A stretch of 64,000 nucleotides of DNA from the human T2T-CHM13v2.0 reference genome, Homo sapiens, in the NCBI RefSeq assembly GCF_009914755.1, contig NC_060933.1, one strand, 5' to 3'. The notes below the pieces were generated by a model. That model was not told the origin of the DNA. It saw nothing but the letters and a program-made list of their open reading frames with translations, and ran no database searches. Both the position numbers and the translations under genes were made by a program. Shown one piece after another: positions 1 through 64,000 of the stretch. How positions within the stretch are numbered: the stretch's first letter is position 1; every line of letters starts with the position of its first letter.

Positions 1-113
1 AATGGAATGGAATGGAACGGAACGGAATGGAATGGAATGGAATGCAATGGAATGGAATGGAATGGAATCAACGCGAGTGCAGGGGAATGGAATGGAATGG
101 AATGCAATGGAAT

Positions 114-128
114 GGAATCTTCCGGAAT
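114..128. promoter_or_regulatory. Canonical heat-shock element match GGAATCTTCCGGAAT (first of 25 copies seen in the left arm)
   Basis: gGAAt-cTTCc-gGAAt fits nGAAnnTTCnnGAAn exactly. Left-arm starts: 114, 1742, 2117, 3441, 4287, 5809, 6617, 8053, 13995, 15779, 17113, 18031, 20597, 20737, 24406, 26350, 27198, 30927, 31665, 32503, 34002, 34730, 38290, 40317, 40697. The motif match is direct; function is inferred. Confidence 0.55.
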
Positions 129-1550
129 GGAATGGAATGGAATGGAATGAAAGGCAATGGATTCAACTCGATTGCAATGGAATGGAATAGAATGAAATGG
201 AATGGAATGGAATGGAATGGAATTGAATGGAATGGAAGGCCTTCAAACCGAATGGAATGGAAAGGAATGGAATCAACACGAGGGGAAAGGTATGGAATGG
301 AAAGGAATGGAATGGAATGGAATGGTACGGAATAGAACGGAATGGAACGAACTGGAATGGAATGGAATGGAATGGAACGGAATGGAATGGAATGGAATGG
401 AATGGAATGGAATCGTTCCGAGTGGAATAGGAGGGAATGTATTCGACTGGAATGGAAAGGAATGGAATCAACCAGAGTCGAATGGAAGGGAATGGAATGG
501 AATGGAAACTAATAGAATGGAATCAACCCGAGTGGAATGGAATGGAAAGGACTGGAATGGAATGGAATGGAATGGAATGGAATCAACTCGATTGTAATGG
601 AATGGAATGGAATGGAATGGAATGGAATGCAATGGAATGGAATGGAATGGAATTAACCCGAATACAATAGAATGGAATGGAATGGAACGGAATGGAGTGG
701 AATGGAATGGAATCAACCCGACTGCAGGGGAATGGAATGGAATGAAATGCAATGGAATGGAGTCATCCGGAATGGAATGGAATGGAATGGAATGGAATGC
801 AAAGCAATGGAATCAACTCGATTGGAATGGAATGGAATGGAATGGAAAGGAATACATTGGAATCAACTCGAGTGGAATGGAATGGAAAGGACTGGAATGG
901 AGTGGAATGGAATGGAATGGAATCAACCCGAGTGCAGGGGAATGGAATGGAATGGAATGCAATGGAATGGAATCATCCGGAATGGAATGGAATGGAATGG
1001 AATGGAATGGAATGGAATGGAATCAACTCGATTTCAATGGAATGGAATGGAATAGAATGGAATGGAATTAACACGAAAGAATGGAATGGAATGGAATGGA
1101 ATGGAATGGAATGGAAAAGAAAGGAATGGAATGGAATGGAATGGAATCAACCCAAGTGCAGGGGAATGGAATGCAATGGAATTCAATGGAATGGAATAAT
1201 CCGGAATGGAATGGAATGGAATGGAATGGAATGGAATCAACCCGAGTGCAATGGAATGGAGAGGAATGGAATGGAATGGAATGCAAACTACACGAATGGA
1301 ATGGAATGTAATGGAGTGTAAGGGAATTGAATATAATGAATCCGAATGGAATGGAATGGAATGGAATGGAAAGGAATGGAATGGAATGGAATGGAATGGA
1401 ATGCAATGCCATGGAATCAACCCGAGTGCAATCAAATGGAATCGAATGAAATGGAATGCAATGGAATGGATTCAACTTGAATGGAATGGAAAGAATGGAA
1501 TCATAACGAGTGGAATGGCATGGTTTGGAATGGAATGGAATGGAATCAAC

Positions 1551-1564
1551 TCGATTGCAATCGA
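1551..1564. repeat. 14-bp perfect palindrome TCGATTGCAATCGA (recurrent module)
   Basis: The sequence equals its own reverse complement. Further copies e.g. 1931, 13769, 33781, 45861, 58141, 60951. Confidence 0.9.
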
Positions 1565-4500
1565 ATGGAATGGAATGGAATTAACCCAAATAGAATGGAA
1601 TGGAATGGAATGGAATGGAACGGAACGGAATGGAATGGAATGGAATGGAATGGAACGGATCGGAATGGAATGGAATGGAATGGAATGGAATGGAATCAAC
1701 GCGAGTGCAGGGGAATGGAATGGAATGGAATGCAATGGAATGGAATCTTCCGGAATGGAATGGAATGCAATGGAATAGAATGGAATGGAATGGAATGGAA
1801 TGGAATGGAATCAACCGGAGTACAGGGGAATGGAATGGAATGTAATGCAGTGGAATGGAATCATCCGTAATGGAATGGAAAGGAATGGAATGGAATGGAA
1901 TGGAATGGAATGGAATGGAATGGAATCAACTCGATTGCAATCGAATGGAATGGAATGGAATTAACCCGAATAGAATGGAATGGAATGGAATGGAACGGAA
2001 CGGAACGGAATGGAATGGAATGGAATGGAACGGAACGGAACGGAACGGAATGGAATGGAATGGAATGGAATCAACGCGAGTGCAGGGGAATGGAATGGAA
2101 TGGAATGCAATGGAATGGAATCTTCCGGAATGGAATGGAATGGAATGCAATGGATTCAACTCGATTGCAATGGAATGGAATGGAATGGAATTAAATGCAA
2201 TGGATTCTTCTCGATTGCAATGGAATGGAATAGAATGGAATGGAATGGAATGGAATGGAATTAACCCGAATAAAATGGAATGGAATGGAAAGGAACGGAA
2301 CGGAACGGAACGGAATGGAATGGAATGGAATGGAATGGAATGGAATGGTATGGAATGGAATGGAATGGTACGGAATAGAATGGAATGGAAAGAATTGGAG
2401 TGGAGTGGAATCGAATGGAATAGAATGGAATGGAATGCAATCAACCTGAGTGCAGGGGAATGTAATGGAACGGAATGTAATGGAATGGAATCATCTGGAA
2501 TGGAATGGAATGGAATGGAATGGAATGGAACCAACTTGATTGTGATGGAATGGAATGGAATGGAATGGAATGGAATGGAATGGAATTAACCCGAATACAA
2601 TGGAATGGAATGGAATGGAACGGAATGGAGTGGAATGGAATGGAATCAACCCGAGTGCAGGGGAATGCAATGGAATGGAATGCAATGGAGTGGAATCATC
2701 CGGAATGGAATGCAAAGCAATGGAATCAACTCGATTGCAATGGAATGGAATGGAATGGAAAGGAATACATTGGAATCAACCCGAGTGGAATGGAATGGAA
2801 AGGACTGGAATGGAGTGGAATGGAATGGAATGGAATGGAATGGAATCAACTCGATTGGAATGGAATGGAATGGAATGGAATGGAATGGAATTAACCCGAA
2901 TAGAATGGAATGGAATGGAATGGAATGGAACGGAACGGAACGGAACGGAATGGAATGGAATGGAATGGAATGGAATCAACCCGACTGCAGGGGAATGGAA
3001 TGGAATGGAATGCAATGGAATGGATTAAACTTGAATGGAATGGAAAGAGTGGAATCAACACGAGTGGAATGGCATGGATTGGAATGGAATGGAATGGTAT
3101 CAACCCGAGTACAGGGGAATGGAATGGAATGGAATGCAATGGAATGGAATCATCCGTACTGGAATGGAAAGCAATGGAATGGAATGGAATGGAATGGAAT
3201 GGAATGGAATGGAACGGAATGGAATCAACTCGATTGCAGTCGAATGGAATGGAATGGAATTAACTTGAATAGAATTGAATGGAATGGAATGGAATGGAAC
3301 GGAACGGAACAGAATGGAATGGAATGGAATGGAATGGAATGAAACGGAAAGGAATGGAATGGAACGGAATGGAATGGAATGGAATGCAATGGAATCAACG
3401 CGAGTGCAGGGGAATGGAATGGAATGGAATGCAATGGAATGGAATCTTCAGGAATGGAATGGAATGGAATGGAATGGAATGGAATAAACCCGAGTGCAAT
3501 GGAATGGAGTGGAATGGAATGGAATGGAATGGAACAACCCGAATGGAATGGAATGTAACAGAGAGTAAGGGAGTTGAATAGAATCAATCCGAATGTAATG
3601 GAATGGAATGGAAAGGAATGGAATTGAATGGAATGGAATGGAATGCAATGGAATGGAATCAACCCGAGTGCAATGGAATGGAGAGGAATGGAATGGAATG
3701 GATTGGAAACTACCCGAATGGAATGGAATGTAATGGAGTGTAAGGGAATTGAATAGAATCAATCCGAATGTAATGGAATGGAATGGAACGGAACGGAATG
3801 GAATGGAATGGAATTGAATGGAATGGAATGCAATGGAATGGAATCAACGTGAGTGCAATCGAATGGAATCGAATGGAATGGAATGCAATGGAATGGATTC
3901 AACTTGAATGGAATGGAAAGAATGGAATCACCACGAGTGGAAGGGCATGGATTGGAATGCAATGGAATGGAATCAACCCGAGTACAGGGGAATGGAATGG
4001 AATGGAATGCAATGGAATGGAATCATCCGTAATGGAATGGAAAGGAATGGAATGGAATGGAATGGAATGGAATGGAATGGAATCAACACCATTGCAATAG
4101 AATGGAATGGAATGGAATTAACCCGAATACAATGGAATGGAATGGAATGTAACGGAACGGAACGGAACGGAATGGAATGGAATGGAATGGAACGGAAAGG
4201 AATGGAATGGAATGGAATGGAATGGAATGGAATGGAATGGAATCAACGAGAGTGCAGGGGATGAAATGGAATGGAATGCAAGGAATGGAATCTTCCTGAA
4301 TGGAATGGAATGGAATGGAATGGAATGGAATGGAATGGAATAAACCCGAGTGCAATGGAATGGAGTGGAATGGAATGGAATGGAATGGAACAGCCCGAAT
4401 GGAATGGAATGTAATGGAGAGTAAGGGAGTTGAATAGAATCAATCCGAATGTAATGGAATGGAATGGAACGGAATGGAATTGAATGGAATGGAATGGAAT

Positions 4501-7500
4501 GCAATGGAATGGAATCAACCCGAGTGCAATGGAATGGAGAGGAATGGAATGGAATGGAATGGAATCTACCCGAATGGAATGGAATGTAATGGAGTGTAAG
4601 GGAATTGAATAGAATCAATCTGAATGTAATGGAATGGAATGGAACGGAATGGAATGGAAGGGAATGGAATGGAATGGAATGCAATGGAATGGAATCAACC
4701 CGAGTGCAATCGAATGGAATCGAATGGAATGGAATGCAATGGAGTGGATTCAACTTGAACGGAATGGAAAGAATGGAATCAACACGAGTGGAAGGGCATG
4801 GATTGGAATGCAATGGAATGGAGTCAACCCGAGTACAGGGGAATGGAATGGAATGGAATGCAATGGAATGGAATCATCCATAATGGAATGGAAAGGAATG
4901 GAATGGAATCGAATGGAATGGAATGGAATGGAATGGAATCAACACGATTGCAATCGAATGGAATGGAATGGAATTAACCCGAATAGAATGGAATGGAATG
5001 GAATGGAACGGAACGGAATGGAATGGAATGGAATCAACCCGAGTGCAGGGGAATGGAATGGAATGGAATGCAATGGAATGGAATCATCAGGAATGGAATG
5101 GAATGGAATGGAATGCAAAGCAATGGAATCAACTCGATTGCAATGGAATGGAATGGAATGGAAAGGAATACATTGGAATCAACCCGAGTGGAATGGAATG
5201 GAAAGGACTGGAATGGAGTGGAATGGAATGGAATGGAATGGAATGGAATGGAATCAACTCGATTGGAATGGAATGGAATGGAATGGAATGGAATGGAATT
5301 AACCCGAATAGAATGGAATGGAATGGAATGGAACGGAACGGAACGGAATGGAATGGAATGGAATGGAATGGAATGGAATCAACCCGACTGCAGGGGAATG
5401 GAATGGAATGGAATGCAATGGAATGGATTCAACTTGAATGGAATGGAAAGAATGGAATCAACACGAGTGGAATGGCATGGATTGGAATGGAATGGAATGG
5501 AATGAACCCGAGTACAGGGGAATGGAATGGAATGGAATGCATTGGAATGGAATCATCCGGAATGGAATGGAATGGAATGGAATGGAATGGAATGGAATGG
5601 AATGGAGTGGAATCAACTTGATTGCAATCGAATGGAATGGAATGGATTTAACCCGAATAGAATGGAATGGAATGGAATGGAACGGAACGGAACGGAATGG
5701 AATGGAATGGAATGGAATGGAATGGAACGGAAAGGAATGGAATGGAATGGAATGGAATGGAATCAACGCGAGTGCAGGGGAATGGAATGGAATGGAATGC
5801 AATGGAATGGAATCTTCCGGAATGGAATGGAATGGAATCAACCCGAGTGCAATGGAATGGAGTGGAATGGAATGGAATGGAATGGAACAGCCCGAATGGA
5901 ATGGAATGTAATGGAGAGTAAGGGAGTTGAATAGAATCAATCCGAATTTAATGGAATGGAATGGAACGGAATGGAATTGAATGGAATGGAATGGAATGCA
6001 ATGGAATGGAATCAACCCGAGTGCAATGGAATGGAGAGGAATGGAATGGAATGGAATGGAAACTACCCGAATGGAATGGAATGTAATGGAGTGTAAGGGA
6101 ATTGAATAGAATCAATGCGAATGTAATGGAATGGAATGGAATGGAATGGAATGCAATGGAATGGAATCAACCCGAGTGCAATCAAATAGAATCGAATGGA
6201 ATGGAATGCAATGGAATGGATTCAACTTGAATGGAATGGAAAGAATGGAATCAACACGAGTGGAAGGGCATGGATTGGAATGCAATGGAATGGAATCAAC
6301 CCGAGTACAGGGGAATGGAATGGAATGGAATGCAATGGAATGGAATCATCCGTAATGGAATGGAAAGGAATGGAATGGAATGGAATGGAATGGAATGGAA
6401 TTTAATGGAATCAACAGGATTGCAATCGAATGGAATGGAATGGAATTAACCCGAATAGAATGGAATGGAATGGAATGGAACGGAACGGAATGGAATGGAA
6501 TGGAATGGAATGGAATGGAACGGAATGGAACGGAATGGAATGGAATGGAATGGAATGGAATGGAATGGAATCAACGCGAGTGCAGGGGAATGGAATGGAA
6601 TGGAATGCAATGGAATGGAATCTTCCGGAATGGAATGGAATGGAATGGAATGGAATGAAATGCAATGGATTCAACTCGATTGAAATGGAATGGAATAGAA
6701 TGGAATGGAATGGAATGGAATGGAATTAACCCGAATAGAATGGAATGGAATGGAACGGAATGGAACGGAATGGAAAGGAATGGAATGGAATGGAATGGAA
6801 TGGAATGGAATGGAATGGAATGGTATGGAATGGAATGGAATGGAATCAACGCGAGTGCAGGGGAATGTAATGGAACGGAATGCAATGGAATGGAATCATC
6901 CGGAATGGAATGGAATGGAATGGAATGGAATGGAATGGAATCAACCCGAGTGCAATGGAATGGAGTGGAATGGAATGGAATGGAATGGAACAACCCTAAT
7001 GGAATGGAATGTAATGGACAGTAAGGGAGTTGAATAGAAACAATCCGAGTGTAATGGAATGGAATGCAACGGAATGGAATGGCATGGAATGCAATGGAAT
7101 GGAATGGAATGCAAAGGAATGGAATCAACCCGAGTGGAATGGCATGGAATGGAATGCAATGGAATGGAATGGAATGGAATCAACTCGAGTGGAAAGGAAT
7201 GGAATGGAATGGAAAGGAATGGAATGAAGGCAACTCGAGTGGAATGGAATGGAATGGAATGGATTGGAATGGATTGCAATGGAATGAAATGGAATGGAAT
7301 GGAATGGAATCAATCATTCCGAGTGGAATGGAAGGGAATGTAATGGAGTGGGAAGAAGGGAATGGAATCAACCCGAGTGGAATGCAAGGCAATGGAATGG
7401 AATGGAAAGCAATGGAATGGAATCAACTCGATTGCAATGGAATGGAATGGAATGGAATGGAATGGAATGGAATTAACCGGAATAGAATGGAATGGAATGG

Positions 7501-9339
7501 AATGGAACGGAATGGAATGGAATGGAAGGGAATGGAATCAACACGAGTGCAGGGGAATGGAATGGAATGGAATGCAATGGAATGGAATCATCCGGAATGG
7601 AATGGAAGGGAATGGAATCAACTCCATTGCAATGGAATGGAATGGAATGCAATGGAATAGAATGGAATGGAGTTAACCCGAATAGAATGGAATGCAATAG
7701 AATGGAATGCAACGGAACCGAATGGAGTGGAATGGAATGGAATGGAATCAATCCGAGTACAGGGAATGCAATGGAATGGAATGCAATGGAATGGAGTCAT
7801 CCATATTGGAATGGAAACGAATGGAATGGAATGGAATTGAATGGAATGGAATGGAATGGAATCAACTCGATGGCAATCGAATGGAATGGAATGGAATTAA
7901 CCCGAATAGAATGGAATGGAATGGAATGGAACGGAACGGAATGGAATGGAATGGAATGGAATGGAATGGTACGGAACGGAATGGAATGGAATGGAATGGA
8001 ATGGAATCAACGCGAGTACAGGGGAATGGAATGGAATGGAATGCAATGGAATGGAAACTTCCGGAATGGAATGGAATGGAATGGAATGGAATGAAAGGCA
8101 ATGGATTCAACTCGATTGCAATGGAATGGAATAGAATGGAATGGAATGGAATGGAATGGAATGGAATGGAATTGAATGGAATGGAATGCCTTCAAAGCGA
8201 ATGGAATGGAAAGGAATGGAATCAACACGAGTGGAAAGGAATGGAATGGAAAGGAATGGAATGGAATGGAATGGTATTGAATAGAATGGAATGGAACGAA
8301 CTGGAATGGAATGGAATGGAATGGAATGGAATGGAATGGAATGGAATGGAATCGTTCCGAGTGGAAGAGGAGGGAATGTATTCGAGTGGAATGGAAAGGA
8401 ATGGAATCAACCAGAGTGGAATGGAAGGGAATGGAATGGAATGGAAACTAATAGAATGGAATCAACCCGAGTGGAATGGAATGGAAAGGACTGGAATGGA
8501 ATGGAATGGAATGGAATGGAATGGAATCAACTCGATTGTAATGGAATGTAATGGAATGGAATGGAATGGAATGGAATTAACCCGAATACAATGGAATGGA
8601 ATGGAATGGAAAGGAATGGAGTGGAATGGAATGGAATCAACCCGAGTGCAGGGGAATGGAATGGAGTGGAATGCAATGGAATGGAATCATCCGGAATGGA
8701 ATGGAATGGAATGGAATGGAATGCAAAGCAATGGAATCAACTCGATTGCAATGGAATGGAATGGAATGGAAAGGAATAGAATGGAATCAACCCGAGTGTA
8801 ACGGAATGGAAAGGAGTGGAATGGAGTGGAATGGAATGGAATGGAATGGAATCAACTCGATTGGAATGGAATTGAATGGAATGGAATGGAATTAACCCGA
8901 ATAGAATGGAATGGAATGGAATGGAATGTAACGGAATGGAATTCAATGGAATGGAATGGAATGGAATGGAATGGAATGGAATGGAATCAACCCGACTGCA
9001 GGGGAATGGAATGGAATGGAATGGAATGGAATGGAATGGAATCATCCGGAAAGGAATGGAATGGAATGGAATGGAATCAACTCGATGGCAATGGAATGAA
9101 ATGGAATGGAATGGAATGGAATCGAATGGAATGGAATGGAATTAACCGGAATAAAATGGAATGGAATGGAATGGAACGGAATGGAATGGAATGGAATGGA
9201 ATGGAATGGAATGGAATCAACCCGAGTGCAGGGGAATGGAATGGAATGGAATGCAATGGAATGGAATCATCCGGAATGGAATGGAATGGAATGGAATGGA
9301 ATCAACCTGATGCAATGGAATGGAGTGGAATGGAATGGA

Positions 9340-9670
9340 ATGGAATGGAAACATCCCGAATGGAATGGAATGTAATGGAGTGTAAGGGAATTGAATAGAA
9401 TTAATCCGAATGTAATGGAATGGAATGGAATGAAATGGAATGGAATGGAATAGAATGGAATGGAATCAACCCGAGTGCAATGGAATGGATTCGAATGGAA
9501 TGGAATGGAATGGAAACATCCCGAATGGAATGGAATGTAATGGAGTGTAAGGGAATTGAATAGAATTAATCCGAATGTAATGGAATGGAATGGAATGAAA
9601 TGGAATGGAATGGAATAGAATGGAATGGAATCAACCCGAGTGCAATGGAATGGATTCGAATGGAATGGAA
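9340..9670 (+). repeat. Local tandem duplication, 165-bp unit x2
   Basis: ACATCCCGAA at 9351 and 9516, and the variant TTAATCCGAATGTAA at 9401 and 9566, are both 165 bp apart; GGATTCGAATGG is also repeated. Ends are approximate. Confidence 0.85.
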
Positions 9671-10819
9671 TGGAATGGAATGGATTCAACAAGAATGGAA
9701 TGGAAAGGAATGGAATCAACCCGAGTGTAATGGCATGGAATGGAACGGAATGGAATGGGATGGAATGGAATGGTACGGAATAGAATGGAATGGAATGAAA
9801 TGGAATTGAATGGAATGGAATGGAATGGAATGGAATGGAATGGAATGAACCCGTGTGCAATGGAATGGAATGGAATGGAATGGAATGGATTCAACTCGAA
9901 TGGAATCAACTCGATTGCAATGGAATGGAATGGAATTGAAAGGAATAGAATGGAATCAACCCGAGTGGAATGGAATGGAAAGGACTGGAATGGAGTGGAA
10001 TGGAATGGAATGGAATTAACCCGAATAGAATGAAATGGAACGGAATGGAATGGAATGTAATGGAATAGAATGGAATGGAATCAACCCGAGTGCAGGGGAA
10101 TGGAATGGAATGGAATGCAATGGAATGGAATCATCCGGAATGGAATGGAATGGAATGGAATGGAATGGAATGGAATGGAATCAACTCGATTTCAATGGAA
10201 TGGAATGGAATAGAATGGAATGGAATTAACACGAATAGAATGGAATGGAATGGAATGGAATGGAACAGAAAGGAATGGAATGGAATGGAATGGAATCAAC
10301 CCAAGTGCAGGGGAATGGAATGGAATGGATTTCAATGGAATGGAATCATCTGGAATGGAATGGAATGGAATGGAATGGAATGGAATGGAATGGAATGGAA
10401 TGGAATCAACCCGAGTGCAATGGAATGGAGAGGAATGGAATGGAATGGAATGGAAACTACACGAATCGAATGGAATGGAATGGAGTGTAAGGGAATTGAA
10501 TAGAATGAATCCGAATGGAATGGAATGGAATGGAATGGAATGCAATGGAATGGAATGGAATGGAATGCAATGCCATGGAATCAACCCGAGTGCAATCGAA
10601 TGGAATCGAATGGAATGGAATGCAATGGAATGGATTCAACTTGAATGGAATGGAAAGAATGGAATCAACACGAGTGGAATGGCATGGATTGGAATGGAAT
10701 GGAATGGAATCAACCCGAGTACAGGGGAATGGAATGGAATGGAATGAAATGGAATGGAATCATCCGTAATGTAATGGAAAGGAATGGAATGGAATGGAAT
10801 GGAATGGAATGGAATGGAA

Positions 10820-13700
10820 TGGAATGGAATGGATTCAACCCGAATGGAATGGAAAGGAAGGGAATCAACCCAAGTGGAATGGCATGGAATGGAATGGAAT
10901 GGAATGGAATGGAATGGTACCGAATAGAATGGAATGGAACCAAATGGAATAGAATGGAATGGAATGGAATGGAATCAACCCGAGTGCAATGGAATGGAGT
11001 GGAATGGAATGGAATGGAATGGAAAGAACCCGAATGGAATGGAATGAAATGGAGTGTAAGGGAATTGAATACAATCAATCCGAATGTAATGGAATGGAAT
11101 GGAACGGAATGGAATGGAATGGAATGGAATGCAGTGGAATGGAATCAAACCTAGTGCAATGGAATCGAATGGAATGGAATGGAATGGAATGGAATGGATT
11201 CAACCCAAATGGAATGGAAAGCAATGGAATCAACCCGAGTGGAATGGCATGGAATGGAATGGAATGGAATGGAATGGAATGGAATGGAATGGTACGGAAT
11301 AGAACGGAATGGAACGAAATGGAATGGTATGGAATGGAATGGAACGGAATGGAATGGAATCAACTCGATTGCAATGGAATGTAATGGAATGGAATGGAAT
11401 GCAATTAACGCGAATAGAATGGAATGGAATGGAAAGGAACGGAATGGAATGGAATGGAATGGAATCGAATGGAATCAACCTGAGTGCAGGGGAATGGAAT
11501 GGAATGGAATGCAATGGAATGTAATGGAATGGAATGCAATGGAATCAACTCGATTGCAATGGGATGGAATGGAATGGAAGGGAAGGGAAAGGAATAGAAT
11601 GGAATTAACCTGAACAGAATGGAATGGAATGGAATGGAACGGAATGGAATGGAACGGAATGGAATGGAATGGAATGGAATGAACCCGTGTGCAATGGAAT
11701 GGAATGGAATGGAATGGAATGGAATGGTATGGAATGGGTTCAACTCGAATGGAATGGAAAGGAATGGAATCAACACGAGTGGAATGGCATGGAATGGAAT
11801 GGAATGGAATGGAATGGAATGGAATGGAATGGAATGAAATGTAATGTAATGGAATGGAATGGAATCAACCCGAGTGCAGTGTAATGGAATCGAATGGAAT
11901 GGAATGGAATGGAATGGATTCAACACGAATGTAATGGAAAGGAATGGAATAAACCCGCGTGGAATGGCATGGAATGGAGTGGAATGGAATGAAATGTAAA
12001 GGAATGGAATGGAATGGAATCAACCCGAGTGCAATGTAATGGAATCGAATGGAATGGAATGGAATGGAATGGATTCAACCAGAATGGAATGGAAAGGAAT
12101 GGAATAAACCCGAGTGGAATGGCATGGAATGGAGTGGAATGGAATGGAATGGAATGGAATGGAATGGTACGGAATAGAATGGAATGGAAGGAAATGGAAT
12201 GGAATGGAATAGAATGGAATGGAATGGAATGGAATGAACTCGTGTGCAATGGAATGGAATCGAATGTAATGGAATGGATTGGAATGGATTGAACTCGAAT
12301 GGAATGGAAAGGAATGGAATCAACCCGAGTGGAATGGCATGGAATGGAATGGAATGGAATGGAATGGAATGGAATGGTACGGAATAGAATGGAAAGGAAC
12401 GAAATGGAATGGAATGAAATGGAATGGAATGGAATGGAATGGAATGGAATCAACCCGAGTGCAGGGGAATGGAATGGAATTGAAGGCAATGCAATGGAAT
12501 CATCCGGAATTGAATGGAATGGAATGGAATCAACTCGATTGCAATGGAATGGAATGGAATGGAATGGAATGGAATGGAATGGAATGGAATGGAATGGAAT
12601 GGAGTGGAATTAACCCGAATAGAATGGAATGGAATGGAATGGAATGGAATGGAATGGAATCAACCTGAGTGCAGGGGAATGGAATGCAATGGAATGCAAT
12701 GGAATGGAATGGAATGGAATGCAATGGAATCAACTAGATTACAATGGAATGGAATGGAATGGAATGGAATGGAATGGAATGGAATGGAATGGAATGGAAT
12801 TTAATGGAATTAACCTGAACAGAATGGAATGGAATGGAATGGAATGGAATGGAATGGAATGGAACGGAATGGAATGGAATGGAATGGAATGGAATCAACC
12901 CGAGTGCAGGGGAATGGAATGGAATGCAATGCAATGGAATGGAATCATCCGGAATGGAATGGAATGGAATGGAATGCAATGGAATGGAATCAATCAACCC
13001 GAGTGCAATGCAATGGAGTGTAATGGAATCGAATGGAATGGAAACTACCCGAATGGAATGGAATGTAATGGAGTGTAAGGGAATTTAAAAGAATCAATCC
13101 GAATGTAATGGAATGGAATGGAACGGAATGAAATGGAATGGCATGGAATGGAATGGAATCAACCCGAGTGCAATGGAATGGAATTGAACGGAATGGAATG
13201 GAAAGGAATGGATTCAACCCGAATGGAATGGAAAGGAATGGAATAAACCCGAGTGGAATGGCATGGAATGGAATGAAATGGAGTGGAATGGAATGGAATG
13301 GAATGGAATGGTACGGAATAGAATGGAATGGAACGAAATGGAATAGAATGGAATGGAATGGAATGGAATGAAACCGTGTGCAATGGAATGGAATGGAATG
13401 GAATGGAATGGAATGGAATGGAATGGAATGGGTTCGACTCGAATGGAATGGAATGGAATGGAATCAACCCGAGTGGAATGGCATGGAATGGAATGGAATG
13501 GAATGGAATGGAATGGAATGGAAACAACACGAGTGCAATGTAATGGAATCGAATGGAATGGAATGGAATGGAATGGAATGGATTCAACCCGAATGGAATG
13601 GAAAGGAATGGAATAAACCCGAGTGGAATGGCATGGAATGGAGTCTAATGGAATGGAATGGAATGGAATGGTATGGAATAGAATGGAATGGAACGAAATG
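10820..13700 (+). repeat. Distinct HSat3 sub-domain built on a GGATTCAACCCGAATGGAATGGAAAGGAATGGAAT(C/A)AACCCGAGTGGAATGGCATGG module
   Basis: Nine diverged copies near 10831, 11196, 11736, 11916, 12071, 12286, 13210, 13430 and 13580. The CAACGCGAGT/CTTCCGG and ATCGTTCCGAG modules were not seen here. Confidence 0.75.
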
Positions 13701-15789
13701 GAATGGAATAGAATGGAATGGAATGGAATGGAATGGAATGGAATGGAATGGAATGGAATGGAATCAACTCGATTGCAATCGAATGGAATGGAATGGAATT
13801 AACCCGAATAGAATGGAATGGAATGGAATGGAACGGAACGGAACGGAACGGAATGGAATGGAATGGAATGGAATGGAATGGAATGGAATTGAACGGAACG
13901 GAATGGAATGGAATGGAATGGAATGGAATGGAATGGAATGGAATGGAATCAACGCGAGTGCAGGGGAATGGAATGGAATGGAATGCAATGGAATGGAATC
14001 TTCCGGAATTGAATGGAATGGAATGGAATGGAATGAAATGCAATGGATTCAACTCGATTGCAATGGAATGGAATAGAATGGAATGGAATGGAATGGAATG
14101 GAATTAATCCGAATAGAATGGAATGGAATGGAAAGGAACAGAATGGAACGGAATGGAATGGAATGGAATGGAATGGTATGGAATGGAATGGAATGGTACG
14201 GAATAGAATGGAATGGAACGAATTGCAATGGAATGGAATTGAATGGAATGGAATGGAATGGAATGGAATGGAATGGAATGGAATCAACGCGAGTGCAGGG
14301 GAATGTAATGGAACGGAATGCAATGGAATGGAATCATCCGGAATGGAATGGAATGGAATGGAATGGAATGGAATCAACCCGAGTGCAATGGAATGGAGTG
14401 GAATGGAATGGAATGGAACAACCCGAATGGAATGGAATGTAATGGAGAGTAAGGGAGTTGAATAGAATCAATCCGAATGTAATGGAATGGAATGCAACGG
14501 AATGGAATGGAATGGAATGGAATGGAATGCAATGGAATGGAATCAACTCGAGTACAATGCAATGGAATGGAATGGAATGGAATGCAATGGAATGGAATCA
14601 ACTCGAGTACAATGGAATGGAATGGAATGGAATGGAATGGAATGGAATGGAATGGAATGGAATGGAATGGAATTGAATGGAATGGAATGCCTTCAAACCG
14701 AAGGGAAAGGAAAGGAATAGAATCACCACGAGTGGAATGGAATGGAATGGAAAAGAATGGAATGGAATAGAATGGTACGGAATAGAATGGAATGGAACGA
14801 ACTGGAATGGAATGGAATGGAATGGAATGGAATGGAATGGAATGGAATGGAATGGAATCCTTCTGAGTGGAATAGGAGGGAATGTATTCGAGTGGAATGG
14901 AAAGGAATGGAATCAACCAGATTGGAATGGAAGGGAATGGAATGGAATGGAAACTAATAGAATGGAATCAACCCGAGTGGAATGGAATGGAAAGGACTGG
15001 AATGGAATGGAATGGAATGGAATTGAATGGAATCAACTACATTGTAATGGAATGGAATGGAATGGAATGGAATGGAATTAACCCGAATACAATGGAATGG
15101 ACTAGAATGGAACGGAATGGAGTGGAATGGAATGGAATCAACCCGAGTGCAGGGGAATGGAATGGAATGGAATGCAATGGAATGGAATCATCCGGAATGG
15201 AATGGAATGGAATGGAATGCAAAGCAATGGAATCAACTCGATTGCAATGGAATGGAATGGAATGGAAAGGAATAGAACGGAATCAACACGAGTGTAATGG
15301 AATGGAAAGGACTGGAATGGAGTGGAATGGAATGGAATGGAATGGAATGGAATCAACTCGATTGGAATGGAATGGAATGGAATGGAAAGGAATGGAATGG
15401 AATTAACCCGAATAGAATGGAATGGAATGGAATGGAACGGAATGGAATGGAATGGAATGGAATGGAATGGAATGGAATGGAATGGAATCAACCCGACTGC
15501 AGGGGAATGGAATGGAATGGAATGCAATAGAATGGAATCATCCGGAACGGAATGGAATGGAATGGAATGGAATCAACTCGATTGCAATCGAATGGAATGG
15601 AATGGAATTAACCCGAATAGAATGGAATGGAATGGAATGGAACGGAAAGGAATGGAATGGAATGGAATGGAATGGAATGAAATAGAACGGAACGGAACGG
15701 AACGGAATGGAATGGAATGGAATGGAATGGAATCAACGCGAGTGCAGGGGAATGGAATGGAATGGAATGCAATGGAATGGAATCTTCCG

Positions 15790-15915
15790 GAATGGAATGG
15801 AATGGAATGGAATGGAATGAAATGCAATGGATTCAACTCGATTGCAATGGAATGGAATGGAATGGAATGGAATGGAATGAAATGCAATGGATTCAACTCG
15901 ATTGCAATGGAATGG
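15790..15915 (+). repeat. Local tandem duplication, 60-bp unit x2
   Basis: AATGGAATGAAATGCAATGGATTCAACTCGATTGCAATGG occurs at 15811 and again at 15871. Confidence 0.85.
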
Positions 15916-17895
15916 AATAGATTGGAATGGAATGGAATGGAATTAACCCGAATAGAATGGAATGGAATGGAATGGAACGGAATGGAACGGAACGGAATGG
16001 AATGGAATGGAATGGAATGGAATGGAATGGTATGGAATGGAATGGAATGGTACGGAATAGAATGGAATGGAACGAATTGTAATGGAATGGAATTGAAAGG
16101 AATGGAATGGAATGGAATGGAATGGAATCAACGCGAGTGCAGGGGAATGTAATGGAACGGAATGCAATGGAACGGAATCATCCGGAATGTAATGTAATGG
16201 AATGGAATGGAATGGAATCAACCCGAGTGCAATGGAATGGAGTGGAATGGAATGGAATGGAATGGAACAACCCGAATGGAATGGAATGTAATGGAGAGTA
16301 AGGGAGTTGAATAGAATCAATCCGAATGTAATGGAATGGAATGCAACGGATTGGAATGGAATGGAATGCAATGGAATGGAATCAACCCGAGTACAATGGA
16401 ATGGAATGGAATGGAATGGAATGGAATGGAATGGAATGCCTTCAAACCGAATGGAATGGAAAGGAATGGAATCAACACGAGTGGAGTGTAATGGAATGGA
16501 ATGGAAGGGAATGGAATGGAATGGAATGGAATGATACGGAACAGAATGGAATGGAACGAAATGGAATGGAATGGAATGGAATGGAATGGAATGGAATGAA
16601 ATGGAATGGAATGGAATCGTTCCGAGTAGAATAGGAGGGAATGTATTCGAGTGGAATGGAAAGGAATGGAATCACCCAGAGTGGAATGGAAGAGAATGGA
16701 ATGGAATGGAAACTAATAGAATGGAATCAACCCGAGTGGAATGGAATGGAAAGGACTGGAATGGAATGGAATGGAATGGAATGGAATGGAATCAACTCGA
16801 TTGTAATGGAATGGAATGGAATGGAACGAAATGGAATGGAATGGAATGGAATGGAATGGAATGGAATGGAATGGAATCGTTCCGAGTGGAATACGAGGGA
16901 ATGTATTCGAGTGGAATGGAAAGGAATGGAATCAACCAGAGTGGAATGGAAGGGAATGGAATGGAATGGAAACTAATAGAATGGAATCAACCCGACTGGA
17001 ATGGAATGGAAAAGACTGGAATGGAATGGAATGGAATGGAATGGAATGGAATGGAATGGAATGGAATCAACGCGAGTGCAGGGGAATGGAATGGAATGGA
17101 ATGCAATGGAATGGAATCTTCCGGAATGGAATGGAATTGAATGGAATGGAATGGAATGGAATGGAATAAACCCGAGTGCAAAGGAATGGAGTGGAATGGA
17201 ATGGAATGGAATGGAACAACCCGAATGGAATGGAATGTAATGGAGACTAAGGGAGTTGAATAGAATCAATCCGAATGTAATGGAATGGAATGGAACGGAA
17301 TGGAATTGAATGGAATGGAATGGAATGCAATGGAATGGAATCAACCCGAGTGCAATGGAATGGAGAGGAATGGAATGCAATGGAATGGAAACTACCCGAA
17401 TGGAATGGAATGTAATAGAGTGTAAGGAAATTGAATAGAATCAATCCGAATGTAATGGAATGGAAAGGAACGGAATGGAATGGAATGGAATGGAATGGAA
17501 TGGAATGGAATGCAATGGAATGGAATCAACCCGAGTGCAACCGAATGGAATCGAATGGAATGGAATGCAATGGAATGGATTCAACTTGAATGGAATGGAA
17601 AGAATGGAATCAACACGAGTGGAAGGGCATGGATTGGAATGCAATGGAATGGAATCAACCCGAGTACAGGGGAATGGAATGGAATGGAATGCAATGGAAT
17701 GGAATCATCCGTAATGGAAAGGAAAGGAATGGAATGGAATGAAATGGAATGGAATGGAATGGAATGGAATGGAATGGAATGGAATGGAATCAACACGATT
17801 GCAATCGAATGGAATGGAATGGAATTAACCCGAATAGAATGGAATGGAATGGAATGGAACGGAACGGAACGGAATGGAATGGAATGGAATGGAAT

Positions 17896-17955
17896 GGAAC
17901 GGAACGGAAAGGAACGGAACGGAACGGAACGGAACGGAACGGAACGGAACGGAAC
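17896..17955 (+). repeat. (GGAAC)n variant-pentamer expansion
   Basis: Nine perfect GGAAC units at 17911-17955, preceded by GGAAC GGAAC GGAAA. Equivalent sites elsewhere carry about 1-5 units. Confidence 0.9.
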
Positions 17956-20900
17956 GGAATGGAATGGAATGGAATGGAATGGAATCAACGCGAGTGCAGG
18001 GGAATGGAATGGAATGGAATGCAATGGAATGGAATCTTCCGGAATGGAATGGAATGGAATGGAATGGAATGAAATGCAATGGATTCAACTCGATTGCAAT
18101 GGAATGGAATAGAATGGAATGGAATGGAATGGAATGGAATAAACCCGAATAGAATGGAATGGAATGGAATGGAACGGAATGGAACGGAATGGAATGGAAT
18201 GGAATGGAATGGAATGGAATGGTATGGAATGGAATGGAATGGTACGGAATAGAATGGAATGGAAAGAATTGTAATGGAATGGAATTGAATGGAATGGAAT
18301 GGAATGGAATGGAATCAACCCGAGTGCAATGGAATGGAGTGGAATGGAATGGAATGGAATGGAACAACCCGAATGGAATGGAATGTAATGGAGAGTAAGG
18401 GAGTTGAATAGAATCAATCCGAATGTAATGGAATGGAATGCAACGGAATGGAATGGAATGGAATGGAATGGAATCAACCCGAGTGGAATGGCATGGAATG
18501 GAATGCAATGGAATGGAATGGAATGGAATCAACTCGAGTGGAAAGGAATGGAATGGAATGGAAAGGAATGGAATGAAATCAACTCGAGTGGAATGGAATG
18601 GAATGGAATAGATTGGAGTGGATTGCAACGGAATGAAATGGAATGGAATGGAATGGAATCAATCATTCCGAGTGGAATGGAAGGGAATGTAATGGAGTGG
18701 AAAGAAGGGAATGGAATCAACCCGATTGGAATGCAAGGCAATGGAATGGAATGGAAAGGAATGGAATGGAATCAACTCAATTGCAATGGAATGGAATGGA
18801 ATGGAATGGAATTGAATGGAATTAACCGGAATAGAATGGAATGCAATGGAATGGAACAGAATGGAATGGAATGGAAGGTAATGGAATCAACACGAGTGCA
18901 GGGGAATGGAAAGGAATGGAATGCAATGGAATGGAATCATCCGGAATGGAATGGAATGGAATGGAATCAACTCCATTGCAATGGAATGGAATGGAATGGA
19001 ATGGAATAGAATGGAATGGAATTAACCCGAATAGAATGGAATGCAATAGAATGGAATGGAACGGATCCGAATGGAGTGGAATGGAATGGAATGGAATCAA
19101 CCTGAGTGCAGGGGAATGGAATGGAATGGAATGCAATGGAATGGAATCATCCGGAATGGAATGGAATGGAATCAAACCGAGTGCAATCGAATGGAGTGAA
19201 ATGGAATGGAATGGAATGGAAACAACCAGAATGGATTGGAATATAATGGAGTGTAAGGGAATTGAATAGAATCAATCTGAATGTAATGAAATGGAATTGA
19301 TCGGAATGGAATGGAATGGAATGGAATCGAATGCAATGGAATGGAATGGAATCAACCCGAGTGCAATGGAATGGATTCGAATAGAATTGAATGGAGTGGA
19401 TTGGATTCAACCCGAATGGAATGGAAAGGAATGGAATCAACCCGAGTGGAATGGCATGGAATGGAAAGGAATGGAATGGAATTGAATGGAATGGAATCGT
19501 TCGGAATAGAATGGATTGGAACAAAATGGAATGGAATGTAATGGAATGGAATGTAATGGAATGGAATGGAATGGAATCAAGTCGATTGCAATGGAATAGA
19601 ATGGAATGGAATGGAACGGATTGGAATGGAATGGAATGGAATGGAATGGAATTAAATGGAATGGAATGGAATGGAATCAACCCGAGTGTAGGGGAAAGGA
19701 ATGGAATGGAATGCAATGGAATGAAATGGAATGGAATGGAATGGAATGGAATGGAATGGAATCAACCCGAGTGGAATGGCATGGAATGGAATGCAATGGA
19801 ATGGAATGGAATGGAATCAACTCGAGTGGAAAGGAATGGAATGGAATGGAAATGAATGGAATGAAATCAACTCGAGTGGAATGGAATAGAATGGAATGGA
19901 ATGGAATGAAATGCAATGGATTCAACTCGATTGCAATGGAATGGAATAGAATGGAATGGAATAGAATGGAATGGAATTAACCCGAATAGAATGGAATGGA
20001 ATGCAATGCAACGGAATGGAACGGAATGGAATGGAATGGAATGGAATGGAATGGTATGAAATGGAATGGAATGGTACGGAATAGAATGGAATGGAACGGA
20101 TTACAATGGAATGGAATTGAATGGAATGCAATGGAATCAACGCGGGTGCAGGGGAATGTAATGGAACGGAATGCAATGGAATGGAATCATCCGGAATGGA
20201 ATGGAATGGAATGGAATGGAATCAACCCTGGTGCAATGGAATTGAGTGGAATGGAATGGAATGGAATGGAACAACCCGAATGGAATGGAATGTAATGGAG
20301 AGTAAGGGAGTTGAATAGAATCAATCCGAATGTAATGGAATGGAATGCAACGGAATGGAATGGAATGGAATGGCATGGAATGGAATGCAATGGAATGGAA
20401 TCAACCCGAGTACAATGGAATGGAATGGAATGGAATGGAATGGAATGGAATGGAATGCCTTCAAACCGAATGGAATGGAAAGGAATGGAATCAACACGAG
20501 TGGAATGGAATGGAATGGAATGGAATGGAATGGAATGGAATGGAATGGAATCAACGGGAGTGCAGGGGAATGGAATGGAATGGAATGCAATGGAATGGAA
20601 TTTTCCGGAATGGAATGGAATGGAATGGAATGGAATGGAATGGAATGGAAAGGAATGGAAAGGAATGGAATGGAATGGAATGGAATGGAATCAACGCGAG
20701 TGCAGGGGAATGGAATGGAATGGAATGCAATGGAATGGAATTTTCCGGAATGGAATGGAATGGAATGGAATGGAATGGAATGGAATGGAATCAACCCGAG
20801 TGCAATGGAATGGAGTGTAATGGAATGGAATGGAATGGAACAACCCGAACGGAATGGAATGTAATGGAGAGTAAGGGAGTTGAATAGAATCAATCCGAAT

Positions 20901-22609
20901 GTAATGGAATGGAATGGAACGGAATGGAATTGAATGGAATGGAATGGAATGCAATGGAATGGAATCAACCCGAGTGCAATGGAATGGAGAGGAAAGGAAT
21001 GGAATGGAATGGAAACTACCGGAATGGAATGGAATGTAATGGAGTGTAAGGGAATTGAATAGAATCAATCCGAATGAAATGGAATGGAATGGAACGGAAT
21101 GGATTGGAATGGAATGGAATGGAATGGAATGGAATGGAATGCAATGGAATGGAATCAACCCGAGTGCAATCGAATGGAATCGAATGGAATGGAATGCAAT
21201 GGAATGGAATCAACTTGAATGGAATGGAAAGAATGGAATCAACACTAGTGGAAGGGCATGGATTGGAATGCAATGGAATGGAATCAACCCGAGTACAGGG
21301 GAATGGAATGGAATGGAATGCAATGGAATGGAATCATCCGTAATGGAATGGAAAGCAATGGAATGGAATGGAATGGAACGGAATGGAATGGAATGGAATC
21401 AACACGATTGCAATCGAATGGAATGGAAAGGAATTAACCCGAATGGAATGGAATGGAATGGAATGGAACGGAACGGAATGGAATGGAATGGAATGGAATG
21501 GAATGGAATGGAATGGAATTCACCCGAATAGAATGGAATGGAATGGAATGGAAAGGAATGGAAGGGAAGGAAATGGTATGTAATCAACCCGAGTGCAGGG
21601 GAATGGAATGGAATGGAATGCAATGGAATGGAATCATCCGGAATGGAATGGAATGGAATGGTATCAACCCGAGTGCAGGGGAATGTAATTTAACGGAATG
21701 CAATGGAATGGAATCATCCGGAATGGAATGGAATGGAATGGAATGCAAAACAATGGAATCAACACGATTGGAATGCAATGGAATGTAATGGAAATGAATA
21801 GAATGGAATCAACACGAGTGGAATGGAATGGAAAGGACTGGAATGGAATGGAATGGAATGGAATGGAATGGAATGGAATCAACTCGATTGGAATGGAATG
21901 GAATGGAATGGAATGGAATGGAATGGAATGGAATTAACCCGAATACAATGGAATGGAATGGAATGGAATGGAACGGAATGGAGTGGAATGGAATGGAATC
22001 AACCCGAGTGCAAGGGAATGGAATGGAAAGGAATGGAATGGAATGGAATGGAATGCAAAGCAATGGAATCAACTCGATTGCAATGGAATGGAATGGAATG
22101 GAAAGGAATAGAATGGAATCAACCCGAGTGTAATGGAATGGAAAGGACTGGAATGGAGTGGAATGGAATGGAATGGAATGGAATGGAATCAACTCGATTG
22201 GAATGGAATGGAATGGAATGGAATGGAATGAAATGGAATTAACCCGAATAGAATGGAATAGAATGGAATGGAACGGAATGGAATGGAATGGAATGGAATG
22301 GAATGGAATGGAATGGAATCAACCCAACTGCAGGGGAATGGAATGGAATGGAATGGAATGGAATGGAATGGAATCATCCGGAACGGAATGGAATGGAATG
22401 GAATGGAATCAACTCGATTGCAAAGGAATGGAATGGAATGGAATGGAATCGAAAGGAATGGAATGGAATTAACCAGAATAGAATGGAATGGAATGGAATG
22501 GAAGGGAATGGAATGGAATGGAATGGAATGGAATGGAATCAACTCGATTGGAATGGAATGGAATGGAATGGAATGGAATGAAATGGAATTAACCCGAATA
22601 GAATGGAAT

Positions 22610-23040
22610 GGAATGGAATGGAACGGAACGGAATGGAATGCAATGGAATGGAATGGAATGGAATGGAATGGAATGGAATCAACCCAAATGCAGGGGAATG
22701 GAATGGAATGGAATGGAATGGAATGGAATCATCCGGAACGGAATAGAATGGAATGGAATGGAATCAACTCGATTGCAATGGAATGGAATGGAATGGAATG
22801 GAATTAAACCGAATAGAATGGAATGGAATGGAATGGAACGGAACGGAATGGAATGCAATGGAATGGAATGGAATGGAATGGAATGGAATGGAATCAACCC
22901 AAATGCAGGGGAATGGAATGGAATGGAATGGAATGGAATGGAATCATCCGGAACGGAATAGAATGGAATGGAATGGAATCAACTCGATTGCAATGGAATG
23001 GAATGGAATGGAATGGAATTAAACCGAATAGAATGGAATG
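22610..23040 (+). repeat. Local tandem duplication, 215-bp unit x2
   Basis: The private variant AACCCAAATGCAGGGG occurs at 22681 and 22896, and GAATTAAACCGAATAG at 22801 and 23016. Ends are approximate. Confidence 0.85.
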
Positions 23041-26000
23041 GAATGGAATGGAACGGAATGGAACGGAACGGAACGGAACGGAGTGGAATGGAATGGAATG
23101 GAATTGTATGCAATGGAATGGAATGGTACGGAATAGAATGGAATGGAAAGAATTGCAATGGAATGGAATCGAATGGAATGGAATGGAATCAACCCGAGTG
23201 CAGTGGAATGTAATGGAATGGAATGCAATGGAATGGAATCATCCGGAATGGAATGGAATGGAATGGAATGGAATGGAATCAACCCGAGTGCAATGGAATG
23301 GAGTCGAATGGAATGGAATGGAATGGAACAACCCGAATGGAATGGAATGTAATGGAGAGTAAGGGAGTTGTATAGAATCAATCCGAATGTAATGGAATGG
23401 AATGCAACGGAATGGAATGGAATGGAATGCAATGGAATGGAATGGAATGGAATGCAAAGGAATGGAATCAACCCGAGTGGAATGGCATGGAATGGATTGC
23501 AATGGATTGGAATGGAATGGAATCAACTCGAGTGGAAAGGAATGGAATGGAATGGAATGGAATGGAATGAAGTCAACTCGAGTGGAATGGAATGGAATGG
23601 AATGGATTGGAATGGATTGCAATGGAATGAAATGGAATGGAATGGAATGGAATCAATCATTCCGAGTGGAATGGAAGGGAATGTAATGGAGTGGAAAGAA
23701 GGGAATGGAATCAACCCGAGTGGAATGCAAGGCAATGGAATGGAATGGAAAGGAATGGAATGGAATCAACTCGATTGCAATGGAATGGAATGGAATGGAA
23801 TGGAATGGAATGGAATGGAATGGAATGCAATGGAATTAACCGGAATAGAATGGAATGGAATGGAATGGAACGGAATGGAAAGAATGGAAGGGAATGGAAT
23901 CAACACGAGTGCAGGGGAATGGAATGGAATGGAATGCAATGGAATGGAATCATCTGGAATTGAATGGAATGGAATGGAATAAACTCCATTGCAATGCAAT
24001 GGAATGGAATGGAATGGAATAGAATGTAATGGAATTAACCCGAATAGAATGGAATGCAATAGAATGGAATGCAACGGAACCGAATGGAGTGGAATGGAAT
24101 GGAATGGAATCAACCCGAGTACAGGGGAATGGAATGGAATGGAAAGCAATGGAATGGAGTCATCCGTAATGGAATGGAAAGGAATGGAATGGAATGGAAT
24201 GGAATGGAATGGAATGGAATGGAATCAACTCGATTGCAATCGAATGGAATGGAATGGAATTAACCCGAATAGAATGGAATGGAACGGAACGGAATGGAAT
24301 GGAATGGAATGGAATGGAATGGAACGGAACGGAATGGAATGGAATGGAAAGGAATGGAATCAACGCGAGTGCAGGGGAATGGAATGGAATGGAATGTAAT
24401 GGAATGGAATCTTCCGGAATGGAATGGAATGGAATGGAATGGAATGAAAGGCAATGGATTCAACTCGATTGCAATGGAATGGAATAGAATGGAATGGAAT
24501 TGAATGGAATGGAATGGAATTGAATGGAATGGAATGCCTTCAAACCGAATGGAATGGAAAGGAATGGAATCAACACGAGTGGAAAGGAATGGAATGGAAA
24601 GGAATCGAATGGAATGGAATGGTATGGAATAGAATGGAATGGAACGAACTGCAATGGAATGGAATGGAATGGAATGGAATGGAATGGAATGGAATCGTTC
24701 CGAGTGGAATAGGAGGGAATGTATTCGAGTGGAATGGAAAAGAATGGAATCAACCAGAGTGGAATGGAAGGGAATGGAATGGAATGGAAACTAATAGAAT
24801 GGAATCAATACGAGTGGAATGGAATGGAAAGGACTGGAATGGAATGGAATGGAATGGAATGGAATGGAATGGAATCAACTCGATTGTAATGGAATGGAAT
24901 GGAATGGAATGGAATGGAATGGAATGGAATGGAATTAACCCGAATACAATGGAATGGAATGGAATGGAACGGAATGGAGTGGAATGGAATGGAATCAACC
25001 CGAGTGCAGTGGAATGGAATGGAATGGAATGCAATGGAGTGGAATCATCCGGAATGTAATGGAATGGAATGGAATGAAAAGCAATGGAATCAACTCGATT
25101 GCAATGGAATGGAATGGAATGGAAAGGAATAGAATGGAATCAACCCGAGTGTAATGGAATGGAAAGGACTGGAATGGAGTGGAATGGAATGGAATGGAAT
25201 GGAATGGAATCAACTAGATTTTAATGGAATGGAATGGAATGGAATGGAATGGAATGGAATGGAATGGAATGGAATTAACCCGAATAGAATGGAATGGAAT
25301 GGAATGGAACAGAATGGAATGGAATGGAATGGAATGGAATGGAATGGAATCAACCCGACTGCAGGGGAATGGAATGGAATGGAATGGAATGGAATGGAAT
25401 GGAATGGAATGGAATCATCCGGAACGGAATGGAATGGAATGGAATGGAATCAACTCGACTGCAATGGAATGGAATGGAATGGAATGGAATCGAAAGGAAT
25501 GGAATGGAATTAACCGGAATAGAATGGAATGGAATGGAACGGAACGGAATGGAATGGAATGGAATGGAATGGAATGGAATGGAATGGAATGGAATGGAAT
25601 CAACCCGAGTGCAGGGGAATGGAATGGAATGGAATGCAATGGAATGGAATCATCCGGAATCGAATGGAATGGAATGGAATGCAATCAACCTGATGCAATG
25701 GAATGGAGTGGAATGGAATGGAATGGAATGGAAACATCCCGAATGGAATGGAATGTAATGGAGTGTAAGGGAATTGAATAGAATCAATCCGAATGTAATG
25801 GAATGGAATGGAATGAAATGGAATGGAATGGAATGGAATGGAATGGAATCAACCCGAGTGCAATGGAATGGATTCGAATGGAATGGAATGGAATGGAATG
25901 GATTCAACAAGAATGGAATGGAAAGGAATGGAATCAACCCGAGTGTAATGGCTTGGAATGGAACGGAATGGAATGGGATGGAATGGAATGGTACGGAATA

Positions 26001-29000
26001 GAATGGAATGGAATGAAATGGAATGGAATAGAATGGAATGGAATGGAATGGAATGGAATGGAATGGAATGAACCCGTGTGCAATGGAATGGAATGGAATG
26101 GAATGGAATGGAATGGAATGGAATGGAATGGAATGGAATGGAATGGAATCATCTCGATTGCAATCGAATGGAATGGAATGGAATTAACCCGAATAGAATG
26201 GAATGGAATGGAATGGAATGGAACGGAACGGAATGGAATGGAATGGAATGGAACGGAAAGGAATGGAATGCAATGGAATGGAATGGAATGGAATGGAATG
26301 GAATCAACGCGAGTGCAGGGGAATGGAATGTAATGGAATGCAATGGAATAGAATCTTCCGGAATGGAATGGAATGGAATGGAATGGAATGGAATCAACCC
26401 TAGTGCAATGGAATGGAGTGGAATGGAATGGAATGGAATGGAACAACCCGAATTGAATGGAATGTAATGGAGAGTAAGGGAGTTGAATAGAATCAATCCG
26501 AATGTAATGGAATGGAATGGAACGGAATGGAATTGAATGGAATGGAATGGAATGCAATGGAATGGAATCAACCCGAGTGCAATGGAATGGAGAGGAATGG
26601 AATGGAATGGAATGGAAACTACCCGAATGGAATGGAATGTAATGGAGTGTAAGGGAATTGAATAGAATCAATCCGAATGTAATGGAATGGAATGGAACGG
26701 AATGGAATGGAATGGAATGGAATGGAACGGAATGGAATGCAATGGAATGGAATCAACCCGAGTGCAATTGAATGGAATCGAATGGAATGGAATGCAATGG
26801 AATGGATTCAACTTGAATGGAATGGAAAGAATGGAATCAACACGAGTGGAATGGCATGGATTGGAATGGAATGGAATGGAATCAACCCGAGTACAGGGGA
26901 ATGGAATGGAATGGAATGCATTGGAATGGAATCATCCGTAATGGAATGGAAAGGAATGGAATGGAATGGAATGGAATGGAATGGAATGGAATCAACACGA
27001 TTGCAATCGAATGGAATGGAATGGAATTAACCCGAAGAGAATGGAATGGAATGGAATGGAACGGAACGGAATGGAATGGAATGGAATGGAATGGAATGGA
27101 ACGGAACGGAATGGAATGGAACGGAATGGAATGGAATGGAATGGAATGGAATCAACGCGAGTGCAGGGGAATGCAATGGAATGGAATGCAATGGAATGGA
27201 ATCTTCCGGAATGGAATGGAATTGAATGGAATGGAATGAAATGCAATGGATTCAACTCGATTACAATGGAATGTAATAGAATGGGATGGAATGGAATGGA
27301 ATGGAATTAACCCGAATAGAATGGAATGGAATGGAATGAAACGGAATGGAACGGAATGGAATGGAATGGAATGGAATGGAATGGAATGGTATGGAATGGA
27401 ATGGAATGGTACGGAATAGAATGGAATGGAACGAATTGTAATGGAATGGAATTGAATGGAATGGAATGGAATGGAATGGAATCAACGCGAGTGCAGGGGA
27501 ATGTAATGGAACGGAATTCAATGGAATGGAATCATCCGGAATGGAATGGAATGGAATGGAATGGAATGGAATCAACCCGAGCGCAATGGAATGGAGTGGA
27601 ATGGAATGGAATGGAATGGAACAACCCGAATGGAATGGAATGTAATGGAGAGTAAGGGAGTTGAATAGAATCAATCCGAATGTAATGGAATGGAATGCAA
27701 CGGAATGGAATGGAATGGAATGCAATGGAATGGAATGGAATGGAATGCAAACGAATGGAATCAACCCGAGTGGAATCGCATGGAATGGAATGCAATGGAT
27801 TGGAATGGAATGGAATCAACTCGAGTGGAAAGGAATGGAATGGAATGGAAAGGAATGGAATGAAGTCAACTCGAGTGGAATGGAATGGAATGGAATGGAT
27901 TGGAATGGATTGCAATGGAATGAAATGGAAAGGAATGGAATGGAATCAATCATTCCGAGTGGAATGGAAGGGAATGTAATGGAGTGGAAAGAAGGGAATG
28001 GAATCAACCCGAGTGGAATGCAAGGCAATGCAATGGAATGGAAAGGAATGGAATGGAAACAACTAGATTGCAATGGAATGGAATGGAAAGGAATGGAATG
28101 GAATGGAATGGAATGCAATCAACACGAGTGCAGGGGAATGGAATGGAATGGAATGCAATGGAATGGAATCATCCGGAATGGAATGGAATGGAATGGAATT
28201 AACCCGAATAGAATGGAATGCAATGGAATGGAATGGAATAGAATGGAATGGAATTAACCCGAATAGAATGGAATGCAATAGAATGGAATGCAACGGAACC
28301 GAATGGAGTGGAATGGAATGGAATGGAATCAACCCGAGTACAGGGGAATGGAATGGAATGGAATGCAATGGAATGGAGTCATCCGTAATGGAATGGAAAG
28401 GAATGGAATGGAATGGAATGGAATGGAATGGAATGGAATGGAATGGAATGGAATCAACTCGATGGCAATCGAATGGAATGGAATGGAATTAACCCGAATA
28501 GAACGGAATGGAATGGAATGGAACGGAACGGAATGGAATGGAATGGAATCGAATTGAATGGAATGGAATGCCTTCAAACCGAATGGAATGGAAAGGAATG
28601 GAATCAACACGAGTGGAAAAGAATGGAATGGAAAGGAATGGAATGGAATGGTACGGAATAGAATGGAATGGAACGAACTGGAATGGAATGGAATGGAATG
28701 GAATGGAATGAAATGGAATCGTTCCGAGTGGAATAGGAGGGAATGTATTCGAGTGGAATGGAAAGGAATGGAATCAACCAGAGTGGAATGGAAGGGAATG
28801 GAATGGAATGGAAACTAATAGAATGGAATCAACCCGAGTGGAATGGAATGGAAAGGACTGGAAAGGACTGGAATGGAATGGAATGGAATGGAATGGAATG
28901 GAATCAACTCGATTGTAATGGAATGGAATGGAATGGAATGGAATGGAATGGAATGGAATGGAATGGAATTAACCCGAATAAAATGGAATGGAATGGAATG

Positions 29001-32000
29001 GAATGGAATGGAGTGGAATGGAATGGAATCAACCCGAGTGCAGGGGAATGGAATGGAATGGAATGCAATGGAATGGAATCATCCGGAATGGAATGGAATG
29101 GAATGGAATGCAAAGCAATGGAATCAACTCGATTGCAACGGAATGGAATGGAATGGAAAGGAATAGAATGGAATCAACCCGAGTGTAATGGAATGGAAAC
29201 GACTGGAATGGAGTGGAATGGAATGGAATGGAATGGAATGGAATGGAATCAACTCGATTGGAATGGAATGGAATGGAATGGAATGGAATGGAATGGAATT
29301 AACCCGAATAGAATGGAATGGAATGGAATGGAACGGAATGGAATGGAATAGAATGGAATAGAATGGAATGGAATGGAATCAACCCGACTGCAGGGGAATG
29401 GAATGGAATGGAATGGAATGGAATGGAATGGAATCATCCGGAATGGAATGGAATGGAATGGAATGGAATCAACTCGATTGCAATGGAATGGAATGGAATG
29501 GAATGGAATGGAATGGAATGGAATTCACCCGAATAGAATGGAATGGAATGGAATGGAAAGGAATGGAAGGGAAGGAAATGGAATGTAATCAACCCGAGTG
29601 CAGGGGAATGGAATGGAATGGAATGCAATGGATTGGAATCATCCGGAATGGAATCGAATGGAATGGAATGGAATGGAATGGAATGGAATGGTATCAACCC
29701 GAGTGCAGGGGAATGTAATGGAACTGAATGCAATGGAATGGAATCATCCGGAATGGAATGGAATGGAATGGAATGGAATGGAATCAACCCGAGTGCAATG
29801 GAATGGAGAGGAATGGAATGGAATGGAATGGAATGGAACAACCCGAATGGAATGGAATGTAATGGACAGTAAGGGAGTTGATTAGAATCAATCCGAATGT
29901 AATGGAATGGAATGCAACGGAATGGAATGGAATGGAATGCAATGGAATGGAATGGAATGGAATGCAAAGGAATGGAACCAACCCGAGTGGAATGGCATGG
30001 AATGGATTGCAATGGATTGGAATGGAGTGGAATCAACTCGAGTGGAAAGGAATGGAATGGAATGGAAAGGAATGGAATGAAGTCAACTCGAGTGGAATGG
30101 AATGGAATGGAATGGATTGGAATGGATTGCAATGGAATGAAATGGAATGGAATGGAATGGAATCAATCATTCCGAGTGGAATGGAAGGGAATGTAATGGA
30201 GTGGAAAGAAGGGAATGGAATCAACCCGAGTGCAATGCAAGGCAATGGAATGGAATGGAAAGGAATGGAATGGAATCAACTCGATTGCAATGGAATGGAA
30301 TGGAATGGAATGGAATGGAATGGAATGGACTTAACCAGAATAGAATGGAATGGAATGGAATGGAACGGAATGGAATGGAATGGAAGGGAATGGAATCAAC
30401 ACGAGTGCAGGGGAATGGAATGGAATGGAATGCAATGGAAGGGAATCATCCGGAATGGAATGGAATGGAATGGAATAAACTCCATTGCAATGGAATGGAA
30501 TGGAATGGAATGGAATAGAATGGAATGGAATTAACCCGAATAGAATGGAATGCAATAGAATGGAATACAACGGAACCGAATGGAGTGGAATGGAATGGAA
30601 TGGAATCAACCCGAGTACAGGGGAATGGAAAGGAATGGAAAGCAATGGAATAGAGTCATCCGTAACGGAATGGAAAGGAATGGAATGGAATGGAATGGAA
30701 TGGAATGGAATGGAATGGAATGGAATCAACTCGATGGCAATCGAATGGAATGGAATGGAATTAACCCGAATAGAATGGAATGGAATGGAATGGAACGGAA
30801 CGGAATGGAATGGAATGGAATGGAATGGAATGGAACGGAACGGAATGGAAAGGAATGGAATGCAATGGAATCAACGCGAGTGCAGGGGAATGGAATGGAA
30901 TGGAATGGAATGGAATGGAATGGAATGGAATCTTCCGGAATGGAATGGAATGGAATGGAATGGAATGAAAGGAAATGGATTCAACTCGATTGCAATGGAA
31001 TGGAATAGAATGGAATGGAATTGAATGGAATGGAATGGAATTGAATGGAATGGAATGCCTTCAAACCGAATGGAATGGAAAGGAATGGAATCAACACGAG
31101 TGGAAAGGAATGGAATGGAAAGGAATGGAATGGAATGGAATGGTACGGAATAGAATGGAATGGAACGAACTGGAATGGAATGGAATGGAATGGAATGGAA
31201 TGGAATGGAATGGAATCGTTCCGAGTGGAATAGGAGGGAATGTATTCGAGTGGAATGGAAAAGAATGGAATCAACCAGAGTGGAATGGAAGGGAATGGAA
31301 TGGAATGGAAACTAATAGAATGGAATCAACCCGAGTGGAATGGAATGGAAAGGACTGGAATGGAATGGAATGGAATGGAATGGAATGGAATCAACTCGAG
31401 TAATGGAATGGAATGGAATGGAATGGAATGGAATGGAATGGAATGGAATTAACCCGAATACAATGGAATGGAATGGAATGGAACAGAATGGAGTGGAATG
31501 GAATGGAATCAACCCGAGTGCAGGGGAATGGAATGGAATGGAATGCAATGTAATGGAATCATCCGGAATGGAATGGGATGGAATGGAATGGAATGGAATG
31601 GAATGGAATGGAATGGAATCAACGCGAGTGCAGGGGAATGGAATGGAATGGAATGCAATGGAATGGAATCTTCCGGAATGGAATGGAATGGAATGGAATG
31701 GAATGGAATGGAATCAACCCGAGTGCAATGGAATGGAGTGGAATGGAATGGAATGGAATGGAATGGAACAACCCTAATGGAATGGAATGTAATGGAGAGT
31801 AAGGGAGTTGAATAGAATCAATCCGAATGTAATGGAATGGAATGGAACGGAATGGAATTGAATGGAATGGAATGGAATGCAATGGAATCGAATCAACCCG
31901 AGTGCAATGGAATGGAGAGCAATGGAATGGAATGGAATGGAAACTACCCGAATGGAATGGAATGTAATGGAGTGTAAGGGAATTGAATAGAATCAATCCG

Positions 32001-35000
32001 AATGTAATGGAATGGAATGGAACGGAATGGAATGGAATGGAATGGAATGGAATGGAATGGAATGGAATGCAATGGAATGGAATCAACCCGAGTGCAATCG
32101 AATGGAATCGAATGGAATGGAATGCAATGGAATGGATTCAACTTGAATGGAATGGAAAGAATGGAATCAACACGAGTGGAATGGCATGGATTGGAATGGA
32201 AAGGAATGGAATCAACCCGAGTACAGGGGAATGGAATGGAATGGAATGCAATGGAATGGAATCATCCGTAATGGAATGGAAAGCAATGGAATGGAATGGA
32301 ATCAACTCGAATGCAATGGAATGGAATGGAATGGAATTAACCCGAATAGAATGGAATGGAATGGAATGGAACGGAACTGAATGGAATGGAATTGAATGGA
32401 ATTGAACGGAATGGAATGGAATGCAATGGAATGGAATGGAATGGAATGGAATGGAATCAACGCGAGTGCAGGGGAATGGAATGGAATGGAATGCAATGGA
32501 ATGGAATCTTCCGGAATGGAATGCAATGGAATGGAATGGAATGGAATGCAATGGATTCAACTCGATTGCAATGGAATGGAATAGAATGGAATGTAATGGA
32601 ATGGAATGGAATTAATCCGAATAGAATGGAATGGAATGGAATGGAACGGAATGGAACGGAATGGAATGGAATGGAATGGAATGGAATGGAATGGTATGGA
32701 ATGGAATGGAATTTTACGGAATAGAATGGAATGGAACGAATTGTAATGGAATGGAATTGAATGGAATGGAATGGAATGGAATGGAATGGAATGGAATGCA
32801 ATGGAATTGAATCAACCCGAGTACAATGGAATGCAATGGAATGGAATGGAATGGAATGGAATGATACGGAATAGAATGGAATGGAACGAAATGGAATGGA
32901 ATGGAATGGAATGGAATGGAATGGAATGGAATGGAATCGTTCCGAGTGGAATAGGAGGGAATGTATTCGAGTGGAATGGAAAGGAATGGTATCAACCAGA
33001 GTGGAATGGAAGGGAATGGAATGGAATGGAAACTAATAGAATGGAATCAACCCGAGTGGAATGGAATGGAAAGGACTGGAATGGAATGGAATGGAATGGA
33101 ATCAACTCGATTGTAATGGAATGGAATGGAATGGAATGGAATGGAATTAACCCGAATACAATGGAAAGGAATGGAATGGAACGGAATGGAGTGGAATGGA
33201 ATGGAATCAACCCGAGTGCAGGGGAATGGAATGGAATGGAATGCAATGGAATGGAATCATCCGGAATGGAATGGAATGGAATGGAATGCAAAGCAATGGA
33301 ATCAACTGGATTGCAATGGAATGGAATGGAATGGAAAGGAATACATTGGAATCAACCCGATTGGAATGGAATGGAAAGGACTGGAATGGAGTGGAATGGA
33401 ATGGAATGGAATGGAATGGAATCAACTCGATTGGAATGGAATGGAATGTATTGGAATGGAATTAACCCGAATAGAATGGAATGGAATGGAATGGAACGGA
33501 TCGGAATGCAATGGAATGGAATGTAATGGAATGGAATGGAATGGAATCAACCCGACTGCTGGGTAATGGAATGGAATGGAATGCAATGGAATGGATTCAA
33601 CTTGAATGGAATGGAAAGAATGGAATGAACACGAGTGGAATGGCATGGATTGGAATGGAATGGAATGGAATCAACCCGAGTACAGGGGAATGGAATGGAA
33701 TGGAATGCAATAGAATGGAATCATCTGTAATGGAATGGAAAGGAATGGAATGGAATGGAATAGAATGGAATGGAATCAACTCGATTGCAATCGAATGGAA
33801 TGGAATGGAATTAACCCGAATAGAATGGAATGGAATGGAATGGAACGGAACGGAACGGAATGGAATGGATTGGATTGGAATGGAATGGAATGGAATGGAA
33901 TGGAACGGAAAGGAATGGAATGGAATGGAATGGAATGGAATGGAATGGAATGGAATCAACGCGAGTGCAGGGGAATGGAATGGAATGGAATGCAATGGAA
34001 TGGAATCTTCCGGAATGGAATGCAATGGAATGGAATGGAATCAACCCGAGTGCAATGGAATGGAGTGGAATGGAATGAAATGGAATGGAACAACCCGAAA
34101 GGAATCGAATGTAATGGAGAGTAAGGGAGTTGAATAGAATCAATCCGAATGTAATGGAATGGAATGGAATGGAATGGAATGCAATGGAATGGAATCAACC
34201 CGAGTGCAATGGAATGGAGAGGAATGGAATGGAATGGAATGGAAACTACCCGAATGGAATGGAATGTAATGGAGTGTAAGGGAATTGAATAGAATCAATC
34301 CGAATGTAATGGAATGGAATGGAACGGAATGGAATGGAATGGAATGGAATCAACCCGAGTGCAGTGGAATGGAGTGGAATGGAATGGAATGGAAGGGAAT
34401 GGAACAACCCGAATAGAATCGAATGTAATGGAGAGTAAGGGAGTTGAATAGAATCAATCCGAATGTAATGGAATGGAATGGAACGGAATGGAATTGAATG
34501 GTATGGAATGGAATGCAATGGAATGGAATCAACCCGAGTGCAATGGAATGGAGAGGAATGGAATGGAAACTACCCGAATGGAATGTAATGTAATGGAGTG
34601 TAAGGGAATTGAATAGAATCAATCCGAATGTAATGGAATGGAATGGAACGGAATGGAATGGAATGGAATGGAATGGAATGGAATCAACGCGAGTGCAGGG
34701 GAATGGAATGGAATGGAATGCACTGGAATGGAATCTTCCGGAATGGAATGGAATGGAATGGAATGGAATCAACCCGAGTGCAATGGAATGGAGTGGAATG
34801 GAATGAAATGGAATGGAACAACCCGAAAGGAATCGAATGTAATGGAGAGTAAGGGAGTTGAATAGAATCAATCCGAATGTAATGGAATGGAATGGAATGG
34901 AATGGAATGCAATGGAATGGAATCAACCCGAGTGCAATGGAATGGAGAGGAATGGAATGGAATGGAATGGAAACTACCCGAATGGAATGGAATGTAATGG

Positions 35001-35639
35001 AGTGTAAGGGAATTGAATAGAATCAATCCGAATGTAATGGAATGGAATGGAAAGGAATGGAATGGAATGGAATGGAATGGAATGGAATGGAATGCAATGC
35101 AATGGAATGGAATCAACCCGAGTACAATGGAATGGAATGGAATGGAATGGAATGGAATGGAATGGAATGCCTTCAAACCGAATGGAATGAAAAGGAATGG
35201 AATCAACACGAGTGCAATGGAATGGAATGGAATGGAATGGAATGGAATGGAATGGAATGGAATGGAATGATACGGAATAGAATGGAATGGAACGAAATGG
35301 AATGGAATGGAATGGAATGGAATGGAATGGAATGGAATGGAATGGAATCGTTCCTAGTGGAATAGGAGGGAATGTATTCGAGAGGAATGGAAAGGAATGG
35401 AATCAACCAGAGTGGAATGGAAGGGAATGGAATGGAATGGAAACTAATAGAATGGAATCAACCCGAGTGGAATGGAATGGAAAAGACTGGAATGGAAAGG
35501 AATGGAATGGAATGGAATGGAATGGAATAAAATGGAATGGAATGGAATGGAATAAACGCGAGTGCAGGGGAATGGAATGGAATCGAATGGAATGGAATGG
35601 AATGGAATGGAATCAACCCGAGTGCAGGGGAAAGGAATG

Positions 35640-37990
35640 GAACGGAATGCAATGGAATGGAATCATCCGGAATGGAATGGAATGGAATGGAATGGAATCA
35701 ACCCGAGTGCAATGGAATGGAGTGGAATGGAATGGAATGGAATGGAACAACCCGAATGGAATGGAATGTAATGGAGAGTAAGGGAGTTGAAAAGAATCAA
35801 TCCGAATGTAATGGAATGGAATGGAACGGAATGGAAAGGAATGGAATGGAATGGAATGGAATGGAATGGAATGCAATGGAATGGAATCAACCCGAGTACA
35901 ATGGAATGGAATGGAATGGAATGGAATGGAATGGAATGGAATGGAATGATACGGAATAGAATGGAATGGAACGAAATAGAATGGAATGGAATGGAATGGA
36001 ATGGAATGGGATGGAATCGAATCGTTCCGAGTGGAATAGGAGGGAATGTATTCGAGTGGAATGGAAAGGAATGGAATCAACCAGAGTGGAATGGAAGGGA
36101 ATGGAATGGAATGGAAACTAATAGAATGGAATCAACCCGAGAGGAATAGAATGGAAAGGACTGGAATGGAATGGAATGGAATGGAATCAACTCGATTGTA
36201 ATGGAATGGAATGGAATGGAATGGAATGGAATGGAATTAACCCGAATACAATGCAATGGAATGGAATGGAACGGAATGGAGTGGAATGGAATGGAATCAA
36301 ACCGAGTGCAGGGGAATGGAATGGAATGGAATGCAATGGAATGGAATCATCCGGAATGCAATGGAATGGAATGGAATGGAATGCAAAGCAATGGAATCAA
36401 CTCGATTGCAATGGAATGGAATGGAATGGAAAGGAATACATTGGAATGAACCCGAGTGGAATGGAATGGAAAGGACTGGAATGGAGTGGAATGGAATGGA
36501 ATGGAATGGAATGGAATCAACTCGATTGGAGTGGAATGGAATGGAATGGAATGGAATGAAATGGAATTAAACCGAATAGAATGCAATGGAATGGAATGGA
36601 ACGGAACGCAATGGAATGGAATGGAATGGAATGGAATGGAATGGAATGGAATGGAATGGAATGGAAACATCCCGACTGCAGGGGAATGGAATGGAATGGA
36701 ATGCAATGGAATGGATTCAACTTGAATGGAATGGAAAGAATGGAATCAACACGAGTGGAATGGCATGGATTGGAATGGAATGGAATGGAATCAACCCGAG
36801 TACAGGGGAATGGAATGGAACGGAATGCAATGGAATGGAATCATCCGGAATGGAATGGAATGGAATGGAATGGAATCAACCCGAGTGCAATGGAATGGAG
36901 TGGAATGGAATGGAATGGAATGGAACAACCCGAATGGAATGGAATGTAATGGAGAGTAAGGGAGTTGAAAAGAATCAATCCGAATGTAATGGAATGGAAT
37001 GGAACGGAATGGAATGGAATGGAATGGAATGGAATGGAATGGAATGGAATGGAATGCAATGGAATGGAATCAACCCGAGTACAATGGAATGGAATGGAAT
37101 GGAATGGAATGGAATGATACGGAATAGAATGGAATGGAACGAAATAGAATGGAATGGAATGGAATGGAATGGAATGGAATGGAATCGAATCGTTCCGAGT
37201 GGAATAGGAGGGAATGTATTCGAGTGGAATGGAAAGGAATGGAATCAACCAGAGTGGAATGGAAGGGAATGGAATGGAATGGAAACTAATAGAATGGAAT
37301 CAACCCGAGAGGAATAGAATGGAAAGGACTGGAATGGAATGGAATGGAATGGAATCAACTCGATTGTAATGGAATGGAATGGAATGGAATGGAATGGAAT
37401 GGAATGGAATTAACCCGAATACAATGCAATGGAATGGAATGGAACGGAATGGAGTGGAATGGAATGGAATCAACCCGAGTGCAGGGGAATGGAATGGAAT
37501 GGAATGCAATGGAATGGAATCATCCGGAATGGAATGGAATGGAATGGAATGGAATGCAAAGCAATGGAATCAACTCGATTGCAATGGAATGGAATGGAAT
37601 GGAAAGGAATACATTGGAATGAACCCGAGTGGAATGGAATGGAAAGGACTGGAATGGAGTGGAATGGAATGGAAAGGAATGGAATGGAATCAACTCGATT
37701 GGAATGGAATGGAATGGAATGGAATGGAATGAAATGGAATTAAACCGAATAGAATGCAATGGAATGGAATGGAATGGAACGCAATGGAATGGAATGGAAT
37801 GGAATGGAATGGAATGGAATGGAATGGAAACATCCCGACTGCAGGGGAATGGAATGGAATGGAATGCAATGGAATGGATTCAACTTGAATGGAATGGAAA
37901 GAATGGAATCAACACGAGTGGAATGGCATGGATTGGAATGGAATGGAATGGAATCAACCCGAGTACAGGGGAATGGAATGGAATGGAATG
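35640..37990 (+). repeat. Tandem duplication of a ~1.17-kb unit x2
   Basis: Shared rare variants in the same order: GTTGAAAAGAATC (35786/36964), CAACCCGAGAGGAATAG (36133/37301), CATTGGAATGAACCCGAG (36439/37612), AAACATCCCGACTGCAG (36665/37828). Offsets are 1163-1178 bp. Ends are approximate. Confidence 0.85.
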
Positions 37991-40900
37991 CAATGGAATG
38001 GAATCATCCGTAATGGAATGGAAAGGAATGGAATTGAATGGAATGGAATGGAATGGAATGGAATCAACTCGATTGCAATCGAATGGAATGGAATGGAATT
38101 AACCCGAATAGAATGGAATGGAATGGAATGGAACGGAACGGAACGGAATGGAATGGATTGGAATGGAATGGAATGGAATGGAATGGAATGGATCGGAAAG
38201 GAATGGAATGGAATGGAATGGAATGGAATGGAATGGAATGGAATCAACGCGAGTGCAAGGGAATGGAATGGAATGGAATGCAATGGAATGGAATCTTCCG
38301 GAATGGAATGGAATGGAATGGAATGGAATGGAATGGAATGGAATGGAATGGAATGGAATAAACCCGAGTGCAATGGAATGGAGTGGAATGGAATGGAATG
38401 GAATGGAATGGAATCGTTCCGAGTGGAATAGGAGGGAATGTTTTCGAGTGGAATGGGAAGGAATGGAATCAACCAGAGTGGAATTGAAGGGAATGGAATG
38501 GAATGGAAACTAATAGAATGGAAGCAACCCGAGTGGAATGGAATGGAAAGGACTGGAATGGAATGGAATGGAATGGAATGGAGTGGAATAAACTCGATTG
38601 TAATGGAATGGAATGGAATGGAATGGAATGGAATGGAATGGAATTAACCCGAATACAATGGAATGGAATGGAATGGAACGGAATGGAGTGGAATGGAATG
38701 GAATCAACCCGAGTGCAGGGGAATGGAATGGAATGGAATGCAATGGAATGGAATCATCCGGAATGGAATGGAATGGAATGGAATGCAAAGAAATGGAATC
38801 AACTCGATTGCAATGGAATGGAATGGAATGGAAAGGAATAGAATGGAATCAAACCGAGTGTAATGGAATGGAAAGGACTGGAATGGAGTGGAATGGAATG
38901 GAATGGAATGGAATGGAATTAACCCGAATAGAATGGAATGGAATGGAATGGAATGGAAAGGAATGGAGTCAACCCGACTGCAGGGAATGGAAGGGAATGG
39001 AATGGAATGGAATGGAATCATCCGGAACGGAATGGAATGGAATGGAATGGAATGGAATCAACTCGATTGCAATGGAATGGAATGGAATGGAATGGAATAT
39101 AATGGAATTAACCGGAATAGAATGGAATGGAATGGAATGGAACGGAATGGAATGGAATGGAATGGAATGGAATGGAATGGAATGGAATCAACCCGAGTGC
39201 AGGGGAATGGAATGGAATGGAATGCAATGGAATGGAATCATCCGGAATGGAATGGAATGGAATGGAATGCAATCAACCTGATGCAATGGAATGGAGTGGA
39301 ATGGAATGGAATGGAATGGAAACATCCCGAATGGAATGGAATGTACTGGAGTGTAAGGGAATGGAATAGAATCAATCCGAATGTAATGGAATGGAATGGA
39401 ATGAAATGGAATGGAATGGAATGGAATGGAATCAACCCGAGTGCAATGGAATGGATTCGAATGGAATGGAATGGAATGGAATGGATTCAACAAGAATGGA
39501 ATAGAAAGGACTGGAATCAACCCGAGTGTAATGGCATGGAATGGAACGGAATGGAATGGGATGGAATGGAATGGTACGGAATAGAATGGAATGGAATGAA
39601 ATGGAATGGAATGGAATGGAATGGAATGAACCCGTGTGCAATGGAATGGAATGGAATGGAATGGAATGGATTCAACTCGAATGGAATCAACTCGATTGCA
39701 AAGGAATGGAATGGAATTGAAAGGAATAGAATGGAATCAACCCGAGTGGAATGGAATGGAAAGGACTGGAATGGAGTGGAATGGAATGGAATGGAATTAA
39801 ACCGAATAGAATGAAATGGAACGGAATGGAATGGAATGTAATGGAATGGAATGGAATGGAATCAACTCGATTTCAATGGAATGGAATGGAATAGAATGGA
39901 TTGGAATTAACACGAAAGAATGGAATGGAATGAAATGGAATGTAAAAGAAAGGAATGGAATGGAATGGAATGGAATCAACCCAAGTGCAGGGGAATGGAA
40001 TGGAATGGAATTCAATGGAATGGAATCATCCGGAATGGAATGGAATGGAATGGAATGGAATGGAATGGAATGAAATGGAATGGAATGGAATGGAATGGAA
40101 TCAAAACGATTGCAATCGAATGGAATGGAATGGAATTAACCCGAATAGAATGGAATGGAATGGAATGGAATGGAATGGAACGGAACGGAACGGAACGGAA
40201 TGGAATGGAATGGAATGGAATGGAACGGAAGAAAATGGAATGGAATGGAATGGAATGGAATGGAATGGAATCAACGCGAGTGCAGGGGAATGGAATGGAA
40301 TGGAATGCAATGGAATGGAATCTTCCGGAATGGAATGGAATGGAATGGAATAGAATGGAATGGAATGGAATGGAATGGAATCAACCCGAGTACAGGGGAA
40401 TGGAATGGAATGTAATGTAATGGAATGGAATCATCCGTAATGGAATGGAAAGGAATGGAATGGAATGGAATGGAATGGAATGGAATGGAATGGAATCAAC
40501 TGGATTGCATTCGAATGGAATGGAATGGAATTAACCCGAATAGAATGGAATGGAATGGAACGGAACGGAAAGGAACGGAATGGAATGGAATGGAATGGAA
40601 CGGAACGGAACGGAATGGAATGGAATGGAATGGAAAGGAATGGAATGGAATCAACGCGAGTGCAGGGGAATGGAATGGAATGGAATGCAATGGAATGGAA
40701 TCTTCCGGAATGGAATGGAATGTAATGCAATGGATTCAACTCGATTGCAATTTAATGGAATAGAATGGAATGGAATGGAATGGAATGGAATGGTATGGAA
40801 TGGAATGGAATGGTACGGAATAGAATGGAATGGAAAGAATTGGAATGGAATGGAATCGAATGGAATGGAATGGAATGGAATGGAATCAACCCGAGTGCAG

Positions 40901-42480
40901 GGGAATGTAATGGAACGGAATGTAATGGAATGGAATCATCCGGAATGGAATGGAATGGAATGGAATGGAATGGAATGGAATGGAATGGAACCAACTCGAT
41001 TGTGATGGAATGGAATGGAATGGAATGGAATGGAATGGAATGGAATGGAATTAACCGGAATACAATGGAATGGAATGGAATGGAACGGAATGGAGTGGAA
41101 TGGAATGGAATCAACCCGAGTGCATGGGAATGGAATGGAATGGAATGCAATGGAATGGAATCATTCGGAATGGAATGGAATGGAATGGAATGCAAAGCAA
41201 TGGAATCAACTCGATTGCAATGGAATGGAATGGAATGGAAAGGAATACATTGGAATCAACCCGAGTGGAATGGAATGGAAAGGACTGGAATGGAGTGGAA
41301 TGGAATGGAATGGAATGGAATGGAATCAACACGATTGGAATGGAATAGAATGGAATGGAATGGAATGGAATGGAACGGAACGGAACGGAACGGAACGGAA
41401 TGGAATGGAATGGAATGGAATGGAATCAACCCGACTGCAGGGGAATGGAATGGAATGGAATACAATGGAATGGATTCAACTTGAATGGAATGGAAAGAAT
41501 GGAATCAACACGAGTGGAATGGCATGGATTGGAATGGAATGGAATGGAATCAACCCGAGTACAGGGCAATGGAATGGAATGGAATGCAATGGAATGGAAT
41601 CATCCGTAATGGAATGGAAAGGAATGGAATGGAATGGAATGGAATGGAATGGAATGGAATGGAATCAACTCGACTGCAGTCGAATGGAATGGAATGGAAT
41701 TAACCCGAATAGAATGGAATGGAATGGAATGGAACGGAACGGAACGAAACGGAATGGAATGGAATGGAATGGAATGGAATGGAACGGAAAGGAATGGAAT
41801 GGAATGGAATGGAATGGAATCAACGCGAGTGCAGGGGAATGTAATGGAACGGAATGCAATGGAATCATCCGGAATGGAATGGAATGGAATGGAATGGAAT
41901 GGAATGGAATGGAATCAACCCGAGTGCAATGGAATGGAGTGGAACGGAATGGAATGGAATAGAACAACCCGAATGGAATGGAATGTAATGGAGAGTAAGG
42001 GAGTTCAATAGAATCACTCCGAATGTAATGGAATGGAACGGAATGGAAAGGAATGGAATGGAATGGAATGCAATGGAATGGAATCAACCCGAGTACAATG
42101 GAACGGAATGTAATGTAATGGAATGGAATGGAATGGAATGGAATAGAATGGAATGGAATCAACCCGAGTGCAATGGAATGGATAGGAATGGAATGGAATG
42201 GAATGGAAACTACCCGAATGGAATGGAATGTAATGGAGTGTAAGGGAATTGAATAGAATAAATCCGAAAGGAATGGAATGGAATGGAACGGAATGTAATG
42301 TAATGGAATGGAATGGAATCAACCCGAGTGCAGGGGAATGGAATGGAATGGAATGCAATGGAATGGAATCATCCGGAATGGAATGGAATGGAATGCAATG
42401 GAATGGAATGGAATGGAATCAACCTGAGTGCAATGGAATGGACTGAAATGGAATGGAATGGAATGGAAACAACGAGAATG

Positions 42481-42500
42481 CAATGGAATGCACTCGGGTT
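42481..42500. other. Inversion breakpoint (strand switch) inside the satellite array
   Basis: The sequence reads ...GAGAATGCAATGGAA-TGCA-CTCGGGTTGATTCC...; GGAAT phase ends and CATTC phase begins. TGCA at 42489-42492 can be assigned to either arm (GGAATGCA on the left, TGCACTCGGG on the right). Confidence 0.95.
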
Positions 42501-43405
42501 GATTCCATTCCATTGCATTCCATTCCATTCCATTCCATTCCATTCCTTTCCGTTCCATTCCATTTCATTACATTCAGATTGATTCTATTCAATTCCCTTA
42601 CACTCCATTATATTCCATTCCATTCGGGTAGTTTCCATTCCATTCCATTCCTTTCCTCTCTATTCCATTGCACTCGGGTTGATTCCATTCCATTCCATTC
42701 CATTCCATTCCATTCCATTCCATTCCATTCCATTCCATTCCATTGTACTCGGGTTGATTCCATTACATTGCATTCCATTCCATTCCATTCCATTCCATTC
42801 CGTTCCATTCCATTCCATTACATTCGGATTGATTCTATTCAACTCCCTTACTCTCCATTACATTCCATTCCATTCGGGTTGTTCCATTCCATTCCATTCC
42901 ATTCCAATCCATTCCATTGCACTCGGGTTGGTTCCATTCCATTCCATTCCATTCCATTCCATTCCATTCCATTCCATTCGATTCCATTCCATTCGATTCC
43001 ATTCAATTCCAATTCTTTCCATTCCATTCTATTCTGTACCATTCCATTCCATTCCATACAATTCCATTCCATTCCATTCCATTCCATTCCATTCCATTCC
43101 ATTCGGTTCCGTTCCGTTCCGTTCCGTTCCATACCATTCCATTCCATTCTATTCGGGTTAATTCCATTCCATTCCATTCCATTCCATTCCATTCCATTCT
43201 ATTCCATTTCATTGCAATCGAGTTGAATCCATTGCATTCCATTCCATTCCATTCCATTCCATTCCATTCCATTCCATTCCATTCCTTTACATTCCATTAC
43301 GGATGATTCTATTCCATTGCATTACATTCCATTCCATTCCCCTGTACTCGGGTTGATTCCATTCCATTCCATTCCATTCCATTCTAATCCATTCCATTCC
43401 ATTCC

Positions 43406-43420
43406 ATTCCGGAAGATTCC
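43406..43420. promoter_or_regulatory. Canonical heat-shock element match ATTCCGGAAGATTCC (first of 11 copies seen in the right arm)
   Basis: Reverse complement of the left-arm element (nTTCn-nGAAn-nTTCn). Right-arm starts: 43406, 44810, 45674, 48476, 49021, 49874, 50967, 54061, 57365, 60754, 62746. Function is inferred. Confidence 0.55.
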
Positions 43421-46400
43421 ATTCCATTTCATTCCATTCCATTCCATTCCCCTGCACTCACGTTGATTCCTTTCCATTCCATTCCATTCCGTTCCATTCC
43501 GTTCCGTTCCGTTCCATTCCATTCCATTCCATTCCATTCCGTTCCGTTCCGTTCCGTTCCGTTCCGTTCCATTCCATTCCATTCCATTCTATTCGGGTTA
43601 ATTCCATTCCATTCCATTCCATTCCATTCCATTCCATTACAATCGAGTTGATTCGATTCCATTCCATTCCAGTCCATTCCATTCCATTCCACTCCATTCC
43701 AGTCCTTTCCATTCCATTCCACTCGGGTTGATTCCAATGTATTCCTTTCCGTTCCATTCCATTCCATTGCAATCGAGTTGATTCCATTGCTTTGCATTCC
43801 ACTCCATTCCATTCCATTCCGGATGATTGCATTCCATTGCATTCCATTCCATTCCATTCCCCTGCACTCGGGTTGATTCCATTCCATTCCACTCCATTCC
43901 GTTCCATTCCATTCCATTCCATTGTATTCGGGTTAATTCCATTCCATTCCATTCCATTCCATTCCATTCCATTCCATTCCATTACAATCGGGTTGATTCC
44001 ATTCCATTCCATTCCATTCCAGTCCTTTCCATTCCATTCCACTCGGGTTGATTCCATTCTATTAGTTTCCATTCCATTCCATTCCCTTCCATTCCACTCT
44101 GGTTGATTCCATTCCTTTCCATTCCACACGAATACATTCCCTCCTATTCCACTCGGAACCATTCCATTCCATTCCATTCCATTCCATTCCATTCCATTCC
44201 ATTTCGTTCCATTCCATTCTATTCCGTAACATTCCATTCCATTCCGTTCCATTCCATTCCATTCCATTGTACTCGGGTTGATTCAATTCCGTTGCATTCC
44301 ATTCCATTCTATTCCATTCCATTCCGTTGCATTCCATTCCATTACATTCGGATTGATTCTATTCAACTCCCTTACTCTCCATTACATTCCATTCCATTCG
44401 GGTTGTTCCATTCCATTCCATTCCATTCCACTCCATTCCATTGCACTCGGGTTGATTCCATTCCATTCCATTCCATTCCATTCCATTCCATTCCATTCCG
44501 GATGATTCCATTCCATTGCATTCCGTTCCATTACATTCCCCTGCACTCGCGTTGATTCCATTCCATTCCATTCAATTCCATTCCATTACAATTCGTTCCA
44601 TTCCATTCCATTCCATACCATTCCATTCCATTCCATTCCATTCCATTCCATTCCATTCCGTTCCATTCCGTTCCATTCCATTCCATTCCATTCTATTCGA
44701 ATTAATTCCATTCCATTCCATTCAATTCCATTCTATTCCATTCCATTGCAATCGAGTTGAATCCATTGCATTTCATTCCATTCCATTCCATTCCATTCCA
44801 TTCCATTCCATTCCGGAAGATTCCATTCCATTGCATTCCATTCCATTCCATTCCCCTGCACTCGCGTTGATTCCATTCCATTCCATTCCATTCCATTCCA
44901 TTCCATTCCGTTCCGTTCCCTTCCATTCCATTCCATTCCATTCCATTCCATTCCACTCCGTTCCGTTCCATTCCATTCCATTCCATTCTATTCGGGTTAA
45001 TTCCATTCCATTCCATTCGATTGCAATCGAGTTGATTCCATTCCATTCCATTCCATTCCATTCCATTCCATTCCATTCCTTTCCTTTCTATTACGGATGA
45101 TTCCATTTCATTGCATTCCATTCCATTCCATTCCCCTGTACTCGGGTTGATTCCATTCCATTCCTATTCCAATCCATGCCATTCCACTCGTGTTGATTCC
45201 ATTCTTTCCATTCCATTCAAGTTGAATCCATTCCATTGCATTCCATTCCATTCGATTCCATTCGATTGCACTCGGGTTGATTCCATTCCATTGCAATCCA
45301 TTCCATTCCATTCCATTGCATTCCATTCCATTCCATTCAATTCCATTCCATTACATTCGGATTGATTCTATTCAATTCCTTTACACTCCATTACATTCCA
45401 TTCCATTCGGGTAGTTTCCATTCCATTCCATTCCATTCCTCTCCATTCCATTGCACTCGGGTTGATTCCATTCCATTGCATTCCTTTCCATTCCATTCAA
45501 ATCCATTCCGTTCCATTCCATTCCATTACATTCGGATTGATTCTATTCAACTACCTTACTCTCCATTACATTCCATTCCATTCGGGTTGTTCCATTCCAT
45601 TCCATTCCATTCCACTCCATTCCATTGCACTCGGGTTGATTCCATTCCATTCCATTCCATTCCATTCCATTCCATTCCGGAAGATTCCATTCCATTGCAT
45701 TCCATTCCATTCCATTCCCCTGCACTCGCGTTTACTCCATTCCATTCCATTCTATTCCATTCCATTCCCTTCCTTTCCGTTCCATTCCATTCCATTCCAT
45801 TCCGTTCTGTTCCATTCCATTCCATTCCATTCTATTCGGGTTAATTCCATTCCATTCCATTCGATTGCAATCGAGTTGATTCCATTCCATTCCATTCCAT
45901 TCCATTCCATTCCATTCCATTCCATTCCATTCCGGATGATTCCATTCCATTGCATTCCATTCCATTCCATTCCCCTATACTCGGGTTGATTCCATTCCAT
46001 TCCATTCCAATCCATGCCATTCCACTCGTGTTGATTCCATTCTTTCCATTCCATTCAAGTTGAATCCATTCCATTACATTCCATTCCATTCGATTCCATT
46101 CTATTGCACTCGGGTTGATTCCATTCCATTGCATTCCATTCCATTCCATTCCATTCAATTCCGTTCCATTCCATTTCATTACATTGAGATTGATTCTATT
46201 CAATTCCCTTACACTCCATTATATTCCAATCCATTCTGGTTGTCTCCATTCCATTCCATTCCATTTCACTCCATTCCATTGCACTCGGGTTGATTCCATT
46301 CCATTCCATTCCATTGCATTCCATTCCATTCCATTCCGGATGATTCCATTCCATTGCATTCCATTCCATTCCATTCCCCTGCACTCGGGTTGATTCCATT

Positions 46401-49400
46401 CCATTCCATTCCATTACATTCCGTTCCATTCCATTCCATTCCATTCGGATTGATTCTATTCAATTCCCTTACACTCCATTACATTCCATTCCATTCGGGT
46501 AGTTTCCATTCCATTCCATTCCATTCCTATCCATTCCATTGCACTCGGGTTGATTCCATTCCATTCCATTCCATTCCATTCCATTCCATTACATTCCATT
46601 CCATTACATTCCATGCCATTCCATTCCGTTCCATTGTACTCGGGTTGATTCCATTCCATTGCATTCCATTCCATTCCATTCCATTCCATTCCATTCCATT
46701 CCATTCCATTCCATTCCGGATGATTCCATTGCATTGCATTCCGTTCCATTCGATTCCATTCCATTCCAATTCTTTCCATTCCATTCTATTCCGTACCATG
46801 CCATTCCATTCCATACAATTCCATTCCATTCCATTCCACTCCGTTCCGTTCCGTTCCGTTCCGTTCCTTTCCATTCCATTCCATTCTATTCGGGTTAATT
46901 CCATTCCATTCCATTCGATTGCAATCGAGTTGATTCCATTCCATTCCATTCCATTCCATTCCATTCCATTCCATTCCATTCCTTTCCATTCCATTACGGA
47001 TGATTCCATTCCATTGCATTCCATTCCATTCCATTCCCCTGTACTCGGGTTGATTCCATTCCATTCCATTCCAATCCATGCCATTCCACTCGTGTTGATT
47101 CCATTCTTTCCATTCCATTCAAGTTGAATCCATTCCATTGCCTTCCATTCCATTCCATTCCCCTGCAGTCGGGTTGATTCCATTCCATTCCATTCCATTC
47201 CATTCCATTCCGATCCGTTCCATTCCATTCCATTCCATTCTATTCGGGTTAATTCCATTCCATTCCTTTCCATTCCATTCCAATCGATTTGATTCCATTC
47301 CATTCCATTCCATTCCATTCCACTCCATTCCAGTCCTTTCCATTCCATTCCACTAGGGTTGATTCCAATGTATTCCTTTCCATTCCATTCCATTCCATTG
47401 CAATCGAGTTGATTCCATTGCTTTGCATTCCATTCCATTCCATTCCATTGCGGATGATTCCATTCCATTGCATTCCATTCCATTCCATTCCCCTTCACTC
47501 GGGTTGATTCCATTCCATTCTACTCCATTCCGTTCCATTCCATTCCATTCCATTGTATTCGGGTTAATTCCATTCCATTCCATTCCATTGCATTCCATTC
47601 CATTCCATTACAATCGAGTTGATTCCATTCCATTCCATACCATTCCAGTCCTTTCCATTCCATTCCACTCGGGTTGATTCCATTCTATTAGTTTCCATTC
47701 CATTCCCTTCCCTTCCATTCCACTCTGGTTGATACCATTCCTTTCCATTCCACTCGAATACATTCCCTCCTATTCCACTCGGAACGATTCCATTCCATTC
47801 TATTCCATTCCATTCCATTCCATTCCATTCCATTTCGTTCCATTCCATTCTATTCCGTATCATTCCATTCCATTCCATTCCATTCCATTCCATTCCATTC
47901 CATTCCATTCCATTGTACTCGGGTTGATTCAATTCCATTGCATTCCATTCCATTCCATTCCATTCCATTCCGTTGCATTCCATTCCATTACATTCGGATT
48001 GATTCTATTCAACTCCCTTACTCTCCATTACATTCCATTCCATTCGGGTTGTTCCATTCCATTCCATTCCATTCCATTCCACTCCATTCCATTGCACTCG
48101 GGTTGATTCCATTCCATTCTATTCCATTCCATTCCATTCCATTCCATTCCGGATGATTCCATTCCATTGCATTCCGTTCCATTACATTCCCCTGCACTCG
48201 CGTTGATTCCATTCCATTCCATTCCATTCCATTCAATTCCATTCCATTACAATTCGTTCCATTCCATTCTAATCCGTACCATTCCATTCCATTCCATTCC
48301 ATTCCATACCATTCCATTCCATTCCAATCCATTCCATTCCGTTCCATTCCGTTCCATTCCATTCCATTCCATTCTATTCGGATTAATTCCATTCCATTCC
48401 ATTCCATTCCATTCTATTCCATTCCATTGCAATCGAGTTGAATCCATTGCATTTCATTCCATTCCATTCCATTCCATTCCAGAAGATTCCATTCCATTGC
48501 ATTCCATTCCATTCCATTCCCCTGCACTCGCGTTGATTCCATTCCATTCCATTCCATTCCATTCCATTCCGTTCCGTTCCATTCCATTCCATTCCATTCA
48601 ATTCCATTCCGTTCCGTTCCATTCCATGCCATTCCATTCTATTCGGGTTAATTCCATTCCATTCCATTCGATTGCAATCGAGTAGATTCCATTCCATTCC
48701 ATTCCATTCCATTCCATTCCATTCCTTTCCATTCCATTTCGGATGATTCCATTCCATTGCATTCCATTCCATTCGATTCCATTCGATTACACTCGCGTTG
48801 ATTCCATTCCATTGCATTCCATTCCATTCCATTCCATTCCATTCCATTCCGTTCCATTCCATTCCATTACATTCGGATTGATTCTATTCAATTCCCTTAC
48901 ACTCCATTACATTCCATTCCATTCGGGTAGTTTCCATTCCATTCCATTCCATTCCTCTCCATTCCATTGCACTCGGGTTGATTCCATTCAATTCCATTCC
49001 ATTCCATTCCATTCCATTCCATTCCGGAAGATTCCATTCCATTGCATTCCATTCCATTCCATTCCCCTGCACTCGCGTTGATTCCATTCCATTCCATTCT
49101 ATTCCATTCCATTCCCCTCCTTTCCGTTCCATTCCATTCCATTCCATTCCATTCCATTCCATTCCGTTCCATTCCATTCCATTCCATTCCATTCCATTCC
49201 ATTCTATTCGGGTTAATTCCATTCCATTCCATTCGATTGCAATTGAGTTGATTCCATTCCATTCCATTCCATTCCTTTCCTTTCCATTCCATTACGGATG
49301 ATTCCATTCCATTGCATTCCATTCCATTCCATTCCCCTGTATTCAGGTTGATTCCATTCCATTCCATTCCAATCCATGCCATTCCACTCGTGTTGATTCC

Positions 49401-52388
49401 ATTCTTTCCATTCCATTCAAGTTGAATCCATTCCATTTCATTCCATTCCATTCGATTCCATTCGATTGCACTCGGGTTGATTCCATTCCATTGCATTCCA
49501 TTCCATTCCATTCCATTCCATTCCGTTCCATTCCATTCCATTACATTCGGATTGATTCTATTCAATTCCCTTACACTCCATTACATTCCATTCCATTCGG
49601 GTAGTTTCCATTCCATTCCATTCCATTCCTCTCCATTCCATTGAACTCGGGTTGATTCCATTCCATTGCATCCCATTCCATTCCATTCAATTCCATTCCG
49701 TTCCATTCCATTCCATTACATTCAGATTGATTCTATTCAACTCCCTTACTCTCCATTACATTCCATTCCATTCGGGTTGTTCCATTCCATTCCATTCCAT
49801 TCCACTCCATTCCATTGCACTCGGGTTTATTCCATTCCATTCCATTCCATTCCATTCCATTCCATTCCATTCCATTCCGGAAGATTCCATTCCATTGCAT
49901 TCCATTCCATTCCATTCCCCTGCACTCGCTTTGATTCCATTCCATTCCATTCCATTCCATTCCATTCCATTCCATTCCATTCCTTTCCGTTCCATTCCAT
50001 TCCATTCCATTCCATTCCAATCCATTCCATTCCGTTCCGTTCCGTTCCATTCCATTCCATTACATTCTATTCGGGTTAATTCCATTCCATTCCATTCGAT
50101 TGCAATCGAGTTGATTCCATTCCATTCCATTCCGTTCCATTCCATTACGGATGATTCCATTCCATTGCATTCCATTCCATTCCATTCCCCTGTACTCGGG
50201 TTGATTCCATTCCATTCCATTCCAATCCATGCCGTTCCACTCGTGTTGATTCCATTCTTTCCATTCCATTCAAGTTGAATCCATTCCATTGCATTCCATT
50301 CCATTCCATTCCCCTGCAGTCGGGTTGTTTCCATTCCATTCCATTCCATTCCATTCCATTCCATTCCATTCCATTCAATTCCGTTCCGTTGTACTCGGGT
50401 TGATTCCATTCCATTGCATTCCATTCCATTCCATTCCATTCCATTCCATTCCATTCCGTTCCATTCCATTACATTCGGATTGATTCTATTTAACTCCCTT
50501 ACTCTCCATTACATTCCATTCCATTCGGGTTGTTCCATTCCATTCCATTCCGCTCCACTCCATTACATTGCGCTCGGGTTGATTCCATTCCATTCCATTC
50601 CATTCCATTCCATTCCATTACATTACATTCCATTCCGGATGATTCCATTCCATTGCATTCCGTTCCATTACATTCCCCTGCACTCGGGTTGATTCCATTC
50701 CATTCCATTCCATTCCATTCGATACCATTCCATTCCAATTCTTTCCATTCCATTCTATTCCGTACCATTCCATTCCATTCCATACAATTCCATTCCATTC
50801 CATTCCACTCCATTCCGTTCCGTTCCGTTCTGTTCCGTTCCATTCCATTCCATTCCATTCTATTCGGTTTAATTCCATTCCATTCCATTCCATGCCATTC
50901 CATTCTATTCCATTCCATTGCAATCGAGTTGAATCCATTGCATTCCATTCCATTCCATTCCATTCCATTCCGGAAGATTCCATTCCATTGCATTCCATTC
51001 CATTCCATTCCATTCCTTTCCATTCCATTCCATTCCATTCCATTGTACTCGGGTTGATTCCATTCCATTGCATTCCATTCCATTCCATTCCATTCCGTTC
51101 CATTCCATTCGGATTGATTCTTTTCAACTCCCTTACTCTCCATTACATTCCATTCCATTCGGGTTGTTCCATTCCATTCCATTCCATTCCGCTCCATTCC
51201 ATTGCACTCGGGTTGATTCCATTCCATTCCATTCCATTCCATTCCATTCCAGATGATTCCATTCCATTGCATTCCGTTCCATTACATTCCCCTGCACTCG
51301 GGTTGATTCCATTCCATTCCTTTCCATTCCATTCGATTCCATTCCATTCCCCTGCACTCGCGTTGATTCCATTCCATTCCATTCCATTCCATTCCATTCC
51401 ATTCCATTCCATTCCTTACCGTTCCATTCCATTCCATTCCATTCCATTCCATTCCGTTCCGTTCCATTCCATTCCATTCCATTCTATTCGGGTTAATTCC
51501 ATTCCATTCCATTCGATTGCAATCGAGTTGATTCCATTCCATTCCATTCCATTCCATTCCATTCCATTCCAGTCCTTTCCATTCCTTTCCATTCCATTAC
51601 TGATGATTCCATTCCATTGCATTCCATTCCATTCCATTCCCCTGTACTCGGGTTGATTCCATTCCATTCCATTCCAATCCATGCCATTCCACTCGTGTTG
51701 ATTCCATTCTTTCCTTTCCATTCAAGTTGAATCCATTCCATTGCATTCCATTGCATTCGATTCCATTCGATTGCACTCGGGTTGATTCCATTCCATTGCA
51801 TTCCATTCCATTCCATTCCATTCCATTCCATTCCATTCCATTTCATTACATTCAGATTGATTCTTTTCAATTCCCTTAAACTCCATTATATTCCAATCCA
51901 TTCTAGTTGTTTCCATTCCATTCCATTTCACTCCATTCCATTGCACTCGGGTTGATTCCATTCCATTCCATTCCATTGCATTCCATTCCATTCCATTCCG
52001 GATGATTCCATTCCATTGCATTCCGTTCCATTACATTCCCCTGCACTCGCGTTGATTCCATTCCATTCCATTCCATTCCATTCAATTCCATTCCATTACA
52101 ATTCGTTCCATTCCATTCTATTCCGTACCATTCCATTCCATTCCATACCATACCATTCCATTCCATTCCATTCCATTCCATTCCATTCCCCTGCACTCGG
52201 GTTGATTCCATTCCATTCCATTCCATTACATTCCGTTCCATTCCATTCCATTCCATTCGGATTGATTCTATTCAATTCCCTTACACTCCATTACATTCCA
52301 TTCCATTCGGGTAGCTTCCATTCCATTCCATTCCATTCCTCTCCATTCCATTGCACTCGGGTTGATACCATTCCATTCCATTCCATTC

Positions 52389-52420
52389 CATTACATTACA
52401 TTACATTACATTACATTACA
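52389..52420 (-). repeat. (CATTA)6 / (TAATG)6 variant-pentamer expansion
   Basis: Six tandem CATTA units. Homologous sites (42110, ~55177, ~57624) have two. Confidence 0.9.
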
Positions 52421-54829
52421 TTCCGTTCCATTGTACTCGGGTTGATTCCATTCCATTGCATTCCATTCCATTCCGTTCCATTCCATTACATTCGGATTGA
52501 TTCTATTCAACTCCCTTACTCTCCATTACATTGCATTCCATTCGGGTTGTTCCATTCCATTCCATTCCATTCCACTCCATTCCATTGCACTCGGGTTGAT
52601 TCCATTCCATTCCATTCCATTCAATTCCATTCCATTCCATTCCGGATGATTCCATTCCACTGCATTCTGTTCCATTACATTCCCCTGCACTCGGGTTGAT
52701 TCCATTCCATTCCATTCCATTCCATTCGATTCCATTCCATTCCAATTGTTTCCATTCCATTCTATTCCGTACCATGCCATTCCATTCCATACAATTCCAT
52801 TCCATTCCATTCCACTCCGTTCCGTTCCGTTCCGATCCATTCCATTCCATTCCATTCTATTCGGGTTAATTCCATTCCATTCCATTCGATTGCAATCGAG
52901 TTGATTCCATTCCATTCCATACCATTCCATTCCATTCCATTCCTTTCCATTCCATTACGGATGATTCCATTCCATTGCATTCCATTCCATTCCATTCCCC
53001 TGTACTCGGGTTGATTCCATTCCATTCCATTCCAATCCATGCCATTCCACTCGTGTTGATTCCATTCTTTCCATTCCATTCAAGTTGAATCCATTCCATT
53101 GCATTCCATTCCATTCCATTCCCCTGCAGTCGGGTTGATTCCATTCCATTCCATTCCATTCCATTCCATTCCATTCCATTCCGTTCCGTTCCGTTCCGTT
53201 CCATTCCATTCCATTCCATTCTATTCGGGTTAATTCCATTCCATTCCATTCCATTCCATTCCATTCCATTCCAATCGAGTTGATTCCATTCCATTCCATT
53301 CCATTCCATTCCACTCCATTCCAGACCTTTCCATTCCATTCCACTCGGGTTGATTCCAATGTATTCCTTTCCATTCCATTCCATTCCATTGCAATCGAGT
53401 TGATTCCATTGCTTTGCATTCCATTCCATTCCATTCCATTCCGGATGATTCCATTCCATTGCATTCCATTCCATTCCATTCCCCTGCACTCGGGGTGATT
53501 CCATTCCATTCCACTCCCTTCCGTTCCATTCCATTCCATTCCATTGTATTCGGGTTAATTCCATTCCATTCCATTCCATTCCATTCCATTCCATTCCAGT
53601 ACAATCGAGTTGATTCCATTCCATTCCATTCCATTCCAGTCCTTTCCATTCCATTCCACTCGTGTTGATTCCATTCTATTAGTTTCCATTCCATTCCATT
53701 CCCTTCCTTTCCACTCTGGTTGATTCCTTTCCTTTCCATTCCACTCGAAAACATCCCTCCTATTCCACTCGGAACGATTCCATTCCATTCCATTCCATTC
53801 CATTCCATTCCATTCCATTCCTCTCCTTTCCATTGCACTCGGGTTGATTCCATTCCATTGCATTCCACTCCATTCCATTCAATTCCATTCCGTTCCATTC
53901 CATTCCATTTCATTCGGATTGATTCTATTCAACTCCCTTACTCTCCATTACATTCCATTCCATTCGGGTTGTTCCATTCCATTCCATTCCATTCCACTCC
54001 ATTCCATTGCACTCGGGTTGATTCCATTCCATTCCATTCCATTCCATTCCATTCCATTCCATTCCGGAAGATTCCATTCCATTGCATTCCATTCCATTCC
54101 ATTCCCCTGCACTCGCGTTGATTCCATTCCATTCCATTCTATTCCATTCCATTCCCTTCCTTTCCGTTCCATTCCATTCCATTCCATTCCATTCCATTCC
54201 ATTCCGTTCCGTTCCGTTCCATTCCATTCCATTCCATTCTATTCGGTTAATTCCATTCCATTCCATTCGATTGCAATCGAGTTGATTCCATTCCATTCCA
54301 TTCCATTCCATTCCATTCCATTCCTTTCCATTCCATTACGGATGATTCCATTCCATTGCATTCCATTCCATTCCATTCCCCTGTACTCGGGTTGATTCCA
54401 TTCCATTCCATTCCAATCCATGCCATTCCACTCGTGTTGATTCCATTCTTTCCATTCCATTCAAGTTGAATCCATTCCATTGCATTTCATTCCATTCGAT
54501 TCCATTCGATTGCACTCGGGTTGATTCCATTCCATTGCATTCCATTCCATTCCATTCCATTCCATACCATTCCGTTCCGTTCCATTAAATTTCATTACAT
54601 TCAGATTTATTCTATTGAATTCCCTTACACTCCATTATATTCCAATCCATTCTGGTTGTTTCCATTCCATTCCATTCCATTTCACTCCATTCCATTGCAC
54701 TCGGGTTGATTCCATTCCATTCCATTCCATTGCATTCCATTCCATTCCATTCCGGATGATTCCTTTCCATTGCATTCCATTCCAATCCATTCCCCTGCAC
54801 TCGGGTTGACTCCATTCCATTCCATTCCA

Positions 54830-55150
54830 TTACATTCCGTTCCATTCCATTCCATTCCATTCGGATTGATTCTATTCAATTCCCTTACACTCCATTCCAT
54901 TCCATTCCATTCGGGTAGTTTCCATTCCATTCCATTCCATTCCTCTCCATTCCATTGCACTCGGGTTGATTCCATTCCATTCCATTCCATTCCATTCCAT
55001 TCCATTCCATTACATTCCGTTCCATTCCATTCCATTCCATTCGGATTGATTCTATTCAATTCCCTTACACTCCATTACATTCCATTCCATTCGGGTAGTT
55101 TCCATTCCATTCCATTCCATTCCTCTCTATTCCATTGCACTCGGGTTGAT
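54830..55150 (-). repeat. Local tandem duplication, 180-bp unit
   Basis: TCGGATTGATTCTATTCAATTCCCTTACAC occurs at 54861 and 55041, and TCGGGTAGTTTCC at 54911 and 55091. Confidence 0.8.
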
Positions 55151-58100
55151 TCCATTCCATTCCATGCCATTCCATTCCATTACATTACATTCCATTCCAT
55201 TCCGTTGCATTGTACTCGGGTTGATTCCATTCCATTGCATTCCATTCCATTCCATTCCATTCCATTCCATTCCATTCCATTCCGTTCCATTCCATTACAT
55301 TCGGATTGATTCTATTCAACTCCCTTACTCTCCATTACATTCCATTCCATTCGGGTTGTTACATTCCATTCCATTCCATTCCACTCCATTCCATTGCACT
55401 CGGGTTGATTCCATTCCATTCCATTCCATTCCATTCCATTCCATTCCATTCCATTCCGGATGATTCCATTCCATTGCATTCCGTTCCATTACATTCCCCT
55501 GCACTCGGGTTGATTCCATTCCATTCCATTCCATTCCATTCGATTCCATTCCATTACAATTCTTTCCATTCCATTCTATTCCGTACCATGCCATTCCATT
55601 CCATACAATTCCATTCCATTCCATTCCACTCCGTTCCGTTCCGTTCCGTTCCGTTCCGTTCCATTCCATTCCATTCCATTCTATTCGGGTTAATTCCATT
55701 CCATTCCATTCGATTGCAATCGAGTTGATTCCATTCCATTCCATTCCATTCCATTCCATTCCATTCCATTCCTTTCCATTCCATTACGGATGATTCCATT
55801 CCATTGCATTCCATTCCATTCCATTCCCCTGTACTCGGGTTGATTCCATTCCATTCCATTCCAATCAATGCCATTCCACTCGTGTTGATTCCATTGTTTC
55901 CATTCCATTCAAGTTGAATCCATTCCATTGCATTCCATTCCATTCCATTCCCCTGCAGTCGGGTTGATTCCATTCCATTCCATTCCATTCCATTCCATTC
56001 CATTCCATTCCGTTCCGTTCCATTCCATTACATTCCATTCTATTCGGGTTAATTCCATTCCATTCCATTCCATTCCATTTTATTTGGGTTAATTCCATTC
56101 CATTCCATTCCATTCCATTCCATTCCATTCCATTACAATCGTGTTGATTCCATTCCATTCCATTCCATTCCAGTCCTTTCCATTCCATTCCACTCTGGTT
56201 GATTCCATTCTATTAGTTTCCATTCCATTCCATTCCCTTCCATTCCACTCTGGTTGATTCCATTCCTTTCCATTCCACTCGAAAACATTCCCTCCTATTC
56301 CACTCGGAACGATTCCATTCCATTCCATTCCATTCCATTCCATTTCGTTCCATTCCATTCTATTCCGTATCATTCCATTCCATTCCATTCCATTCCATTA
56401 AATTCCATTCCATTCCATTCCATTCCATTGTACTCGGGTTGATTCCATTCCATTGCATTCCATTCCATTCCATTCCATTCCATTCCGTTGCATTCCATTC
56501 CATTACATTCGGATTGATTCTATTCAACTCCCTTACTCTCCATTACATTCCATTCCATTCGGGTTGTTCTATTCCATTCCATTCCATTCCACTCCATTCC
56601 ATTACACTCGGGTTGATTCCATTCCATTCCATTCCATTCCATTCCATTCCGGATGATTCCTTTCCATTGCATTCCATTCCATTACATTCCCCTGCACTCG
56701 GGTTGATTCCATTCCATTCCTTTCCATTCCCTTCGATTCCATTCCATTCCCCTGCACTCGCGTTGATTCCATTCCATTCCATTCCATTCCATTCCATTCC
56801 ATTCCATTCCATTCCATTCCATTCCATTCCATTCCTTTCCTTTCCATTCCATTCCATTCCGTTCCGTTCCATTCCATTCCATTGCATTCTATTCGGGTTA
56901 ATTCCATTCCATTCCATTCGATTGCAATCGAGTTGATTCCATTCCATTCCATTCCATTCCATTCCATTCCATTCCATTCATTTCCATTCCATTACGGATG
57001 ATTCCATTCCATTGCATTCCATTCCATTCCATTCCCCTGTACTCGGGTTGATTCCATTCCATTCCATTCCAATCCATGCCATTCCATTCGTGTTGATTCC
57101 ATTCTTTCCTTTCCATTCAAGTTGAATCCATTCCATTGCATTCCATAGCATTCGATTCCATTCGATTGCACTCGGGTTGATTCCATTCCATTGCATTCCA
57201 TTCCATTCCGTTCCATTCCATTTCATTACATTCAGATTGATTCTATTCAATTCCCTTACACTCCATTATATTCCAATCCATTCTGGTTGTTTCCATTCCA
57301 TTCCATTCCATTTCACTCCATTCCATTGCACTCGGGTTGATTCCATTCCATTCCATTCGATTCCATTCCGGAAGATTCCATTCCATTGCATTCCATTCCA
57401 TTCCATTCCCCTGCACTCGGGTTGATTCCATTCCATTCCATTACATTACATTCCGTTCCATTCCATTCCATTCCATTCGGATTGATTCTATTCAATTCCC
57501 TTACACTCCATTACATTCCATTCCATTCGGGTAGTTTCCATTCCATTCCATTCCATTCCTCTCTATTCCATTGCACTCGGGTTGATTCCATTCCATTCCA
57601 TTCCATTCCATTCCATTCCATTCCATTACATTACATTCCATTCCATTCCGTTCCATTGTACTCGGGTTGATTCCATTCCATTGCATTCCATTCCATTCCA
57701 TTCCATTCCATTCCATTCCATTCCGTTCCATTCCATTACATTCGGATTGATTCTATTCAACTCCCTTACTCTCCATTACATTCCATTCCATTCGGGTTGT
57801 TCCATTCCATTCCATTCCATTCCACTCCATTCCATTGCACTCGGGTTGATTCCATTCCATTCCATTCCATTCCATTCCATTCCATTCCATTCCGGATGAT
57901 TCCATTCCGTTGCATTCCGTTCCATTACATTCCCCTGCACTCGGGTTGATTCCATTCCATTCCATTGCATTCCATTCGATTCCATTCCATTACAATTCTT
58001 TCCATTCCATTCTATTCCGTACCATGCCATTACATTCCATACAATTCCTTTCCATTCCATTCCACTCCGTTCCGTTCCGTTCCGTTCCGTTCCATTCCAT

Positions 58101-61100
58101 TCCATTCCATTCTATTCGGGTTAATTCCATTCCATTCCATTCGATTGCAATCGAGTTGATTCCATTCCATTCCATTCCATTCCATTCCATTCCTTTCCAT
58201 TCCATTACGGATGATTCCATTCCATTGCATTCCATTCCATTCCATTCCCCTGTACTCGGGTTGATTCCATTCCATTCCATTCCAATCCATGCCATTCCAC
58301 TCGTGTTGATTCCATTCTTTCCATTCCATTCAAGTTGAAACCATTCCATTGCATTCCATTCCATTCCATTCCCCTGCAGTCGGGTTGATTCCATTCCATT
58401 CCATTCCATTCCATTCCATTCCATTCCATTCCGTTCCGTTCCATTCCATTACATTCCATTCTATTCGGGTTAATTCCATTCCATTCCATTCCACTCCATT
58501 CCATTCCAATCGAGTTCATTCCATTCCATTCCATTCCATTCCATTCCACTCCATTCCAGTCCTTTCCATTCCATTCCACTCTGGTTGATTCCAATGTATT
58601 CCTTTCCATTCCATTCCATTCCATTGCAATCGAGTTGATTCCATTGCTTTGCATTCCATTCCATTCCATTCCATTCCGGATGATTCCATTCCATTTCATT
58701 CCATTCCATTCCATTCCCCTGCACTCGGGTTGATTCCATTCCATTCCACTCCATTCCGTTCCATTCCATTCCATTCCATTTTATTCGGGTTAATTCCATT
58801 CCATTCCATTCCATTCCATTCCATTCCATTCCATTCTATTACAATCGAGTTGATTCCATTCCATTCCATTCCATTCCAGTCCTTTCCTTTGCATTCCACT
58901 GGGGTTGATTCCATTCTATTAGTTTCCATTCCATTCCATTCCCTTCCATTCCACTCTGGTTGATACCATTCCTTTCCATTCCACTCGAATACATTCCCTC
59001 CTATTCCACTCGGAAAAATTCCATTCCATTCCATTCCATTCCATTCCATTCCATTCCATTCCATTCCATTCCATTTCGTTCCATTCCATTCTATTCCATA
59101 TCATTCCATTGCATTCAATTCCATTCCGTTCCATTCCATTCCATTACATTCGGATTGATTCTATTCAACTCCCTTACTCTCCATTACATTCCATTCCATT
59201 CGGGTTGTTCCATTCCATTCCATTCCATTCCACTCCATTCCATTGCACTCGGGTTGATTCCATTCCATTCCATTCCATTCCATTCCATTCCGGATGATTC
59301 CATTCCATTGCATTCCGTTCCATTACATTACCCTGCACTCGGGTTGATTCCATTCCATTCCTTTCCAATCCATGCCATTCCACTCGTGTTGATTCCATTC
59401 TTTCCATTCCATTCAAGTTGAATCCATTCCATTGCATTCCATTCCATTCCATTCCCCTGCAGTCGGGTTGTTTCCATTCCATTCCATTCCATGCCATTCC
59501 ATTACATTCCATTCCGTTCCGTTCCATTCCATTCCATTCTATTCGGGTTAATTCCATTCCATTCCATTCCATTCCATTCCAATCGAGTTGATTCCATTCC
59601 ATTCCATTCCGTTCCATTCCATTCCACTCCATTCCAGTCCTTTCCATTCCATTCCACTCGGGTTGATTCCAATGTATTCCTTTCCATTCCATTCCATTCC
59701 ATTGCAATCGAGTTGATTCCATTGCTTTGCATTCCATTCCATTCCATTCCATTCCGGATGATTCCATTCCATTGCATTCCATTCCATTCCATTCCCCTGC
59801 ACTCGGGTTGATTCCATTCCATTCCACTCCATTCCGTTCCATTCCATTCCATTCCATTGTATTCGGGTTAATTCCATTCCATTCCATTCCATTCCATTCC
59901 ATTCCATTAAAACGAGTTGATTCCATTCCATTCCATTCCATTCCAGTCCTTTCCATTCCTTTCCACTCGGGTTGATTCCATTCTATGAGTTTCCATTCCA
60001 TTCCATTCCCTTCCATTCCACTCTGGTTGATACCATTCCTTTCCATTCCACTCGAATACATTCCCTCCTATTCCAATCGGAACGATTCCATTCCATTCCA
60101 TTCCATTCCATTCCATTCCATTCCATTTCGTTCCATTCCATTCTGTTCCGTATCATTCCCTTCCATTCCATTCCATTCCATTCCATTCCATTCCATTCCA
60201 TTGTACTCGGGTTGATTCAATTCCATTGCATTCCATTCCATTCCATTCTATTCCATTCCGTTGCATTCCATTCCATTACATTCGAAATGATTCTATTCAA
60301 CTCACGTAGTCTCCATTACATTCCATTTCATTCGGGTTGTTCCATTCCATTCCATTCCATTCCAGTCCATTCCATTGCACTCGGGTTGATTCCATTCCAT
60401 TCCATTCCATTCCATTCCATTCCATTCCATTCCGGATGATTCCATTCCATTGCATTCCGTTCCATTACATTCCCCTGCACTCGCGTTGATTCCATTCCAT
60501 TCCATTCCATTCCATTCAATTCCATTCCAATACAATTCGTTCCATTCCATTCTATTCCGTACCATTCCATTCCATTCCATACCATTCCATTCCATTCCAT
60601 TCTGTTCCATTCCGTTCCATTCCATTCCATTCCATTCCATTCTATTCGGATTAATTCCATTCCATTCCATTCCATTCCATTCCATTCTATTCCATTCCAT
60701 TGCAATCTATTTGAATACATTGCATTTCATTCCATTCCATTCCATTCCATTCCATTCCGGAAGATTCCATTCCATTGCATTCCATTCCATTCCATTCCCC
60801 TGCACTCGCATTGATTCCATTCCATTCCATTCCATTCCATTCCGTTCCGTTCCATTCCATTCCATTCCATTCCATTCCATTCCATTCCATTCCGTTCCGT
60901 TCCATTCCATTCCATTCCATTCTATTCGGGTTAATTCCATTCCATTCCATTCGATTGCAATCGAGTTGATTCCATTCCATTCCATTCCATTCCATTCCAT
61001 TCCATTCCATTCCGTTCCTTTCCATTCCATTACGGATGATTCCATTCCATTGCATTCCATTCCATTCCATTCCCCTGCACTCGGGTTGATTCCATTCCAT

Positions 61101-64000
61101 TCCATTCCATTACATTCCGTTCCATTCCATTCCATTACATTCGGATTGATTCTATTCAATTCCCTTACACTCCATTACATTCCATTCAATTCGGGTAGTT
61201 TCCATTCCATTCCATTCCATTCCTCTCCATTCCATTGCACTCGGGTTGATTCCATTCCATTGCATTCCATTCCATTCCATTCAATTCCATTCCGTTCCAT
61301 TCCATTCCATTACAATCGAGTTGATTCCATTCCATTGCATTCTATTCCAGTCCTTTCCATTCCATTCCACTCGGGTTGATTCCATTCTATTAGTTTCCAT
61401 TCCATTCCATTCCCTTCCATTCCACTCTTGTTGATTCCATTCCTTTCCATTCCACTCGAATACATTCCCTCCTATTCCACTCGGAACGATTCCATTCCAT
61501 TCCATTCCATTCCATTCCATTCCATTGCATTGCATTCCATTCCATTCCATTCCATTCCATTTCGTTCCATTCCATTCTATTCCGTATCATTCCATTGCAT
61601 TCCATTCCATTCCATTCCATTCCATTCCATTCCATTCCATTCCATTCCATTGTACTCGGGTTGATTCCATTCCATTGCATTCCATTCCATTCCATTCCAT
61701 TCCATTCCATTCCATTCCATTCCATTCCGTTCCGTTCCATTACATTCGGATTGATTCTTTTCAACTCCCTTACTCTCCATTACATTCCATTCCATTCGGA
61801 TTGTTCCATTCCATTCCATTCCATTCCACTCCATTCCATTGCACTCGGGTTGATTCCATTCCATTCAATTCCATTCCATTCCGGATGATTCCATTCCATT
61901 GCATTCCGTTCCATTACATTCCCCTGCACTAGGGTTGATTCCATTCCATTCCATTCTATTCCATTCGATTCCATTCCATTCCCCTGCACTCGCGTTGATT
62001 CCATTCCATTCCATTCCATTCCATTCCATTACATTCCATTCCATTCCTTTCCATTCCAGTCCTTTCCATTCCATTCCACTCAGGTTGATTCCATTCTATT
62101 AGTTTCCAATGCATTCCATTCCCTTCCATTCCACTCTGGTTGATTCCATTCCTTTCCATTCCACTCGAATACATTCCCTCCTATTCCACTCGGAACGATT
62201 CCATTCCATTCCATTCCATTCCATTCCGTTCCATTCCATTCCACTCGTGTTGATTCCATTCCTTTCCATTCCATTTGGTTTGAAGGCATTCCATTCCATT
62301 CCATTCCATTCCATTCCATTCCATTCCATTCCATTCCATTCCATTTCATTGTACTCGGGTTGATTCCATTCCATTGCATTCCATTCCATTCCATTCCATT
62401 GCATTCCGTTGCATTCCATTCCATTACATTCGGATTGATTCTATTCAACTCCTTACTCTCCATTACATTCCATTCCATTCGGGTTGTTCCATTCCATTCC
62501 ATTCCATTCCATTCCACTCCATTCCATTGCACTCGGGTTGATTCCATTCCATTCCATTCCATTCCATTCCATACCATTCCGGATGATTCCATTCCATTGC
62601 ATTCCGTTCCATTACATTCCCCTGCACTCGCGTTGATTCCATTCCCTTCCATTCCATTCCATTCAATTCCATTCCATTACAATTCGTTCCATTCCATTCT
62701 ATTCCGTACCATTCCATTCCATTCCATTCCATTCCATTCCCTTCCATTCCGGAAGATTCCATTCCATTGCATCCCATTCCATTCCATTCCCCTGCACTCG
62801 CATTGATTCCATTCCATTCCATTCTATTCCATTCCATTCCCTTCCTTTCCGTTCCACTCCATTCCATTCCATTCCATTCCATTCCATTCCATTCCATTCC
62901 ATTCCGTTCCGTTCCATTCCATTCCATTCCATTCTATTCGGGTTAATTCCATTCCATTCCATTCGATTGCAATCGAGTTGATTCCATTCCATTCCATTCC
63001 ATTCCATTCCATTCCTTTCCATTCCTTTCCATTCCATTACGGATGATTCCATTCCATTGCATTCCATTCCATTCCATTCCCCTATACTCGGGTTGATTCC
63101 ATTCCATTCCATTCCAATCCATGCCATTCCACTCGTGTTGATTCCATTCTTTCCATTCCATTCAAGTTGAATCCATTCCATTGCATTCCATTCCATTCGA
63201 TTCCATTCGATTGCACTCGGGTTGATTCCATTCCATTGCATTCCATTCCATTCCATTCCATTCCATTCCATTCCGTTCCATTCCATTTCATTACATTCAG
63301 ATTGATTCTATTCAATTCCCTTACACTCCATTATATTCCAATCCATTCTGGTTGTCTCCATTCCATTCCATTCCATTTCACTCCATTCCATTGCACTCGG
63401 GTTGATTCCATTCCATTCCATTCCATTGCATTCCATTCCAATCCATTCCGGATGATTCCATTCCATTGCATTCCATTCCAATCCATTCCCCTGCACTCGG
63501 GTTGATTCCATTCCATTCCATTCCATTTCATTCCGTTCCATTCCGTTCCATTCCATTCGGATTGATTCTATTCAATTCCCTTACACTCCATTACATTCCA
63601 TTCCATTCGGGTAGTTTCCATTCCATTCCATTCCATTCCTCTCCATTCCATTGCACTCGGGTTGATTCCATTCCATTCCATTGCATTCCATTCCATTCCA
63701 TTCCATTCCATTCCATTCCATTCCGTTCAATTCCTTTACATTCGGATTGATTCTGTTCAAGTCCCTTACTCTCCATTACATTCCATTCCATTCGGGTTGT
63801 TCCATTCCAATCCATTCCATTCCACTCCATTCCATTGCGCTCGGGTTGATTCCATTCCATTCCATTCCATTCCATTCCATTCCATTCCATTCCATTCCGG
63901 ATGATTCCATTCCATTGCATTCCGTTCCATTACATTCCCCTGCACTCGGGTTGATTCCATTCCATTCCATTCCATTCCATTCGATTCCATTCCATTCCAA

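What the first reader, a model, noticed from the sequence alone, without database searches (positions are those of the whole stretch)
114..62760. A dispersed array of 36 perfect heat-shock elements encoded by one satellite module
Seen: the module GGAATCTTCCGGAAT parses exactly as nGAAn-nTTCn-nGAAn. I count 25 copies in the left arm and 11 in the right arm (starts listed under features), nearly always ~45 bp after CAACGCGAGTGCAGGGG on the G-rich strand. A more common sibling, GGAATCATCCGGAAT, differs by one base and breaks the TTC unit, so the array holds matched HSE and non-HSE alleles. The variant copies I noticed (3441 CTTCA, 4287 TGAAT, 8053 GGAAA, 20597 and 20737 TTTCC, 26350 AGAAT, 48476 AGAAG on +) change only the 'n' positions. 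Established: HSF1 trimers bind inverted nGAAn repeats, and HSF1 binds SatIII DNA on heat shock, driving G-rich SatIII lncRNA and nuclear stress bodies; plain (GGAAT)n supplies only head-to-tail GAA units. Inference: these modules are discrete high-affinity HSF1 nucleation or promoter sites within a sea of low-affinity pentamers, with a CpG (CCGG) inside the element that could make it methylation-tunable. Caveats: I found copies partly by the motif itself, so the apparent conservation has ascertainment bias, and I cannot confirm that this is unreported.
Basis: partly seen in the sequence, partly recalled or inferred. Interest (0 to 1): 0.8.

Follow-up and report, generated by a model that had tools for sequence, protein, structure and literature searches.

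The report
Heat-shock elements in chr9 satellite III
One sub-repeat of the giant chromosome 9 satellite carries a textbook binding site for the heat-shock factor HSF1, copied thousands of times, which probably helps explain why HSF1 gathers there in stressed cells, an idea already in print in general form.

Summary
The window has 36 perfect nGAAn-nTTCn-nGAAn sites, 25 on + and 11 on -. Of these, 29 are the exact 15-mer, against 61 copies of the one-base sibling. 33 of 36 lie exactly 45 nt after the CAACGCGAGTGCAGGGG anchor.

They are not 36 independent events. All sit in one ~60-nt sub-repeat type, marked by a linked G in the anchor and usually lying ~270 bp after another module type. The 15-mer occurs 12,700 times in the genome, throughout the chr9 HSat3 array. 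That is about 17% of all perfect GAAnnTTCnnGAA sites in the genome. The sibling is a paralogous module subtype, not an allele, and it keeps all three contact guanines.

It loses significance once amplified variants are collapsed. Genome-wide counts agree in direction but are confounded.

HSF1 binding was not testable here. Print already describes HSEs scattered in SatIII, for chrY and unpublished for 9q12, and HSF1 ChIP signal that tracks motif density. I found no description of this exact module.

The parts
69..128 (+). Example of the full type-A sub-repeat: 17-nt anchor with G at position 5, 28-nt spacer, then the 15-nt HSE
   Evidence: this exact 60-mer occurs 5,228 times in the genome
114..128 (+). 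perfect HSE, exact 15-mer
1742..1756 (+). perfect HSE, exact 15-mer
2117..2131 (+). perfect HSE, exact 15-mer
3441..3455 (+). perfect HSE core, n variant C10>A (CTTCA); puts T before GAA on the other strand
4287..4301 (+). perfect HSE core, n variant G11>T (CCTGAA); anchor at 43 nt
5809..5823 (+). perfect HSE, exact 15-mer
6617..6631 (+). perfect HSE, exact 15-mer
8053..8067 (+). perfect HSE core, n variant T5>A (GGAAA)
13995..14009 (+). perfect HSE, exact 15-mer
15779..15793 (+). perfect HSE, exact 15-mer
17113..17127 (+). perfect HSE, exact 15-mer
18031..18045 (+). perfect HSE, exact 15-mer
20597..20611 (+). perfect HSE core, n variant C6>T (TTTCC); shares the variant with the copy 140 bp on
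20737..20751 (+). perfect HSE core, n variant C6>T (TTTCC); local duplicate of 20597
24406..24420 (+). perfect HSE, exact 15-mer
26350..26364 (+). perfect HSE core, n variant G1>A (AGAAT)
27198..27212 (+). perfect HSE, exact 15-mer
30927..30941 (+). perfect HSE, exact 15-mer; spacer 10 nt longer (anchor at 55 nt)
31665..31679 (+). perfect HSE, exact 15-mer
32503..32517 (+). perfect HSE, exact 15-mer
34002..34016 (+). perfect HSE, exact 15-mer
34730..34744 (+). perfect HSE, exact 15-mer
38290..38304 (+). perfect HSE, exact 15-mer
40317..40331 (+). perfect HSE, exact 15-mer
40697..40711 (+). perfect HSE, exact 15-mer
42480..42500 (.). strand switch of the satellite: G-rich strand is + to the left and - to the right
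   Evidence: no special mirror symmetry of the arms
43406..43420 (-). perfect HSE, exact 15-mer
44810..44824 (-). perfect HSE, exact 15-mer
45674..45688 (-). perfect HSE, exact 15-mer
48476..48490 (-). perfect HSE core, n variant C10>T (CTTCTGG), a CpG transition
49021..49035 (-). perfect HSE, exact 15-mer
49874..49888 (-). perfect HSE, exact 15-mer
50967..50981 (-). perfect HSE, exact 15-mer; the one copy without the usual anchor
54061..54075 (-). perfect HSE, exact 15-mer
57365..57379 (-). perfect HSE, exact 15-mer; the one copy behind a C-type anchor
60754..60768 (-). perfect HSE, exact 15-mer
62746..62760 (-). perfect HSE, exact 15-mer

Best explanation
The sites are canonical three-unit heat-shock elements. 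They arose when a single A>T change turned the common satellite module ...GGAAT-CATCC-GGAAT... into ...GGAAT-CTTCC-GGAAT... in one sub-repeat type of the chromosome 9 HSat3 (satellite III) array. Ordinary satellite amplification then carried that sub-repeat, with its linked upstream G, to about 12,700 copies, roughly one every 2 kb along the whole ~26 Mb array. Shown here: the sequence, the linkage, the copy number and the array-wide spread. Inferred: on heat shock, HSF1 trimers bind these sites best. The more numerous near-HSE siblings and the head-to-tail GGAAT runs act as weaker sites. The sheer number of good sites concentrates HSF1 at 9q12, where it drives G-rich SatIII transcription and nuclear stress bodies. 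The sites exist in such numbers because of amplification. Selection on each copy is not needed.
For: Perfect HSEs: 36 in the window, all in one module. Linkage: 551 modules were collected by their upstream 45 nt alone, from the window plus 20 fetched stretches (18 inside the array). The G-anchor/plain-spacer class (137) carries the exact T element in 100. Seven of the 137 lack an intact HSE: 3 have the A-type centre and 4 have other core changes. In contrast, the T element occurs in 2 of 155, 1 of 122, 0 of 50 and 0 of 29 modules of the four sibling classes. Fixed context: the type-A module is preceded by type C in 76 of 132 cases, mostly 245-295 bp upstream. Copy number: 12,700 exact 15-mers in the genome, none listed before C9:49.756 Mb (searches show the listing runs in contig order). 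Spread: present in 17 of 18 in-array 10-kb samples, 97 copies in 180 kb, which extrapolates to about 14,000 over the array. Share: 12,700 of 76,189 perfect GAANNTTCNNGAA sites in the genome. Ancestry: chr5 HSat3 has the paralogous ...CATCCCGAAT module, with only sporadic CTTCC variants. Literature: HSF1 binds 9q12 SatIII in vivo and in vitro (PMC2173303, section read). Perfect HSEs interspersed in chrY SatIII are bound by HSF1 (PMC7889540, passages). HSF1 ChIP-seq follows HSF1 motif density within HSat3 arrays (bioRxiv 10.1101/2024.10.22.616524, passages). The pyrimidine-purine step between TTC and GAA is the preferred one (PMC8379338, passages).
Against: No binding or transcription data could be analysed here, so any preference of HSF1 for the T form over the A form is untested. 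The A form keeps all three guanine contacts. HSF1 DNA-binding domains have been crystallised on head-to-tail SatIII repeats (cited in PMC8379338). The advantage of the T form may therefore be small against roughly 30,000 or more sibling modules and millions of pentamers. Jolly et al. 2002 shifted the chr9 clone pHuR98 only at higher HSF1 amounts than a consensus HSE, and suggested secondary structure may matter. I did not check whether that clone holds the T module. Franklin et al. describe HSF1 motifs as confined to sub-regions of arrays. My 18 samples show a roughly even spread on chr9 (0-10 per 10 kb), so their figure may show another array or another scale.
Confidence: 0.6

Rival explanations
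1. Neutral passenger. The A>T change has no special effect. HSF1 is drawn to 9q12 by the mass of near-HSE siblings and head-to-tail GGAAT units, or by DNA structure or chromatin state. The T module is common only because its sub-repeat happened to be amplified.
For: The T element is tightly linked to one upstream haplotype and to a preferred neighbour, as expected for hitch-hiking. [quoted passage not shown] HSF1/2 domains bind head-to-tail SatIII repeats in crystals (cited). The core-sparing signal disappears when variants are counted once each (p 0.51). Amplified sibling subtypes, such as CATGC recurring about every 14 kb, show that copy counts reflect amplification.
Against: By copies, core positions vary less in T modules than in siblings, both in the sample and genome-wide (core/n per-site ratio 0.42 vs 0.69). 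Published ChIP signal follows HSF1 motif density rather than the even pentamer density.
Confidence: 0.28
2. The HSE core is actively maintained. Array-level selection, or amplification biased towards HSF1-bound and transcribed units, keeps the GAA/TTC/GAA bases intact while n positions drift.
For: Anchor-defined set: core 7 of 1,125 sites (0.62%) vs n 20 of 750 (2.67%) in 125 type-A modules. In 299 siblings the figures are 45 of 2,691 (1.67%) vs 32 of 1,794 (1.78%). Fisher p = 0.0066 for the contrast. Genome-wide, T-centre modules show 0.98% (outer core) and 1.33% (centre core) vs 2.56% (n) per site. A-centre modules show 2.47%, 3.39% and 3.93%.
Against: Copies are not independent. Collapsing to one event per locus gives p = 0.054, and to kinds of change p = 0.51. 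7 of the 20 n changes are at the CpG, and 11 more are two amplified variants (positions 5 and 6). GAA positions of ordinary pentamers beside the HSE are also quieter than their n positions (1.24% vs 2.13%). The T lineage is probably younger than the sibling families. The sibling n count includes chr5 and chr1 paralogues. Selection on one copy among about 12,700 should be negligible (inference).
Confidence: 0.15
3. The T form matters as an ETS-family site, not an HSE. Read on the other strand, the module holds CCGGAAG, the core of class I ETS motifs, whereas the sibling reads CCGGATG. The CpG lies inside that core. The ETS consensus and its methyl-sensitivity are recalled, not from a call.
For: The sequence itself. 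The same single base that completes the HSE also turns GGAT into GGAA.
Against: Franklin et al. report that only one ETS-type motif (ETV5-FOXO1) is strongly enriched in HSat3, and list no ETS factor among the validated binders (passages). No ETS factor is known to me at stress bodies. Nothing was tested here.
Confidence: 0.07

Closest known systems
Perfect HSEs interspersed in chromosome Y satellite III (DYZ1, Yq12), Penin et al. 2021, PMC7889540 (passages read)
   Same: Canonical HSEs embedded at intervals in a GGAAT-based satellite. They are proposed, and supported by ChIP, as the HSF1 binding sites that seed nuclear stress bodies. The density is of the same order: four in 3,564 bp there, one per ~1.4-1.7 kb (median spacing) here.
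   Different: A different chromosome and HSat3 subfamily, and a different repeat unit. I could not compare the sequences of the Y elements. Here the HSE is traced to a single base change in one sub-repeat type, with genome-wide counts.
HSF1 binding to 9q12 satellite III (Jolly et al. 2002, PMC2173303); 'putative HSEs over stretches of SATIII' at 9q12 (Vourc'h et al. 2022, PMC9032817, unpublished observation there)
   Same: The same locus and the same proposed factor. The review states that putative HSEs exist at 9q12 and that the number of sites is unknown.
   Different: Jolly et al. judged that the nGAAn units in clone pHuR98 were organised unlike a canonical HSE. The module here is canonical. 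Neither paper gives its sequence, context or copy number, in the sections and passages I read.
HSF1 motif maps on T2T HSat3 arrays (Franklin et al., bioRxiv 10.1101/2024.10.22.616524, passages and one methods section read)
   Same: JASPAR HSF1 motifs were scanned over HSat3 in T2T-CHM13, and heat-shock HSF1 ChIP-seq was enriched where motif density is high. That scan would have scored this module.
   Different: Reported at the level of arrays and sub-regions. No module sequence, linkage or single-base origin appears in the text I saw.
Classical SatIII formula (GGAAT)n CAAC(C/A)CGAGT (Valgardsdottir et al. 2008, PMC2241877, passage read)
   Same: The anchor is a variant of that 'terminator'. 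The 10-mer CATCCGGAAT/CTTCCGGAAT is in phase with the pentamers and resembles a diverged terminator (my inference).
   Different: The G at anchor position 5 and the CTTCC centre are specific to one sub-repeat type.

Membership tests
Canonical heat-shock element (HSE) | At least three contiguous, alternately inverted nGAAn units | tested here: met
   36 of 36 sites match GAANNTTCNNGAA. The next units on both sides are direct GGAAT repeats, so the element is exactly three units long.
Canonical heat-shock element (HSE) | Pyrimidine-purine dinucleotide between TTC and the following GAA, and no T directly before a GAA triplet (PMC8379338) | tested here: met
   The consensus has C-G at the junction, and G precedes each GAA on its own strand. 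Exceptions: 3441 (C10>A) and 4287 (G11>T) place a T before a GAA.
Canonical heat-shock element (HSE) | Bound by trimeric HSF1 with higher affinity than imperfect or head-to-tail sites | not testable with these tools
   No read-level ChIP data or binding assay is available. Published ChIP tracks motif density only at coarse scale.
Canonical heat-shock element (HSE) | Confers heat-inducible transcription on neighbouring DNA | not testable with these tools
   No 5'-end mapping of SatIII RNA was found in the papers read.
Human satellite III / HSat3, chromosome 9 array | (GGAAT)n runs punctuated by CAAC(C/A)CGAGT-type terminators, strongly strand-asymmetric | tested here: met
   The formula is quoted from PMC2241877. 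The subfamily label HSat3B5 is recalled and comes from no call.
Human satellite III / HSat3, chromosome 9 array | Module specific to the chr9 array | tested here: inconclusive
   No exact 15-mer is listed on contigs 1-8, and the first is at C9:49.756 Mb. The density in 18 samples extrapolates to roughly the whole genome count. Contigs after C9 could not be listed.
ETS-family binding site | CCGGAAG core (consensus recalled) | tested here: met
   The reverse complement of the 15-mer holds CCGGAAG, and the sibling holds CCGGATG. This is a sequence match only; binding was not tested.
Element under purifying selection | Fewer substitutions at functional (core) than at free (n) positions, beyond what matched non-functional copies show | tested here: inconclusive
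   The direction is met by copy counts, but the result is not robust when identical-by-descent variants are collapsed (p 0.054 and 0.51).

The most novel reading that the evidence does not exclude
One A>T change in one sub-repeat, amplified to about 12,700 copies, made the chromosome 9 array the main HSF1 sink of the human nucleus. It now holds about a sixth of all perfect HSEs in the genome. On this reading, the number of T modules a person carries sets how much HSF1 is titrated and how much SatIII RNA is made on heat shock. The relative sparing of the core reflects array-level selection, or preferential amplification of HSF1-bound, transcribed units.
Probability: 0.15. Interest if true: 0.75.

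Novelty: new member of a known kind. Interest (0 to 1): 0.42.

Why it matters
It has been unclear since 2002 what exactly HSF1 recognises at 9q12. The original paper found the nGAAn arrangement in its chr9 clone non-canonical. A 2022 review still calls the number of sites unknown.

A defined 15-mer now exists, with a defined one-base sibling in the same flanks. It is present about 12,700 times (the 25-mer forms: 11,214 vs 17,603). That turns the question into a simple k-mer comparison in existing heat-shock HSF1 ChIP, CUT&RUN or DiMeLo reads, and into a two-oligo binding assay.

It also gives a countable quantity, T-module copy number, that could be compared between people, cell lines and apes with respect to stress-body formation. 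If the T form shows no advantage, the finding reduces to an ordinary amplified satellite variant.

Tried and rejected
1. Anchor-conditioned genome-wide counts with free core or n positions, using 60-place patterns, were not accepted. I used 25-place patterns conditioned on the centre instead. These cannot separate upstream haplotypes, and they pick up chr5 and chr1 paralogues.

2. A larger sample of the array (60 more 10-kb stretches) could not be fetched. The anchor-defined test therefore rests on 244 kb: 125 type-A and 299 sibling modules.

3. A finer module map with typed reference modules was not run. The neighbour analysis uses the haplotype classes, so terminator types outside that 45-nt pattern are not placed.

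4. Mirror symmetry at the strand switch: the local alignment score of the two arms (559 for 1 kb, 1,089 for 2 kb) lies within the range of the controls (372-603 and 774-1,209). It is not a palindrome.

6. Literature on CpG methylation and HSF1 binding: the listing showed nothing relevant, so the 'methylation-tunable' idea stays untested.

7. Text searches for the exact 15-mer found 0 papers. Searches for its 10-mers on either strand found 221 papers. The 15 listed were all primers or unrelated constructs, and the other 206 were not examined.

8. Considered and rejected: a STAT-type palindrome, because TTC and GAA are 2 nt apart here, not 3-4 (recalled consensus).
Full report
WHAT IS THERE. The window is human satellite III (HSat3): runs of GGAAT broken by CAAC...-type terminators. 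The G-rich strand is + up to about 42,480 and - from about 42,500.
- GAANNTTCNNGAA matches 36 times, 25 on + and 11 on -. Dinucleotide shuffles give 2.45 +/- 1.49, at most 7.
- 29 of the 36 are the exact 15-mer GGAATCTTCCGGAAT.
That is a consequence of finding them by the motif.
- The one-base sibling GGAATCATCCGGAAT occurs 61 times.
- 33 of the 36 HSEs lie exactly 45 nt after the 17-nt anchor with at most one mismatch. One lies at 43 nt, one at 55 nt, and one has a different terminator.
- No perfect HSE occurs anywhere else in the 64 kb.

ONE SUB-REPEAT TYPE, NOT 36 EVENTS. I collected modules by their upstream 45 nt alone, leaving four diagnostic sites free. The sources were the window plus 20 fetched 10-kb stretches of the same chromosome, 18 of them inside the array. 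This gave 551 modules, which fall into haplotype classes.
- Class with G at anchor position 5 and a plain spacer (137 modules): 100 carry the exact T element and most of the rest carry its n variants. Seven lack an intact HSE: 3 have the A-type centre and 4 have other core changes, one of them a deletion.
- The four sibling classes carry the T element in 2 of 155, 1 of 122, 0 of 50 and 0 of 29.
- Two small classes with other anchor bases carry it in 4 of 15 and 3 of 3.

So the T is in near-complete linkage with a G about 50 nt upstream. The 'HSE' and 'non-HSE' forms are different sub-repeat types at different places, not alleles of one site. The type-A module also has a preferred neighbour: type C precedes it in 76 of 132 cases, mostly 245-295 bp upstream. 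This fits membership in a loose higher-order unit. Within the window, 30 of 31 upstream-defined type-A modules have the HSE at offset 45, and the 31st has it 10 nt further on.

SCALE.
- The exact 15-mer occurs 12,700 times in the assembly, 6,460 forward and 6,240 reverse.
- The whole 60-nt module occurs exactly 5,228 times.
- Listings run in contig order, and the first exact copy is at C9:49.756 Mb. There is therefore none on contigs 1-8.
- In 18 in-array samples taken every 1.5 Mb, the 15-mer is present in 17, at 0-10 per 10 kb and 97 in all.
- Extrapolated over about 26.5 Mb, that gives roughly 14,000. Essentially all copies can be accounted for by an even spread along the chr9 array. Contigs after C9 could not be listed.
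- The genome holds 76,189 perfect GAANNTTCNNGAA sites, against 43,994 for the backwards control. This one 15-mer supplies about 17% of them.
- Median spacing in the window is 1,385 bp in the left arm and 1,698 bp in the right arm.

ORIGIN. The chr5 HSat3 array has a paralogous module...GGAAT-CATCC-CGAAT, behind a different terminator. CTTCC variants there are only sporadic: 4 CTTCCCGAAT rows are listed, against more than 90 CATCCCGAAT rows, and the fetched stretch has 3 vs 1. I infer that CATCC is the older state and that the T form was amplified specifically on chr9. Both 10-mers are in phase with the pentamers and look like diverged copies of the classical terminator (inference).

Anchor-defined set:
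| Set | Modules | Core | n positions |
|---|---|---|---|
| Type A | 125 alignable | 7 of 1,125 sites (0.62%) | 20 of 750 (2.67%) |
| Siblings | 299 | 45 of 2,691 (1.67%) | 32 of 1,794 (1.78%) |

The direction is as predicted, and the contrast gives p = 0.0066 by copies. But the copies are related by descent.
- With one event per locus and strand, p = 0.054. By kinds of change, p = 0.51.
- Seven of the 20 n changes are at the CpG.
- Eleven more are two variants that have themselves been amplified.
- In the three ordinary pentamers just downstream of the HSE, GAA positions are also quieter than the others (1.24% vs 2.13%).

Genome-wide 25-mer counts (per-site percentages are relative to the exact count):
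| Count | T centre | A centre |
|---|---|---|
| Exact 25-mer | 11,214 | 17,603 |
| Extra copies, four outer n positions free | 1,147 | 2,767 |
| Extra copies, six outer core positions free | 661 | 2,613 (after removing 9,794 exact GTAAT-type copies) |
| Extra copies, two centre core positions free | 298 | 1,194 |
| Per site, n | 2.56% | 3.93% |
| Per site, outer core | 0.98% | 2.47% |
| Per site, centre core | 1.33% | 3.39% |
| Core/n ratio | 0.42 | 0.69 |

The direction again fits. The caveats are serious.
- The A counts include chr5 and chr1 paralogues.
- The A counts include visibly amplified subtypes, for example CATGC recurring about every 14 kb.
- The T lineage is probably younger than the sibling families.

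I call the test inconclusive. Selection on one copy among thousands should in any case be negligible (inference).

HOW IT LIKELY WORKS. The element meets the sequence definition of a canonical HSE. The CG step at its TTC/GAA junction is of the preferred pyrimidine-purine kind (PMC8379338, passages). The same paper says that the guanine is the most conserved base and the main contact, and it models a T before GAA as unfavourable. Two consequences follow.
- The sibling CATCC keeps all three guanine contacts and alters only the third base of the middle triplet. It is a near-HSE rather than a null control.

My best reading (0.6) is a hierarchy of sites. T modules are the best sites, siblings are weaker, and head-to-tail pentamers are weakest. 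HSF1 domains have been crystallised on such head-to-tail repeats (cited). On this reading the number of T modules contributes to the concentration of HSF1 at 9q12.

WHAT IS KNOWN.
- Jolly et al. 2002 (PMC2173303, section 8 read) showed HSF1 binding to chr9 SatIII. They judged its nGAAn arrangement non-canonical.
- Penin et al. 2021 (PMC7889540, passages) found four perfect HSEs in the 3,564-bp chrY SatIII unit, and HSF1 ChIP enrichment there.
- Vourc'h et al. 2022 (PMC9032817, passages) mention putative HSEs at 9q12 as an unpublished observation and call the number of sites unknown.
- Ninomiya and Hirose 2023 (PMC10505914, passage) speak of HSE-like sequences scattered in HSat3.
- Franklin et al. 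(bioRxiv 10.1101/2024.10.22.616524, passages and section 13) scanned JASPAR motifs over T2T HSat3. They report HSF1 motifs in sub-regions of arrays, with heat-shock ChIP-seq enriched there.
- Two 2026 papers on HSATIII (PMC13634412 and bioRxiv 10.64898/2026.02.12.705659, passages) do not describe the site.
- The exact 15-mer appears in 0 papers of the searched library. Its 10-mers appear only as unrelated primers among the 15 of 221 papers listed.

The kind is therefore known. The chr9 module, its linkage, its single-base origin and its counts appear to be undescribed in what I could search.

VERDICT. The feature is real and correctly observed, and it is a plausible HSF1 site. The count of 36 reflects amplification, not conservation. 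The sibling is not a clean negative. The general idea is already in print. The value lies in a sharply defined and cheap test. Interest 0.42; a new member of a known kind.

Noticed in passing
window 42,480-42,500: The satellite switches strand here: G-rich on + to the left, on - to the right. The junction falls between two facing CAAC...GAGTGC terminators. The arms are no more alike in mirror image than control segments are, so this is a plain inversion junction and not a palindrome.
   Followed up: partly
L021 (contig 5, 49,720,001-49,730,000) and rows: The chr5 HSat3 array carries a paralogous module, GGAAT-CATCC-CGAAT, behind a CAAACAGAGT terminator. Rare CTTCC variants of it are themselves perfect HSEs. 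It looks like an intermediate between the classical terminator and the chr9 module.
   Followed up: partly
whole genome: Perfect GAANNTTCNNGAA sites are strand-asymmetric genome-wide: 45,122 forward vs 31,067 reverse. The chr9 module is balanced (6,460 vs 6,240). Some other strand-biased repeat must therefore supply about 14,000 extra sites. The chrY SatIII unit with four HSEs (PMC7889540) is a candidate, not tested.
   Followed up: no
window 20,597-20,751: Two HSE modules 140 bp apart share the same C6>T variant (TTTCC). This is a local tandem duplication of a variant copy, and it shows directly that variant counts are not independent events.
   Followed up: partly
contig 9 near 49.82-49.86 Mb, rows: Module positions, including a CATGC variant of the sibling, recur with a period of about 14 kb over tens of kilobases. 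This indicates recent tandem duplication of ~14-kb blocks inside the array.
   Followed up: no
window, e.g. 2,977-3,050 and 5,380-5,450: A further module type shares the C-type anchor and spacer but continues with GGATTCAACTTGAAT instead of the CATCC element. There are 25 such modules among the 155 of that class.
   Followed up: no

What the first reader, a model, noticed from the sequence alone, without database searches (positions are those of the whole stretch)
42400..42680. Clean inversion junction through a TGCA micro-palindrome, with both arms ending at almost the same point of the repeat unit
Seen: the strand flips at 42489-42492 (TGCA, self-complementary, shared by both arms) with no inserted foreign DNA. 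The left arm stops just after GGACTGAAATGG...GGAAACAACGAGAATG. In intact copies (19191-19290; reverse complement at 46170-46275, 57215-57325, 63280-63385) this module continues AATATAATGGAGTGTAAGGGAATTGAATAGAATCAATCTGAATGTAATGAAATGG. That same rare continuation is present, reverse-complemented, in the first ~130 bp of the right arm (42560-42615). Inference: a fold-back or template-switch event (microhomology-mediated) between near-equivalent positions, rather than random end joining of two unrelated arrays. Established: strand inversions are rare in most satellite arrays but were reported as numerous in the chr9 HSat3 array of complete human assemblies.
Basis: partly seen in the sequence, partly recalled or inferred. 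Interest (0 to 1): 0.75.

Follow-up and report, generated by a model that had tools for sequence, protein, structure and literature searches.

The report
Cloned inversion junction in chromosome-9 satellite
The chromosome 9 satellite DNA really flips direction here, and this same flip is present in 31 copies along the array, so most of the array's 200-odd known flips likely descend from a few old events rather than from hundreds of separate inversions.

Summary
The strand flip at 42489-42492 is real and lies in the chr9 HSat3B5 array, where more than 200 such switches are already published. It is not single-copy. The same junction, with the same private variants on both arms, occurs 31 times between chr9 52.9 and 76.4 Mb, in both orientations, at about 1.1% divergence, and on no other chromosome. 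So one founder was amplified. Four junction families hold 167 of at least 211 switches (at most 79%).

TGCA belongs to the right arm; only TG is shared. Eight bases (42481-42488) are not in the left arm's intact copies and mirror the right arm's own nearby sequence, which suggests a short snap-back insertion. The two arms are no closer to each other than ordinary copies are, so a fold-back of one copy is not supported, though an old one is not excluded. The near-equal unit position arises by chance 6-9% of the time. This copy also has a 245-bp deletion in its right arm.

The phenomenon is known. The founder-family structure was not found in the papers searched.

The parts
1..42490 (+). Left arm: HSat3B5 satellite with the GGAAT strand on +
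   Evidence: 25 HSat3B5 24-mers, all on -
42489..64000 (-). Right arm: HSat3B5 satellite with the GGAAT strand on -
   Evidence: 23 HSat3B5 24-mers, all on +
42420..42480 (+). Left-arm end carrying family-diagnostic alleles (T at 42425, C at 42443) and a base private to this copy (G at 42474)
   Evidence: the 34-mer holding 42443 occurs at 31 places, 30 of them junction copies; the extra one is an intact module in another context
42476..42480 (+). GAATG: last bases matching the intact left-arm module; inferred 5-nt capture microhomology
   Evidence: inference
42481..42488 (+). 8 bases not in intact left-arm modules; reverse complement of 42508-42515; inferred templated (snap-back) insertion
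   Evidence: inference
42489..42492 (.). TGCA at the strand switch; native to the right arm, with TG (42489-42490) shared
42476..42520 (.). Perfect 15-bp inverted repeat (42476-42490 / 42506-42520) around a 15-nt loop; ends abruptly at 42475
   Evidence: the outer 13-bp run is kept in 25 of 30 copies; runs this long are common in the null
42521..42611 (-).
42612..42617 (-). Inferred crossover zone of a deletion of about 245 bp between neighbouring sub-repeats, seen only in this copy of the family
   Evidence: arm marker 176 bp from the junction here, 416-431 in 25 other copies, absent in 4
19191..19290 (+). Intact copy of the rare module (different upstream context)
46170..46275 (-). Intact copy of the rare module
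57215..57325 (-). Intact copy of the rare module; shares one substitution and a 15-bp gap with the family's right arm
63280..63385 (-). Intact copy of the rare module

Best explanation
This is a head-to-head strand-switch junction of the chr9 HSat3B5 satellite present in 31 near-identical copies along the array; it likely formed once, by a short snap-back synthesis followed by microhomology end joining between two different copies of the same repeat unit, and was then copied as a passenger of array duplications. SHOWN: the flip, the 31 copies with shared private variants, about 1.1% divergence, both orientations, chr9 only. INFERRED steps: (1) a broken GGAAT-strand end of the right-arm unit, ending in TGCA, folded back on itself over an 11-nt loop (two terminal pairs, one mismatch, one pair); (2) a polymerase copied 13 nt; (3) the last 5 nt annealed to GAATG in an oppositely oriented end from another copy of the unit, leaving a net 8-nt insertion; (4) the junction was multiplied by tandem and multi-megabase duplications and re-oriented by exchanges hidden within homologous satellite. 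No function is implied: it is a scar and a lineage marker.
For: Amplification (about 0.95 on its own): 28 exact plus 2 one-mismatch copies of the junction 26-mer, all on C9; 30 of 30 fetched are true flips sharing variants on both arms; a 31st, partly deleted copy; 24 copies with intact arms show median divergence 1.1% in a mostly star-like tree, with only 13 distinct sequences; identical pairs lie about 8.7 and 10.6 Mb apart, and the published multi-megabase 9qh+ duplication (PMC9186530, passages) fits such offsets. Insertion: the junction-side 15-mer is absent from 336 of 336 intact local sub-modules; all 30 exact hits are junction copies, and the one-mismatch form with CCCG was listed only on C7 (12 sites); the extra bases are the exact reverse complement of right-arm bases 19 nt away, the only register with a run of 8 or more within 170 bp. 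Short fold-back insertions of about 5-34 bp captured by a second end are described in yeast (PMC11724301, passages). Two different copies: mirror arms differ by 11-13 events per 300 bp against 7-10 for four ordinary copies; at 9 fixed substitutions one arm or the other departs from the ordinary copies, and the arms share only one allele that most of those copies lack.
Against: The inverted repeat alone is weak evidence: 3542 of 7630 random in-phase left ends give a run of 13 or more against this right arm, and 216 of 7630 end in the same 15-mer. One G-to-C change in a hybrid parent would also give these bases; such a parent type with matching upstream sequence exists (1 of 8 sites examined). 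The second end landed in the same rare module (5 of 51 sub-modules in the window), which a random second end would do only a few percent of the time; this favours the same-molecule rival. The left arm's private allele is almost confined to the family (30 of 31), so arm differences may have built up after joining. The reciprocal junction was not found. No reads or other genomes were examined.
Confidence: 0.45

Rival explanations
1. Old same-molecule fold-back in two steps: the end snapped back, copied 13 nt, slipped about 125 nt upstream on its own strand and went on copying. This made an inverted duplication with a short spacer, whose arms diverged long before the junction was amplified. It is the first reader's idea in modified form.
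For: Family copies mirror the same higher-order unit for about 700 bp at a 119-139 bp offset. It needs only one broken end. The arms share one allele that 3 of 4 close ordinary copies lack. A left-arm private allele is nearly family-confined. Published fold-backs show spacers, 2-8 bp microhomology and templated insertions (PMC3907307, passages).
Against: Arm-to-arm distance (11 substitutions) is at the top of the range among six module copies (5-12) and about three times the family's spread. The right arm shares a substitution and a 15-bp gap with the ordinary copy at 57215 and not with the left arm. Near-register homology occurs in 6-9% of random pairs and is absent or weak at two other junction families. 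Published human spacers are 766 bp or longer.
Confidence: 0.25
2. Plain end joining or template switch at a 2-bp TG microhomology between two unit copies, with no insertion. The odd bases come from a hybrid left parent plus one point change before amplification.
For: A hybrid parent type one base from the junction sequence exists at 14 C9 sites. The founder carried several private changes. The other families join through short overlaps of about 2-5 bp without an obvious insertion.
Against: The left arm's upstream 300 bp matches the rare module whose continuation differs at 3 of 10 bases. Only 1 of 8 hybrid sites examined has the matching upstream motif. It needs a change at exactly the base that completes the local mirror.
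Confidence: 0.22
3. One end of a simple reciprocal inversion cut and re-joined at TGCA, with the commonest tail-to-tail family (about 85 copies) as the other end.
For: That family also contains TGCA and starts with a similar downstream sub-module. The two families alternate at about 17.8 kb in four places.
Against: In intact copies, that family's TGCA arm is preceded by a different module that already supplies the three bases before TGCA, so its join is a CCGT overlap elsewhere. The other ends overlap by about 45 bp and differ in module type. Arm facing is random: 16/11/12/14, Fisher p = 0.41.
Confidence: 0.03
4. A recurrent hot spot: many independent inversions at the same motif.
For: The motif at the right-arm end is very common (127 copies in the window).
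Against: All 30 fetched copies share the rare left-arm end and most share private variants on both arms. Divergence is 1.1%.
Confidence: 0.02
5. Assembly or read artefact (chimeric fold-back read).
For: No reads were examined here, and chr9 HSat3 needed special handling in the assembly (PMC9186530).
Against: An artefact would mirror identical sequence, but the perfect palindrome is 4 bp and the arms differ by about 4%. There are 31 copies with their own variants. About 129 switches per haplotype are reported across pangenome assemblies (10.64898/2026.09.03.749043, passages).
Confidence: 0.02

Closest known systems
Strand switches (inversion breakpoints) of the chr9 HSat3B5 array (Altemose et al., 10.1101/2021.07.12.452052; 10.64898/2026.07.22.740206; 10.64898/2026.09.03.749043)
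   Same: Same array, same kind of feature. My minimum count of 211 switches agrees with 'over 200'.
   Different: The passages read count switches, report that their number scales with array length (r = 0.90) and call them stochastic by-products of expansion. They do not describe junction sequences or say that the switches are copies of a few founders. Their supplements were mostly not seen.
Local fold-back templated insertions at breaks, captured by end joining (yeast; PMC11724301). Polymerase-theta stem-loop insertions in animals are the recalled analogue.
   Same: Short inverted copy of sequence next to one end, primed by an imperfect microhomology and joined to a second end through 0-5 bp.
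   Different: Here the priming match is only 3 of 4 bases and the loop 11 nt, the join is inverted rather than a repair of one break, and the low-complexity satellite makes chance mirrors common.
Fold-back inverted duplications with a spacer (Hermetz et al., PMC3907307)
   Same: Head-to-head geometry, short spacer, 2-bp or longer inverted microhomology, possible templated insertion.
   Different: The arms are not identical or each other's closest relatives, the spacer (about 125 bp) is below the published range (766 bp and up), and no terminal deletion is involved.

Membership tests
HSat3, subfamily HSat3B5 | Array built on the CATTC/GGAAT pentamer | tested here: met
   (period 5, about 75% matches)
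HSat3, subfamily HSat3B5 | Subfamily-specific 24-mer (Table 1 of PMC4022460) | tested here: met
   48 exact matches of the B5 24-mer; 0 for the B1 and B3 24-mers; the other 11 subfamily 24-mers were not tried
HSat3, subfamily HSat3B5 | Location in the chr9 pericentromeric block | tested here: met
   (C9:76.2 Mb); all junction copies lie on C9
Published chr9 HSat3 strand switches | Polarity change within the array | tested here: met
Published chr9 HSat3 strand switches | Listed in the published strand annotation | not testable with these tools
   The Altemose supplementary tables were not seen, and the journal version is not held
Fold-back inverted duplication | Arms are copies of one locus (identical or each other's closest relatives) | tested here: not met
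   an old event with later divergence is not excluded
Fold-back inverted duplication | Short single-copy spacer between mirrored arms | tested here: inconclusive
   119-139 bp offset in 27 of 30 copies; chance level 6-9%
Fold-back inverted duplication | 2-8 bp inverted microhomology at the join | tested here: met
   TG shared
Snap-back templated-insertion junction | Junction bases absent from both parents at that site | tested here: met
   0 of 336 intact local sub-modules; exact genome hits only at junction copies
Snap-back templated-insertion junction | Insert is an exact inverted copy of sequence next to one end, beyond chance | tested here: inconclusive
   Exact 13-nt mirror, but such runs occur in 46% of random joins and the same 15-mer in 2.8%
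Snap-back templated-insertion junction | Dependence on a given polymerase or end-joining pathway | not testable with these tools
   Historical germ-line event
Simple reciprocal inversion | A partner junction that restores both parents when undone | tested here: not met
   The best candidate family was rejected; 9 intervals that need a tail-to-tail switch hold no identified one, so a partner may be unseen

The most novel reading that the evidence does not exclude
The 200-plus strand switches of the chr9 HSat3 array are not 200 inversions. Most are copies of a handful of founder junctions (four families hold 167 of at least 211 in CHM13), multiplied by duplication and silently re-oriented by exchanges between opposite-polarity blocks. 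This would explain why switch number tracks array length, and it gives rare unique markers for reconstructing how the 9qh block grew and rearranged.
Probability: 0.75. Interest if true: 0.6.

Novelty: new member of a known kind. Interest (0 to 1): 0.45.

Why it matters
The switch itself is one of a known set. What matters is that it is a clone. If most chr9 HSat3 switches descend from a few founders, breakpoint counts measure array amplification and not the inversion rate, which gives a concrete cause for the published length correlation (r = 0.90). Short junction k-mers then become probes that can be counted in any short-read genome to size and type the 9qh block, can be looked for in ape assemblies to date it, and can be ordered along haplotypes to trace duplications. 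The random pairing of junction arms implies many further inversions whose breakpoints are invisible because they fall in homologous satellite (inference). Transcripts reading through such a junction would be self-complementary (inference from the fold; not tested).

Tried and rejected
1. A DNA search with the 281-bp junction region returned a full-length match only to itself, but only 40 of 2767 candidates were scored. That was misleading, and the pattern search overturned it.
2. A reciprocal partner through TGCA with a staggered-cut mechanism was considered after and rejected.
3. The two-mismatch family as a variant of this junction was rejected: its flanks differ.
4. Near-equivalent arm positions as a general rule of these junctions were not seen. 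Scores were 1-4 for the second head-to-head family, 7-35 and 15-76 for the two tail-to-tail families, and 38-73 for this one, against a control 90th percentile of 58.
5. The hairpin (z = -10.7) and the 15-bp inverted repeat as evidence by themselves were rejected, because any such junction folds.
6. Four candidate sites were dropped from the census. Two showed no flip when fetched, and two were dropped unfetched because they had the same matched string.
7. Three searches for the missing head-to-head families found none, so 33 intervals that need such a switch remain unassigned.
8. Two papers (the journal version of Altemose 2022 and the 2022 review) are not held and were not read. Passages of PMC13456413, PMC11526998 and 10.1101/2025.07.12.664550 held nothing on these junctions.

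Full report
OBSERVATION. The window is HSat3 throughout and has one polarity change: the per-kb counts of GGAAT and ATTCC swap between 42481 and 42501. The published HSat3B5-specific 24-mer (PMC4022460, passages and Table 1) matches 48 times, 25 on - to the left of the junction and 23 on + to the right; the B1 and B3 24-mers match 0 times. TGCA sits at 42489-42492 and the perfect palindrome goes no further.

IT IS A CLONE. The 26-mer across the junction has 28 exact and 2 one-mismatch matches in the genome, all on C9 between 52.9 and 76.4 Mb and on both strands; the reversed-pattern control has 0. All 30 were fetched, and all are true GGAAT-to-ATTCC flips that share the rare left-arm end. A search for the left-arm end gave 30 exact hits: 29 are among those copies, and the other is a 31st copy that has lost the start of its right arm. 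Six copies with a replaced or deleted arm, the window's own among them, were left out of the tree. The other 24 differ by a median of 1.1% (range 0-3.1%), form a mostly star-like tree with no strongly supported fork, and hold only 13 distinct sequences. [quoted passage not shown] One founder, then amplification, is the only reading that fits.

THIS COPY. It carries a private base at 42474. A right-arm marker lies 176 bp from the junction here, 416-431 bp in 25 other copies, and is absent in 4. The alignment shows one gap of about 245 bp between neighbouring sub-repeats, with the family's arm resuming beyond it. The sequence created at that join is not unique (72 exact matches), so the deletion is inferred from the markers on both sides.

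ANATOMY OF THE JOIN. TGCA is native to the right arm. At the left arm's site, intact sub-modules read TGTA in 255 of 335 local copies, TATA in 35, TGGA in 23 and TGCA in 8, so TG is the shared part. Between the last bases that match the intact left module (42476-42480) and that TG lie 8 bases that intact copies do not have: 0 of 336 local sub-modules end in that 15-mer. These bases make 42476-42490 the exact reverse complement of 42506-42520; the match stops at 42475, it is the only register with a run of 8 or more within 170 bp, and its outer 13 bp are kept in 25 of 30 copies. That is the pattern expected if the right-arm end folded over an 11-nt loop, was extended by 13 nt and was then captured through 5 nt, as described for 5-34 bp fold-back insertions in yeast (PMC11724301, passages). 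The support is moderate. In this satellite 3542 of 7630 random left ends give an equally long mirror and 216 of 7630 end in the same 15-mer. A hybrid parent one base away exists at 14 C9 sites; 8 of these were examined, and 1 has the matching upstream motif.

FOLD-BACK OF ONE COPY? In 27 of 30 copies both arms end in the same rare module, 119-139 bp apart, and mirror each other for about 700 bp. The arms are, however, not each other's closest relatives. Over 300 bp the left arm differs from its mirror by 11-13 events, from four ordinary copies in the window by 7-10, and from other family left arms by 0-7 (14 non-junction copies compared, one of which proved to be the 31st junction copy). There are 9 fixed substitutions and a 15-bp gap between the arms. 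The right arm shares one substitution and the gap with the ordinary copy at 57215, and the two arms share one allele that 3 of the 4 close copies lack. Near-register homology of this strength occurs in 135 of 1462 random pairs and in 35 of 600 pairs that use this left arm, and it is not a rule at other families. In favour of an old fold-back, the left arm's private allele is found at 31 places, 30 of them junction copies (the other is an intact module in another context), so the arms may have diverged after joining. I put two different copies with a snap-back at 0.45, an old same-molecule fold-back at 0.25, and a plain TG join at 0.22.

OTHER FAMILIES AND CENSUS. Generic patterns for both polarities (only the first 100 rows of 349 and 770 were listed) led to more families. 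A tail-to-tail family has 80 exact and 7 one-mismatch hits on C9; 30 of 30 fetched flip, six more show the same arms, and two one-mismatch hits were dropped, leaving 85. A second head-to-head family has 40 hits, with 17 of 17 fetched flipping. A second tail-to-tail family has 11 hits, with 11 of 11 flipping. A fifth has 2 hits, with 1 of 1 fetched flipping. In all there are 169 sites between 51.07 and 76.39 Mb. Polarity must alternate, and 42 neighbouring pairs have the same polarity, so there are at least 211 switches, of which four families hold 167, or at most 79%. 73 of the 169 sites were not fetched. Which arm faces which is random (16/11/12/14, p = 0.41; computed before the four sites were dropped). 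Pure tandem copying would keep it fixed, so exchanges hidden within homologous satellite likely re-oriented the junctions (inference). The 85-copy family looked like the reciprocal end, but its TGCA arm comes from another module and joins by a CCGT overlap.

WHAT IS KNOWN. Altemose et al. report over 200 inversion breakpoints in this array and the beta-satellite arrays (10.1101/2021.07.12.452052, passages). A 2026 preprint finds hundreds of switches, scaling with array length (r = 0.90), evenly spread, and calls them stochastic by-products of expansion (10.64898/2026.07.22.740206, passages and section 6). Another gives about 129 per haplotype (10.64898/2026.09.03.749043, passages; three supplementary files searched with nothing on this). 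Fold-back features are from PMC3907307 (passages). Seven searches for HSat3 or satellite inversions, judged from listings and the passages named, showed no description of these junction sequences or of founder families. The supplements of the Altemose and 740206 preprints, the journal version of the former and the 2022 review were not seen and may bear on this.

VERDICT. The feature is real, of a known kind, and has no sign of function. The added value is the clonal structure, which is directly testable with a few k-mers. Interest 0.45.

Noticed in passing
G000:C9, 85 sites from 52.34 to 76.36 Mb (L039-L068, L100-L105): The commonest junction family in the array, tail-to-tail, joined through a 4-bp CCGT overlap. 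Three distal copies carry a different downstream arm.
   Followed up: partly
G000:C9, 40 sites from 51.07 to 75.68 Mb (L069-L085): Second head-to-head family; the join is a near-palindrome with an overlap of about 5 bp.
   Followed up: partly
G000:C9, 11 sites (L089-L099) and 2 sites (52767691, 61508322; L087): Two smaller junction families, one of each polarity.
   Followed up: partly
G000:C9 52.1-54.6 vs 60.8-63.4 Mb; about 55-61 vs 65.6-71.3 Mb: Junction order and spacing repeat at offsets of about 8.7 Mb and 10.6 Mb. The second may be the published 9qh+ duplication; the first looks like a further large duplication, with identical junction flanks.
   Followed up: partly
L012, L022, L033, L034, L038, L086: Six of 31 family copies have an arm replaced or cut within about 80 bp of the junction, showing frequent exchange right beside it.
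   Followed up: partly
G000:C9:52936681-52975694 and 61676458-61715461: A 21.2-kb block holding one junction of each polarity is duplicated in tandem, at two places.
   Followed up: no
G000:C9:48706331-48706385 (L118) and C9:76553375-76553450: Head-to-head switches near the two ends of the block that match none of the families. The first was fetched and flips; the second was seen only as a pattern hit.
   Followed up: partly
G000:C7 58.7-59.2 Mb; C2:89.36-89.38 Mb and 90.36-90.39 Mb; C21:6468782-6468831; C17:21960993: Pattern hits that suggest satellite strand switches, several as mirrored pairs, on other chromosomes.
   Followed up: no
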